DNA of 64,000 nucleotides from Macrostomum lignano (taxonomy: Eukaryota), in contig NIVC01000661.1 in NCBI GenBank assembly GCA_002269645.1, positions 62,001-126,000 of the forward strand, written 5' to 3'. The notes under the pieces are model-generated. The model did no database searches, was not told the origin of the DNA, and worked only from the letters and a program-made list of their open reading frames with translations. Positions 1 to 64,000 of this stretch are shown here, piece by piece. Each line of letters opens with the position of its first letter. Position 1 is the first letter of the stretch. Made by a program: the position numbers and the translations under genes.

Positions 1-830
1 ACCATAACAGACAGGCCATAGACACAATAACAGACAGGCCATAGACACCATAACAGACAGGCCATAGACACAATAACAGACAGGCCATAGACACCATAAC
101 AGACAGGCCATAGACACCATAACAGACAGGCCATAGACACAATAAGAGACAGGCCATAGACAAACTAAGAGACAGGCCATAGACACCATAACAGACAGGC
201 CATAGACACAATAACAGACAGGCCATAGACACAATAACAGACAGGCCATAGACACAATAACAGACAGGCCATAGACACCATAACAGACAGGCCATAGACA
301 CCATAACAGACAGGCCATAGACACAATAAGAGACAGGCCATAGACACAATAAGAGACAGGCCATAGAAACAATAACAGACAGGCCATAGACACCATAACA
401 GACAGGCCATAGACACCATAACAGACAGGCCATAGACACCATAACAGACAGGCCATAGACACCATAACAGACAGGCCATAGACACAATAAGAGACAGGCC
501 ATAGACACAATAAAAGACAGGCCATAGAAACAATAACAGACAGGCCATAGACACACTAACAGACAGGCCATAGACACAATAACAGACAGGCCATAGACAC
601 AATAACAGACAGGCCATAGACAAAATAACAGACAGGCCATAGACACAATAACAGACAGGCCATAGACACACTAACAGACAGGCCATAGACGCACTAACAG
701 ACAGACCATAGACGCACTAACAGACAGACCATAGACACAATAAGAGACAGGCCATAGACACAATAAGAGACAGACCATAGACACACTAACAGACAGGCCA
801 TAGACACAATAAGAGACAGGCCATAGACAA
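1..830. repeat. 23-bp minisatellite (ACCATAACAGACAGGCCATAGAC), probably intronic to the CPED1-like gene
   Basis: The unit is directly visible. The 23-aa periodicity of ORF 165..686 equals 3 units. Confidence 0.97.
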
Positions 831-906
831 CCTGAGACAGGCAACGATCAGCGCTTAAACATCAAGGCAGTCCCTCACCCCCAACCTCGGCAGCCTCGGC
901 CTTCAG

Positions 907-1242
907 GTGCCCGTCATCGTGAAGGACCTGAGCCCCGGATTTCACATTCGAGTACCCGGAGTGACCTACAAGCCACTGACAGTTGACACAGCCCGGGAGC
1001 TGTCCAACAGGAACAGCCAGCTGCACAGCATATCAGCCAGCCTGGGCTTCTCCATGCTGCCCACATTCCGCCTGTCCGCCGCCCGCTATCGCGAGTTTCA
1101 TCCCGGCAAGTGCGCCTGCCATTTTCACACCGTGACACCCCGGCAGAGGCGGCCAGGCCGCGACAGAGGCTTTGAAGTTGACGGCGACATTCACAGGACT
1201 TGCTTGGGCCTCTTGACTGCACTGTTGGACTCCGTGTTGTAG
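907..1242 (+). CDS. CPED1: Terminal exon of a CPED1-like (cadherin-like and PC-esterase domain) protein
   Basis: Follows acceptor cttcag|G and ends in TAG. VIVKDLSPGFH...ARYREFHPGKCACHFHTV...FEVDGDIHRTCLGLL matches my recollection of the CPED1 C-terminus (IIKTLGIGFH...GRYKEFLQGKCGCHFHEV...YHVRGPINQVCSEILL). The exact acceptor could lie slightly upstream. Confidence 0.75.
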   Translation: MPVIVKDLSPGFHIRVPGVTYKPLTVDTARELSNRNSQLHSISASLGFSMLPTFRLSAARYREFHPGKCACHFHTVTPRQRRPGRDRGFEVDGDIHRTCLGLLTALLDSVL

Positions 1243-1262
1243 GGATGAGAAGTTGAGACTGG

Positions 1263-3655
1263 CTGTCAAATTGTCACTGTTCAGTCACATTGTCACTGGC
1301 ACAGTCAAATTGTCACTGACACAGTCAAACTGACACTATAACAATCAAATTGTCACTGACACAGTCAAACTGACACTATAACAGTCAAATTGTCACTGGC
1401 ACAGTCAAATTGTCACTGGCACAGTCAAATTGTCACTGACACAGTCAAACTGACACTATAACAATCAAATTGTCACTGACACAGTCAAATTGTCACTGAA
1501 GCAGTCAAATTGTCACTGAAGCAGTCAAATTGTCACTGACACAGTCAAATTGTCACTAGAGCAGTCAAATTGTCACTGACACAGTCAAATTGTCACTGAA
1601 GCAGTCAAATTGTCACTGGCAACACTGGCACAGTCAAATTGTCACTGGCAACACTGGCACAGTCAAATTTCACTGCCACAGTCAAATTGTCACTTAAGCA
1701 GTCAAATTGTCACTAGAGCAGTCAAACTGTCACAGACACAGTCAAATTGTCCCTGGCACAGTCAAATTGTCACAGACACAGTCAAACTGTCACTGGCACA
1801 GTCAAATTGTCACTGGCACAGTCAAATTGTCACTGACACAATCAAACTGACACTAGAACAATCAAATTGTCACTGGCACAGTCAAATTGTCACTTAAGCA
1901 GTCAAATTGTCACTAGAGCAGTCAAATTGTCACAGACACAGTCAAATTGTCCCTGGCACAGTCAAATTGTCACTTAAGCAGTCAAATTGTCACTTAAGCA
2001 GTCAAATTGTCACTAGAGCAGTCAAATTGTCACAGACACAGTCAAATTGTCCCTGGCACAGTCAAATTGTCACAGACACAGTCAAATTGTCCCTGGCACA
2101 GTCAAATTGTCACAGACAAAGTCAAATTGTGACTGGCACAGTCAAATTGTCACTGGAGCAGTCAAATTTTCCCTGGCACAGTCAAATTGTCACTGGCACA
2201 GTCAAATTGTCCCTGGCACAGTCAAATTGTCCCTGGCACAGTCAAATTGTCACTGGCACAGTCAAATTGTCACTGGCACAGTTAAATTGTCACTGACACA
2301 GTCAAACTGACACTAGAACAATCAAATTGTCACTGGCACAGTGAAATTGTCACTGATACAGTCAAATTGTCACTGACAAAGTCAAATTGTCACTGACACA
2401 GTTAAATTGTCACTGGAACAGTCAAATTGTCACTGAAGCAGTCAACTTGTCACTGGCAACACTGGCACAGTCAAATTGTCACTGCCACAGTCAAATTGTC
2501 ACTGGCACAGTCAAATTGTCACTGGCACAGTCAAATTGTCACTGACACAGTCAAATTGTCACTAACATAGTCAAATTGTCACTGGCACAGTCAAATTGTC
2601 ACTGGCACAGTCAAATTGTCACTGGCACAGTCAAATTGTCACTGGCACAGTCAAATTGTCACTGGCACAGTCAAATTGTCACTGACACAGTCAAATTGTC
2701 ACTGGCACAGTCAAATTGTCACTGTTCAGTCACATTGTCACTGGCACAGTCAAATTGTCACTGACACAGTCAAACTGACACTAGAACAATCAAATTGTCA
2801 CTGGCACAGTGAAATTGTCACTGATACAGTCAAATTGTCACTGACAAAGTCAAATTGTCACTGACACAGTTAAATTGTCACTGGAACAGTCAAATTGTCA
2901 CTGAAGCAGTCAACTTGTCACTGGCAACACTGGCACAGTCAAATTGTCACTGCCACAGTCAAATTGTCACTGGCACAGTCAAATTGTCACTGGCACAGTC
3001 AAATTGTCACTGACACAGTCAAATTGTCACTAACATAGTCAAATTGTCACTGGCACAGTCAAATTGTCACTGGCACAGTCAAATTGTCACTGGCACAGTC
3101 AAATTGTCACTGGCACAGTCAAATTGTCACTGGCACAGTCAAATTGTCACTGACACAGTCAAATTGTCACTGGCACAGTCAAATTGTCACTGTTCAGTCA
3201 CATTGTCACTGGCACAGTCAAATTGTCACTGACACAGTCAAACTGACACTAGAACAATCAAATTGTCACTGGCACAGTGAAATTGTCACTGATACAGTCA
3301 AATTGTCACTGACAAAGTCAAATTGTCACTGACACAGTTAAATTGTCACTGGAACAGTCAAATTGTCACTGAAGCAGTCAACTTGTCACTGGCAACACTG
3401 GCACAGTCAAATTGTCACTGCCACAGTCAAACTGTCACTTGGCAACACTGGCACAGTCAAATTGTCACTTCTACAGTCAAATTGTCACTGGCACAGTCAA
3501 ATTGTCACTGGCACAGTCAAATTGTCACTGGCACAGTCAAATTGTCACTGACACAGTCAAATTGTCACTAACATAGTCAAATTGTCACTGGCACAGTCAA
3601 ATTGTCACTGGCACAGTCAAATTGTCACTGGCACAGTCAAATTGTCACAGGCAGT
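1263..3655. repeat. 20-bp minisatellite (GCACAGTCAAATTGTCACTG) with a 468-bp higher-order repeat
   Basis: The unit is visible. Identical ORFs at 2576..2764 and 3044..3232 give the 468-bp offset. Confidence 0.97.
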
Positions 3656-4140
3656 CAATATAATTTGCGAACCCCCATTATTTTCTTGAATGCTCTTTAA
3701 AAAGAAAAATTGCAATTTTCAGTAATACTTATCTGCAGTGTCAATATTTAGCGTTGAGAAGCAATTGACAGACAATTGACAGATTGGTAATCCCAGCTCG
3801 AGTAGGGACACAGCGCATTTCAACAATTATACTTAATTTTTGTTTTACTGAATAAAAATTCCTCTAAAATTCTGGAGACTCGTGAGAAGTGACCAGAATC
3901 CAATTCGCTAATGCATGACTTGAATGCGATGATTTCTGGGTCTTGTTCGACTCTATTGTGAGTGAGAGGCCTCTTATGAGAATTGAATAGAGAGGCCTCC
4001 AATGCTTTTGCAAGTGTATTTTCTACTGAGTAAAACTTGCCTTTAAAAATGGCTGTGACAGGCCAATATTGCTTTTCATTTTTTCATTTTTTTCTATCCG
4101 AATAAACATGGGTACCTCAGGCCTTTTGGGCTAAAAATTT

Positions 4141-5130
4141 GATCAGGGGGCGCCAAGTTGATCAGGGGGCGCCAAGTTGATCACAGAAGCGCCAAGTTGA
4201 TCAGAGAGGCGCCAAGTTGATCAGAGAGGCGCCAAGTTGATCAGGGGCGTCAAATTGATCAGGGGAGCGCGAAGTTAATCAGGGAGGGCGCCAAGTTGAT
4301 CAGGGAGGGCGCCAAGTTGATCAGGGGCGCCAAGTTGATCACAGAAGCGCCAAGTTGATCAGGGGACGCCAAGTTGATCAGGGGGCGCCAAGTTGATCAG
4401 GGGAGCGCGAAGTTGATCAGGGGCGTCAAGTTGATCAGGGGAGCGCGAAGTTAATCAGAGGGCGCCAAGTTGATCAGGGGGCGCCAAGTTGATCAGGGGG
4501 CGCCAAGTTGATCAGGGGCGCCAAGTTGATCACAGAAGCGCCAAGTTGATCAGAGAGGCGCCAAGTTGATCAGGGAGTGCGCTAAGTTGATCAGAGAGGC
4601 GCTAAGTTGATCAGGGGAGCGCGAAGTTGATCAGGGGCGTCAAATTGATCAGGGGAGCGCGAAGTTAATCAGAGGGCGCCAAGTTGATCAGGGGGCGCCA
4701 AGTTGATCAGGGGGCGCCAAGTTGATCACAGAAGCGCCAAGTTGATCAGGGAGGGCGCCAAGTTGATCAGGGAGGGCGCCAAGTTGATCAGGGAGGGCGC
4801 CAAGTTGATCAGAGAGGCGCTAAGTTGATCAGGGAGGGCGCCAAGTTGATCAGAGAGGCGCTAAGTTGATCAGGGAGGGCGCCAAGTTAATCAGGGAGGG
4901 CGCCAAGTTGATCAGAGAGGCGCTAAGTTGATCAGGGAGGGCGCCAAGTTGATCAGAGAGGCGCTAAGTTGATCAGAGAGGCGCCAAGTTAATCAGGGAG
5001 GGCGCCAAGTTGATCAGAGAGGCGCCAAGTTGGTCAGGGGAGCGCTAAGTTGATCAGGGAGGGCGCCAATTTGATCAGGGGGCGCCAAGTTGATCAGGAA
5101 GGGCGCCAAGTTGACCAGAGAGGCGCCAAG
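4141..5130. repeat. 19-22-bp minisatellite (GGCGCCAAGTTGATCAGGG[A/G]n)
   Basis: Tandem units are directly visible. Confidence 0.95.
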
Positions 5131-5179
5131 TTGGGAAGAAGGGCCTGAATGTCAGGCCGTCTCCTAAGAAAAGATGGCG

Positions 5180-5520
5180 AGTTTTATCAATCCAATCGAG
5201 AAGCCCTTCTCTGCAATGACTCTGCAATGAATATTCAGCAATAGGCGATATTACAGCACTTGTCAAGCACTGTGACGAGATTACGCCAGTAAGCATTTCG
5301 TTCGAGTTGCAACCAGAGAGCTTCCAATTTCGATTTTGCCACCACTGGGTCGATCAGGGGAACAAGAGGATGAGAGAAGTAACCAGAGATATGACCGAGA
5401 GTGAAGACTCCAGTGCAAGGGATACGCTGGGGCAGCTCGATCGTGTTTGCTTTAAGTCGCCTCGCAGGCCATCAATATTGAGGCCTTGGGCGGGGGAGAA
5501 GGCTTTTAATGGTGTCAGCG
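5180..5520 (-). pseudogene. Possible degenerate APE endonuclease relic of a non-LTR retrotransposon
   Basis: Minus-strand fragments LNIDGLRG, HISGY, DRPSGG and LEALWLQL fall in the usual APE order but in different frames. Confidence 0.3.
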
Positions 5521-7371
5521 TTTGTGGGACAGGAAATGCTTCGCCTCAAGCCTGTCTGTCGCGGCAAAGTAGGGGTGGCTTAAACGATTTATGATGCAGC
5601 ACTTGAACCGATGCGGGATCAGTTTCGATTCTGGGAAAGCTGGGAAACTTCGTCTCCCCCCCCCCCTGAGTTGACTTGTGCCCCTGTCAAGCGACTGGTT
5701 CGCCAAGAATGAATAAGGAGCTTTAGAGTTCCCCTTCTAGTATGGGGCGTTGTCAGTCAGTAAACGAAATAAAGTCTAACAGGGTTTTTTTGCGAGTCGA
5801 AAAGAAATCAGCCGACAGCTCCCGACTCCTCATCGCATTCGCCGCTGCCCTCGCGCTTTCAATTTCTCTGCTCGGGCTTGAGCCGATCGACAGGTCACCG
5901 CTGGGCCCCGGAGAGCCCGGCTGAAATGCCGGACAAATTGGGGGGTCGGTGAGCAGGAAGAAGCCAGAGTGGTGATGAGGCGGCTGAGCTCTGGGAAGAG
6001 AGAATAGGGGATACAAGTAAGGCGGAGCGAGCGGCAAATGGAGGAGGCATGAAATGATGAGGAAAGCGAGTCCAGTTGCCGGTCAGAATTGGATAGAAGC
6101 GTGTGGGGCGGGGGGCTCGTGCGGCTGGCGTCGGCAGGGGAAATTCTGGGTCGGGAGGTCTCAGCAGGGGGCGGGAAGGCGCTCGCAGGTCGCTAGGGGG
6201 GGGGGGGTGGCGAGAGCACAGCGCGGCGGGAGGCCACCACCACTTTAATTTCTTTTTTTTTTGGCCAATTTAATTAATTTTCCCCGGGCACTTCTCCCCT
6301 GGCTACACATGCCCGACTTGGTCCTCGCGAGATGTCTGGGTTAAACTCCTCTCATCCGCTAAGACTTAGGCCGACATTAGAGAGCCTAGAGATCTCTCAC
6401 GAACTGTCCCTTGGCCCTCCGCTCGAGAAGCAGACTGTCTGACGCCGCTGGCGCATCCTGAGAAGTCGGCTGCACTGAGCAGTTTCCGAGCTGGAAGCTC
6501 ATGGGTCACCAGTTGCTCCCCAAGCTGTGCTGTCTGTCGCAGCTGGTTAAGTAGAGTGGCCCCGCCAACTCGTGTCCCATGAGAACTGGGCCGCTCTCTC
6601 TCTGGCTGATTGAATGAAAGATTTAGCCGAAGTGTTTGAGTAAAATGAAGTTTTTGCAACTAAAGGCCGGATGAATAAAGCGAGCAATTGCTCACGAGTA
6701 ACTGCTCCTGCTCTGAGTCTAACCATAACTTTTAGCAGATATCCATTGTACGAGCGTAGATCCGAAATACAATGTCCAAACCCATTTTGAGAAAAAACTG
6801 TAGGTGAGCAAGAGTACCTACAAGACCCCAATAAGTTTTGCTCAGGTCTACATGTACACTGCACAAATCCTGGTTTCTAATTTAATTTTCATCCAGCATT
6901 GTTAGGATCTCGGGACCCATTGTCGCTGAACACAGACCTGGCCTTGCTAAATAATGCAGACGAGTACGCAGGTCTGGATGTCGGCAGTCTAATAAATTAT
7001 CAGGCGGTTCCCAAGACTGCGCTGCGCTATGCAAGCAGGCTGGGGTGCACAAGAGCAATAACAATTAGTGGTGGGCTAACTGAGATTGATCCTATGCAGC
7101 TGGATCCTCCTTCACAGCCATGATGGCCAAACTGTTTCGGTAATGTATTTCAAGTAGAATTGAGGATCTTACAGTCGGCAGCACTTAGGCCCGTGCTGGC
7201 AGACACTGGCTTCGTCTCTTACTGCCCATCACTTTGCGATTTTCAGTCACGCAAGCAGATATAAACACACAGACCCTCTGCTTCACTTGTCATTTGTTAT
7301 TGACCTGAGACAGGTATGCTGTAAAAAGCTTCTTTTTCTGACAATAATCCTTCTGTGACGGTAGTCTATGC

Positions 7372-8438
7372 GCAGTCGTGGAGGGACCATAGACAGCACT
7401 GGTTGTGTCTGTGCGGAGTTGTGGAGGGACCATAGACAGCACTGGTTGTGTCTGTGCGGAGTTGTGGATGGACCATAGACAGCACTGGTTGTGTCTGTGC
7501 GCAGCTGTGGATGGACCATAGACAGCACTGGTTGTGTCTGTGCGGAGCTGTGGATTGACCATAGACAGCACTGGTTGTGTCTGTGCGGAGTTGTGGAGGG
7601 ACCATAGACAGCACTGGTTGTGTCTGTGCGGAGCTGTGGATGGACCATAGACAGCACTGGTTGTGTCTGTGCGGAGTTGTGGATGGACCATAGACAGCAC
7701 TGGTTGTGTCTGTGCGGAGCTGTGGATGGACCATAGACAGCACTGGTTGTGTCTGTGCGGAGTTGTGGATGGACCATAGACAGCACTGGTTGTGTCTGTG
7801 CGGAGCTGTGGATTGACCATAGACAGCACTGGTTGTGTCTGTGCGGAGTTGTGGATGGGCCATAGACAGCACTGGTTGTGTCTGTGCGGAGTTGTGGATG
7901 GACCATAGACAGCACTGGTTGTGTCTGTGCGGAGTTGTGGATGGACCATAGACAGCACTGGTTGTGTCTGTGCGGAGCTGTGGATGGGCCATAGACAGCA
8001 CTGGTTGTGTCTGTGCGCAGCTGTGGATGGACCATAGACAGCACTGGTTGTGTCTGTGCGCAGCTGTGGATGGACCATAGACAGCACTGGTTGTGTCTGT
8101 GCGGAGCTGTGGATTGACCATAGACAGCACTGGTTGTGTCTGTGCGGAGTTGTGGATGGGCCATAGACAGCACTGGTTGTGTCTGTGCGGAGTTGTGGAT
8201 GGACCATAGACAGCACTGGTTGTGTCTGTGCGGAGTTGTGGATGGACCATAGACAGCACTGGTTGTGTCTGTGCGGAGCTGTGGATGGGCCATAGACAGC
8301 ACTGGTTGTGTCTGTGCGGAGTTGTGGATGGGCCATAGACAGCACTGGTTGTGTCTGTGCGGAGTTGTGGATTGACCATAGACAGCACTGGTTGTGTCTG
8401 TGCGGAGTTGTGGATGGACCATAGACAGCACTGGTTGT
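7372..8438. repeat. 43-bp minisatellite (CCATAGACAGCACTGGTTGTGTCTGTGCGGAGTTGTGGATGGA)
   Basis: About 25 units with no spacers. The 43-aa periodicity appears in three overlapping ORFs. Confidence 0.97.
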
Positions 8439-8829
8439 GGTTATAGTTCAACAATTTTCTATAAATTCACTAAAAAGCGTATTAAATTCGCAAAAGTACA
8501 AAGAAAACACAACCCTCATCAATTTTTTCGTGTTTTTTTCCAACACCCCCTCCCTGTCCTCAAACTTCATCCTTAATAAACTACCTTATGCGATTCGAAT
8601 TGTATTCTGCTGGGCCAAGGGATATGGAACCTCGGATGCGGAGATGCCGACAGGATAATTAATTAGTCTATTTCGGACTGGGCCGGTGCAAAACGGTGGA
8701 GCAGGTGCAAAACGGTGATAACCATAATTAGGAAAATATTCAAGTCCCACTGCTTCTCATTTCTTTCCTGTACAGTAAGTATAGTTTAGCGAGTTGAATT
8801 TCTTGCCTATTGTAGTGGCTGCTGTGTCA

Positions 8830-8830
<1 letters not shown>

Positions 8831-8862
<32 letters not shown>
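8831..8862. repeat. (CT)n microsatellite
   Basis: Directly visible. Confidence 0.95.
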
Positions 8863-8866
<4 letters not shown>

Positions 8867-9389
8867 ATAATCCCCAAGGCGAGCCGTTTTTTGAGTTCGA
8901 ATGCAAGCGGAGAGCGCGTGCAGGAGAAAAAAACTCAAGATGGGAACAAAGGAGCGATGGGATGTTTTGAGTGACGCAGCCTTTGGGGGATTTGAGATTC
9001 GCGTGTAACAAATATCTGTCTTGGCAAAGGAAGGCCTGAGTTGGGAAAGCGGAATTGAGAAGGCCGGAGGCGGATCAATGGGATTCTCTTTGATGATGTT
9101 GGACTCAAGGGAGGCTGGGCTCACTCACCGTCGACTCAGTATTTTATTCCTCATAAAAAGCGAGAGGATGGGGATCAGTTCAGATGGGAACCGGGATTGG
9201 GATTCGGTGTGGCGTACCGACAATGCCCGGCATCGGTGATCAAACAAAGGAGTGTAGAATTTGTACTGAAAAACATCAGCCAGGAGAGCTGGGATGAAGA
9301 GAGGGACAAATGGGAGGTTAATTGCAGGTAAATACGCATCATTTTAAGTAGCGTTGAGGGCGTTTTAGGTTTATTGTCAGGTGTATATA

Positions 9390-10485
9390 TCGCTCTAGTG
9401 TGTCTATATTGCGCTCTAGTGTGTCTATATTGCGCTCTAGTGTGTCTATATTGCACTCTAGTGTGTCTATATTGCGCTCTAGTGTGTCTATATTGCACTC
9501 TAGTGTGTCTATATTGCGCTCTAGTGTGTCTATATTGCGCTCTAGTGTGTCTATATTGCACTCTAGTGTGTCTATATTGCGCTCTAGTGTGTCTATATTG
9601 CGCTCTAGTGTGTCTATATTGCACTCTAGTGTGTCTATATTGCACTCTAGTGTGTCTATATTGCACTCTAGTGTGTCTATATTGCGCTCTAGTGTGTCTA
9701 TATTGCACTCTAGTGTGTCTATATTGCACTCTAGTGTGTCTATATTGCGCTCTAGTGTGTCTATATTGCGCTCTAGTGTGTCTATATTGCACTCTAGTGT
9801 GTCTATATTGCACTCTAGTGTGTCTATATTGCGCTCTAGTGTGTCTATATTGCGCTCTAGTGTGTCTATATTGCACTCTAGTGTGTCTATATTGCACTCT
9901 AGTGTGTCTATATTGCACTCTAATGTGTCTATATTGCACTCTAGTGTGTCTATATTGCACTCTAGTGTGTCTATATTGCGCTCTAGTGTGTCTATATTGC
10001 ACTCTAGTGTGTCTATATTGCACTCTAGTGTGTCTATATTGCACTCTAGTGTGTCTATATTGCACTCTAGTGTGTCTATATTGCACTCTAGTGTGTCTAT
10101 ATTGCACTCTAGTGTGTCTATATTGCGCTCTAGTGTGTCTATATTGCGCTCTAGTGTGTCTATATTGCACTCTAGTGTGTCTATATTGCACTCTAGTGTG
10201 TCTATATTGCACTCTAGTGTGTCTATATTGCACTCTAGTGTGTCTATATTGCGCTCTAGTGTGTCTATATTGCGCTCTAGTGTGTCTATATTGCGTTCTA
10301 GTGTGTCTATATTGCACTCTAGTGTGTCTATATTGCACTCTAGTGTGTCTATATTGCGCTCTAGTGTGTCTATATTGCGCTCTAGTGTGTCTATGTTGCA
10401 CTCTAGTGTGTCTATATTGCACTCTAGTGTGTCTATGTTGCACTCTAGTGTGTCTATATTGCACTCTAGTGTGTCTATGTTGCGC
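9390..10485. repeat. 21-bp minisatellite (CTCTAGTGTGTCTATATTGC[A/G])
   Basis: About 52 near-identical units. Confidence 0.97.
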
Positions 10486-10564
10486 CTAAGGCCAAATGTG
10501 TCTTTGCGGCATATGTTTTTTGACATTAAATGAGGCTTCGTGGCGCCGAGTGTGTCTTTCTGAA

Positions 10565-10920
10565 ACCAAATGTGTCTATTTAGCACCGAATGTGTCTGTT
10601 TGGCACCGAATGTGTCTATTTGGCACCGAATGTGTCTATTTAGCACCGAATGTGTCTATTTGGCACCGAATGTGTCTATTTGGCACCGAATGTGTCTATT
10701 TGGCACCAAATGTGTCTGTTTGGCACCGAATGTGTCTATTTAGCACCAAATGTGTCTGTTTGGCACCGAATGTGTCTATTTAGCACCAAATGTGTCTGTT
10801 TGGCACCGAATGTGTCTGTTTGGCACTGAATATGTCTATTTGGCACCGAATGTGTCTATTATTTCACACTGAATGTGTCTATTTAGCACTGAATGTGTCT
10901 GTTTGGCACCGAATGTGTCT
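10565..10920. repeat. 20-bp minisatellite (GCACCGAATGTGTCTATTT[A/G])
   Basis: Tandem units are visible. Confidence 0.93.
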
Positions 10921-11024
10921 CTACAGCACCCTATAAAATGTCTTAATACCACTAAAATGTCTCTGCACGAGCGGATACGGCACCCAAAATGTGATGACTC
11001 TCCAGCATGAGCTACCAGCAGCGC

Positions 11025-14000
11025 TCAGCATTGACTCTCGGTCCTGGCAAAAGGATTAAAACGTAGGGGATCGATCCGTGTTGGGGGTCGATTTCCAATT
11101 AGGCCAAGTCCCAGAGATAAAAGAAATACATTTTTGAAGCCTTCTTTGAGCAAAGAGTAATCAATTTTTGGGGAAGATCAACTGACTGGATTAGAATTGA
11201 AGATTAGTGAAGCTGAGGCTCTGGGCGGCACATCATTCGATAGGCTGATGCTGATGGAGACTTTTGATGGAGAGCGTAGTTGCAATTTTCATCCGAATTT
11301 GCGTAATTACCATGCATACCCATAGAGCATGAGACTGCGCCCAAAGAGCATGAGACTGCGCCCATAGAGCATGAGACTGCGCCCATAGAGCATGAGACTG
11401 CGCCCAAAGAGCATGAGACTGCGCCCATAGAGCATGAGACTGCGCCCAAAGAGCATGAGACTGCGCCCATAGAGCATGAGACTGCGCCCATAGAGCATGA
11501 GACTGTATCCATAGAGTATGAGACTGTACCCATAGAGTATGAGACTGTACCCATAGAGTATGAGGCTGTTATCATAGAGTATGAGGCTGTAACCATAGAG
11601 TATGAGGCTGCACCCATAGAGTATGAGACTGCACCCATAGAACAACAAGAGATTAAATTCAAGAGAGAATACCTAAGAGATGATACCCAATAGATAATAC
11701 CTAAGGGACAGTACCCAAGAGACGATACTCAAGAGAGAATACCCAAGAAATAATTCTCAATTAAGAGACTGTTACCCATCAAAAGCTTTCTACAAGGAAA
11801 TGAACTAAAAAGATACCTTAGAGGTGCTGGATCAGACACCGTAGCCTTCAAAAAAGTTACCCACCAGAAAATACCCATCGATGGTACTCCCAATGGAAGG
11901 TACACGCATAAGATGAAAGACTCGAACAACAAGTACAGAATTTATATTAAAATTTCTTCAATAGTCGCATGTTTTTCTTTATTAATAGTAATAACAATAA
12001 TTATCGAAAAGTCACACTGCACACCTCAGCTGATATCACATGTTCTCCATCAAAATCAGTTCAGAAATGAGCAGCTGGATGAAGAGATCGGCTTCATCAC
12101 CCTCCGCATCGGGTAGGGCTTGCCATACCGGGTCTCCCTGGGCTGCGGCATCTGCCCGGAGTGCCTGCGGCGCCACTGCTCCGACGCCATCTTGAGCAGC
12201 CGGGCGCGTTCAACCGGGTCCAGTGAGGACACCTTCTTCTGCGCCTCGATTACGTACTCGGCGTCGGAGATCATCGAGCTGAGGTCCGAGCCGGCGGCTG
12301 AGTCAGCGCCGCTCTTCGGGCGCCGGTGTTCCGGCAGCTGGCTGAGCAGCAGGTCGTATAGCTGCAGCATCTCCCGCTTGCTGCTGATGAAGCTGTAGCT
12401 GGCGGGCAGGCAGCAGGGGAACCTGCCGCAGGGGGAGCCGTCGGAGCCAGCAAACTGGCAGCTGGGAGCCGGCTGCGGCTGCTGCTTCTGCTGTTGCTGT
12501 TGCTGCTTCTGGAAGGAGAGGAGCATGGCCAGTTAAAGACACTGTGGCGCCCGATTTTAGAGAGTGGCGCCAAAGTTTAGACACTTGCGCCTAATTTGCG
12601 ACAGTGGCGCCCGATTTTAGACAGTGGCGCCCAATTTTAGACTCTGGAACCCAATTTTAGACTCTGTGGCGCCCAATTTTAGACTCTGGCGCCCAATTTT
12701 AGACTCTGGCGCCCAATTTTAGACTCAGTGGCGCCCAATTTTAGACTCTGTGGCGCCCAATTTTAGACTCTGTGGCGCCCAATTTTAGACTCTGTGGCGC
12801 CCAATTTTAGACTCTGTGGCGCCCAACTTTAGACTCTGTGGCGCCCAACTTTAGACTCTGGAACCCAATTTTAGACTCTGTGGCGCCCAATTTTAGACTC
12901 TGGCGCCCAATTTTAGACTCTGGCGCCCAATTTTAGACTCTGGCGCTCAATTTTAGACTCTGTGGCGCCCAATTTTAGACTCTGGGGCGCCCAATTTTAG
13001 ACTCTGTGGCGCCCAATTTTAGGCTATCAAATTATGATTTGTTTTTCATGCAAATTTTATGACCTTTGCTGCCAGGACGAGCTCAAACTCTCGGGGCTCC
13101 TCTTGGAGTTTTTTCCCATCGAAACCAAAATAGCCAATTGGATTTTTCCCAATAACAGTTTGTCAAGCAGCCACTGCCGTCAGAGCCCTGGGACCACTTG
13201 ATCCCAGCGAGGGTTGCAGTGGAGGTTTTGATTACGTAATACTGGCTGCATTTTTATGAGCCATGAATTCATTCACATCTGAGGCTTTGGCGAGTGGATC
13301 TCTAGCAAATCTAAAAATAATTTCTTATATATCTAACAACGGTGTCTAACAGATCTAACAACTGTGTCTAACAGATCTAACAACTGTGTCTAACAGATCT
13401 AACAACTGTGTCTAACAGATCTAACAACTGTGTCTAACAGATCTAACAACTGTGTCTAATCGATCTAACAACTGTGTCTAACAGATCTAACAACTGTGTC
13501 TAACAGATCTAACAACTGTGTCTAATAAATCTAACAACGGTGTCTAACAGATCTAACAACTGTGTCTAACAGATCTAACAACTGTGTCTAACAGATCTAA
13601 CAACTGTGTCTAATAAATCTAACAACGGTGTCTAACAGATCTAACAACTGTGTCTAACAGATCTAACAACTGTGTCTAACAGATCTAACAACTGTGTCTA
13701 ATAAATCTAACAACGGTGTCTAACAGATCTAACAACTTTGTCTAATAGATCTAACAACTGTGTCTAACAGATCTAACAACTGTGTCTAACAGATCTAACA
13801 ACTGTGTCTAACAGATCTAACAACTGTGTCTAACAGATCTAACAACTGTGTCTAACAGATCTAACAACTGTGTCTAACAGATCTAACAACTGTGTCTAAC
13901 AGATCTAACAACGGTGTCTAACAGATCTAACAACTGTGTCTAATCGATCTAACAACTGTGTCTAATAGATCTAACAACTGTGTCTAACAGATCTAACAAC

Positions 14001-14668
14001 GGTGTCTAACAGATCTAACAACTGTGTCTAATAGATCTAACAACTGTGTCTAACAGATCTAACAACTGTGTCTAACAGATCTAACAACTGTGTCTAACAG
14101 ATCTAACAACTGTGTCTAACAGGTTTATCAACTGTCTCTAACTGATCGAAAAATCTTATCTAACATTTTCAATAGGTCTAACAGGTCGAACGCAACTCAC
14201 GTGACTTCCCAGCTGCCCCGCCTCCGCAGCCGCCGCTGCCGCCGCCTCCTCGTCCGCCATCAGCTGTCGCTGCCGATCCGCCTGCGGCGCGAACACCGAC
14301 AGCGGCCTTCGCTGCCGCGGCCGTCGTCGTCGACCCGTTGTCGCTTCGACGACGTCGCCGAGCCCGGCCGGCAGGCTGTCCAGCTGCCGTCGACGCTGCG
14401 CTGAACTGACGGCCCTCGGCCGGCCGCCGCTGATGGCCGGCACGTCGATGACACTGTCCGACAGGGCGAGGCCGGACAGCGCCAGCTGCCGCTCCGCCTG
14501 TCGAAATTCGCGCCTGCGCGCCACGTCGCGCCGATCTTCGACTGCGCGCAGTTCGGAGAGTTCGCGCGCCAGCCGGTTCGACTCCATCTCGGCGCGGCGC
14601 TGGGCGCCGAGCATCGTCTGCGAGGTCTTCTTCTGCAGCTTGCGAAGGCTCTCCGTGGTCAGCGGCAT
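11025..14668 (-). CDS. Uncharacterised coiled-coil / low-complexity protein (multi-exon)
   Basis: Exon 14668-14201 starts at ATG (MPLTTESLRKLQKK...GQLGSH) and ends at donor GTGAGT. It splices in phase 0 to exon 12508-12129 (acceptor ctcctctccttccag; KQQQQ...ETR; donor gtatgg). A tentative last exon is 11043-11025 (acceptor ccttttgccag, TESQC-stop). The 5' end and last exon are uncertain. Confidence 0.65.
11320..11640. repeat. 21-bp minisatellite (CCATAGAGCATGAGACTGCGC)
   Basis: Tandem units with gradual drift along the array. Confidence 0.93.
12540..13020. repeat. 20-22-bp intronic minisatellite (TGGCGCCCAATTTTAGACTC[TG])
   Basis: Tandem units start about 30 nt from the exon acceptor. Confidence 0.95.
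13325..14122. repeat. 22-bp intronic minisatellite (CTAACAGATCTAACAACTGTGT)
   Basis: Tandem units are visible. Confidence 0.96.
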
Positions 14669-14684
14669 GGCCTGGGTGGCTGCC

Positions 14685-15300
14685 TGGCTGTCCTTGGTGT
14701 CTGCCTGGCTGTCCTTGGTGTCTGCCTGGCTGTCTGTCTGTCTGTCTGCCTGGCTGTCCTTGGTGTCTGCCTGGCTGTCTGTCTGTCTGTCTGCCTGGCT
14801 GTCCTTGGTGTCTTCCTGGCTGTCCTTGGTGTCTGCCTGGCTGTCTGTCTGTCTGTCTGCCTGGCTGTCCTTGGTGTCTTCCTGGCTGTCCTTGGTGTCA
14901 GCCTGGCTGTCTGTCTGTCTGTCTGCCTGGCTGTCCTTGGTGTCTGCCTGGCTGTCCTTGGTGTCTGCCTGGCTGTCTTTGGTGTCTGCCTGGCTGTCCT
15001 TGGTGTCTGCCTGGCTGTCTGTCTGTCTGTCTGCCTGGCTGTCCTTGGTGTCTGCCTGGCTGTCTGTCTGTCTGTCTGCCTGGCTGTCCTTGGTGTCTTC
15101 CTGGCTGTCCTTGGTGTCTGCCTGGCTGTCTGTCTGTCTGTCTGCCTGGCTGTCCTTGGTGTCTGCCTGGCTGTCCTTGGTGTCTGCCTGGCTGTCTTTG
15201 GTGTCTGCCTGGCTGTCCTTGGTGTCTGCCTGGCTGTCTGTCTGTCTGTCTGCCTGGCTGTCCTTGGTGTCTGCCTGGCTGTCTGTCTCTCTGTCTGTCT
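14685..15300. repeat. 21/24-bp minisatellite (TGTCTGCCTGGCTGTCCTTGG with TGTC variants)
   Basis: Tandem units, all multiples of 3 nt, in frame with the downstream exon. Confidence 0.93.
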
Positions 15301-15842
15301 GTGTGCCTGTCTTTCGATCTATTCTGTCCACCTTTCCAGTCTGCCCAAAAGCTTTGAAAAAAATTCTATATAAAATTTTTCATCATCAAGCCGCACTCTC
15401 AAGCCCCCACACCCCGTTACTGTGCGGTTGCTAAGCTCTGACCTGTGCAGAGACTTGGACTGCTTGAGCTTCATTTTACAAAGCCCTGAGCCTCTCGCTG
15501 CCCACTTTCCTGTCTGTCGCCCACCCCAGTTTCATAAATGCCTTCATTCTGGGCCCGCAGGAGTCTCAGCTGCCTCTCAGCCAGGTGCACAAAGGCTGGG
15601 CGATTATAAGTGCGCAGCCCAGGTGTACAATCGGACAATGGAGCAGCACTCTGACCCGCAGTGAGTTAACATTTTTCTATGCTTCTTAATAGCTGATTGT
15701 CATTAAAAATATGCAGAACAGACTACTTCAAGTGGAAAAAATAGAGTCAAAGTACAGTGCCGATTTGACACTTAGCTATGTCAGCACTTTGACACTATTA
15801 ATGTCAGTTCAGTTGACACTAATTATTAATTATGTCAGTAAT

Positions 15843-17950
15843 GCAACAACAACAATTTACGCAGCCCCGCAAGCAAAGTCGCAGAGCAGGGCGCGTCAGA
15901 TGGCGCGCCGCAGAGTCTGAGAGCGGACGAAGTCCGCCCCGCTGGCAGTGTCGGGCGCCCCGACGTCGCGTAGGAGGCAGTCCACGTATCGACGGGTTCG
16001 GGCCTGACCCCGCCTGAGTGGGCCCTGCAGGGTGAGTAGCAGGACGTCCTGAACAGGTTGGGGGCAGAAGCCCTCGGCCCTGATCACGTGTGGCCCGCCA
16101 GCTGAAGTCGCCGCCGGCACAGGATGATGGACGAGCGCTGCAGCTTGGCCCGATCGTACAGGGCCTCGGTCCCGACACTCGTGTCAACTCGAAAGGCCGC
16201 ACCGAGCAGCCCTGGGTGCGCCGAGTCCAGCTGCCGCTCTAGCGTAGCCGTCAGCGTCCACGTCTCGGCGTTGTAGAGCAGGACGGTTTCAACCACGCAG
16301 CGCTTCGGACTGGAGGACGGCCCGGATCGAACGGAAGGCCGCCCAGGCAAGTCCTCTGCGCCGCCGGAGGTCCTCTTCCACGTGGGGCACCAGACCGCCG
16401 AGGTAGGTGAACCGCTGGCAGCGTGCGAGCCTGGTCATCTGCCCGTCTGCGCCGCGGCATGTCAGGTCCTCTGGGATGTTGGCCGGCACAGTCAGCACCT
16501 CGGTCTTCAGCGTGTTGACAACCAGTCCGACGCTCGATGCCACCTCGACCAACCTGTCGATCTGGCGCTGGGCGCCTTTAACGGACGAGGACAGGAGGGC
16601 GAGGTCGTCGGCGTAGCCAAGCACGCTTAGGCGCTTTTCGCCGTGGTGGCGACCGATGCGTCTGCGCAGCAGGAAGCCGTCGTCAGCAGAGGGGAGTGCG
16701 GTCCGAAGCACCCAGTCTAGCAGCAGCACGAAGAGGAACGGCGCCAGCGTGTCGCCCTGCAAAACTCTTGATGAAGTGTCGAACAGGTCAGACAGGCCGT
16801 CCGCCGTCACCACAGCAGCTCGAGTATCGCAATACAGCGCCATGACAGCGTCGATTAGCTGCTGGGGTACCCGGTAGGCTCGAAGGACAAAGGGAAGCGC
16901 GGCTCTTAGCACCGAGTCAACGCCTTTCGAAAGTCTACGAAGACAATGATCAGCGTAGACTGGCGGATGCGCGCCTCCTCGATGACACGGCGGAGTGCGA
17001 GGATCTGAGTCAGTGTACCGCGTTGCGGCCGGAATCCCTTCTGCTTGTACCGCAGGGACGGGTCCAGCACCGCGCGCAACTGCAGGCGATCTAGCAGCAG
17101 CCGGCTGAAGAGCTTCGCGGTGCAGGACATCAGCGAGATCCCGCGGTGGTCTTCTTTCCGCGCTGTACCTGCCTTCTTCGGGATCGGCACGATGTGCGCG
17201 GCGGTCCACTCGGTGGGTGCAGGAGCGCCGCCAGCGAGCACGCGGTTCATGGCCCAGCTAGGAAGTCGAAGAAGGCACAAGCCTCCTCGGGGTGAGTAGC
17301 GGTGGGTGCACACGCGCAGCACAGCCGGATGCAGCGGGCGCGCAGTCGCAGGTCAACCCGCATCAGTCGCGGGGACAGCGAGATGCAGTGCACGCTCTGC
17401 TGGAGGCGCGGTCCGATCAGCACGCCGACACCGCCCCGACCACGGTCGTCTGCCGGCGTGTACAGGAGGCTCCAGCCGTCTCCAAAGTCCTCAGAGTGGA
17501 GCCCCAGCTCAGCCACGATAGAAACCTCCTGAAGCGTGACGAGGTCCAGCTGTAGATCGTGGGCCAGCTGGACAAGGATGGTGCGACGCCAGGGGGCCTT
17601 CAGAGTTCGGAAGTTCATCGTTCCGAGTCTGAGGCGGCCACCTGGTACAGCTGGGGCCAGATGAAGGTTGGCCTTGTGGTCCTCGGCGCCACCCGGCGGA
17701 TCCATAGCTGGAGTTGCAGGGACTGGGGCGACAGGCGCCTGGCCGCGCCACGGAGTCGCCCTCGCCGGTTGCGCTCGCGCCGCCGCTCAGTGCGACGTTG
17801 CGCGCTGCGCCGACCGACCTCTGCGAGTCCCTGCTGTGCTGAACGTTGCTACCGCAGCCGAAGCGCGGCCGTCCGAGCCAATCGAGGTCATCCGCGGCCT
17901 GATGACCTCTGATGATCTCCACCTCGATGCCAGGAGGTCAGTACTGTGAC
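15843..17950 (-). mobile_element. RTE-clade LINE, internally deleted and frameshifted
   Basis: APE domain: LGTMNFRTL...LQEV...GRGGVGVL. RT domain: WTAAHIVPIPKK, RGISL, QKGFR, VDFRKA, LQGDTLAPFLF, YADDLALL, FTYLG, LLYNAETW. A short 3' UTR ends in a (TTG)n tail at about 15843. Confidence 0.93.
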
Positions 17951-18589
17951 CCGAGTTATGTCAGGTACAAAGTACAATGACAATAATTGTCAGTAGAATG
18001 ACACTAAACATGATACCTACAAATCTGTGCCGAATTAATTTAGATTTACATTCAAATTAAATTTAAACAATTAAATTAAAATCTTCAGGCGCTTTTAATG
18101 CCACTGGTGAGTAGTGTTGTAAGGGTTTTAAAGGCAGAGAAATATCTAATTTTAATAAAAATAATCTTAAGGAGCATGAAAGTAAGGATTTTATCGATAT
18201 AATCCCGTATTTTTGGCTGTGAATATTTAGATTTATTACACTTCAAACCGTACCATTTAGTGCTCTGCCCCAATATTGAGTAGTAAAAATAGTAATATGT
18301 TGTAACATAATGAAATAAATTCAAATAGCAGTATTTTTACACGATTGGCGCTTATTTCACAACAAAATATCCTATTTGAGTATGAAACGACACGGCAAAT
18401 GTAGAGTCAAAATCAAAGCAAAATTAATCAGAAAAATTGCACTATGCAAGGTCGCGACAGAACTTGTAGTTTTTGTAGAAGTCGAAGCAGAAAGCAACTG
18501 TCTGTTTTTGAGAATTCCAGAGATAGAAATCCCTACTAATTCCGAGAAATTCCACGAATTCCCAGAAAAATCTCAGACAGTCCCACAAA

Positions 18590-18900
18590 TTCCAAGAAAT
18601 TCAAAGAAATTCTAAGTAAATCCCACAAATTCTAAGTAAATCCCACAAATTCTAAAAAAATCCCACAAATTCTACGAAAATCCCAAAAATTCTAAGAAAG
18701 TCCTATAAATTCCAAGAAAAATTCAAGAAAGTCTCAAAATCCTACAAATTCCCTGGTCCCACAGACAGTCCCACAGATTCCAAATCCCACAAATTCCAAG
18801 AAAATCCCATAAATTCTAAGAAAGTCTCATAATTTCTAGGAAAACCCCACAGATTCTAAGAAACTCCCACAAACTCTACGAAAATCCCACAAGTTCTGCA
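18590..18900. repeat. Degenerate ~20-bp A-rich minisatellite (AAATTCTAAGAAAATCCCAC-like)
   Basis: Imperfect units directly downstream of the CCDC190-like stop codon. Confidence 0.8.
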
Positions 18901-18915
18901 GTTCCAAGAAAAAGT

Positions 18916-21733
18916 TCAGAACGCTCTAAAAATCTCCTCGGTCGTGAGCTCGCGGTCGCGCTCAACAATTTCGGCATTGCGGCCGCGCAGATATCGCGCT
19001 TTGCGCGCCTCCTGCAGCAGCGCCCGAAAGTTGCGCTCGATTCGTCCAATTTCGGCGTCCTGCGCCGCCGGCTGGGCCACTGACGTCACCTCTGGCGCTC
19101 CGTCGTCGATAACTTCGCCGCGTCGAACTCGATTGGCCTTCGCCGGCGCAGCCGCCGCTGCCGCCGCCGCCTCATCAGTCACTTTCGGCGTCCTCCGCTG
19201 CCGGCGGAACCTCCAAGCGGCGGTCGCATCGGCGCCCAGCGCCGGCCGCCAGCTGTCGACGAATTCGCAGAGACGACGAATGGCGCCGTCGCGCGATCGG
19301 CGAGCCTCGCAGCTGCGCAGGAATTTCTCCAGACTGAGGCCGTCGATCTGCACCTCCTCTGCGCCGCCGCCGCCGCCGTTGCTGCCGTCCAACTGCTCTC
19401 GCTGCCTGGCAACGAACTCTGCGAGACGGGCCGCCTCCCAGTCGGTGAGGTCGCTGAACTCGTTGACCGTCGGCAAGTCGTCGCCGGTGTTGTTGCCGTC
19501 GGAGGAAATCTCGGCGACTTCGACGGGCTGCTGCTCCATGTCGTGCAGAAGGCGCTGAGATCTGGGAGTTGGAGGTGTGCGACCGGGGCTCGAAGCCGAA
19601 TTTACATGTACTTTGATATCTTGTGCGGTCCCCAACAGTCAGGCTCACTTCAAGCAAAGAAGTAAGTGTCATGTGCTGGAGAGAATTACTGAGATGTCAA
19701 GGCTCACGGAGAATAACTGAGATGCAAATGATTACGGGGGGGGGTTTCTGAGACGTCAAAATAAAAGTCAGAAGCTACTTCAAAGTACATGTAGTTTACT
19801 CAATTTTTTATTGCATTCTTTGTTGGCTCGCCACGGGGGGGGGCGCTGATAGAAGAAGAGTCATGTCGAAGTTAAAAGATTCATTTGGGAATTTGTTACG
19901 ATGTCAAGGCTTGGAGGGAATCGCTATAGTGCTGTGATTCTTGGGGAGGAATCACTAAAATGTCAAGGCTTAGGGGAGAAGAATGCTGCGATGTAAAGGC
20001 TTTAAGGTTAGGGCTAGGGTTTGGGTTTAGGTCAGGTTTGGGTTTAGGGTTAGGGTTTAGCGGGTTTCAAGGTTGACAGGGGATTTTTCAGATTTCAAGG
20101 TTTATGGGGGGCATCGCTGAGATGTCAAGATTTGCGAGGGGAATAGCTGAGATGTCAAGGCTCACAAGGGATTGCTGAGGTTATTGCAAAGAGAAGCTGT
20201 AGTTTAAACAGGTAGGAAACATGTAGTTTATTAAAAAGTTGAATAAAGCCTTGACAAAAGAAGCGTCATGTCAGACATTAAAGAAGCGTCATGTAAAAAA
20301 CGTCACATGAAACTGTGTGCTGTGACTCTTGGGAAGAATAGCTATGATGTCAAAGCTTACGGGGGGAATAGCTGAGATGTCAAGGCTAAAGTCAGAAGCT
20401 ACATGTAGTTTATTCAAAACTTTTTATTACATTAATATTTCTTGGCTACTCACGGGGGGGTCGCTGGTAGAAAAAGCGTCACGTAAAAAATAAAAGAAGC
20501 GTCATGTCGAAGTTCAGAGATTCATTTGGGAATCCCTACGATGTCGAGGCTTGCAGGGAATCGCTATAATGCTGTAGTGCTATAATGACTATTGGTGAGA
20601 ATTACTGAAATGTCAATGCTTGAGGGTTAGGATTAGGGTCGACAGATTTTTTTTAGATTTCAAGGCTTATGGGGGCATTGCTGAGATGTCAAGGGGGGAG
20701 TTGATATGTTAAGGCTTGTGGGGGGAACTGCTGACATGTCAAGGCTTACAAGGGACTGCTGGGGTAAAATGCAAAGTGACGTTACATGTAGTTTATTAAA
20801 AAAACTTGTACTGCATTTTTTGGCTCCCCAACGGGGGGCGCTGATTGCTAGTTAGCCCAAAATTCGACGTTTTGATGTGACAGCCTTCGGAATCGAACTC
20901 GGAGATCTTCACCGCTGAGCTACATGTAAGCCTAGATTTACATGTACTAACCGCCACCGGTTCAGCTTAACCCACCTGTGCCGGGCCTGCTCGCTGGTGT
21001 ACCGGTCCAGCCGAGCCTCCATCCCCGCCCGCTGCCTTCTCAGCCGCTCCAGCTCGGCGTCCGTGGCCACCGCCTCCGACACGAGGCGGCGTCGCAGCTG
21101 CTCGCCGGTCCGTCGCGACTGGCGGTGCGACTCCGACGCCAGCTGGTAGGAGCGCTGGCGCATGGCGCGGCCCCACTCCACTCGGCGCTTACCAACAGGC
21201 ATCCTGGGCGAAGCAAGCGGCAGTTCGGATGGTACGGATTCTGGACCGCATGTAGATTGAGCAGCATTGTGCCTTGATGAGGCATTTATTAACACCTGCT
21301 AATCAAGCTGTTTCCAGCCTCCATTCGCCCGGTGGCTAAGAGGCCAATGACAGTCTTTGGCTAACGTCTAATCCAGATTCTATTCGTAGTCCATGAACGA
21401 GCAGCCCGAAAACAGCACCCAACGGGGGGTGGCTGCACTAGAGCTGCTTCCTGTCGCGCCGTCTGCCAGCTACTAAAGTTTCTCTGCAAATTTACTTTGT
21501 CAAAGCCTCATCTGTGTTTTGCTCGGTCAGCCAGCGAGGCACTGGCTGCAGCAATAGGCCGTGTTTCTGCTTGTGGAAGACTGCTTAGCTCAATTGCCTG
21601 CCACTCACCCACCTGACTGTTAATGGACTTAGAAAGCCCTTCATAGTTGCTGCTTAGTTTTCCATTACGAAAATTGAGTTGGCTGAAAGGTTCGGAGCGG
21701 CCGGGCGAGATACCTAAAGGGCAGCTGCAGGGA
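18916..21733 (-). CDS. CCDC190 (C1orf110)-like coiled-coil protein
   Basis: Exons are 21733-21613 (tentative), 21295-20977 (donor GTGGGT, phase 2) and 19561-18916 (acceptor caactcccag, stop TGA), and the phases match. The N-terminus is coiled-coil. The C-terminal FRALLQEARKARYLR...ERDRELTTEEIF resembles the CCDC190 C-terminal motif ARxAHYLR...ERLLSIGEIF as I recall it. Confidence 0.6.
19665..20851 (+). mobile_element. Non-autonomous Helitron-like element, 3' portion (copy 1), inside an intron of the CCDC190-like gene
   Basis: Ends in hairpin GCTCCCC-AAC-GGGGGGC, 8 nt, CTAG (20848-20851), then T. It is the inverted homologue of 30654-31760. Confidence 0.75.
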
Positions 21734-21819
21734 CTGCAGGTGAAGATTAGGGGTTTAGAGAAAGCAGAGATGAGAGATTGGAGGAGAAAATGAATAGGGG
21801 CGAGCAGTGAGTGAGAATA

Positions 21820-22910
21820 GACGAGAATAGAGTGAGATTGAGAGTCAGTCACTGAGAATAGACTGAGATTGATAGTCAGTCAGTGAGAATAGATCGTGAG
21901 AATAGACTGAGATTGAGAGTCAGTCAGTGAGAATAGACTGAGATTGAGAGTCAGTCAGTGAGAATAGATCGTGAGAATAGACTGAGGTTGATAGTCAGTC
22001 AGTGAGAATAGATCGTGAGAATAGAGTGAGATTGAGAGTCAGTCAGTGAGAATAGACTGAGATCGAGAGTCAGTCAGTGAGAATAGACTGAGATCGAGAG
22101 TCAGTCAGTGAGAATAGACTGAGATTGAAAGTCAGTCAGTGAGAATAGACTGAGATTGAAAGTCAGTCAGTGAGAATAGACTGAGATTGAAAGTCAGTCA
22201 CTGATAATAGACTGAGATCGAGAGTCAGTCAGTGAGAATAGACTGAGATCGAGAGTCAGTCAGTGAGAATAGACTGAGATTGAAAGTCAGTCAGTGAGAA
22301 TAGTGAGATTGAGAGTCAGTCAGTGAGAATAGACTGAGATTGAGAGTCAGTCAGTGAGAATAGACTGAGATCGAGAGTCAGTCAGTGAGATAAGACTGAG
22401 ATTGAAAGTCAGTCACTGATAATAGACTGAGATTGAGAGTCAGTCAGTGAGAATAGACTGAGATTGAGAGTCAGTCAGTGAGAATAGACTGAGATTGAGA
22501 GTCAGTCAGTGAGAATAGACTGAGATCGAGAGTCAGTCAGTGAGAATAGACTGAGATTGAGAGTCAGTCAGTAAGAATAGACTGAGATCGAGAGTCAGTC
22601 AGTGAGAATAGACTGAGATCGAGAGTCAGTCAGTGAGAATAGACTGAGATCGAGAGTCAGTCAGTGAGAATAGAGTGAGATTGAGAGTCAGTCAGTGAGA
22701 ATAGACTGAGATCGAGAGTCAGTCAGTGAGAATAGACTGAGATCGAGAGTCAGTCAGTGAGAATAGACTGAGATTGAGAGTCAGTCAGTGAGAATAGACT
22801 GAGATTGAGAGTCAGTCAGTGAGAATAGACTGAGATTGAGAGTCAGTCAGTGAGAATAGACTGAGATTGAGAGTCAGGAATAGACTGAGATTGAGAGTCA
22901 GTCAGTGAGA
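21820..22910. repeat. 31-bp minisatellite (GAGAATAGACTGAGATTGAGAGTCAGTCAGT)
   Basis: Tandem units are visible. Confidence 0.96.
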
Positions 22911-23904
22911 AACCGATTAGGATTGAGTCTGTAAATAAAAGGCTGCAATGGCGGCACAATGGACAGGCAGGCAGACAGCCAAAATGAAAACAGCCGTTCG
23001 AACAATGGAAGCCTTGACTGCATAAACAGCTTTCCGAGTTGTCATTGTGAAGACCCAGTGCAGACTTCAGAGGGGCAGCTGTTCTCTCTGTCATTTATAT
23101 TTTATTATATTATAATTTCATTATTATTATGACCCACCCACCTGACCCTCCCCCCCCCAATTCAAGCCTCGGCATGGCAATGGAAAAGCTACTCAAAAAA
23201 TATAATCTGTTTATTACAGCCTCATCATTAAACTGGGAGGCTGGGCGATGCAGTAAAACAAAAAACACAGCTTAACAATTTTACAATGGAGAAGTTTTAT
23301 GGAGAGGAAAGTTAATAATCTTTTTATTGGCGGCTATAAAATAATTTGTTAATGCACAAGTGAAATCCTTTTTAATTTTGTTAGTTTTTTATAAACTGCA
23401 AACAAGTAGTATTATGGAAAATTGAAGTGTATTTTATTAAAAATACAAAAAAATCATTGATGAATTTCAACTTGAATAATAAATAGCAGAGCTGAAGCAA
23501 TAATTGCAATCGGTCGGGAAATGCAAGACTAAACTTGGGAGCTGGGCGTAAAAATGGAAATTTTTTAAGTCAGTATAAGGTCTAAGTGCTGATCTGACGC
23601 TTTATAAAGTCTACTACGATACATATCGGTGAATATGAAATATTAGAGACCATTGCTTTTATATAGCTTTAAAGTCGTTTACGCAACACATAGGCGTATT
23701 TTTCTAGTTTGAATACACATAAACCAATTTTTCAGAGTACGATACATATCGGCTGTTTTTTATCAAAAGCACACCCAAAACAACTTTTTAAAAAGTATGT
23801 TTTCGATACATATCGACAATCGTAACTCTGATGGTATGATATGATACTAATGAAAAAAATTGCAACGAAAATAACAAGTTTCATATTTTTAGCTTCAGAG
23901 TGAA

Positions 23905-26900
23905 TTACTTAAAGCTGAGCATGACACTCTTGCTAATTGAGTCACCTATCCGCTTGTCAAATATCCTGTCGTGACAGATGCCAGACAAAAGGCGGCGTCG
24001 TTCCGCATCGGTCTCGCATGCCGCGTACGCGTCTAGCAGTCTGAAATTAATAAATAAACGAGATGAACTACCTGAAAAGTTTCCAACTTTCTACTGAGAT
24101 AAGTAGTGTACGTAGAAGAATGCAATTATTATTTTTATGAAAGGTTAAAACTTACGCTGGCACAGTGGGGTACTGCTGCACAATGGCAAGCGCTTTCTCC
24201 ATAGTAACGCCGCCAATTTGGAGCAGGTGCTTGGCTAGCATCTCTCGAACGACAAGTTTCTAAAAAAGGTTCATGGAGATTTGAAAATTTATTGCTTGAG
24301 ATTTAAAAGTTGTGTTGTGGTTATTAAAAAAATTATAATACATTTCGGTATTTACGATAGATTACTTCCGATACAATATTAATGCTTATAATTGACTTTT
24401 TATACATATCGGTACTTATACTTAACTTTCAATATATATCATTGCGTATAATTAACTTTCGATACATATCGGTACTTTAAATTTACTTTCGATACATATC
24501 GGCTCACCTTAGACTTAATTGCAGCCCTATTAAACTCGGCAAAGTCCACCGCATTAGCATCGGTGCCCGGACCGCCCAGCGGCAGCACGGCTGAAACAGT
24601 CGGTCTGGAGTCCTTGGAGACACCTCCGGTTGCCGGCATGCTGTCATAGACTAGCAGCTGCCGGCCGCTGTACAGATCTCTCAGGTGGCAGGTCAGCAAG
24701 GTGAGATAGCTCACAGTGTGCTGAGCAGAGTCCGTGTACTTCACAGCGCAGCCGTCAATCAGCTGCGAGTTGCAGACGGCCTGGGCGAGCGTCTCCTCCG
24801 GCATGCGCACGTGACCGCCGGAACGACCGCCGAAGCCTTCAACTAGAAGCAGCAGCTGGGCGATGCCGGACCTGCGCAGTCGGAACTTCTGCTCCTTGAA
24901 CCGGCCGTCCTTGATGCTGCTGGCCAGATCGTCAAGTCGCTTCCGTTCCACTAGCAGATTGAGCACCGCTTCGCGTCCCGTGGCTGCAGGATTAGTTTTA
25001 GTAAAAAAAGATAAAATAGCAAAAAATGTTGATTTTCTACTTTCAGTAGATGCAAGCAGGCAGAAGCGAAAAAAAACAATTTTAATTGAATAACAACTGC
25101 AATTATAAGTGCACTAATTGTACAGACTAAAAAGCAACTCACAGCGACACTTGGCCACCCAGAGGAAGTCGGACACCTGCAGTGGACGCACATCGCATTT
25201 GACATTGTTGCGCAGTAGGCCGGGCAGTAACATCTGCTTCACGCTGCCCATGCTGAGGAAGTGGTTGAAAATTATGCGTAAATCTTATTTGTTACGACTA
25301 TAACAATGCCACTTTATCAGTGGAAGCTACGTTCGTAATATTAGTAACAAAAAAGGTCCCAAGACTTGAAAGTTTTAGACAACTGATGGTTATTAGACAC
25401 CACGGTTTCGGACACCTGAAGGTTTTGGACACCTGAAGGTTTCGGACACCTGAAGGTTGTAGACACCTGAAGGTTTTAGAAACCTGAGGGTTTTTAACAC
25501 CTGGATGTTTTGGACACCTGAACGCTTTTAGACACCTGAAGGGTTTTAGAAACTCCAAGGTTAACTAAAACACCGAGAGATGCATTCCAATCCCTTACCC
25601 GAAGTGCTCGCGATTATCGATACAGAAGATGACATCGAAGCCGCCAGGCTGAATGCTGTACAGCAGCTTGGCACCTGGCTCCGATTCGGCTGAGGATGCA
25701 GCTGCCGACTCTGAGGTTCCCGTCGCTGTTGCGGAGGCGTGGCGTTGCCATGACAACGATTTGTTTGTTATCAACGGCTTACTGAGCAGCAGGGAGGCGC
25801 TGTTGGACATCGCAGCGCTCGCGGGAGGATTGGGATTTGAGCTGACTGGGATTTGGGAAATTGGGGGGAAGCGCGAGTTGAGTTGAGAGTGAAAGTCATT
25901 AATTGTGGATCAGGACAACACTGGCTTTAGAATCGGATTGAGATCACTTTGGAATTTCAAGGATTGGGATCAATTCGGGATTTCATGCATTAGGATTACT
26001 TGGGGATTTTATGGATGGGATCACGGGATTTCATGAATTGGGATCAATCTGGGATTTTATGGATGGGATCACGGGATTTCATGAATTGGGATCAATTTGG
26101 GATTTCATGGATTGGGATCAATTTGGGATTTCATGGATTGGGATCAATTCGGGATTTCATGGATTGGGATCAATTTGGGATTTCATGGATTGGGATCAAT
26201 TCGGGATTTCATGGATTGGGATCAATTCGGGATTTCATGGATTGGGATCAATTTGGGATTTCATGAATTGAGAAAAATTTGGGATTTCATGGATTGGGAA
26301 CAATTTGGGATTTCATGAATTGGGATCAATTTGGGATTACATGGATTGGGATCAATTTGGGATATCATGGTTTGGGATCACTTTGGGGATTAGGATCAAG
26401 GGATTTTATGATTCACTTACCTGTACGCAAAGGTGGCGGCGGAGGTAGAGGCTTGTTTTCAATGCTCCTTGATGAGGCCGCTGTCGCCGCAGCCGCAGCC
26501 TCCGCAGCCTCCGCAGCCGCAGCCTCCGCAGCCTCCGCAGCCGCAGCAGCCGCAGCCGCCGCCGCAGCTTTAGTGCTGAGTTCCGGCAAGTCCCGTTCTC
26601 TAACAAAGGCAGCCACCTGGCCGTCAGTAAACCGCCTGGAAAAAGCAGCAAGGTACAGAATCTGTCAGTCTGAGGTCAGTCTCAGGTGTTGAGATCCCGT
26701 ACAAGGTGCTCACCCGATTGCGGCCAAATCAAGCGTGTAGTGCAGGTTGGACCTGACCAGCTGTTCGTATTCGCATAGCACCAGCGCACAATCGGCATCA
26801 ATTATTGAATCAAATTTTCGCCATGCCAAAGACTTACTACTCACTATTGAGTAGTCAGGCTCGGAGCAGTAGTCGAATATTAGCGATAATTTAGGCTGCA

Positions 26901-29900
26901 GCTGGAGTAGCTCCTGGCGAGGCGGCGAAGGCAACGGAGCGACTGGAGGTTCAGCTTCGTCAGAATCGGACACAGAGTGCACAGAGTAATTAACAGGTGC
27001 CTTCTCCTCATCTGAGTCCGATATTGCATGCACCGACTGTTTTCTTGGCTTTGATGTTGCCGACGCCGCAGACTCGGCGTCCTTTGATGTCGTTGACGCT
27101 TTGATAGACTTCTTTGCGTTTTTAGGAACTCCGGCTGCCGCCTTTGATCTTGCCGCCGCTGCCGCCGGCGCAGTCGGTTGTTTATCAGCCTTATCAGCGG
27201 TGGCGGCAGACATCAAAGACGCCGCCGCTGATTGGCCAGCCGGGGTGAGGGTATAGGTGCCTGGGTTGCGGCCGGCGGCCGGTCTGCGGTCCACCAGGCC
27301 CCGTTTGACGAGGCCGCTCATGGCCGACCAGGCCGTGTAGTGAGAGCCGGCCGCCGGCTAATAGTGCAGAGGTGACGGCGGTGAAGATCAAAGGAAATTA
27401 ATCAATTACTTGGATCAGGTGTGAGCGGTCAATTAACCAAGTGCACGCAGCCACATTGGGTGTACACTAATTATATTTGATAGACAGACAGCGCACAAAT
27501 TGATAAGGTAAAAATTAATATCATACAAAATGATTACTGTTAGTAGGCACGGGTATCTCCCAACACAGAGAATCGCCCTTGAATCTCCCAACCCAGAGAA
27601 TCGCCCTTAAAGAATCTCCCAACCCAGAGAATCACCCTTAAAGAATCTCCCAACCCAGAGAATCGCCCTTAAAAAAACTCCCAACCCAGAGAATCTCCCT
27701 TAAAGGATCTCTTAACCCAGAGAATCGCCCTTAAAGAATCTCCCCACCCAGATATCACCCTTAAAGAATCTCCCAACCCAGAGAATCGCCCTTAAAGAAT
27801 CTCCCCACCCAGATATCACCCTTAAAGAATCTCCCAACCCAGAGAATCGCCCTTAAAAAAACTCCCAACTAAGACAATCGCTCTTAAAGAATCTCCCAAC
27901 CCAGAGAATCGCCTTCAAAGAATCTCCCAACCAAGAGAATTGCCTTCAAAGAATCTCCCAACCAAGAGAATTGCCTTCAAAGAATCTCCCAACCCAGAGA
28001 ATCGCCTTCAAAAAATCTCCTAACCCAGAGAATCGCCCTCAAAGAATCTCGCAACTAAGACAATCGCCCTAAAAGAATCTCCCAACTAAGACAATCGCCC
28101 TAAAAGAATCTCCCAACTCAGAGAATCGCCTTAAAGAATCTCCCAACTAAGACAATCGCCCTAAAAGAATCTCCCAACTCAGAGAATCGCCTTAAAGAAT
28201 CTCCCAACCCGGAGAATCACCATCCAAGAATTTCTTCTTAAGAACCCTTTTCAAGAGCTACCTGAGAACAAAGAACCTCATCTTTATATTATAATAATTC
28301 GTAAGACCTTTTTTCTATGCACCTACATAGGGAAAATTCCTATTATAACTATGAATATTGTATTATACAACTAACCCAACCCAAGTGATTAGTCGTAGTC
28401 ATTGAATTGGACACTGTCATATAATGTCAGGACATTGTATTGTAAATCGAAAAAAACTTCAATAGGTTTCCACCGTTTCTTTGAAGAGTTCCGACACTAG
28501 TGGGCATTGCCTATCCCTGAAGAAGAATATAAAATATTAGGAATGTTGGCACTTACTTTTGAGGACTTCGGGTTTGAGGACTTGTCCCTCTCTTCTATCT
28601 CTCTCTCCTTTGTCTCTCCTCTCTAAAACTAACAGGAAGGGGTAGAGCTTGGCCTACAAAGTACATTACTACAACTACTTTCAGCATTGAAGCTTCTCCC
28701 TTATCCACGGTCACAGTTTCAAGAGCTCTCAACCAGTCTGGATATGAGAGGCAAAGGTTTCAGGAGTGAGCCCAAAATTATGGCCAGTGAGGGGTGGGGG
28801 GCTATAACTATGGATTATGAAAGCTGAGCTAACTGAATTTATTGCCTGGAAGTTTAAAAAGGCTCAGCTGATGGAAATTGCAGCTTATATATTTTATGCT
28901 CATAAGCTGTGAGAACTAAATAATAATATATAATGCAGCAAATCATTAAAATATTTAGTCACGGTTCAATCGCGGTCTAACAGACTCTATCCACAGCCAG
29001 TGGGTCTCTATCCACAGTCAGTGGGTCTCTATCCACAGCCAGTGGGTCTCTATCCACAGTCAGTGGGTCTCTATCCACAGTCAGTGGGTCTCTATCCACA
29101 GTCAGTGGGTCTCTATCCACAGCCAGTGGGTCTCTATCCACAGTCAGTGAGTCTCTATCCACAGTCAGTGGGTCTCTATCCACAGTCAGTGGGTCTCTAT
29201 CCACAGCCAGTGGGTCTCTATCCACAGTCAGTGGGTCTCTATCCACAGTCAGTGGGTCTCTATCCACAGTCAGTGGGTCTCTATCCACAGCCAGTGGGTC
29301 TCTATCCACAGTCAGTGGGTCTCTATCCACAGCCAGTGGGTCTCTATCCACAGTCAGTGGGTCTCTATCCACAGCCAGTGGGTCTCTATCCACAGCCAGT
29401 GGGTCTCTATCCACAGCCAGTGGCCTCTATCCACAGCCAGTGGGTCTCTATTCACAGCCAGTGGGTCTCTATCCACAGCCAGTGGCCTCTATCCACAGCC
29501 AGTGGGTCTCTATCCACAGCCAGTGGGTCTCTATCCACAGCCAGTCCAGTGAGACTGTTCCAATGCGATCGCGGGAATCGAACCTCCGACGCTCTAACCA
29601 CCAGGCTACAACCCGTACAAGGACAATAGCTGCGGCTGAGCTGTCGGTTGCACACCTGGCCCAACTGGGTCATAATTATTATTACTGAAACACACAGAAG
29701 AAGCCGGACTCACATCGGTGAAGGAGCTGTCGCAGATGGGCTGAGCAAGGCTGATGAGTTCGGCTTTGCTCAGCGTATAGTCAGGACCACCGCTATCCAG
29801 CAGAGTGAGCAGCATTGCGTGAGCACCCGTGCCAGGCTTTGGATTGAATGGTCGGTGCAACTGCGACAGACTCAGCTGGGGCGACTGCTGACTCGGCGTG

Positions 29901-32900
29901 GGGGCTCTCTGCGAATATGGACAGCATTTTTGTATGGCTTGACAGTTGGGTCAGGAAGTGGATTAATAACTGCGTCAAAAGCTAGGTCAAGATATGGGTC
30001 AAGAATTAGGTCAATAACTGGGTCAGGATATAGTTAAAAAGGTGGGTCAATAGCCGAATCAGGATATGGGACAAAAAGTTTGTCAATAGCTGGTTCAGGA
30101 TATGGGTCAAGAAGTGGGTCAATAACTGGGTCAAGAAGAGGGTCAAGAAGTGGGTCAATAACTGGGTCAGGATATGGGTCAGGAAGTAGATCAATAACTG
30201 AGTCAAGAAGAGGGTCAAGAAGTGGGTCAATAACTGGGTCAGGATATGGGTCAGGAAGTAGATCAATAACTGAGTCAAGAAGTAGATCAATAACTGAGTC
30301 AAGAAGAGGGTCAATAACTGTGTCAAAAAGTGGGTCAGGATATGGGTCAGGAAGTAGATCAATAACTGAGTCAAGAAGTGGATCAATAACTGAGTCAAGA
30401 AGTAGGTTAATAACTGGGTCAAGAATTGGGTCAATAGCTGAGTGAGGATATGGGTCAAAAAGTTGGTCAATATCTGGGTCAGTAATGGGTCAATAACTGG
30501 GTCAAGAATTGGGTTAATAGCTGGGTCAGGATATTGGTAAATAAGTGGGTCAAGTGAGCAAGTAAGTCGATATTAAGGCAAGCAAAAAGTAAAAATTGAC
30601 ATCTAGATAGCTAGAGAATTCGAATCGCATGTTGTAAATTTCTAGAATTATGACTAGCAATCTACGCCCCCCGTTGGGGAGCCAAAGAAATGCAATATAC
30701 GTTTTTTTAATAAGCTACATGTATCCTTGAAATCTTAAAAAATCTCCTGTCAAACCTTGTAAGCCTTGACATGTCAGTAATTCCCCCCACAAGCTTTAAC
30801 ATATCAACTTCCCCCCCTTGATATCTCAGCAATGCCCCCAATAAGCCTTGGAAATCTAAAAATATCTGTCAACCTTCTAACCCTAACCCTAGCCTAACCC
30901 TAACCCTAACCCTAACCCTAACCCTAACCCTAACCGTAACCTAACCCTAAAGCATTAAAATTTTAGTAATTCTCTCTAAGAGTCATTATAGCACTACTAC
31001 AGCATTATAGCAATTCCCTGCAAGCCTCGACATCGTAGGGATTCCCAAATGAATCTCTTAACTTCGACATGAAGCTTCTTTTATTTTTTACATTACGCTT
31101 TTTTATCAGCGATCCCTCCCCTGAGGAGGCATCAAATAATGTAATAAAAAGTTTTCAATAAACTACATGTAGCTTCTGGCTTTAGCCTTGAAATTTCATT
31201 TATACCCCCGTGAGCCTTGACATCTCAGCTATTCCCCCCGTAAGCCTTGACATGTCAGCGATGGCCCCCATAAACCTTGAAATCTAAAAAATCCCCTGTT
31301 AACCTTGAAACCTGATAAAATCTAACCCTCAACCCACACCTGACCTAAAAACTAACTTTAACCGAACCTAAAGCCTTGAAATCTCAGAAATTCTTCTCCC
31401 CTAAGCCTTGACATTTTAGTGATTCCTTCTTTAAGAATCACAGCACTATAACGATTTCCACCAAGCTTTGACATCGTAGCCATTCCCAAATGAATCTTTT
31501 AACTTCGACATGACTTTTCTTTTATGTATACTTAGTGCTACTTTTATTTTTTACATGACTCTTCTTCTATCAGCGCCCCCCGTGGCGAGCCAACAAAGAA
31601 TGCAATAAAAAAATTGAGTAAAGTACATGAACTTTGAAGTAGCTTCTGACTTTTGCTTTGACATCTCAGAAACCCCCCCCCGTAATCTCAGTTATTCTCT
31701 GAGAGCCTTTACGTCTCAGTTTTTCACCCCAGCACAGCATTATAGCTGCATTTAATTTTTACATGACACCCTTCATGTCTGACATGACGCTTCTTTTATT
31801 CTACCATGATGCTTCTTAATTTTTTAAATGACACTTTCATTAGTTTTTAAATTAGGCTTCTATGATTTTTTCATGACGCTTCTAAGATTTTTACATGATG
31901 CTTCTGATTTTTTCATGACGCTTCTAAGATTTTCACATGATGCTTCTATGATTTTTTATATAATGCTTCTATGATTGTTTATATGACGCTTCTATGCTTT
32001 TTACATGACGCTTCTATGATTTTTTTATATGACGCTTCCATGATTGTTTACATGACGCTTCTATGATTGTTTACATGACGCTTCTATGATTTTTACATGA
32101 CGCTTCTATGATTTTTTACTTGACGCTTCTATGATTGTCTACATGACGCTTCTATGCTTTTTACATGACGCTTCTATGCTTTTTACATGACGCTTCTATG
32201 ATTGTTTATATGACGCTTCTATGATTGTTTATATGACGCTTCTATGATTTTTACATGACGCTTCTATGATTTTTTACATGATGCTACTATGATTTTTACA
32301 TGATGCTTCTATGATTTTTTACATGACGCTTCCATGATTTTTACATGACGCTTCTATGATTTTTTCATGACGCTCCTATGATTTTTTACATGACGCTTCT
32401 ATGATTTTTTCATGACGCTCCTATGATTTTTTACATGACGCTTCTATGATTGTTTACATGACGCTTCTATGATTTTTTCATGACGCTCCTATGATTTTTT
32501 ACATGACGCTTCTATGATTGTTTATATGACGCTTCTATGCTTTTTATATGACGCTTCTTCGATTTTTTACATGACGCTTCTATGATTGTTTACATGACGC
32601 TTCTATGATTGTTTATATGACGCTTCTATGGTTTTTAATATGACGCTTCTATGATTGTTTACATGACGCTTCTATGCTTTTTACATGACGCTTCTATGAT
32701 TATTTCATGACGCTTCTACAATTTCTGCAGGACGCTCCTATGATTTTTTCATGACGCTTCTATGCTTTTTTATATGACACTTCTATGATTGTTTATATGA
32801 CGCTTCCATGATTTTTTACATGACGCTTCTATGATTTTTTTACATTACGCTTCTATGATTGTTTACATGACACTTCTATGATTTTTTCATGACGCTTCTA

Positions 32901-35900
32901 TGCTTTTTATATGACGCTTCTATGATTGTTTACATGACGCTTCTATGATTTTTTACATGACGCTTCTATGATTGTTTATATGACGCTTCTATGCTTTTAT
33001 ATGACGATTCTATGATTTTTACATGACGCTTCTAAGATTTTTACATGATGCTTCTGATTTTTTCATGACGCTTCTAAGATTTTCACATGATGCTTCTATG
33101 ATTTTTTATATAATGCTTCTATGATTGTTTATATGACGCTTCTATGCTTTTTACATGACGCTTCTATGATTTTTTTATATGACGCTTCCATGATTGTTTA
33201 CATGACGCTTCTATGATTGTTTACATGACGCTTCTATGATTTTTACATGACGCTTCTATGATTTTTTACTTGACGCTTCTATGATTGTCTACATGACGCT
33301 TCTATGCTTTTTACATGACGCTTCTATGCTTTTTACATGATGCTACTATGATTTTTACATGACGCTTCTATGATTTTTTACATGATGCTACTATGATTTT
33401 TACATGATGCTTCTATGATTTTTTACATGACGCTTCCATGATTTTTACATGACGCTTCTATGATTTTTTCATGACGCTCCTATGATTTTTTACATGACGC
33501 TTCTATGATTGTTTACATGACGCTTCTATGATTTTTTCATGACGCTCCTATGATTTTTTACATGACGCTTCTATGATTGTTTATATGACGCTTCTATGCT
33601 TTTTATATGACGCTTCTTCGATTTTTTACATGACGCTTCTATGATTGTTTACATGACGCTTCTATGATTGTTTATATGACGCTTCTATGGTTTTTAATAT
33701 GACGCTTCTATGATTGTTTACATGACGCTTCTATGCTTTTTACATGACGCTTCTATGATTATTTCATGACGCTTCTACAATTTCTGCAGGACGCTCCTAT
33801 GATTTTTTCATGACGCTTCTATGCTTTTTTATATGACACTTCTATGATTGTTTATATGACGCTTCCATGATTTTTTACATGACGCTTCTATGATTTTTTT
33901 ACATTACGCTTCTATGATTGTTTACATGACACTTCTATGATTTTTTCATGACGCTTCTATGCTTTTTATATGACGCTTCTATGATTGTTTACATGACGCT
34001 TCTATGATTTTTTACATGACGCTTCTATGATTGTTTATATGACGCTTCTATGCTTTTATATGACGATTCTATGATTTTTACATGACGCTTCTAAGATTTT
34101 TACATGATGCTTCTGATTTTTTCATGACGCTTCTAAGATTTTCACATGATGCTTCTATGATTTTTTATATAATGCTTCTATGATTGTTTATATGACGCTT
34201 CTATGCTTTTTACATGACGCTTCTATGATTTTTTTATATGACGCTTCCATGATTGTTTACATGACGCTTCTATGATTGTTTACATGACGCTTCTATGATT
34301 TTTACATGACGCTTCTATGATTTTTTACTTGACGCTTCTATGATTGTCTACATGACGCTTCTATGCTTTTTACATGACGCTTCTATGCTTTTTACATGAC
34401 GCTTCTATGATTGTTTATATGACGCTTCTATGATTGTTTATATGACGCTTCTATGATTTTTACATGACGCTTCTATGATTTTTTACATGATGCTACTATG
34501 ATTTTTACATGATGCTTCTATGATTTTTTACATGACGCTTCCATGATTTTTACATGACGCTTCTATGATTTTTTCATGACGCTCCTATGATTTTTTACAT
34601 GACGCTTCTATGATTGTTTACATGACGCTTCTATGATTTTTTCATGACGCTCCTATGATTTTTTACATGACGCTTCTATGATTGTTTATATGACGCTTCT
34701 ATGCTTTTTATATGACGCTTCTTCGATTTTTTACATGACGCTTCTATGATTGTTTACATGACGCTTCTATGATTGTTTATATGACGCTTCTATGGTTTTT
34801 AATATGACGCTTCTATGATTGTTTACATGACGCTTCTATGCTTTTTACATGACGCTTCTATGATTATTTCATGACGCTTCTACAATTTCTGCAGGACGCT
34901 CCTATGATTTTTTCATGACGCTTCTATGCTTTTTTATATGACACTTCTATGATTGTTTATATGACGCTTCCATGATTTTTTACATGACGCTTCTATGATT
35001 TTTTTACATGACGCTTCTATGATTGTTTACATGACACTTCTATGATTTTTTCATGACGCTTCTATGCTTTTTATATGACGCTTCTATGATTGTTTACATG
35101 ACGCTTCTATGATTTTTTACATGACGCTTCTATGATTGTTTATATGACGCTTCTATGCTTTTATATGACGATTCTATGATTTTTACATGACGCTTCTATG
35201 ATTTTTTAGATGACGCTTCTATGATTGTTTACATGATGCTTCTATGATTTTTTACATGATGCTTCTATGATTGTTTACATGACGCTTCCATGATTTTTTT
35301 CATGACGCTTCTATGACTTTTTAGATGACGCTTCTATGATTTTTTTACATGACGCTTCTATGATTTTTTAGTTTTCTTGGTGTAAAAAAACTTTAATTAA
35401 AAAAACTCCACTCTCTAAAAATTCAAACCATCGTCCCTGCATTTAGCAGTCTAGGCTAGCTCTCATCGTTTTGATAACATGAATTTTAGCACTTCTATAA
35501 TTATAAGTTTCAAAACTCCAAGCATAGAGTAAATCACACAAGGCAGTTATGACATAATCAATTTCTCAGTCAGTCAGTATCAGTTAACAATATGGTTACG
35601 CAATCTAAATCAAGTCTGGTGCTATGCTTCCACACTGCATTTTCAATACTGTGACGCAATTCAAGTCGGAGTTACAATTCAGTTATGATGCAATCTATTT
35701 CAGAATCAGAATTTAACCAGTCAGTTTTTTCTCTAGCATTCTTACAATGCATTTCAAGTCGAAAAGTTTGCTTGAACTTTGCAAAAAAGCATGTTTTTCG
35801 AATATTTAATCGCTTTAACATGGAGTAATTTCTTAGCCAAGATGCATGTACCGTCACGGGAAAATTTCTGATCGAACAGTGCAAGTCTCATGAAAATCGG

Positions 35901-38377
35901 TTAAGCCATTTTTTCTCTAATCGATTACAAGCAAGCAAGCAAGCAAGATTTTCATTTTTAGTATATAGGACTTGGGCAAGAGAGGAGGAGACCAGCGTAT
36001 TACTGACAGACAGTGAAGCACAAAGAATTATTATTACGTAGAATTACGTAAGCCCGCATTCAGTTGCAGCTGAACTGCTATGCGATAGGCATATGTTGTA
36101 TGCATATTTCTCTACCTCGGCCATTGCTAGTACCTACGTGATATCGTGACCTGAAACGAACCCAGTGGCTTTAACTATCACCGCAGCCGTCCCCACAGTG
36201 AACTCTATCTGCCTCTCTTGGGCTCGCACAAATTAGTCTTTAAAAGGTCAAATAAGGTCAGGCTATTCCTCCGCTTCCCTGTTTCTCTCTAACCTATTTT
36301 TTAGTCTGAATGTAATCGTAACAGGGAATAGAAAAATTCACTTTGTGAACTCAGCTGCTGTCAACCACTTGTATTCTTTTGCTACAAAATTAATTATTCT
36401 ATCAGATAGACAGTGGGTCCCTATCCACAATCAGTGAGTCTCTATCCACAGTCAGTGAGTCTTTATCCACAGTCAGTGGGTCTCTATCCACAGTCAGTGA
36501 GTCTCTATCCACAGCCAGTGGGTCTCTATCCACAGCCAGTGGGTCTCTATCCACAATCAGTGAGTCTCTATCCACAGCCAGTGGGTCTCTATCCACAGCC
36601 AGTGGGTCTCTATCCACAATCAGTGAGTCTCTATCCACAGCCAGTGGGTCTCTATCCACAGCCAGTGGGTCTCTATCCACAATCAGTGAGTCTCTATCCA
36701 CAGCCAGTGGGTCTCTATCCACAGCCAGTGGGTCTCTATCCACAGCCAGTGGGTCTCTATCCACAATCAGTGAGTCTCTATCCACAGCCAGTGGGTCTCT
36801 ATCCACAGTCTGTGAGTCTCTATCCACAGCCAGTGGGTCTCTATCCACAGCCAGTGGGTCTCTATCCGCAGTCAGTGGGTCTCTATCCACAGCCAATGAG
36901 TCTCTATCCACAGTGGGTCTCTATCCACAATCAGTGAGTCTCTATCCACAGTCAGTGAGTCTCTATCCACAGCCAATGAGTCTCTATCCACAGTGGGTCT
37001 CTATCCACAATCAGTGAGTCTCTATCCACAGTCAGTGAGTCTCTATCCACAGACAGTGAGTCTCTATCCACAGACAGTGGGTCTCTATCCACATTCTGTG
37101 AGTCTATCTAGTCAGTGGGACTCTATCCTCTATCCACAGCCAGTGGGTCTCTATCCACAGTCAGCTTGGCATTATTTTGCGGTCATAGTGACTCATTGTG
37201 AACACACACAGCACATTCCTTCAGCTATAATGTACAGTAACTTCAGTTTTTCAGAGACTGTCAATAACAAAATCAAATATCTTACGGCAAGTTCGCCAGA
37301 AGCAGAGCCCTCAGTGCTTTGCCCAACATCTGCACCGGAACAAAGACTGCCGGTTCCCACTGAAGCAGTGGCAGCACCGTCGGAAACAGCGGACTGATCG
37401 CCATCTGGCTGAGTCTGGTCGGAGATGCGCCGCCGTTTTGCCGGCTTTTGTACTTTTAGTTTTAACGATTTCGGAGTTGCAAACCGTTCGTTGCCAATGC
37501 GAAGAGCTTCATCCTCGCTGACACCTGCGGCGTTGGGGCGGCCAGGTTGGATGACTAGTGACAGGTTTAAGTGCTCAGTGAGTACCAGCAACTGAGGATC
37601 TGGGAGGCTGGCCCAGCAACTGACACTCTGGAAGGCTGGCCCAGCAACTGAGGATCTGGAAGGCTGGCCCAGCGACTGAGGATCTGGAAGGCTGGCCCAG
37701 CAACTGAGGATCTAGGAGGCTGGCCCAGCAACTGAGGATCTGGAAGGCTGGCCCAGCAACTGAGGATCTGGGAGGCTGGCCCAGCAACTGAGGATCTAGA
37801 AGGCTGGCCCAGCAACTGAGGATCTGGAAGGCTGGCCCAGCGACTGAGGATCTGGGAGGCTGGCCCAGCAACTGACACTCTGGGAGGCTGTTGGCCCAGC
37901 AACTGAGGATCTGGGAGGCTGGCCGAGAAACTGAGGATCTGGGAGGCTGGCCCAGCAACTGAGCATCTGGGAGGCTGTTGGCCCAGCAACTGAGGATCTG
38001 GGAGGCTAGCCGAGAAACTGAGGATCTGGGAGGCTGGGCCAGCAACTGAGAATTTGTAAAAGTGATAGTCTAAAAAACCCGCAGATCTCACCCAGCTCCT
38101 TAGCAAACTCATTCAGTTTAGTCTGCAATGTCTCGCAGGTCTTCTGCCCAAAGCCCTCTAAGATGAGGCAAGCCCTGGGCGTCTCCAGCCTCAGCGGGTA
38201 GCGCTCCAAGGCGCGAACCATCTTGGCATAAGTGTGCTTGCTCTGCCACTTCTTGGCTACCGCTAAGTCTCGCATTTCTCGAATATGATGCAGGAAAAAC
38301 TGATTCTGCACAATAGGCATTCGTTTCTTTCTGACTCGCTTCTGACAATGTTTTGCAGTCTGTGTTGATGCAGACAT
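23905..38377 (-). CDS. MUS81: Crossover junction endonuclease MUS81 (10 exons, 893 aa)
   Basis: Exons are 38377-38092, 37554-37286, 29908-29714, 27357-26714, 26635-26421, 25845-25599, 25252-25143, 24983-24508, 24259-24156 and 24040-23905. All introns are GT-AG with consistent phases, totalling 2682 nt. Domains: N-terminal HhH (ALERYPLRL...ILEGFG), winged helix (GTGAHAMLLTL...YTAWSAMSGLVKRGLV), ERCC4 nuclease (CIDNRE, VSDFLWV, VERKRLDDLASSIKDGRFKEQKFRL) and C-terminal HhH2 (LLQIGGVTMEKA). Confidence 0.97.
25395..25550. repeat. ~19-bp intronic minisatellite (GACACCTGAAGGTTTT[AG/CG/GG])
   Basis: About 7 degenerate units in a MUS81 intron. Confidence 0.85.
25965..26400. repeat. 26-bp intronic minisatellite (GGGATCAATTTGGGATTTCATGGATT)
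   Basis: Tandem units in a MUS81 intron. Confidence 0.93.
27565..28225. repeat. ~32-bp intronic minisatellite (AAGAATCTCCCAACCCAGAGAATCGCCCTTA)
   Basis: Tandem units are visible. Confidence 0.93.
28980..29545. repeat. 21-bp minisatellite (CTCTATCCACAG[T/C]CAGTGGGT), MUS81 intron 3
   Basis: Tandem units of the same family as 36410-37160. Confidence 0.96.
29560..29615 (-). mobile_element. tRNA-derived SINE head relic
   Basis: A-box TAGCCTGGTGG and B-box GGTTCGATTCC are only 13 nt apart, so the anticodon arm is missing and this is not a functional tRNA. Confidence 0.55.
29945..30555. repeat. 12-bp-based compound minisatellite (GGGTCAATAACT / GGGTCAGGATAT / GGGTCAAGAAGT)
   Basis: GGGTCA recurs every 12 nt. 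Confidence 0.92.
30877..30950. repeat. Interstitial (CCCTAA)n telomeric-type tract, about 12 units, inside the Helitron-like element
   Basis: Directly visible. Confidence 0.92.
31790..35370. repeat. ~22-23-bp satellite (ATGACGCTTCTATGATTTTTTAC) with ~1.06-1.1-kb higher-order repeat
   Basis: A rare CTGCAG-containing variant occurs at 32725, 33784 and 34889. Confidence 0.96.
36410..37160. repeat. 21-bp minisatellite (CTCTATCCACAGCCAGTGGGT), MUS81 intron 2
   Basis: Same family and orientation as 28980-29545. Confidence 0.95.
37585..38050. repeat. 28-bp minisatellite (CAGCAACTGAGGATCTGGGAGGCTGGCC), MUS81 intron 1
   Basis: Reverse complement of the array at 46990-47465. Confidence 0.95.
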
Positions 38378-39404
38378 GACAGAAATCCTGACTAGTTATG
38401 TACAAGTCTTTCCACAATATAATTGAAAAAATCACTGAAACTCAAATTAGAGTTATGTGGCAATACTTAGAATCTAGAAAACTGTCCTTAAGAAACTGTT
38501 ATAATAGAATGTTGGGGTCAGGGATTGCTGCTTTATCATTAAGAGTGTGTGATTATCTGCATAATACAATTTGTCACAAGATGGTTTAAAAAATCAGATT
38601 GTCTCAGTATGGCAATGCATTATGCAGAGAGATCACACAATCAATTAATGAATTACAATGGCAAATAACAATAAATAGATAAATATGCATTACAGATTAT
38701 GTTATCCGTAACAAGTTTTGGTTTGACTAGTATATTTATATGTTTTCTAACAGCTAGATAAATAAATATACATATTAACATAGGTTAAGACTCTAGTTTA
38801 CACTCTGCAAACATTCTAGTTCTAACTTCACTTAAAAGATAGATTTATTTATATGTTTTAACTTTGATGTCTTTTTATAACAACTATGATATTTCTCTTT
38901 CATTTGATTTATACTATTAATTAGCATTCCCACTGGGGAGCCAACAAAGAATGCAATGTTTTTGAATAACTATATATATAGCTTCTGGACTCTTAGCCTT
39001 AATATACTAGTAATTTTTTTCTATCAACTAGTAGTAGTAGTTATACCTTAATCCATATTCAATGCAAATGTTGATTTATAAAATCAGTCTTTGAAAACAT
39101 AGCTTATAACATTTGCCATTATGGGCAATTAATAATAATTTTTTCTATGAGCTTCCTAAGACTTGCCAATATGTATAGAATAGTTAATTTGAATAAAAAG
39201 GCTTTTTGCAAATAAGTAACTTAGTGGTGCACTTTTATAAAATAAAATTTAATACATATATATAAATCAGAAAAAAGAAAATATATATTTTCATAAAGAA
39301 AAAAATTTACTTGGCTTTTATTGACATAATAACATTAAGATAATTGACAAACTATATAATCTTTTCCATAATTTACCTATTTTAATTAGGCCTAGGAAAT
39401 GCTT

Positions 39405-39820
39405 GTACCTATGGCCTGTGGTCCTATGCCAAAAATTCTAATTTTATTCACACAGATCCATGTCAATTAATTTTTAGCTTATCCCCATGGTAGCTTATTG
39501 GAATAGAGAACCTTAAAATAAATTTGTTCAAGGATGGGAACCCTTTAGTTCTTTTGTATCTAGTGTTACATAAATACATATAGTTTGTTAGCATGCTGTA
39601 TATAGTTTTATATTTTCTACTAGGCCTAGGCCTATTATATTTTTTTTGTTTTGAGTGTATGTCATATGTTGTCATATCTATATCTATATTGACATAGCCT
39701 ATAGACTTGAATGGTAGCAGCTATTTCAATAAGCTCCTATGGGGATAAGCTAAAATATATTTATATATCTATATGAATAAAATTGGAATTATTGATATGG
39801 GACCATGGGGATAAGCATGT
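39405..39820. mobile_element. Old, degenerate MITE related to the Mutator-type MITE at 41210
   Basis: Imperfect ~100-bp inverted repeats (39410-39500 vs 39720-39820) share GCTTATCCCCA(C/T)GG with the young element. Confidence 0.55.
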
Positions 39821-41209
39821 CTATCTAATTAACTATTTTTTATTTTATAAATAATCTTTATAGTTGCAATTAGGCCTATAATATAGCTATAAGATGAAAA
39901 TGATTAGAAACAATACCTAATAATAGTAATAAGCAATATACATGATAAAATACTAAATATATTAAGATAGGCCTAGTTTAGACATTTTAAAAGTTATAAA
40001 ACTAAAATAAAAGTTAATAGGCCTAACAATTATCAAAATTAGGCCTAGCCTAGGCCTAGACCCCTTATAAACCATGAGATTTATCACATTGAATTTATCA
40101 CAAAATACAAAAAACAACCTTGAAAATCTGACTAGACTCTAGATTTAGAATCTGATATGACTACCTAGTCTAGAGTCTTGATAATATTAAAAATATAAAA
40201 ATTAAATTTAGATTAACATTAAATTTAAAATAGGGCTTAAAATATATTATTATTAATTATATTTATAATTTAAGGTTAAGTGTTCAGCAAAGGTCTGGTC
40301 TACCATCTATGGATTTCATGCTAACTTTTTGGCTTTATCTGCAACTGCAATTAGAAATAATGATGTCTTATTTTTTATTTAGTTATAAAATTATATATTA
40401 AATTGCCCAGCCCTGAGCCCTTTTTAAACTATACTGTAGTTTAGAGCCTGTAGGCCAATTTATATATCAGGTGAGTGAGATCCTTGGTTTCATTTTTTCT
40501 TTTATTATATTAATATTATCAAAATTTTATCTGGCTTGTCATATGTGCACTCGTGTAGTACCAATAGGCAATATGTACAAAAATATTACAGACTAGCACA
40601 ACCGACAGCAGACGGGACGAAGCGGCCAGTCGCAGCTACAACTACAACCACTTTTCCAGGCATAGACTCATAAAATAATTAAATTGTATGACAGTCGAGT
40701 CCTAAATGGAACAACAGCTAGCATTCTTTTATTATTAATATATAAATTTTCGGCGAACAGTTGAATCTAAACGTTTAAATATTTTCAGCCTAATATTAAC
40801 GCAGAAAATTAGTTGGTATAACAAAGCTCTAATAATATAACAACTTGAAAGCATAATAAAAAGTATATTTTTTAACTTTATATTGTAAATATTGATTATT
40901 TAAAAGCCTAAAAGTTATTTATCTTTTTATTTAGCCCAGCATTACTGTATGGGATTAAATTTAAATTTAGTATTGAATACAAGCTTTATAACAAGCAATT
41001 TGCATTTGAATCTAATGCTGCAAAAAATCAAATTTGTCTTCCAATAAAAATGTATCGATGTTTGAGTAGGCCTATTACTTTGTAAAAATAATTGTTTAAA
41101 TTTGCTTAAGTGTCGAGTCCAATGCCTCCAAATAAAGCTGCTCATTACATGCACTTTTAAAATTATTTTATAAAAATAGGCGCTGGCCTACTACTTTTCT
41201 AAAAATTAT

Positions 41210-41801
41210 GGCAGTGCTTATCCCCACGGTACCGTAGGAATAATTTCTGTCTTATTCCAACGGTACCGTGGGGATAATTTTCTGCTTATCCGCACGGCAC
41301 ACTGACGAGATAGCTGCCCCATCTTCTACATATGCCGTGGGTTCATAATTTAGTTTAGTACTTACGGTTTGAGTGCAGTATAACAACATAACTTTGCTTG
41401 GCCATTATTTTTTTAGAAGTAAAGATTTAATGGCCTTTTAACGCAAAAAAACACTTTTTTGTATTTATGACGTATGATTAAGAAGAATTGCTCTAGTAAT
41501 TGTTTACAATTTAAGAACTTTTAGCAACTAGTCTAATCCCGACATCCCCGAAAAGTCCATTGCCGCTGCTTCTGTAGACTTCTTACTAGACATGTAAATT
41601 CTCAATTTGTCTGTACAGATTATTGCATTGCTTCAACAATTCACCCGTGCGGATAAGCAGAAAATTATTCCCACGGCATATGTAGAAGATGGGGCAGCTA
41701 TCTCGTCAATGTGCCGTGCGGATAAGCAGAAAATTATCCCCACGGTACCGTTGGAATAAGACAGAAATTATTCCTACGGTACCGTGGGGATAAGCACTGC
41801 C
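41210..41801. mobile_element. Mutator (MULE)-type MITE, 592 bp
   Basis: ~130-bp near-perfect TIRs (GGCAGTGCTTATCCCCACGGTACCG...CGGTACCGTGGGGATAAGCACTGCC) and a 9-bp TSD AAAAATTAT at 41201-41209 and 41802-41810. Confidence 0.9.
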
Positions 41802-43656
41802 AAAAATTATAGTTCAAATGATAGGCCTATCAAATTAGGAAAAATTTGTGCTGCTATTAATTTTTAATTGTGACTAGTAATAATATTATTGCTATGATAC
41901 ATATAAGGCCTACTCATATGTGCAGATTGTGATTATATCTTAATTATATGGTTTTATTAATAGCTAATAGCGATTAACTTTTTTTGAGTTGTTTTAAAAA
42001 TAATTATAGGCCCTTTTAGTATTTAGTATTATAAAAGTTTATAGTAATAATTGTTTTTGCTTACATTTTTTCTGTTATGTCATATGATATATTACTTGAT
42101 CAGTCTATCAACTATAACTAGCTTTTATTCTTGACAGAATCTGAAATTTTCTAGCTATAATTTTTTAAATCTTATTTTAAAACATATATGCCCAACTTCA
42201 AAATTCCACCCATCTAGTACAAGTTAGTTTTGTCCAGATTTGTGACTTAGTTCCTCCCAATTATGACAGTTCCCTCAATTACAACTTAATTTTTACTTTG
42301 TATATTATATTACTTTTTTGCTTTTTTCTCTTTTTTTCACTTTCTCTTTCTTTCTCCTCTTTCCTCTCTTTGTCTTTCTCTTTTCCCTCATTTCTTTTCC
42401 TTTTCTCTTCCTTTTCTTTTTTTCTTCTAATTTTTTGGAGGTACAATTATTTTCTGTGCCTATTTTCTGATCATGTCATATGCTATGTCCAATAGATATT
42501 TATCTAATCTACTAAACTAAATAAAACAAATAGCCTAGAATGAAATAAATATTTTGTTGATATTCATCCCATTTTTGCATTGGAGAGCTTGTTGCATGCA
42601 CAGTAGCTATGCACCTAGTATTATAATTATGTGTTTAGTGGCTATTTAGGCCCTACGTAGTGCTTTATTTGCATTCATAACAGCCATCCATCTAGTGTTA
42701 CAATTGTATAGAAAGATATATATAATAGCTTAATGTTATAATGTTGTAGCCATCTTGGTATATGGCCATCTTAGTCTTAATACTTCTAGTTGGGATGGGT
42801 CAGAAGGATGTTGGGCATGTATATTGTAAAATATATAAGTTAGGCCTAAATATGCATATAAACTATATATAGATTACTAGCTCAATAAAGGAATTTAACA
42901 ATAACAATGAAATGAAAGAATTACTTTAATTATCTAGAACCTAATATTGATCGGGATCCTTAATCACAAAATCTTAGACTTAGTTTAATAATTAATATTT
43001 AGATCTCTGATAATATTTTAGTTGTCCTAGCATTAAGTTTTTTATTACATCTAACCCCCAAAGCATTTTTGAAACTTATTTTTATTAAAAATTTAGTAAG
43101 CCTAAGCCCTACTAAAATTTAAAAAAGATGTAAAAATATTTTAAAATATCAAAAATATTGACAGTTTTCTAGTTTATTTTTATAATATTACTTTCAAGTT
43201 AGAATCAATGTTATAATATAATACCTTTGAGCACTAAATAGGACATAGGACACTAGATAGAAAAGTAAATAGAGCAATTGCTACACCAATAAATAGATCA
43301 ATAGATAAGGTAGTAAAAGTAACAATGGAATGATAGATAAAGCAATAGATAGAATAGTATTTTTAGATAGAGCTATTTAATAGAGTACTGAATAGAGCTA
43401 TAAAACACTTTCTAATATTATTTCATATCCCTTTTAGCCATAGACAAAGTTTTGTGATGTAACATTATATTGTGTGATTGATTTAAACTTGAAAATAGTT
43501 GCAAAAAACTGGCAGATTACCAAATGATTCAATAGCAAAAGTGTTACTATGATTTTATGATTCATTTTATGAATAATTTGATATGCCTTGGCAACTATAT
43601 TATAATCAATATATTTATATTGACATTAATACAAATGCTAAATATATTAAACTAAT

Positions 43657-43993
43657 GGGGGGTCATAGCCCAGCGGTCTAGTGCTGGCTCTGGTATGCCA
43701 GCAACCCAGGCTTGATTCCAAGTGCAGTCACATTAATTTGGGGCTGAATTGGAATCTTGGCTTGGCTCTGCTTGTGAGAGCCAACCCCCCAAGGTGCAGT
43801 GAAGTGTACATTCCTAACGATAATATAAAGTTAGGGCCGCTGTACACTCCTGTGTGAGTGTGTGCCTGCATACATATCCACATGCTTGTATGCCTGCTCA
43901 AGGGAGTTGGCGGAATGGGCAGCAATGCCTCTTGCCAGTTGTGTGCCAATTGCGACAGGGTGCACACAACCCCCCTGCCTCTAATAAAAAAAA
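43657..43993 (+). mobile_element. tRNA-derived SINE
   Basis: A-box TAGCCCAGCGG, B-box-like GGCTTGATTCC, 3' AATAAAAAAAA tail. The body is homologous to 56048-56150. Confidence 0.75.
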
Positions 43994-44107
43994 TATATAT
44001 TAAACTTGATATATAGGCAGCATTTCAAACTTCTAATTAGTCCTTGGTTTTTACTAACTGCACTCAAACATTACTTACATATCCATAATTAAATTTATCT
44101 CTTGCAG

Positions 44108-47100
44108 ATGAAACCTCCACCCTTGCCAAAATACCCTCCCCCAGTTCCACCCCCTTTGCCTACCTGTACACCACCTGCCCCCTCATCTCAAGTGACTGCA
44201 CCAATGGTAATTGGCTATGCTGCTGCATCTGCAGCAACTGACCAATTTCAGACCTGCCAGTCTGCATCTCAGTGCTCATCATCTCTGCCGCAGACTCTGC
44301 AGGCAGTGCCAAAGCCTGCTAAGACTGTAGTATCTCTCACTGATCCCACTTCTTGGCCACCAGATCTTTGGTAAGTAGATGCTAAGTGGTTATTAGTCCA
44401 TTGAAATAATATAGGCATAATGATTCAAGAATTTTGCTATAGCTATGCCTATTACCATTATATCCAGATGCCCACTATTCAATATCAGATACCCACTATT
44501 CAATACCAGATACCCACTATTTAGTATCAGATACCCATTAACCAATACCGAATACCCACTATCCAATACCCCATACCCACTATCCAATACCTCACACCCA
44601 CTATCCAATACCAGATACCCACTATCCAATACCCCATACCCACTATCCAATACCAGATACCCACTATCCAATACCCCATACCCACTATCCAGTATCCAAA
44701 CCCCATGCCCGTCCCCAGGGAGTACATCGAACGTGTGTACATTTCCGAGGCTGACCCCAGTCGCCATGAGCAGTTGGAGCAGCTGCTAAAGGCCAAGATC
44801 ACGCCAATATTCGACGCCAATCTCGTCAGTTCGATTGATTGGAGCACAGAGCCGCTGGTTCGAGTCCCGGATTCGGTGCCAAACACAATGTTTGTATTTT
44901 GTAGTTGACTTCCTTTACTTCAAGCCCCAGTTAGACTGTATTTTAATTAAAAAAACTTTGTCTATTGAATTTCAGTCAGCAGCCAAATATAGAGACCAAG
45001 CAAACTGCTTCCGCGCAGAAGCGACCAATTTCTGCAACAACAACAATAACAACTGCTAGCGTCGCCCAGCAACAAAAGCAGCAACAAATTCAACAGCGGA
45101 AGCAAAAGAAAAAGAAGCGGCTTCGACTGTTGCTGCAGCAGTCTCTGTATAGCGACAGCAGTGACAGCAATAATAGTAGCAGCAGTAGCAGCATTGTAAA
45201 CTTGCAGAATAAGCAAGCAGAAAATAATTGTACTGATGCTACTGATGCTACTGCCGATGAAGATAGTAGTATAGAAGAGGATAGCGATTCTTCGTCTACA
45301 TCGTCAGCCTCGATGGATCAGCAGATGCAGCAACAGCGCGGAGCATCAACTCGCGGACGAGGTCGAGGCAGAGGTCGAGGACGCGGCCGAGGCGGTGGCG
45401 CCGGCGGCGCGTGTGTCGATCCAGGCGCCAGCGCCGCTACCCTAGATCGTCGACGCGAACGATTTCGCGATCATCTGGGCAGCCTGGAGGCTTCGCCTTT
45501 GTCGACGAGTAGAGATCGGCTAGTCGCTTCGCCAGTTCCAGCCGGAGTCCTTGGCGATGGGGAATTGGATCTGGACTGCAGCCGGCTGAGAATTGTCGGC
45601 ACCAGCACTAAGCTGGAGAAAGAGTATTTGAGGCTGACCAGCGCGCCGGATCCGGCTACTGTAAGGTCCAGGGAGACGCTGGAGTTGGCGCTGCAGCTGC
45701 AGATGGACAGGTGAGCTGAGGGGTGTCGTATCGAGGTTGTAGAGAGAGGGTCATCATAGTCACGGGAGATTTTTCAAGTCAAAAACGTTGGGTCATTGAT
45801 TGGGTCATAGACATTAAGGTCATTGACACTGGAGATCATTGGGTCATAAGCACTGGAGATCATTGGGTCAGAGACACTGGAGGTCATTGGGTCATAAGCA
45901 CTGGAGATCATTGCGTCATAAGCACTGGAGGTCATTCGGTTATAGCCACTGGAGGTCATTCGGTCATAGACACTGGAGATCATTGGGTCATAGCCACTGG
46001 AGGTCATTAGGCTATAGACACTGGAGGTCATTGGGTCATAGCCACTGGAGGTCATTAGGCTATAGACACTGGAGGTCATTGGGTCATAGCCACTGGAGGT
46101 CATTAGGTGATAGACACTGGAGGTCATTGGGTCAGAGACACTGGAGGTCATTGGGTCAGAGACACTGGAGGTCATTGGGTCATAAGCACTGGAGGTCATT
46201 GGGTCAGAGACACTGGAGGTCATTCGGTCATAGACACTGGACTGGAGATCATTCGGTCATAGACACTGGACTGGAGATCATTCGGTCATAGACACTGGAC
46301 TGGAGATCATTCGGTCATAGACACTGACCCTGACCCAATTTGTTGAGCACTCGCCGAATCCCGCCGCGCACTTTCCCACAGGCTGGCATCCGGCACCTCC
46401 GACTACCTGACCGTGTGCGAGCAGTTCAAGGCCATCCGGCAGGACCTCACAGTGCAGGGCATCCGCGACCGCCTGGCCGCTCGGGTCTACGAGGCCCACG
46501 CGGAGGCCGCCCTGGCAGCCAGCGATCGGGCCGAGTTCAACCAGTGCAGCTCGCAGCTGCGCAGCCTCTACGAAGAAGGCGTGCCGGGCAGATGGGCGGA
46601 ATTTGCCGCCTACAGAATGCTTTATTTTATGTCTACTAATGACACTACTCGTGAGTAATAGTGTGTGCATATAGTTATTAAAGACATGATGCATCCGCAG
46701 TTAGACTGAGCCTTCTCCCCCCCCATCGGCAGATCTCACTACCACACTCGGCCGTTTGCCAAAGCAGTGGCGCCGCGATCCATGCGTAAAATTTGCTCTG
46801 CAGCTGCGCTCGGCCTGGTCAGCCAACAACTACTGCCTGTTCTTCCGGCTGAGTAGCGGTGCGCCTGCGCTGTGCGGCAGGCTGGTGGACTGGTTCGCTG
46901 ATAGGGAGCGGCTGGTAGCGCTCAAGGCTATGGTTAAGGCGTGAGTTCTTGGGACTTTTTGAGTTGCTGGGTTCTCCAACATCCTCAGTTGAATGGGTTC
47001 TCCCAGATCCTCAGCTGCTGGGCCAACAGCCTCCCAGATCCTCAGTTGCTGGGCCAACAGCCTCTCAGATCCTCAGCTGCTGGGCCAGCCTCCCAGATCT

Positions 47101-47684
47101 TCAGCTGCTGGGCCAGCCTCCCAGATCCCCAGTTGCTGGGCCAGCCTCCCAGATCCCCAGTTGCTGGGCCAGCCTCCCAGATCACCAGTTGCTGGGCCAG
47201 CCTCCCAGATCTCCAGTTGCTGGGCCAGCCTCCCAGATCCCCAGTTGCTGGGCCAGCCTCCCAGATCACCAGTTGCTGGGCCAGCCTCCCAGATCCTCAG
47301 CTGCTGGGCCAGCCTCCCAGATCTTCAGCTGCTGGGCCAGCCTCCCAGATCCCCAGTTGCTAAGCCAGCCTCCCAGATCCCCAGTTGCTGGGCCAGCCTC
47401 CCAGATCCTCAGCTGCTGGGCCAGCCTCCCAGATCTTCAGCTGCTGGGCCAGCCTCCCAGATCCGCAACTCTCACCAATACCATCTCGCGCAACCCGAAC
47501 CCGTGTCCGCAGCTACCGCCCTTCCGTGCCGCTGTCCCATCTTCAATCCCAGCTGGGTTTCGTCGATGCCGAGTCCTGTCAGAAATTTCTGACATCCTCC
47601 GGCGTGCCAGCCGCGGCCATAGACAGCGCAGCGGGCGTCCTGGACTGTCGGGTCTGCGCACTCGCCGCCATCTCGTCTGCGTGA
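44108..47684 (+). CDS. LENG8: LENG8 / THP3 (SAC3/GANP family) homologue
   Basis: Exons are 44108-44370, 44719-~44890 (donor uncertain), ~44976-45710, 46382-46650, 46733-46940 and 47513-47684 (TGA). Motifs: SWPPDLWEYIERVY...IDWSTEPL, IVGTSTKLEKEYLRLTSAPDPATVR, CEQFKAIRQDLTVQGIR, EFNQCSSQLRSLY, FADRERLVALKAMVKAYRP. Confidence 0.95.
44465..44700. repeat. 21-bp intronic minisatellite (ATACCCACTATCCAATACC[AG/CC])
   Basis: Tandem units in LENG8 intron 1. Confidence 0.92.
45790..46325. repeat. 24-bp intronic minisatellite (GACACTGGAGGTCATTGGGTCATA)
   Basis: Tandem units in a LENG8 intron. Confidence 0.94.
46990..47465. repeat. 28-bp intronic minisatellite (CTGGGCCAGCCTCCCAGATCCTCAGTTG), LENG8 last intron
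   Basis: Same family as MUS81 intron 1. Confidence 0.95.
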
Positions 47685-47842
47685 TCCAAGTTATGCAAGC
47701 TCCTATTTTATTGATTTTACTATAATTTTTATTGCGCTAAGAATAATTTAAAGTAATTTGGTAACTTTTCCTGTACCCTAAATCGTAAGAATCATTAAAA
47801 TCTGACATTGAGAAGTTTTTTCAGGTTATTTTATCTGTAATT

Positions 47843-47950
47843 AAACACACAGTGTCTGTAATGAAACATACAGTGTCTGTAACGAAACATACAGTGTCTG
47901 TAATGAAACATACAGTGTCTGTAATGAAACATACAGTGTCTGTAATGAAA
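47843..47950. repeat. 21-bp repeat x5 (ATGAAACATACAGTGTCTGTA)
   Basis: Directly visible. Confidence 0.88.
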
Positions 47951-48364
47951 CAATCACGATCTGTAGTGAAACCTTCATGATTTTTATTTGTCAATAAAGC
48001 TTTAAAATCTGCATTAGAAGTTTCATTCTTCAATCTATATTTAAAAGGGCATAGTGTACTTTATATTGTTGCATACTTTTGCGCTTTTAAGGCATTTCAA
48101 GACGCGCGCTACAGATTTTCATTGTAATTCACTTTTTCTTGCGTGGTGGCTGCTGACCGACCAACCGGTACAAGAGTCAAACATTAAATACACTTTTTGT
48201 TTAGGCCTTGCAATTAGCTTAATATCACTGGAACTGGCTGTACTCTACAACTCAAACGCAACGAAAGCTTTGTCTATTCATTTTTTAATACACAATGAGC
48301 AATCTGTAGCGAAAACTTGATCAACGGTGTGCATTTTCGTCTAATCTACGAACTTATTTACTTT

Positions 48365-49260
48365 GCCTACCCATCTAGCTACCTAACCTACCTAGCTATG
48401 TACCTAACCTACCTAGCTATGTACCTAACCTACCTAGCTATCTACCTAACCTACCTAGCTATGTACCTAACCTACCTAGCTATCTACCTAACCTACCTAG
48501 CTATGTACCTAACCTACCTAGCTATGTACCTAACCTACCTAGCTATGTACCTAACCTACCTAGCTATCTACCTAACCTACCTAGCTATGTACCTAACCTA
48601 CCTAGCTATGTACCAAACCTACCTAGCTATGTACCTAACCTACCTAGCTATGTACCTAACCTACCTAGCTATGTACCTAACCTACCTAGCTATGTACCTA
48701 ACCTACCTAGCTATCTACCTAACCTACCTAGCTATCTACCTACAGTGTAACCTACCTAGCTATGTACCTAACCTACCTAGCTATGTACCTAACCTACCTA
48801 GCTATGTACCTAACCTACCTAGCTATCTACCTAATCTAGCTATCTACCTAACCTACCTAGCTATCTACCTACAGTGTAACCTACCTAGCTATCTACCTAA
48901 CCTACCTAGCTATGTACCTAACCTACCTAGCTATCTACCTAATCTAGCTATCTACCTAACCTACTTATCTATCTACCAATTACCAAACCTAGCTATCTAT
49001 CTACTTAGCCTACCCATCTGTCTACCTAAGCTACCTAGCTATCTACCTAACCTACCTAGCTTTGTACCTAATCTAGCTATCTACCTAATCTAGCTATCTA
49101 CCTAACCTACCCATCTGTCTACCTAAGCTACCTATCTATCTAGCTAACCGACTCAGCTATCTACCAAACCTATCCATCTGTTTACCTAACCTTCTAATCT
49201 CTCTATCTAACCTACTTATATATATACCTAACATACCTATCTACCTAACCTACCCGTCCA
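48365..49260. repeat. CTAN-based compound minisatellite (CTACCTAACCTACCTAGCTATGTA)
   Basis: Directly visible. Confidence 0.93.
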
Positions 49261-49261
49261 T

Positions 49262-49510
49262 CTACCCATCTTTTCCCGCAAATTTCTCATCAAGCTCCTC
49301 TGCACTGGCTATAAGGTTCCTCACAATAGAATCGGTCAGAAATTTTAGCTCTCGGGTCACCCGATTACTTCCGAAGTGGAACTCGCACAATGGCTGTCTG
49401 GAAGATTCGAATCTGGCCACTTCCGCGACTTCGAGCACCGATCCGATCCCGGGTAATTCTAATCCTTCCTTAGCCAGCATATGATACGCGCACATTGCCT
49501 CTTGGAAATG
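49262..49510 (-). CDS. Unassigned coding-like exon (HFQEAMCAYHMLAKEGLELPGIG...EKFAGKDG)
   Basis: An open frame between repeat arrays with plausible acceptors (aatag or cgaag) and donor gtagat. No family is recognised, and a competing plus-strand reading exists. Confidence 0.3.
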   Translation of the reverse strand, partial: HFQEAMCAYHMLAKEGLELPGIGSVLEVAEVARFESSRQPLCEFHFGSNRVTRELKFLTDSIVRNLIASAEELDEKFAGKDG

Positions 49511-49966
49511 CTTCGAATAGAATAGCTATTATAATCAAGGCCGGATCGCGTGTGTGGAAGGCTCGAATCCCTGATCAGGCAACAAGGGAGGGAGAAGCAG
49601 CCATAAAAGATGAAGCTCATAGATACAGTCTCCAAGGCATCTACGAGCTAGCAGGTTGCCGGAGCTAATTTATTGGCTGAAAGCTCTTTAGCTGCTCTTA
49701 TCTCTGCCACACAGCCGTGCTCGGTTCATTGTGCGGCCTGAATGTATGCCGTATTTAACTCCATATTAATAATTTCTATACTGTGAATGCCATCTCGATC
49801 TAAATATTCATTAATTCAACCTGCTGCTGCTTTGTCCTGCTGCAGCAACAATAGCTGCTGCTCATCAATAATTATTATGAGCATTTTCTGCCGCTGAGTC
49901 AATTGACTTTCTTGATTAATCAATCTGTTTGTGCTGAAACTCCAGGTTATTTGTGCTGAAGCCTGA

Positions 49967-50400
<434 letters not shown>

Positions 50401-51108
50401 CCTTATTTCTGTCCGTCGTCTTTCCATTCTTTGTACTGTCTGAGCTTTTCCTTAAAATCTCGGGATGCTCAATTGCCTCCTCGATCAATATCTTATATTG
50501 AAAAATCCGTAGCTTCATATCTAAATGCTTTCAAAGCTCTCCAGTGCTGTCATTTTTATGATTTAAAGCACTATTTAGCACCTAAAGCAGTACATTTATA
50601 AACTAGAAATTATAACTACAATAATTTACTAAGCTCAAGGCATATAGAAGTTCTGTCTCTATAACGTATCGCCAGTTTGAAAGCTTTAATTTCCACGCAC
50701 GATCTTACTATCAGCCTCCGTAATTAGCTATAATTCCCATAAAAATATGGCTGCATTTAGGTCTTACGGATGCTGAGTAACAAAGTGCAGCTGCATCATC
50801 ATCATCATCATCAGAATCCTCATCAAATAAACGGTTGCAATTGTGCACAGGGGATTAGCTGCGGCTCAGATATTCAGGACTTAATCTGCATCTGCATGAC
50901 TGACATCTACATAGCCATCCCGTCTCCCATTATAGCTGATCCCGCTGCTTGTTCTGATGGGGCGCAGCGCACGCAGGGTCAGATTATATAAAAAACTGGC
51001 TGCCAATGCACAGCGTGAGCTCATTTTGCGAGAGCTCAGCAGGCAGTACTGGGCACAGATACTATAAATACTATAGTATCTATATCTATCTATCTATAGT
51101 GTTTATAG

Positions 51109-51621
51109 TATTGGTTTTGTCAGCCTAACTGAGAATAAAGCCATCCAAAGTGAGAATCCTGCCTACGCTGACTGCGAAGGGCCTGGCTGCGTGCAGCCTT
51201 AGTCTATGGGCCATAGACTATAGAGGACAAGCAAAGTGATAAAAAGCCATCCAAAGTGAGAATCCTGCCTACGCTGACTGCGAAGGGCCTGGCTGCGTGC
51301 AGCCTTAGTCTATGGGCCGTAGACAATAAAGGACAAGCAAAGTGATAAAAAGCCATCCAATGTGAGAATCGATTGGTCTATGCGTCGTATTCTTTTATTT
51401 TTATACCTTCTGAGCCATATGACTAGCCAATAGCTTGAACGGAATAACGGAAACAGGAACACACTGGATGATACAGTACAGTAAAGTAAAGAGTTAAAAT
51501 CCTAGACTCATATGGCACATACAGTAGACTAGGCTGGACGCAGCTAGGCCCTTCGTATTCAGCGTAGGCAGGATTCTCACTTTGGATGGCTTTATTCTCA
51601 GTTAGGCTGACAAAACCAATA
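51109..51621. mobile_element. TA-flanked MITE with ~95-bp TIRs and an internal ~113-bp tandem duplication
   Basis: TA-TTGGTTTTGTCAGCCTAACTGAGAATAAAGCCATCC...GGATGGCTTTATTCTCAGTTAGGCTGACAAAACCAA-TA. Confidence 0.82.
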
Positions 51622-52059
51622 TCTGTGGTACTGGTCACTGCAGGCTCTAGCTAACAAGGATCTCAAAGGTATCTGCAGATATGCTCTTTCCACTGCTTTT
51701 ACTCAGCACCTCTGGGCAACTTCCATGTTTACCGGGGGAATTTTATTTAGTCAAAGCGACCCAGTCTTCTTTCTACATTATATTACAATCTTGCTTTCGG
51801 CTTCAAGACTCAAATATGGAACTCAGTAATTTGAAGTGAAAGGATGTTGCAACTTTGGCAAATATACCATGACAGATCTGGCTATAGGAGTTATTTGTCT
51901 CAGGATTCAGGGCAGTCGAAAGCTGCGATATTGACAGTTTTATCAATAAAAATATCGAATTAATCCTTTAAAAATGCCGCCCAAATAATCAGGAATAAAC
52001 TCGAGTCTTAGGCATACAAAAAATTAGCCAACCATACATTATCCTCAGAGAGAATCGCT

Positions 52060-52930
52060 CCTGAACCATCAAAAAGACTTGCCCCTGAACCATCAAAACA
52101 AGACTTGCTCCTGAACCATCAAGACTTGCCCCTGAACCATCAACGACACTTGCCCCTGAACCATCAAGACTTGGCCCTGAACCATCAAAACAAGACTTGC
52201 CCCTGAACCATCAAGACTTGCCCCTGAACCATCAAGACTTGCCCCTGAACCATCAACAAGACTTGCCCCTGAACCATCAAGACTTGCTCCTGAACCATCA
52301 AGACTTGCCCCTGAACCATCAAGACTTGCCCCTGAACCATCAACAAGACTTGCCCCTGAACCACCAACAACACTTGCCCCTGAACCATCAACAACACTTG
52401 CCCCTGAACCATCAAAACAAGACTTGCCCCTGAACCATCAAGACTTGCCCCTGAACCATCAACGACACTTGCCTCTGAACCATCAAGACTTGGCCCTGAA
52501 CCATCAAAACAAGACTTGCCCCTGAACCACCAACAACACTTGCCCCTGAACCATCAACAAGACTTGCCCCTGAACCATCAACAAGACTTGCCCCTGAACC
52601 ATCAACAAGACTTGCCCCTGAACCATCAACAAGACTTGCCCCTGAACCATCAGCAAGACTTGCCCCTGAACCATCAGCAAGACTTGCCCCTGAACCATCA
52701 GCAAGACTTGCCCCTGAACCATCAACGACACTTGCCCCTGAACCATCAAGACTTGCCCCTGAACCATCAAGACTTGCCCCTGAACCATCAACAACACTTG
52801 CCCCTGAACCATCAAGACTTGGCCCTGAACCATCAACAAGACTTGTCCTTGAACTTTCAGCAAGACTTGCCCCTGAACCATCAACAACACTTGCCCCTGA
52901 ACCATCAACAAGACTTGTCCTTGAACTTTC
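52060..52930. repeat. 21/24/25-bp minisatellite (GACTTGCCCCTGAACCATCAA[CAA])
   Basis: Tandem units are visible. Confidence 0.95.
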
Positions 52931-53534
52931 AGCAAGTATTGACTGAACCGCCAAGTAGCAAAGTCGATGAATAGCTTGAGATAATGTACAAAATGTCCTC
53001 AATCAGACAAAAGCATGTATTGGCAAAGAAGTCGCTGAAAAGTACATCATGCCCGCAGTCGCTGAGACCCGAGTCGCACCGTCCCTCTTCGTGGCAATTC
53101 CAGTGTACCGAGGAGCAGCAAGGAAGTACATAAAATACAGAATAGTAAAAACCCGCCGCAGAACTCATGCTGCAGACGATGAAGGAAACGAGAGTCTGAG
53201 CTCGGTGTTATCGGCCTCTCAGCGGGGTGCCCGGCAATTCGCAACCCCCTCCCTTCAATCTGGCAAATGAATTAATCAATTTTCTCTTGTCGGGTCGGAT
53301 GAGGAATAGGGGAGGAGGCTGACCAGCCAGGGCCTCGGATCTTCGGAACATATTTAATAAAGCCGGTAGTTGGGGCACCCCGCCACCCCCGGAGAGGGCA
53401 TCGCAAACAGCAGGGGAGAGAGATGGATGGGTAGAGCGGTGTAGCATTTTTTGTTGACTTCGGCGAAGCTTTTCGAGTCAGCGTTGACAGTGCGCTGGGT
53501 GACAAATCGGCCTCTGATTGTACGGTTAATCGAC

Positions 53535-53589
53535 TGACTGACTGACTGGTTAACTGACTCACTAACTAACTAACTAACTAACTAACTAG

Positions 53590-53620
<31 letters not shown>

Positions 53621-53634
53621 GCTAACTAACTAAG

Positions 53635-53730
<96 letters not shown>

Positions 53731-53745
53731 CAACTAGCCAACTAT

Positions 53746-53814
<69 letters not shown>

Positions 53815-53829
53815 CAACTAGCCAACTAT

Positions 53830-53904
<75 letters not shown>

Positions 53905-53917
53905 ACTAGCCAACTAT

Positions 53918-53967
<50 letters not shown>

Positions 53968-53968
53968 G

Positions 53969-53999
<31 letters not shown>

Positions 54000-54080
54000 G
54001 ACTAACTAACTAACTAACTAACTGACTAACTAACTGACTAACTAACTAACTAACTAACTTACTGATGAACTGACTAACTG
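53535..54080. repeat. (CTAA)n microsatellite
   Basis: Directly visible. Confidence 0.97.
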
Positions 54081-54667
54081 ACTCCACAATAAACATCTCA
54101 AACTCAGTGCATAGAAAGAAATATCTGCAATTCCGACCAAACCCATTCCGTGTACTCAGCACTCAGCAGGGAGTGATAGGAAGCCCCTCCTCACGAAACG
54201 GCTTAAGCGATGGAGCTGCAGTCCAGCCAGATCTCTCTTTTCAAATAATTTTTTCATCTGTGCGCCCACACTGCCTCTCTTTTCATATCTGTAATTTCCT
54301 AAGGTGCCGCCAGTGCGCGGCCACCCCGTGCCCCGGGAAAAAACTGAGCGGGACGCCTCATCAGCCTCGGGCTCAGCCTCGTCTCCCCCACTCTTCTCTC
54401 TCTTCTTTTTCTCCCTCAACCTGCCTTTCATGCTTCGGCTTAATTTCGCAGGCGAATGAGACTCACAGGCTGCCCCGCCGTGCAGGTGTTCCCGCCACTA
54501 CCTCTGTCCTCAACCGGTATGAATTATTTTTTGCAATAAAGGACTTTCACTTCTAAGAGCACCTGTGCACTCAAAAGCTGGTATGTTCGGCTTTCGTTTG
54601 ATGAAAAATAGAATTACTTTTTTGGGGGGGGGGTATTTTCAGACTGAGAGAAATTCAAGGAAGCTTC

Positions 54668-55595
54668 ATAAGCACACACTGGCACAGGCAGGCAGATTGA
54701 TAAGCACACACTGGCACAATTGCAGGCAGACTGATAAGCACACACTGGCACAATTTCAGGCATACTGATTAAGCGCACACTGGCACAGGCAGGCAGATTG
54801 ATAAGCACACACTGGCACAGGCAGGCAGATTGATAAGCGCACACTGGCACAGGCAGGCAGACTGATAAGCACACACTGCCACAATTTCAGGCAGACTGAT
54901 AAGCACACACTGGTACAATTGGTACAATCACAGGCAGGCAGATTGATAAGCACACACTGGCACAGGCAGGCAGATTGATAAGCACACACTGGCACAGGCA
55001 GGCAGATTGATAAGCGCACACTGGCACAGGCAGGCAGACTGATAAGCACACACTGCCACAATTTCAGGCAGACTGATAAGCACACACTGGTACAATTGGT
55101 ACAATCACAGGCAGGCAGATTGATAAGCACACACTGGCACAGGCAGGCAGATTGATAAGCACACACTGGCACAAGCAGGCAGATTGATAAGCACACACTG
55201 GTACAGGCAGGCAGATTGATAAGCACACACTGGCACAATTGCAGGCAGATTGATAAGCACACACTGGCACAAGCAGGCAGATTGATAAGCACACACTGGC
55301 ACAAGCAGGCAGACTGATAAGCACACACTGGCACAGGCAGGCAGATTGATAAGCGCACACTGGCACAGGCAGGCAGATTGATAAGCACACACTGGCACAA
55401 GCAGGCAGATTGATAAGCACACACTGGCACAAGCAGGCAGACTGATAAGCGCACACTGGTACAGGCAGGCAGATTGATAAGCACACACTGGCACAAGCAG
55501 GCAGATTGATAAGCACACACTGGCACAGGCAGGCAGATTGATAAGCACACACTGGCACAAGCAGGCAGATTGATAAGCGCACACTGGCACAGGCG
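54668..55595. repeat. 32-bp minisatellite (GCACACACTGGCACAGGCAGGCAGATTGATAA)
   Basis: Tandem units are visible. Confidence 0.96.
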
Positions 55596-56047
55596 CACAA
55601 TTTGACTTTTCACTGCGAAGCCAGTGGTCAACTTTTATCAGATAAGATAATAAGCGAGTCTATAACTGAGTCATAAATTTTTTAACTGTTTTATAGAGTT
55701 CTTTAAAATGGCTGAAATAATTGAGCCCACTAACGCATTAGTCAAGCCAGCTACATAGCCAGCAGTCATGTACTCAATATTTCTCTTTCAAATTCTCAAA
55801 ATAGCAGCAGACAAAAAATCTGCTTCGAGCATATGCAGCAGCGGCTCCAGCAGTTTTCTGCCCAGTGAATTTCTCCCGTGAGCAATTATTTCGTCTTAAC
55901 ATCTTTTTTGTCGCGATGTTGCGAATTCATTTCTTTTCGCAACACCATGGAAGAGATTGAATTTGATACAAAATAAGCTGGGCAGACTCAAATTGAGAGC
56001 AGGGCTATAAATGCAGGTACTGAATTATGCGCTACGAATCGTCCCTT

Positions 56048-56150
56048 CTAGCTAGGGCCAGCCCCCGAGGGCAGAGGTGTACATGAGAAAGCCACGGTCG
56101 CTGTACACTCTGTGCGAGTACATGTATCTGCGTACGTGCTCAGGTGTCAA
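56048..56150 (+). mobile_element. Partial SINE body related to the SINE at 43657
   Basis: Shared blocks GCCAxCCCCCxAGG, GTGTACAT, GxCGCTGTACACTC and GTGxGAGT. Confidence 0.55.
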
Positions 56151-56744
56151 CACCAGCGGCTTAACTAAGTAGAAAAACAATTAGAAGAAACATTGGATTA
56201 TCATTTGAGCAACAGAACAATATTATTTATGCATATTAATAGTTAGAAGAGAGAGTAAAAACTATAGAAGTTAAGTGTTGCTGGGAAATTCTTTTTGGAA
56301 GATAATGAAACAGGAAGAGAAGACCCGATGGGATGCATGGAGAGGAACGGGGCGTATGCGGGACTTAGGAAGTCCCCCTGTAAGGTAAGGCTTGTATGGC
56401 TTACACAGCAGTTTCCTGTTAGAAGCGCCCACTTGCTCGATACAGGATGTCTCCCGACTTTCTCGCTCTTCCTCTCGGGTCTCCGATCCAGTGCAGCTCA
56501 TCCCCATGCAGCCCGAGTAATAGCTCTATGTGTACAGGCTTATACATAGAGGCCTTACATTCTCGTACTTCATCTAAAAATGCGAAGGAAGATCTCTATT
56601 GTCCAGAAGGGAGGTCGGAGCGCACGAGCTTTATGACATTGACTTAGATTTATCATACACTGCATACACATTTCATTGAGGTAAGGTAGCACGCTTTAGC
56701 AGGCAGAGAAATACAAAAGTTAAAATCAACATAGATTATAATAA

Positions 56745-57330
56745 ATTCTTTCTTCCGACGCGTTTCGGTCTAGCAATGACCATCTTCAGGGTCTGGTGTA
56801 TTTTTAACTCACACAACAACTTTATAAGTGAACAAATGTTAACTGTACAGTCCAAAGGGCATGTCATGGGCACAATTTTTCAAAAAATGTTAAGCATAGA
56901 TTGCAAGTACATTGTTCAGACTAGTGCCTTTACTTAGAATACCTTGAGCAATGGCCCGCACCACTATGGGAGAGCTGAATATTCAGATTAGGTTTTTGGT
57001 CTTTAATGTACATGGATTCAAGTTTGTTGAGCCTAAAATCAGTTCTACACCGATCAATAATTTTAAACTGCTGAGTTTGCTCAATTTTGCAACAACTGTT
57101 GCAACAGAGCAGGTGGTCTTGGTGGTCTCTGGAGCCAAATGTGGCTTATATTTGAAGCTACCGTTGGAAGTTGAATCCTAACCTACACACATAATAGTCC
57201 TTGAGCACATTTACTTGTACAGTCTGTACTGTAATCTCCAGCATCGATTCTCTAGATGGACTCCTGCATAGCCAGCTCAAGTTGTAACTTCGATCATGCC
57301 ATGCAGTTAAAGTAGAAGATAACTTTGAGC
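56745..57330 (-). mobile_element. Penelope-like element 3' relic (degenerate GIY-YIG endonuclease plus terminal repeat region)
   Basis: Minus-strand peptide with stops and frameshifts: LYK.MCS / DYYVCRLGFNFQR*LQI...DHQDHLL...FKIIDRCRTDFRLNKLESMYIKDQKPNLNIQLS, followed about 170 nt later by the hammerhead motif. Confidence 0.75.
56755..56791 (-). ncRNA. Minimal type I hammerhead ribozyme motif (Penelope-type)
   Basis: Minus strand reads CC-CTGAAGA-T-GGTC(ATTGCTA)GACC-GAAA-CGCGTC-GG: catalytic core, helix II, palindromic helix III (ACGCGT) and a GUC cleavage triplet. Helix I is only 2 bp. Confidence 0.62.
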
Positions 57331-57779
57331 AAGTCGAGAGCATGTTGAGGGTTTTAAGATGGACAGCCGCGATAGTGCAAGTGGGTACAACTGAGCACGT
57401 AAGCTCAGTGCTGAGTATTAGTGCGTGAGGGAGATGTTGGAGACAGAGACCGAGAGCAGTAACAGAAAAGTTGTTAACTCTTATTCGCATGGGCTAATAC
57501 GAGAAATATGAGGGCAGTTTTTGGTATCCTGGTTCTTTCGAAACTCCTCTAGAATTTAAAACCGCACTAGTATTAATTGAGTATTTATTGAACACCTGAG
57601 GTCTCAATTCTATCTAGTTTTTAATGTGCAACTTCGATGCACTTCAGATTCTTATTTGATTTTTTCTGATTAGTCATTAGTCTCTACCTTTATGCTTGCC
57701 CTTTGTGGTCTGACTGTCTAGCCTCCGATTGAAAGCGCTTAATTGATCATTGTCATCGTGAGAGAACTCGCATCGGAAG

Positions 57780-58805
57780 GTGACTATCTCAGGTGACTGT
57801 CTCAGGTGATACTGCGTCATGGTTGACTGTTTCAGATGACTGTCTCAGGTTGACTGTCTCAGGTGACTGTCTCAGGTGACTGTATCAGGTGACTGTATCA
57901 GGTGACTGTCTCAGGTGACTGTCTCAGGTGACTGTATCAGGTGACTGTCTCAGGTGACTGTCTCAGGTGACTGTGTCAGGTGACTGTCTCAGGTGACTGT
58001 GTCAGGTGACTGTCTCAGGTGACTGTCTCAGGTTACTTTCTCAGGTGACTGTCTCAGGTGACTGTGTCAGGTGACTGTCTCAGGTGACTGTCTCAGGTGA
58101 CTGTCTCAGGTGACTGTCTCAGGTGACTGTGTCAGGTGACTGTCTCAGGTGACTGTGTCAGGTGACTGTCTCAGGTGACTGTGTCAGGTGACTGTCTCAG
58201 GTGACTGTCTCAGGTTACTTTCTCAGGTGACTGTCTCAGGTGACTGTCTCAGGTGACTGTCTCAGGTGACTGTCTCAGGTGACTGTCTCAGGTGACTATC
58301 TCAGGTGACTGTCTCAGGTGACTGTCTCAGGTGACTGTCTCAGGTGACTGTCTCAGGTGACTGTCTCAGGTGACTGTCTCAGGTGACTGTGTCAGGTGAC
58401 TGTGTCAGGTGACTGTGTCAGGTGACTGTCTCAGGTGACTGTCTCAGGTGACTGTCTCAGGTGACTGTCTCAGGTGACTGTGTCAGGTGACTGTCTCAGG
58501 TGACTGTATCAGGTGACTGTGTCAAGTGACTGTCTCAGGTGACTGTCTCAGGTGACTGTCTCAGGTGACTGTGTCAGGTGACTGTCTCAGGTGACTGTCT
58601 CAGGTGACTGTATCAGGTGACTGTATCAGGTGACTGTCTCAGGTGACTGTCTCAGGTGACTGTCTCAGGTGACTGTCTCAGGTGACTGTCTCAGGTGACT
58701 ATCTCAGGTGACTGTCTCAGGTGACTGTCTCAGGTGACTATCTCAGGTGACTGTATCAGGTGACTGTATCAGGTGACTGTCTCAGGTGACTGTCTCAGGT
58801 GACTT
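57780..58805. repeat. 13-bp minisatellite (CAGGTGACTGTCT)
   Basis: About 78 units. Confidence 0.97.
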
Positions 58806-59639
58806 GTTCAATTATCAATAACAGGTGAGGTAACAGGTGACTCATGATCAGGTTTCCTTAGCCTAAATGCTAGCTAAGTGAGGGTTTATTCCTCAAACGG
58901 GTACTTTTAGATGTAAGAATAGGCAAGGATAGAGAGGGGGAGAGAGGGATAGTGTTACATTAATCAGTGAGCAAAGTAGACACGCATGTACATGCAGAGA
59001 TGGAAAGTGAGTAGCCGGTGCTGAGACACTTATCTGGGTGACTCAGCATATCGCACAAGAGAGATATTAGCAGGTTTCGCAAAAAACAATCACAAATTCT
59101 GTGAGCATAGCTTATCAATAGAAAATATGTCAGCAAATAGGACTCAACCGTGCAAGTGCGGGATGCCTGGAGAGCCGGCCTCCAGCTACATGCAGGAGTA
59201 TTATGCGAACAGACTCAAGTGGTTCGTTCAGCCATCCCGAGGGAGCAGAGCGAGAGGCCGCTCAGCACAGAGTGAGGCCCTGAGGCTGCCCGTCGCAGTC
59301 GCTAGCAATTTGCCAATGCATCTCACTCTGCTGTCTCACGGCCGTGCATTTTCCGCGCGCGTACAAGAGGGCATCATCTCGCCCAGCCTCACTGCGTCTA
59401 TGCAGGTTGCTCCATCACTCCCAGCTCCCTCTTGTCCTTTGCGCCCAGCCAAGCTTGCTGTTGTTCTTGTATTCAGCTCGATTTTGAGCACTTTGATAGA
59501 TGATTTTTCATCAACTGACATGCCGCTCCCGCAGTTCAGCTTCAGTATCTGGGAGAGGAAAACTACCAGACTTATACCGGTGAAAGAAGGTCATAGCCAG
59601 ATCACCGTCAGGTCATATTATCATAAAACTGACACATTA

Positions 59640-60240
59640 ATTTCTGTCCATAGACACATCAAACATTATTCAGTCATAGACACATCAAACTGACACATTA
59701 TTCAGCCATAGACACATCAAACTGACACATTATTCAGCCATAGACACATCAAACTGACACATTATTCAGCCATAGACACATCAAACTGACACATTATTCA
59801 GCCATAGACACATCAAAATGACACATTATTCAGCTATGAGACACATCAAGCTGACACATTATTCAGCTATGAGACACATCAAGCTGACACATTATTCAGC
59901 CATAGACACATCAAACTGACACATTATTCAGTCATAGACACATCAAACTGGCACATTATTCAGTCATAGACACATCAAACTGACACATTATTCAGTCATA
60001 GACACATCAAACTGACACATTATTCAGTCATAGACACATCAAACTGACACATTATTCAGTCATAGACACATCAAACTGACACATTATTCAGCCATAGACA
60101 CATCAAACTGACACATTATTCAGTCATAGACACATCAAACTGGCACATTATTCAGTCATAGACACATCAAACTGACACATTATTCAGTCATAGACACATC
60201 AAACTGACACATTATTCAGTCATAGACACATCAAACTGAC
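59640..60240. repeat. 32-bp minisatellite (ACTGACACATTATTCAGCCATAGACACATCAA), block 1
   Basis: Tandem units are visible. Confidence 0.96.
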
Positions 60241-61139
60241 TGGATTAGCTCTGCCTAAAAGTGCATCAGTTAAATCCAGTCCTAGTCGAAAAGCCCGAAA
60301 ACAATAAAATTCTGACAGTCTCTGAAAATGTCAGTTGAAAAGCACAGAACGCCAAACAGACAGACAATCAAGTGACATTGGGCCATTCAGATTCGGAATG
60401 GAACAGAAAATAAAACGCGACTTTTTTATTGCATTTGCTTGAGACAATGGCTGCAGGAAATTCCGCTGTCAGTAAAAGGGACCTGTTTAGCTGGGGAGAA
60501 AAACTTCCCCATCTAATATTAGGAAGAATTTCAGATTGTGGCAAGTTCGCTCCGCCAGCATCCACTGGATAGAGCAGAGCACATAGTGAAACCCCATCTC
60601 AAGTCTGAAATCTGCACATATCCCAGAAACCGACAGAAGTTTTGTCCGCTCGAATGGAGCGAGCAAAATCCCTGAACAAGATATTGCAAACCCAGCAACT
60701 CTCCCTGGCCTGGGTGCATCAGATGATGCTGCATGGGATAAGGCTGGGATTTCTTAGAATTGATGAAGATTGCTCTGCTATTGGGGAGTTGAGAGACAGT
60801 CAGTCCATTTGTATAGAGGCTGACTGGTTGCTTTCAAGCACTGACTTCTCTTAGATGAAATCTGAAATGCTTCGAAAGTGTCTCGTTTCGGCAAACAGCT
60901 TCCTTTGCGCCTCATCACTTGGCAAAATGAGTTTGGTAAGTCTGGCTTGAGCCGACTTGCTTTTGTGTGTTCAGGCAAGAGCTTGTTTAAACTGCGTGTT
61001 GAATTCATGATTTCGTAGGATTTGAATAGATGAAAGCTATGAATAGAATGAATAGATGAATTCCATAGATGAAAGCTATGAATAGAATGAATAGATGAAT
61101 TCCATAGATGAAAGCTATGGACTGGCATCACTCATAGGC

Positions 61140-63030
61140 ACACCGAACTGACACATTATTCAGTCATAGACAGATCAAGCTGACACATTATTCAGCCATA
61201 GACACATCAAACTGACACATTATTCAGCCATAGACACATCAAACTGACACATTATTCAGTCATAGACACATCAAGCTGACACATTATTCAGCCATAGACA
61301 CATCAAGCTGACACATTTTTCAGCCATAGACACATCAAACTGACACATTATTCAGCCATAGACACATCAAACTGACACATTATTCAGCCATAGACACACC
61401 GAACTGACCCATTATTCAGCTATAGACACATCAAGCTGACACATTATTCAGCCATAGACACATCAAACTGACCCATTATTCAGCTATAGACACATCAAAC
61501 TGACACATTATTCAGCTATAGACACATCAAACTGACAAATTCTTTAGTCATAGACACACCGAACTGACACATTATTCAGCTATAGACACATCTGACTTAC
61601 ACATTATTCAGTAATAGACACATCAAGCTGACACATTATTCAGCCATAGACACATCAAGCTGACACATTATTCAGCCATAGACACACCGAACTGACCCAT
61701 TATTCAGCTATAGACACATCAAGCTGACACATTATTCAGCCATAGACACATCAAACTGACACATTATTCAGCCATAGACACATCAAACTGACACATTATT
61801 CAGCCATAGACACATCAAACTGACACATTATTCAGCTATAGACACATCAAACTGACAAATTCTTTAGTCATAGACACACCGAACTGACACATTATTCAGC
61901 TATAGACACATCTGACTTACACATTATTCAGTAATAGACACATCAAACTGACACATTATTCAGCCATAGACACATCAAACTGACACATTATTCAGCCATA
62001 GACACACCGAACTGACCCATTATTCAGCCATAGACACATCAAACTGACACATTATTCAGTCATAGACACATCAGACTGACCCATTATTCAGCCATAGACA
62101 CACCAAACTGACACATTATTCAGCCATAGACACATCAAACTGACACATTATTCAGTCATAGACACACCGAACTGACACATTATTCAGCCATAGACACATC
62201 AAACTGACACATTATTCAGCCATAGACACATCAAACTGGCACATTATTCAGCCATAGACACATCAAACTGACACATTATTCAGCCATAGACACATCAAAC
62301 TGACACATTATTCAGCCATAGACACATCAAACTGACACATTATTCAGCCATAGACACATCAAACTGACACATTATTCAGCCATAGACACATCAAACTGAC
62401 ACATTAATCAGCCATAGACACATCAAACTGACAAATTCTTTAGTCATAGACACACCGAACTGACACATTATTCAGCTATAGACACATCAGACTTACACAT
62501 TATTCAGCCATAGACACACCGAACTGAAACATTATTCAGCCATAGACACACCAAACTGACACATTATTCAGCCATAGACACATCAAACTGACACATTATT
62601 CAGCCATAGACACATCAAACTGACAAATTCTTTAGTCATAGACACACCGAACTGACACATTATTCAGCTATAGACACATCAGACTTACACATTATTCAGC
62701 CATAGACACATCAGACTTACACATTATTCAGCCATAGACACACCAAACTGACACATTATTCAGCCATAGACACACCAAACTGACACATTATTCAGCCATA
62801 GACACATCAGACTGACCCATTATTCAGCCATAGACACATCAAACTGACACATTATTCAGCCATAGACACATCAAACTGACAAATTCTTTAGTCATAGACA
62901 CACCGAACTGACACATTATTCAGCTATAGACACATCAGACTTACACATTATTCAGCCATAGACACACCGAACTGAAACATTATTCAGCCATAGACACACC
63001 AAACTGACACATTATTCAGTAATAGACACA
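61140..63030. repeat. 32-bp minisatellite, block 2 (same family as 59640-60240)
   Basis: Tandem units are visible. Confidence 0.96.
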
Positions 63031-63322
63031 CACTGAAACTCAGTTGAGTCTTTTAAGATCAAAAAGCAAAGCTAAGCTGAACAGTTTTCAACAATTTAGG
63101 CTCGGCAAGTTTTATAGACAGTGGAAATACAAGTATAAAAGCACGTTGAAGTACATTATGCACTATTAATTAATACTCTTAGCCAAACGCGCGAAAGCAG
63201 TTTTAAGATAATTCTGCTCTAACAGTTGCCTCGAATTAAAAGCAGATTCACAGCCAATGCGAAAGACAATGCAGGGGACAAGTTTGACTGTGCTAAGGAA
63301 TGGGGCAGTGGTTCTTCTGGGA

Positions 63323-64000
63323 TCACAGCGGTACACCAGGTGAGTCAGCGGCTAAACTGAATGCCGTCTGGTGCTGCTGCTGCTCTGCTACCGAGAGCGC
63401 CAGGACCTCCTCGTAGGTCGGCAGACGGAACTCCAACTCCGAGACGCCCGCCACCGACTCGTCTCGCGGCGGCGCCGTAGGCGACAATGGACGACGCCGA
63501 CTACCCGCAGTTTTGTTGCCACCCGGCCTTGTGACGGCGGCTGCTGGCGGCTGGATTTGATGTTGCCGTCTGAGCTGCTGCTGCTGCTGCAGCCGCCTGC
63601 GCCTCCAGTGCCGCTGGCAGGGCGCCGACGGCTCGCAGCAGCAGTAGAGAACGCAGGAAGCGGCGAAGGCGGCCGTCACGATGCCTCCGGCCACCAGCAG
63701 CAGAAGTCGCAGTCCACCAAGTCCACCAGGCCGCAGTTGGCGGCACCGGGTCCACAGCCGGTCCCTGTCGTAGCTGTCGGTGGTGGCGCACCAGCGGAAG
63801 GCCTCCTCCGAGCCGCCGCTCGGCACGCACTGACTGTGCCAGGAGCCGTTCAGCTTGAAGGGGAACCGGCAGCGGCGGCCCGGGTCGTTTCCCGCCTCGG
63901 TGGCCTCGGTGTCCGGGCAGCGGCGCTCCTGGCCGAGGCTTGTTCGACAGAACCACGCGCTGCCGCCGCTGGCGTCGCCGACGCCGCGCTGGACGCACTG
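63323..64000 (-). CDS. Fibronectin type II domain single-pass membrane protein (3' part; 5' end lies outside the window)
   Basis: The frame is open from 64000. FN2 domain CRFPFKLNGSWHSQCVPSGGSEEAFRWCATTDSYDRDRLWTRC, a hydrophobic segment LLLLVAGGIVTAAFAASCVLY followed by CCC, a cytoplasmic tail with LPTYEEV, and a stop at 63323. Confidence 0.88.
   Translation of the reverse strand, partial: QCVQRGVGDASGGSAWFCRTSLGQERRCPDTEATEAGNDPGRRCRFPFKLNGSWHSQCVPSGGSEEAFRWCATTDSYDRDRLWTRCRQLRPGGLGGLRLLLLVAGGIVTAAFAASCVLYCCCEPSAPCQRHWRRRRLQQQQQLRRQHQIQPPAAAVTRPGGNKTAGSRRRPLSPTAPPRDESVAGVSELEFRLPTYEEVLALSVAEQQQHQTAFSLAADSPGVPL

Follow-up and report, generated by a model that had tools for sequence, protein, structure and literature searches.

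A short word shared in excess by otherwise unrelated minisatellites in a 64 kb window of animal DNA

Introduction

Why should tandem arrays that differ in unit length, and seemingly in everything else, carry the same short word? The question arises in the 64 kb stretch of DNA analysed here (the window), 42% of which consists of minisatellites that inflate many spacers and many introns of genes whose introns are normally ~50 bp. The original prediction held that a shared core is a seed that nucleates array expansion, comparable to a chi-type minisatellite core, or a tag recognised by repeat-binding proteins. Here we examine how far the sharing exceeds chance, whether it reflects common descent of the arrays, and which explanations it favours.

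Results and discussion

Distribution of the shared word

Array calls with TRF, reduced to a non-redundant list, located all predicted arrays, including the close variants of the core (Table 1). The 8-mer ATAGACAC occurs 174 times in the window (112 copies on the + strand and 62 on the − strand) compared with 2.3 expected from whole-window dinucleotide shuffles. All but one of these copies (173/174) lie within five array families with units of 23, 21, 20, 24 and 32 bp. These are the unit lengths predicted, although the 32 bp family proved to be split into two blocks by an 892 bp non-repeat insert (60241–61132) and the 24 bp array (45818–46326) carries the exact core in its distal half only. The remaining copy sits at an array edge and is the only one outside arrays in the 64 kb window, where 1.3 are expected, indicating no enrichment and no solitary seed copies beyond chance. 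The absence of such copies does not speak for nucleation at dispersed sites that were already present.

Table 1 Minisatellite arrays and simple sequence bearing or resembling the core; the second-to-last column gives the matching word and the last the exact ATAGACAC copies
Position	Strand	Repeat	Copies	Matches	Core word	ATAGACAC copies
1..829 (cut by window start)	+	23 bp minisatellite (ATAACAGACAGGCCATAGACACA)	~36	94%	exact, GCCATAGACACA	29 at 18–807
9393..10483	−	21 bp minisatellite (CTCTAGTGTGTCTATATTGCA)	52	97%	exact (TATAGACACAC)	62 at 9400–10882, − strand (together with 20 bp array)
10541..10920	−	20 bp minisatellite (TGGCACCGAATGTGTCTATT)	19	86%	exact	see 21 bp array
45785..46326	+	24 bp array (29 bp variant at end)	~21		exact, TCATAGACAC	8 at 45966–46324
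59650..60240	+	32 bp array, first block	18	97%	exact, (C/T)CATAGACACAT	17 at 59650–60229
61133..63030	+	32 bp array, second block; family of 59650 block	59	90%	exact	58 at 61198–63029
7364..8439	+	43 bp minisatellite	25	96%	one mismatch, CCATAGACAG on +, also ACAGACAC on −; close-variant word ATAGACAG	
13331..14147	−	22 bp minisatellite (2 x 11 bp subrepeat)	37		one mismatch, TTAGACAC	
14671..15312	−	21 bp array interleaved with (TGTC)n; AGAC-type simple sequence adjoins minisatellite units			GGCAGACACC	
25367..25550	+	17 bp degenerate array	11	78%	one mismatch, TTAGACAC	
28985..29545	−	21 bp array	27		one mismatch, ATAGAGAC	
36411..37164	−	21 bp array, family and orientation of 28985–29545	36		ATAGAGAC	
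47834..47952	−	21 bp array	5.7		one mismatch, ACAGACAC	
49972..50401	−	(TCTG)107 = (CAGA/ACAG/GACA)n on other strand			two substitutions from core	

The families have in common a word of 8–10 bases, (C)ATAGACAC(A), which recurs in roughly one in three of the window's minisatellite families, unrelated in other respects, and does so far more often than expected by chance. Ten of the 32 families are involved, five with exact ATAGACAC (0.03 expected) and five with a one-mismatch variant (0.64 expected). No G precedes ATAGACAC; the preceding base is C, T or A. As read from the sequence, the core spans 8–12 nt at 37–40% GC and lacks dyad symmetry (CATAGACACA is 40% GC and not self-complementary), and Rfam gave no match.

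That so many arrays have this word in common, as predicted, withstood every null applied, namely mononucleotide shuffles, dinucleotide shuffles, an A-phase-preserving permutation in which A is kept at every second base, and the merging of related arrays. Core words were the most-shared k-mers for k=6–10 among 35 consensus units, with observed counts matched in 0/2000 shuffles, and again came top among the 32 collapsed families, where dinucleotide-preserving shuffles never attained the observed counts. Under the most conservative collapse (30 lineages, at most one mismatch) ATAGACAC was still the best 8-mer, present in 8 lineages (P=0.001).

A compositional artefact, with ATAGACAC as one of many (AN)n words derived from degenerate microsatellites and picked post hoc, would draw on the cryptic simplicity of the word, which is an (AN)4 sequence two substitutions from (ACAG)2. 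Runs of (AN)≥4 occur in 12/32 families, and the window has AGAC-type microsatellites. Tandem repeats in many eukaryote-derived metagenome contigs, unrelated to one another, also frequently contain this 8-mer, within A-phased low-complexity sequence (in 56 distinct metagenome arrays the flanks of the 8-mer show A at alternate positions, about 0.5). The word is therefore easy to generate, a point that also counts against a functional core. The tests above are max-statistics over all k-mers and thereby correct for post hoc choice; moreover, when permutation was confined to the variable letters of A-phased runs, one word reached five families in 0/20000 permutations and four families in 44/20000, and every other (AN)4 word occurs in at most two families. 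We consequently disfavour an artefact and regard it as very improbable: (C)ATAGACAC(A) is the sole sequence common in excess to these otherwise unrelated arrays.

Relatedness of the arrays

Descent of all these arrays from one ancestral repeat by full-unit copying finds no support in their alignment, as core-bearing families have only 9–12 nt in common and their units do not align over their full length. With core words removed, 32 family pairs have a non-core 7-mer in common versus 26–31 expected (32 families, shuffled units). Core-anchored alignments of the unit remainders are mostly non-significant (P<0.05 in 4/28 comparisons). Within the window, the flanks of the core arrays show neither homology nor shared words, and no terminal inverted repeats (TIRs), target-site duplications or direct repeats above shuffle level were found around any core array. 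Because non-core 7-mer sharing is at shuffle level and the flanks lack homology or TIRs, full-length common descent of the core arrays is rejected; the adjacent 21/20 bp pair and the split 32 bp array are the exceptions.

The arrays had been described as otherwise unrelated, which applies to most of them, with remainders at shuffle level, but not to arrays 9393 (21 bp) and 10541 (20 bp). These are adjacent, weakly alike outside the core, and bridged by decayed intermediate units; decayed units on both sides of the latter, across 10484–11040, retain A(A)TGTGTCT. The two arrays are one lineage, remodelled in place. Remainder similarity also exceeded shuffle level in three borderline pairs, including 4/61133 (P=0.045) and 45818/61133 (P=0.018), the members of which possibly share history.

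Remodelling of arrays in place belongs to the general concept of a satellite DNA library, and the most serious alternative to a functional core is a neutral version of it. All core arrays would derive from one local ancestral repeat, a degenerate (ACAG)n, by block-wise replacement of units (for example, array edge and flank forming new units, or indels that then spread), with the core a chance survivor without effect. Arrays begetting arrays is indeed what the 21/20 bp lineage with its decayed intermediates suggests, together with the few significant remainder comparisons and local duplications that have shifted arrays within the window (28985/36411; 37585/47000, inverted; 19672–20852 versus 30653–31797). 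A metagenome contig offers a parallel, with two adjacent arrays having TTATAGACA plus GGTGGG in common, and arrays from one neighbourhood, here a single 64 kb window, may share history. However, a neutral library predicts graded whole-unit similarity, whereas similarity here is limited to one word. The same 8–12 nt are perfectly kept in 4–5 lineages while the other 12–24 nt are randomised to shuffle level, which makes uniform neutral change very unlikely. Most core arrays are also non-adjacent with unrelated flanks, and the core arrays differ from others in the internal variation described below. We consider neutral descent possible, if on the whole rather unlikely.

Homogeneity and variation within arrays

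Core-bearing arrays are more homogeneous than the others (median ~92% versus 85% matches; one-sided Mann-Whitney P=0.014). Within its units, the core ranks with the 8 nt windows that vary least, at 1.7% variant bases versus 5.0% elsewhere. Core variability was lower than that of the remainder in 9/11 arrays (per-array percentile test: P=0.005 with every array included, 0.021 with one array per lineage, and 0.086 for the four exact-core lineages alone), while in arrays 45818 and 25367 the core is more variable than the rest. These homogeneity and conservation tests were post hoc, cover about ten arrays and reach only modest significance. Both properties fit a core that promotes expansion or homogenisation, in line with the remaining part of the predicted seed function, and both speak against a neutral survivor. 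Array boundaries do not consistently coincide with the core, and junctions and breakpoints do not map clearly to it; the core is thus not evidently a slippage microhomology.

Host genes and genomic setting

Core arrays in introns occupy them directly between splice sites. The 24 bp array fills 85% of a 635 bp intron (45712–46346) of a SAC3/GANP (LENG8-like) gene, and since both array and gene are on the + strand, the exact core is in the sense direction. The ATAGAGAC variant is likewise sense in two MUS81-like introns (28985–29545, on the − strand, is one of the arrays they host), but TTAGACAC at 25367 (+ strand) is antisense in a MUS81-like intron.

The intronic location of several arrays, the sense direction of the exact core in the SAC3/LENG8-like intron and low core variability are compatible with a tag recognised by a factor that binds DNA or RNA sequence-specifically, arrays being kept because they concentrate its sites (candidates are a chromatin or centromere-type box, insulators, and motifs for splicing or RNA binding in introns). 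There are precedents in a conserved box within otherwise divergent short tandem repeats, the 19 bp box of Meloidogyne (PMC8097292), and in intronic minisatellites tied to splicing motifs (PMC4039745). Against such a tag, the word shows no excess outside arrays, it lies in both orientations with respect to host transcripts, it has no dyad symmetry, Rfam gave no match, no protein is known to bind the word, and the CENP-B box TTCGNNNNANNCGGG is not in excess in the window (9 one-mismatch matches versus 4.8 expected, none within arrays). We regard a binding tag as improbable.

Improbable to a greater degree is that a mobile element carries or generates the arrays, with the core as its recognition sequence (a transposase subterminal site, the 3' tail repeat of a LINE or SINE at which a reverse transcriptase primes, or an internal array of a Helitron or MITE). 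The window does contain a non-LTR retrotransposon (APE and RT) at ~15.85–17.9 kb, adjoining an AGAC-rich array, and a MITE-like element at 51.1–51.6 kb with the palindrome GTCTATGGGCCATAGAC; MITEs and Helentrons carrying tandem repeats are known in molluscs (PMC3879986, PMC7492417). Yet the LINE ends in (TTG)n, ~500 bp from the AGAC-rich array, and its tail is not a core array; a 76%-identical relative likewise ends in (TTG)n. Unlike transposon-borne arrays (MITE, Helitron, CACTA, LINE/SINE tails), the core arrays have no recurrent termini; the lack of TIRs, target-site duplications and shared flank words noted above, the absence of dispersed flank homology, and the direct fit of arrays between splice sites also argue against a mobile carrier.

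Comparison with known systems

In kind, the sharing of the core resembles the classic 'minisatellite core'. Jeffreys, Wilson and Thein reportedly described in 1985 a 10–15 bp G-rich, chi-like core, GGGCAGGANG, in human hypervariable minisatellites. In both cases arrays of differing unit length and unrelated units share one short core with a proposed role in recombination or expansion, but the core here, A-rich and A-phased, lacks the G-richness of the human one and occurs in an invertebrate-like metazoan. Jeffreys-type arrays are hypervariable in length and associated with recombination hot spots, of which the higher homogeneity of the core arrays may be an indirect hint here. The predicted chi-type likeness does not extend to sequence: in the window, the core is unlike chi or the Jeffreys core, and GGGCAGGANG has 0 matches.

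Bkm-type repeats are GATA/GACA simple repeats. The window contains the long (GACA)n-type microsatellite (TCTG)107 and runs of (TGTC)n, and the core resembles a GATA-GACA junction two substitutions from (ACAG)2. In contrast to Bkm, the arrays are 17–43 bp minisatellites rather than tetranucleotide runs, G never precedes ATAGACAC, and (GATA)n runs are essentially absent from the window.

Among nematodes, the CenH3-associated tandem repeats of Meloidogyne, like the arrays here, are short, lie in unrelated sequence and combine very divergent monomers with one conserved box; that box, of 19 bp and ~80% GC with a dyad, is inferred to be under constraint (PMC8097292). The core described here differs from this box in its length, GC content and lack of a dyad, and in that its arrays lie in introns of expressed-type genes. 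Conserved motifs of nematode satellites, including CENP-B box-like ones, have been proposed as promoters of array rearrangements (PMC3694981). The idea of a short conserved monomer motif driving rearrangement and spread is common to both systems, whereas here units are much smaller, junctions are not clearly at the core and CENP-B box-like sequence is not enriched.

A cis-acting core as the favoured explanation

We propose, with a probability of roughly 0.4, that the word is a cis-acting core favouring array expansion or homogenisation that originated in local (ACAG)n and was passed between arrays by local remodelling. Most likely it would act as a minisatellite 'core': misalignment, break repair or gene conversion begun at or near the word would duplicate or homogenise the units that carry it in preference to others. 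Arrays with the word would therefore turn over faster and retain it, while the remainder of the unit could vary freely. The probable source of the word is regional (ACAG/GACA)n simple sequence, from which it would have emerged once or a few times; (TCTG)107, located like the (TGTC)n runs in the same window as the core arrays, is a candidate. Local remodelling or 'budding' of existing arrays, along with segmental duplication on a local scale, would then have brought the word into new ones.

A much bolder reading strikes us as doubtful. In it, CATAGACACA would be a genome-wide cis element of this animal that actively initiates minisatellite expansion and sustains it, perhaps because a sequence-specific nickase or recombination factor targets it, or because it is a box for a repeat-binding protein akin to a holocentromere box. 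It would thus be what inflates introns of otherwise ~50 bp to kilobase arrays.

If the arrays have only history in common, they would be a clean illustration of block-wise array remodelling, of limited general interest. If the core does promote array birth or turnover, it would provide a sequence-defined handle on the origin and spread of minisatellites in an animal with many of them in introns and spacers. It would also add to the 'minisatellite core' principle a second case, unrelated to the first, with a mechanism open to test, and would aid annotation, because arrays split genes in the window (a MUS81-like gene extends over at least 14 kb).

Core word sharing among the minisatellites

The A-phased 8-mer ATAGACAC (named for oligos in the form CATAGACACA), hereafter the core, is common to minisatellites of differing unit and occurs 174 times in the window (112 on the forward and 62 on the reverse strand), compared with 2.3 times in dinucleotide-preserving shuffles of the window. 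The blocks of core copies and the arrays carrying variants, the latter named by their start positions, are listed in the table; the variants lie where the original prediction placed them and each is one mismatch from the core. Core sharing among the arrays named in that prediction is real, but the 32 bp array, whose second block starts at 61133, is one family split by an insert. This non-repeat segment of 892 bp (60241-61132) is a possible insertion; at its end lies a perfect repeat of 39 bp x 2.4 (61026-61119) in which ATAGATGAA is abundant. The 23 bp array (array 4, 1-829) runs off the start of the window.

Core blocks, one-mismatch variants and other features of the window
Feature	Position	Strand	Unit or content
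Core block	18-807		23 bp unit
Core block	9400-10882	-	21 bp and 20 bp arrays (9393 and 10541)
Core block	45966-46324		24 bp unit (array 45818)
Core blocks	59650-60229 and 61198-63029		32 bp unit
One-mismatch variant ATAGACAG	Array 7364		43 bp unit
One-mismatch variant TTAGACAC	Arrays 13331 and 25367		22 bp and 17 bp units
One-mismatch variant ATAGAGAC	Arrays 28985 and 36411		21 bp units
One-mismatch variant ACAGACAC	Array 47834		21 bp unit
MUS81-like gene	38009-38395	-	HhH exon
MUS81-like gene	26713-27357	-	Winged-helix exon
MUS81-like gene	24442-25113	-	ERCC4 nuclease exon
SAC3/GANP (LENG8-like) gene	~44.1-47.7 kb	+
Fibronectin-type-II exon	63326-64000	-
Non-LTR retrotransposon, degenerate	15846-17937	-	APE endonuclease and RT; ORFs broken, in several frames
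Interstitial telomere-type repeat	30877-30950		(CCCTAA)12

Because copies within one array are not independent, consensus units rather than copies were tested. Among 35 minisatellite units, core words are the most-shared k-mers for each k in the range 6-10 (AGACAC in 10 arrays, GTGTCTA in 8 and ATAGACAC in 6), with counts equalled in 0 of 2000 shuffles, and this top sharing persists with 32 collapsed families and under both mono- and dinucleotide-preserving shuffles. Since the core has an A at alternate bases and is thus cryptically simple, a further null was run in which only the variable letters of A-phased runs were permuted; five families with one (AN)4 word arose in 0 of 20000 permutations and four families in 44 of 20000. 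The exact core is present in five families versus 0.03 expected, and the one-mismatch core in five further families versus 0.64 expected (P = 0.0004). Under the most conservative collapse, to 30 lineages with array 10541 merged into 9393 and array 4 into 61133, ATAGACAC remains the best 8-mer at no more than one mismatch, with eight lineages (P = 0.001). A reversed-unit control gives no information, since reversal preserves sharing. Chance and general composition are rejected by the data.

Within the 36.3 kb left unmasked by TRF, the core and its sub-words occur at or under zero-order expectation, with ATAGACAC found once, at an array edge, versus 1.3 expected and AGACAC 7 times versus 17. Family pairs with a common 7-mer number 62 versus 26-31 in shuffles and fall to the chance level of 32 when core-derived words are removed, indicating that the arrays are no general mosaic of related pieces; all excess sharing is due to one word. 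A separate resemblance links the 20 bp array at 1265-3653 (122 copies) and the 32 bp array at 54668-55594, which lie 51 kb apart and have the 10 nt CACTGGCACA in common; CACTGG also immediately follows the core in arrays 7364 and 45818.

Genomic setting and orientation

The 95 TRF rows reduce to 48 non-overlapping arrays that together occupy 27.1 kb of the window (42%). Animal genes and a retroelement lie in the remainder, and the source is a metazoan, possibly flatworm-like; simple and tandem repeats are reported to make up 15% of the Macrostomum lignano genome (PMC5730564). Ordinary introns seem to be about 50 bp long (e.g., 46652-46700), and introns holding minisatellites extend from 0.5 to more than 5 kb, with the array reaching to about 20 nt from the acceptor. 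The MUS81-like gene spans at least 14 kb (24442-38395) because its introns are filled with arrays, comprising at least eight different minisatellites such as a 23 bp array of 3.6 kb (31782-35370). The 24 bp core array fills 85% of a 635 bp intron of the SAC3/LENG8-like gene (45712-46346) with the core in sense, and in the MUS81-like gene both ATAGAGAC arrays are sense and the TTAGACAC array 25367 antisense. Orientation relative to transcripts is mixed, as originally described, among the few genes of known orientation.

A 28 bp family lies inverted in introns of both genes, at 37585-38050 (MUS81-like, reverse strand) and 47000-47464 (SAC3/LENG8-like, forward strand); as the host genes are on opposite strands, both copies have the same orientation to transcription, and on that strand all frames are stop-free, with long ORFs carrying the same peptide repeat (ASLPDPQLLGQPPRSS...). 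On the reverse strand at 14156-15331, a GC-rich ORF flanks a 21 bp array with (TGTC)n and shares its frame; the array reads as a TDSQADTK-type peptide repeat that extends into coding-like sequence outside the repeat, and part of this array may be coding.

An inverted duplication of about 1.2 kb (19672-20852 versus 30653-31797, 74-89% identity) has its second copy within a MUS81-like intron beside the telomere-type repeat. A MITE-like element at 51112-51620 has TIRs of about 90-100 bp (51112-51200 versus 51520-51620), a 106 bp x 2.2 duplication in its interior, and a palindrome, GTCTATGGGCCATAGAC, that is an inverted pair of CCATAGAC and similar to the first part of the core. Searches of the 64 kb window for Rfam families and tRNAs found none. 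Protein searches with the RT, a MUS81-like exon and a SAC3 exon returned as named matches only Macrostomum lignano RTs, the nearest named relatives of the retrotransposon at 60-67% identity; the remaining matches were anonymous metagenome sequences, including copies of the retrotransposon at up to 84%. The contigs from which the metagenome matches came proved short or unrelated; one of them (L123) is a GC-rich alga-like orthologue.

Descent and mobile-element carriers

Descent of whole units from one ancestral repeat, the alternative raised in the original prediction, was checked by local alignment of doubled units, which finds only 9-12 common bases between core families. When the remainders were aligned after anchoring at the core, 24 of 28 pairs were non-significant; the pairs with P < 0.05 are 9393/10541 (0.019), 45818/61133 (0.018), 25367/45818 (0.039) and 4/61133 (0.045). 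Full-unit descent is rejected, with exceptions. Arrays 9393 and 10541 are separated by 57 bp, and decayed units in this spacer and past 10920 keep A(A)TGTGTCT while the remainder differs. The pair is plainly one lineage; the description of the arrays as unrelated holds for most of them but fails here. Such a neutral local history with block-wise remodelling, shown for this one pair, is made plausible elsewhere by local duplications (28985/36411; 37585/47000; 19672-20852 versus 30653-31797), yet it leaves unexplained the perfect survival of the same 8-12 nt with the rest randomised; we regard it as one of two serious readings, somewhat less probable than the cis-acting core described below.

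The flanks of core arrays in the window have no mutual homology and no common words, and their terminal repeats, whether inverted or direct, do not exceed the shuffle level. The arrays thus do not represent copies of a single mobile element; TE-borne arrays were rejected on these results. An origin in a LINE 3' tail was also rejected, as the LINE tail is (TTG)n and a 76%-identical relative ends likewise; the retrotransposon in the window is 65% GC and terminates in (TTG)4. The data reject both whole-unit descent and a mobile-element carrier.

Homogeneity and variability

Arrays with an exact or near core show higher homogeneity than the rest (TRF matches 78-97%, median about 92, versus 71-95%, median 85; P = 0.014 in a one-sided Mann-Whitney test). 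Wrap-around alignment of arrays to their consensus gave variant bases at 1.7% for the eight core positions versus 5.0% elsewhere, with the lower rate at the core in 9 of 11 arrays. Because variants within one array are not independent, the core was ranked against every 8 nt window in its unit. The mean percentile was 0.29 (P = 0.005) over 12 arrays, 0.31 (P = 0.021) when each lineage contributed a single array, and 0.30 (P = 0.086) when only the four lineages with the exact core were used. The homogeneity and variability tests, both post hoc and based on few arrays, agree in direction: the core is kept, and core-bearing arrays look younger or more actively homogenised.

Origin and possible role of the core

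Searching the literature for the motif yielded only primers and unrelated matches. A metagenome scan for three copies of the core at spacings of 17-47 bp gave at least 120 matching loci, mostly on different eukaryote-derived contigs, a count that is no measure of enrichment. In 56 distinct arrays among the matches listed, A occupies alternate positions of the core flanks at about 0.5, and the word arises, as a rule, within degenerate (AC/AG/AT)n-like sequence. Also among the matches listed, contig L088 (Ga0056125_1008444, 1-1192) consists wholly of a 21-mer, (GTGTGTCTATAGTCACCTGTA)57, with the same period as the array at 9393-10483, 75% identity and an identical GTGTGTCTATA, the bases around the core agreeing over 11 nt. 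This contig hints that the family or the core may be present in a related genome, conservation of its extra core-flanking bases being non-significant with ascertainment allowed for (0.20, our own calculation).

Because the window has (TCTG)107 and (TGTC)n runs, and because the 23 bp unit is mostly A-phased with ACAGACAG beside ATAGACAC, the core word probably derived from (ACAG)n simple sequence. Separate origins would not produce the same two substitutions in four to five lineages, and the word has thus been inherited or favoured.

The original prediction suggested a seed that nucleates arrays, or a recognition tag. Array boundaries are not consistently at the core, as a slippage seed bounding the arrays would have it, and solitary seeds are absent; slippage between copies already present is therefore disfavoured as a simple means of nucleation. 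A putative binding tag, on chromatin or RNA, has a precedent in the 19 bp box of Meloidogyne (PMC8097292) and seems improbable to us. We tentatively posit, at a probability of roughly 0.4, a cis-acting core that would bias duplication or homogenisation toward the units bearing it, which would explain why the arrays have the word in common, why it is confined to them, and why the core varies little and homogeneity is higher. The statistics are solid, though confined to a single neighbourhood of 64 kb, and the mechanism is inferred.

The closest systems in behaviour are the Jeffreys minisatellite core and the conserved boxes of nematode satellites (PMC8097292 and PMC3694981). The likeness does not extend to sequence-level features: the Jeffreys core is absent from the window, CENP-B boxes are not in excess there, and the core word is not GC-rich and has no dyad. 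The most fitting description is a new core word, of a known kind, in a new lineage.
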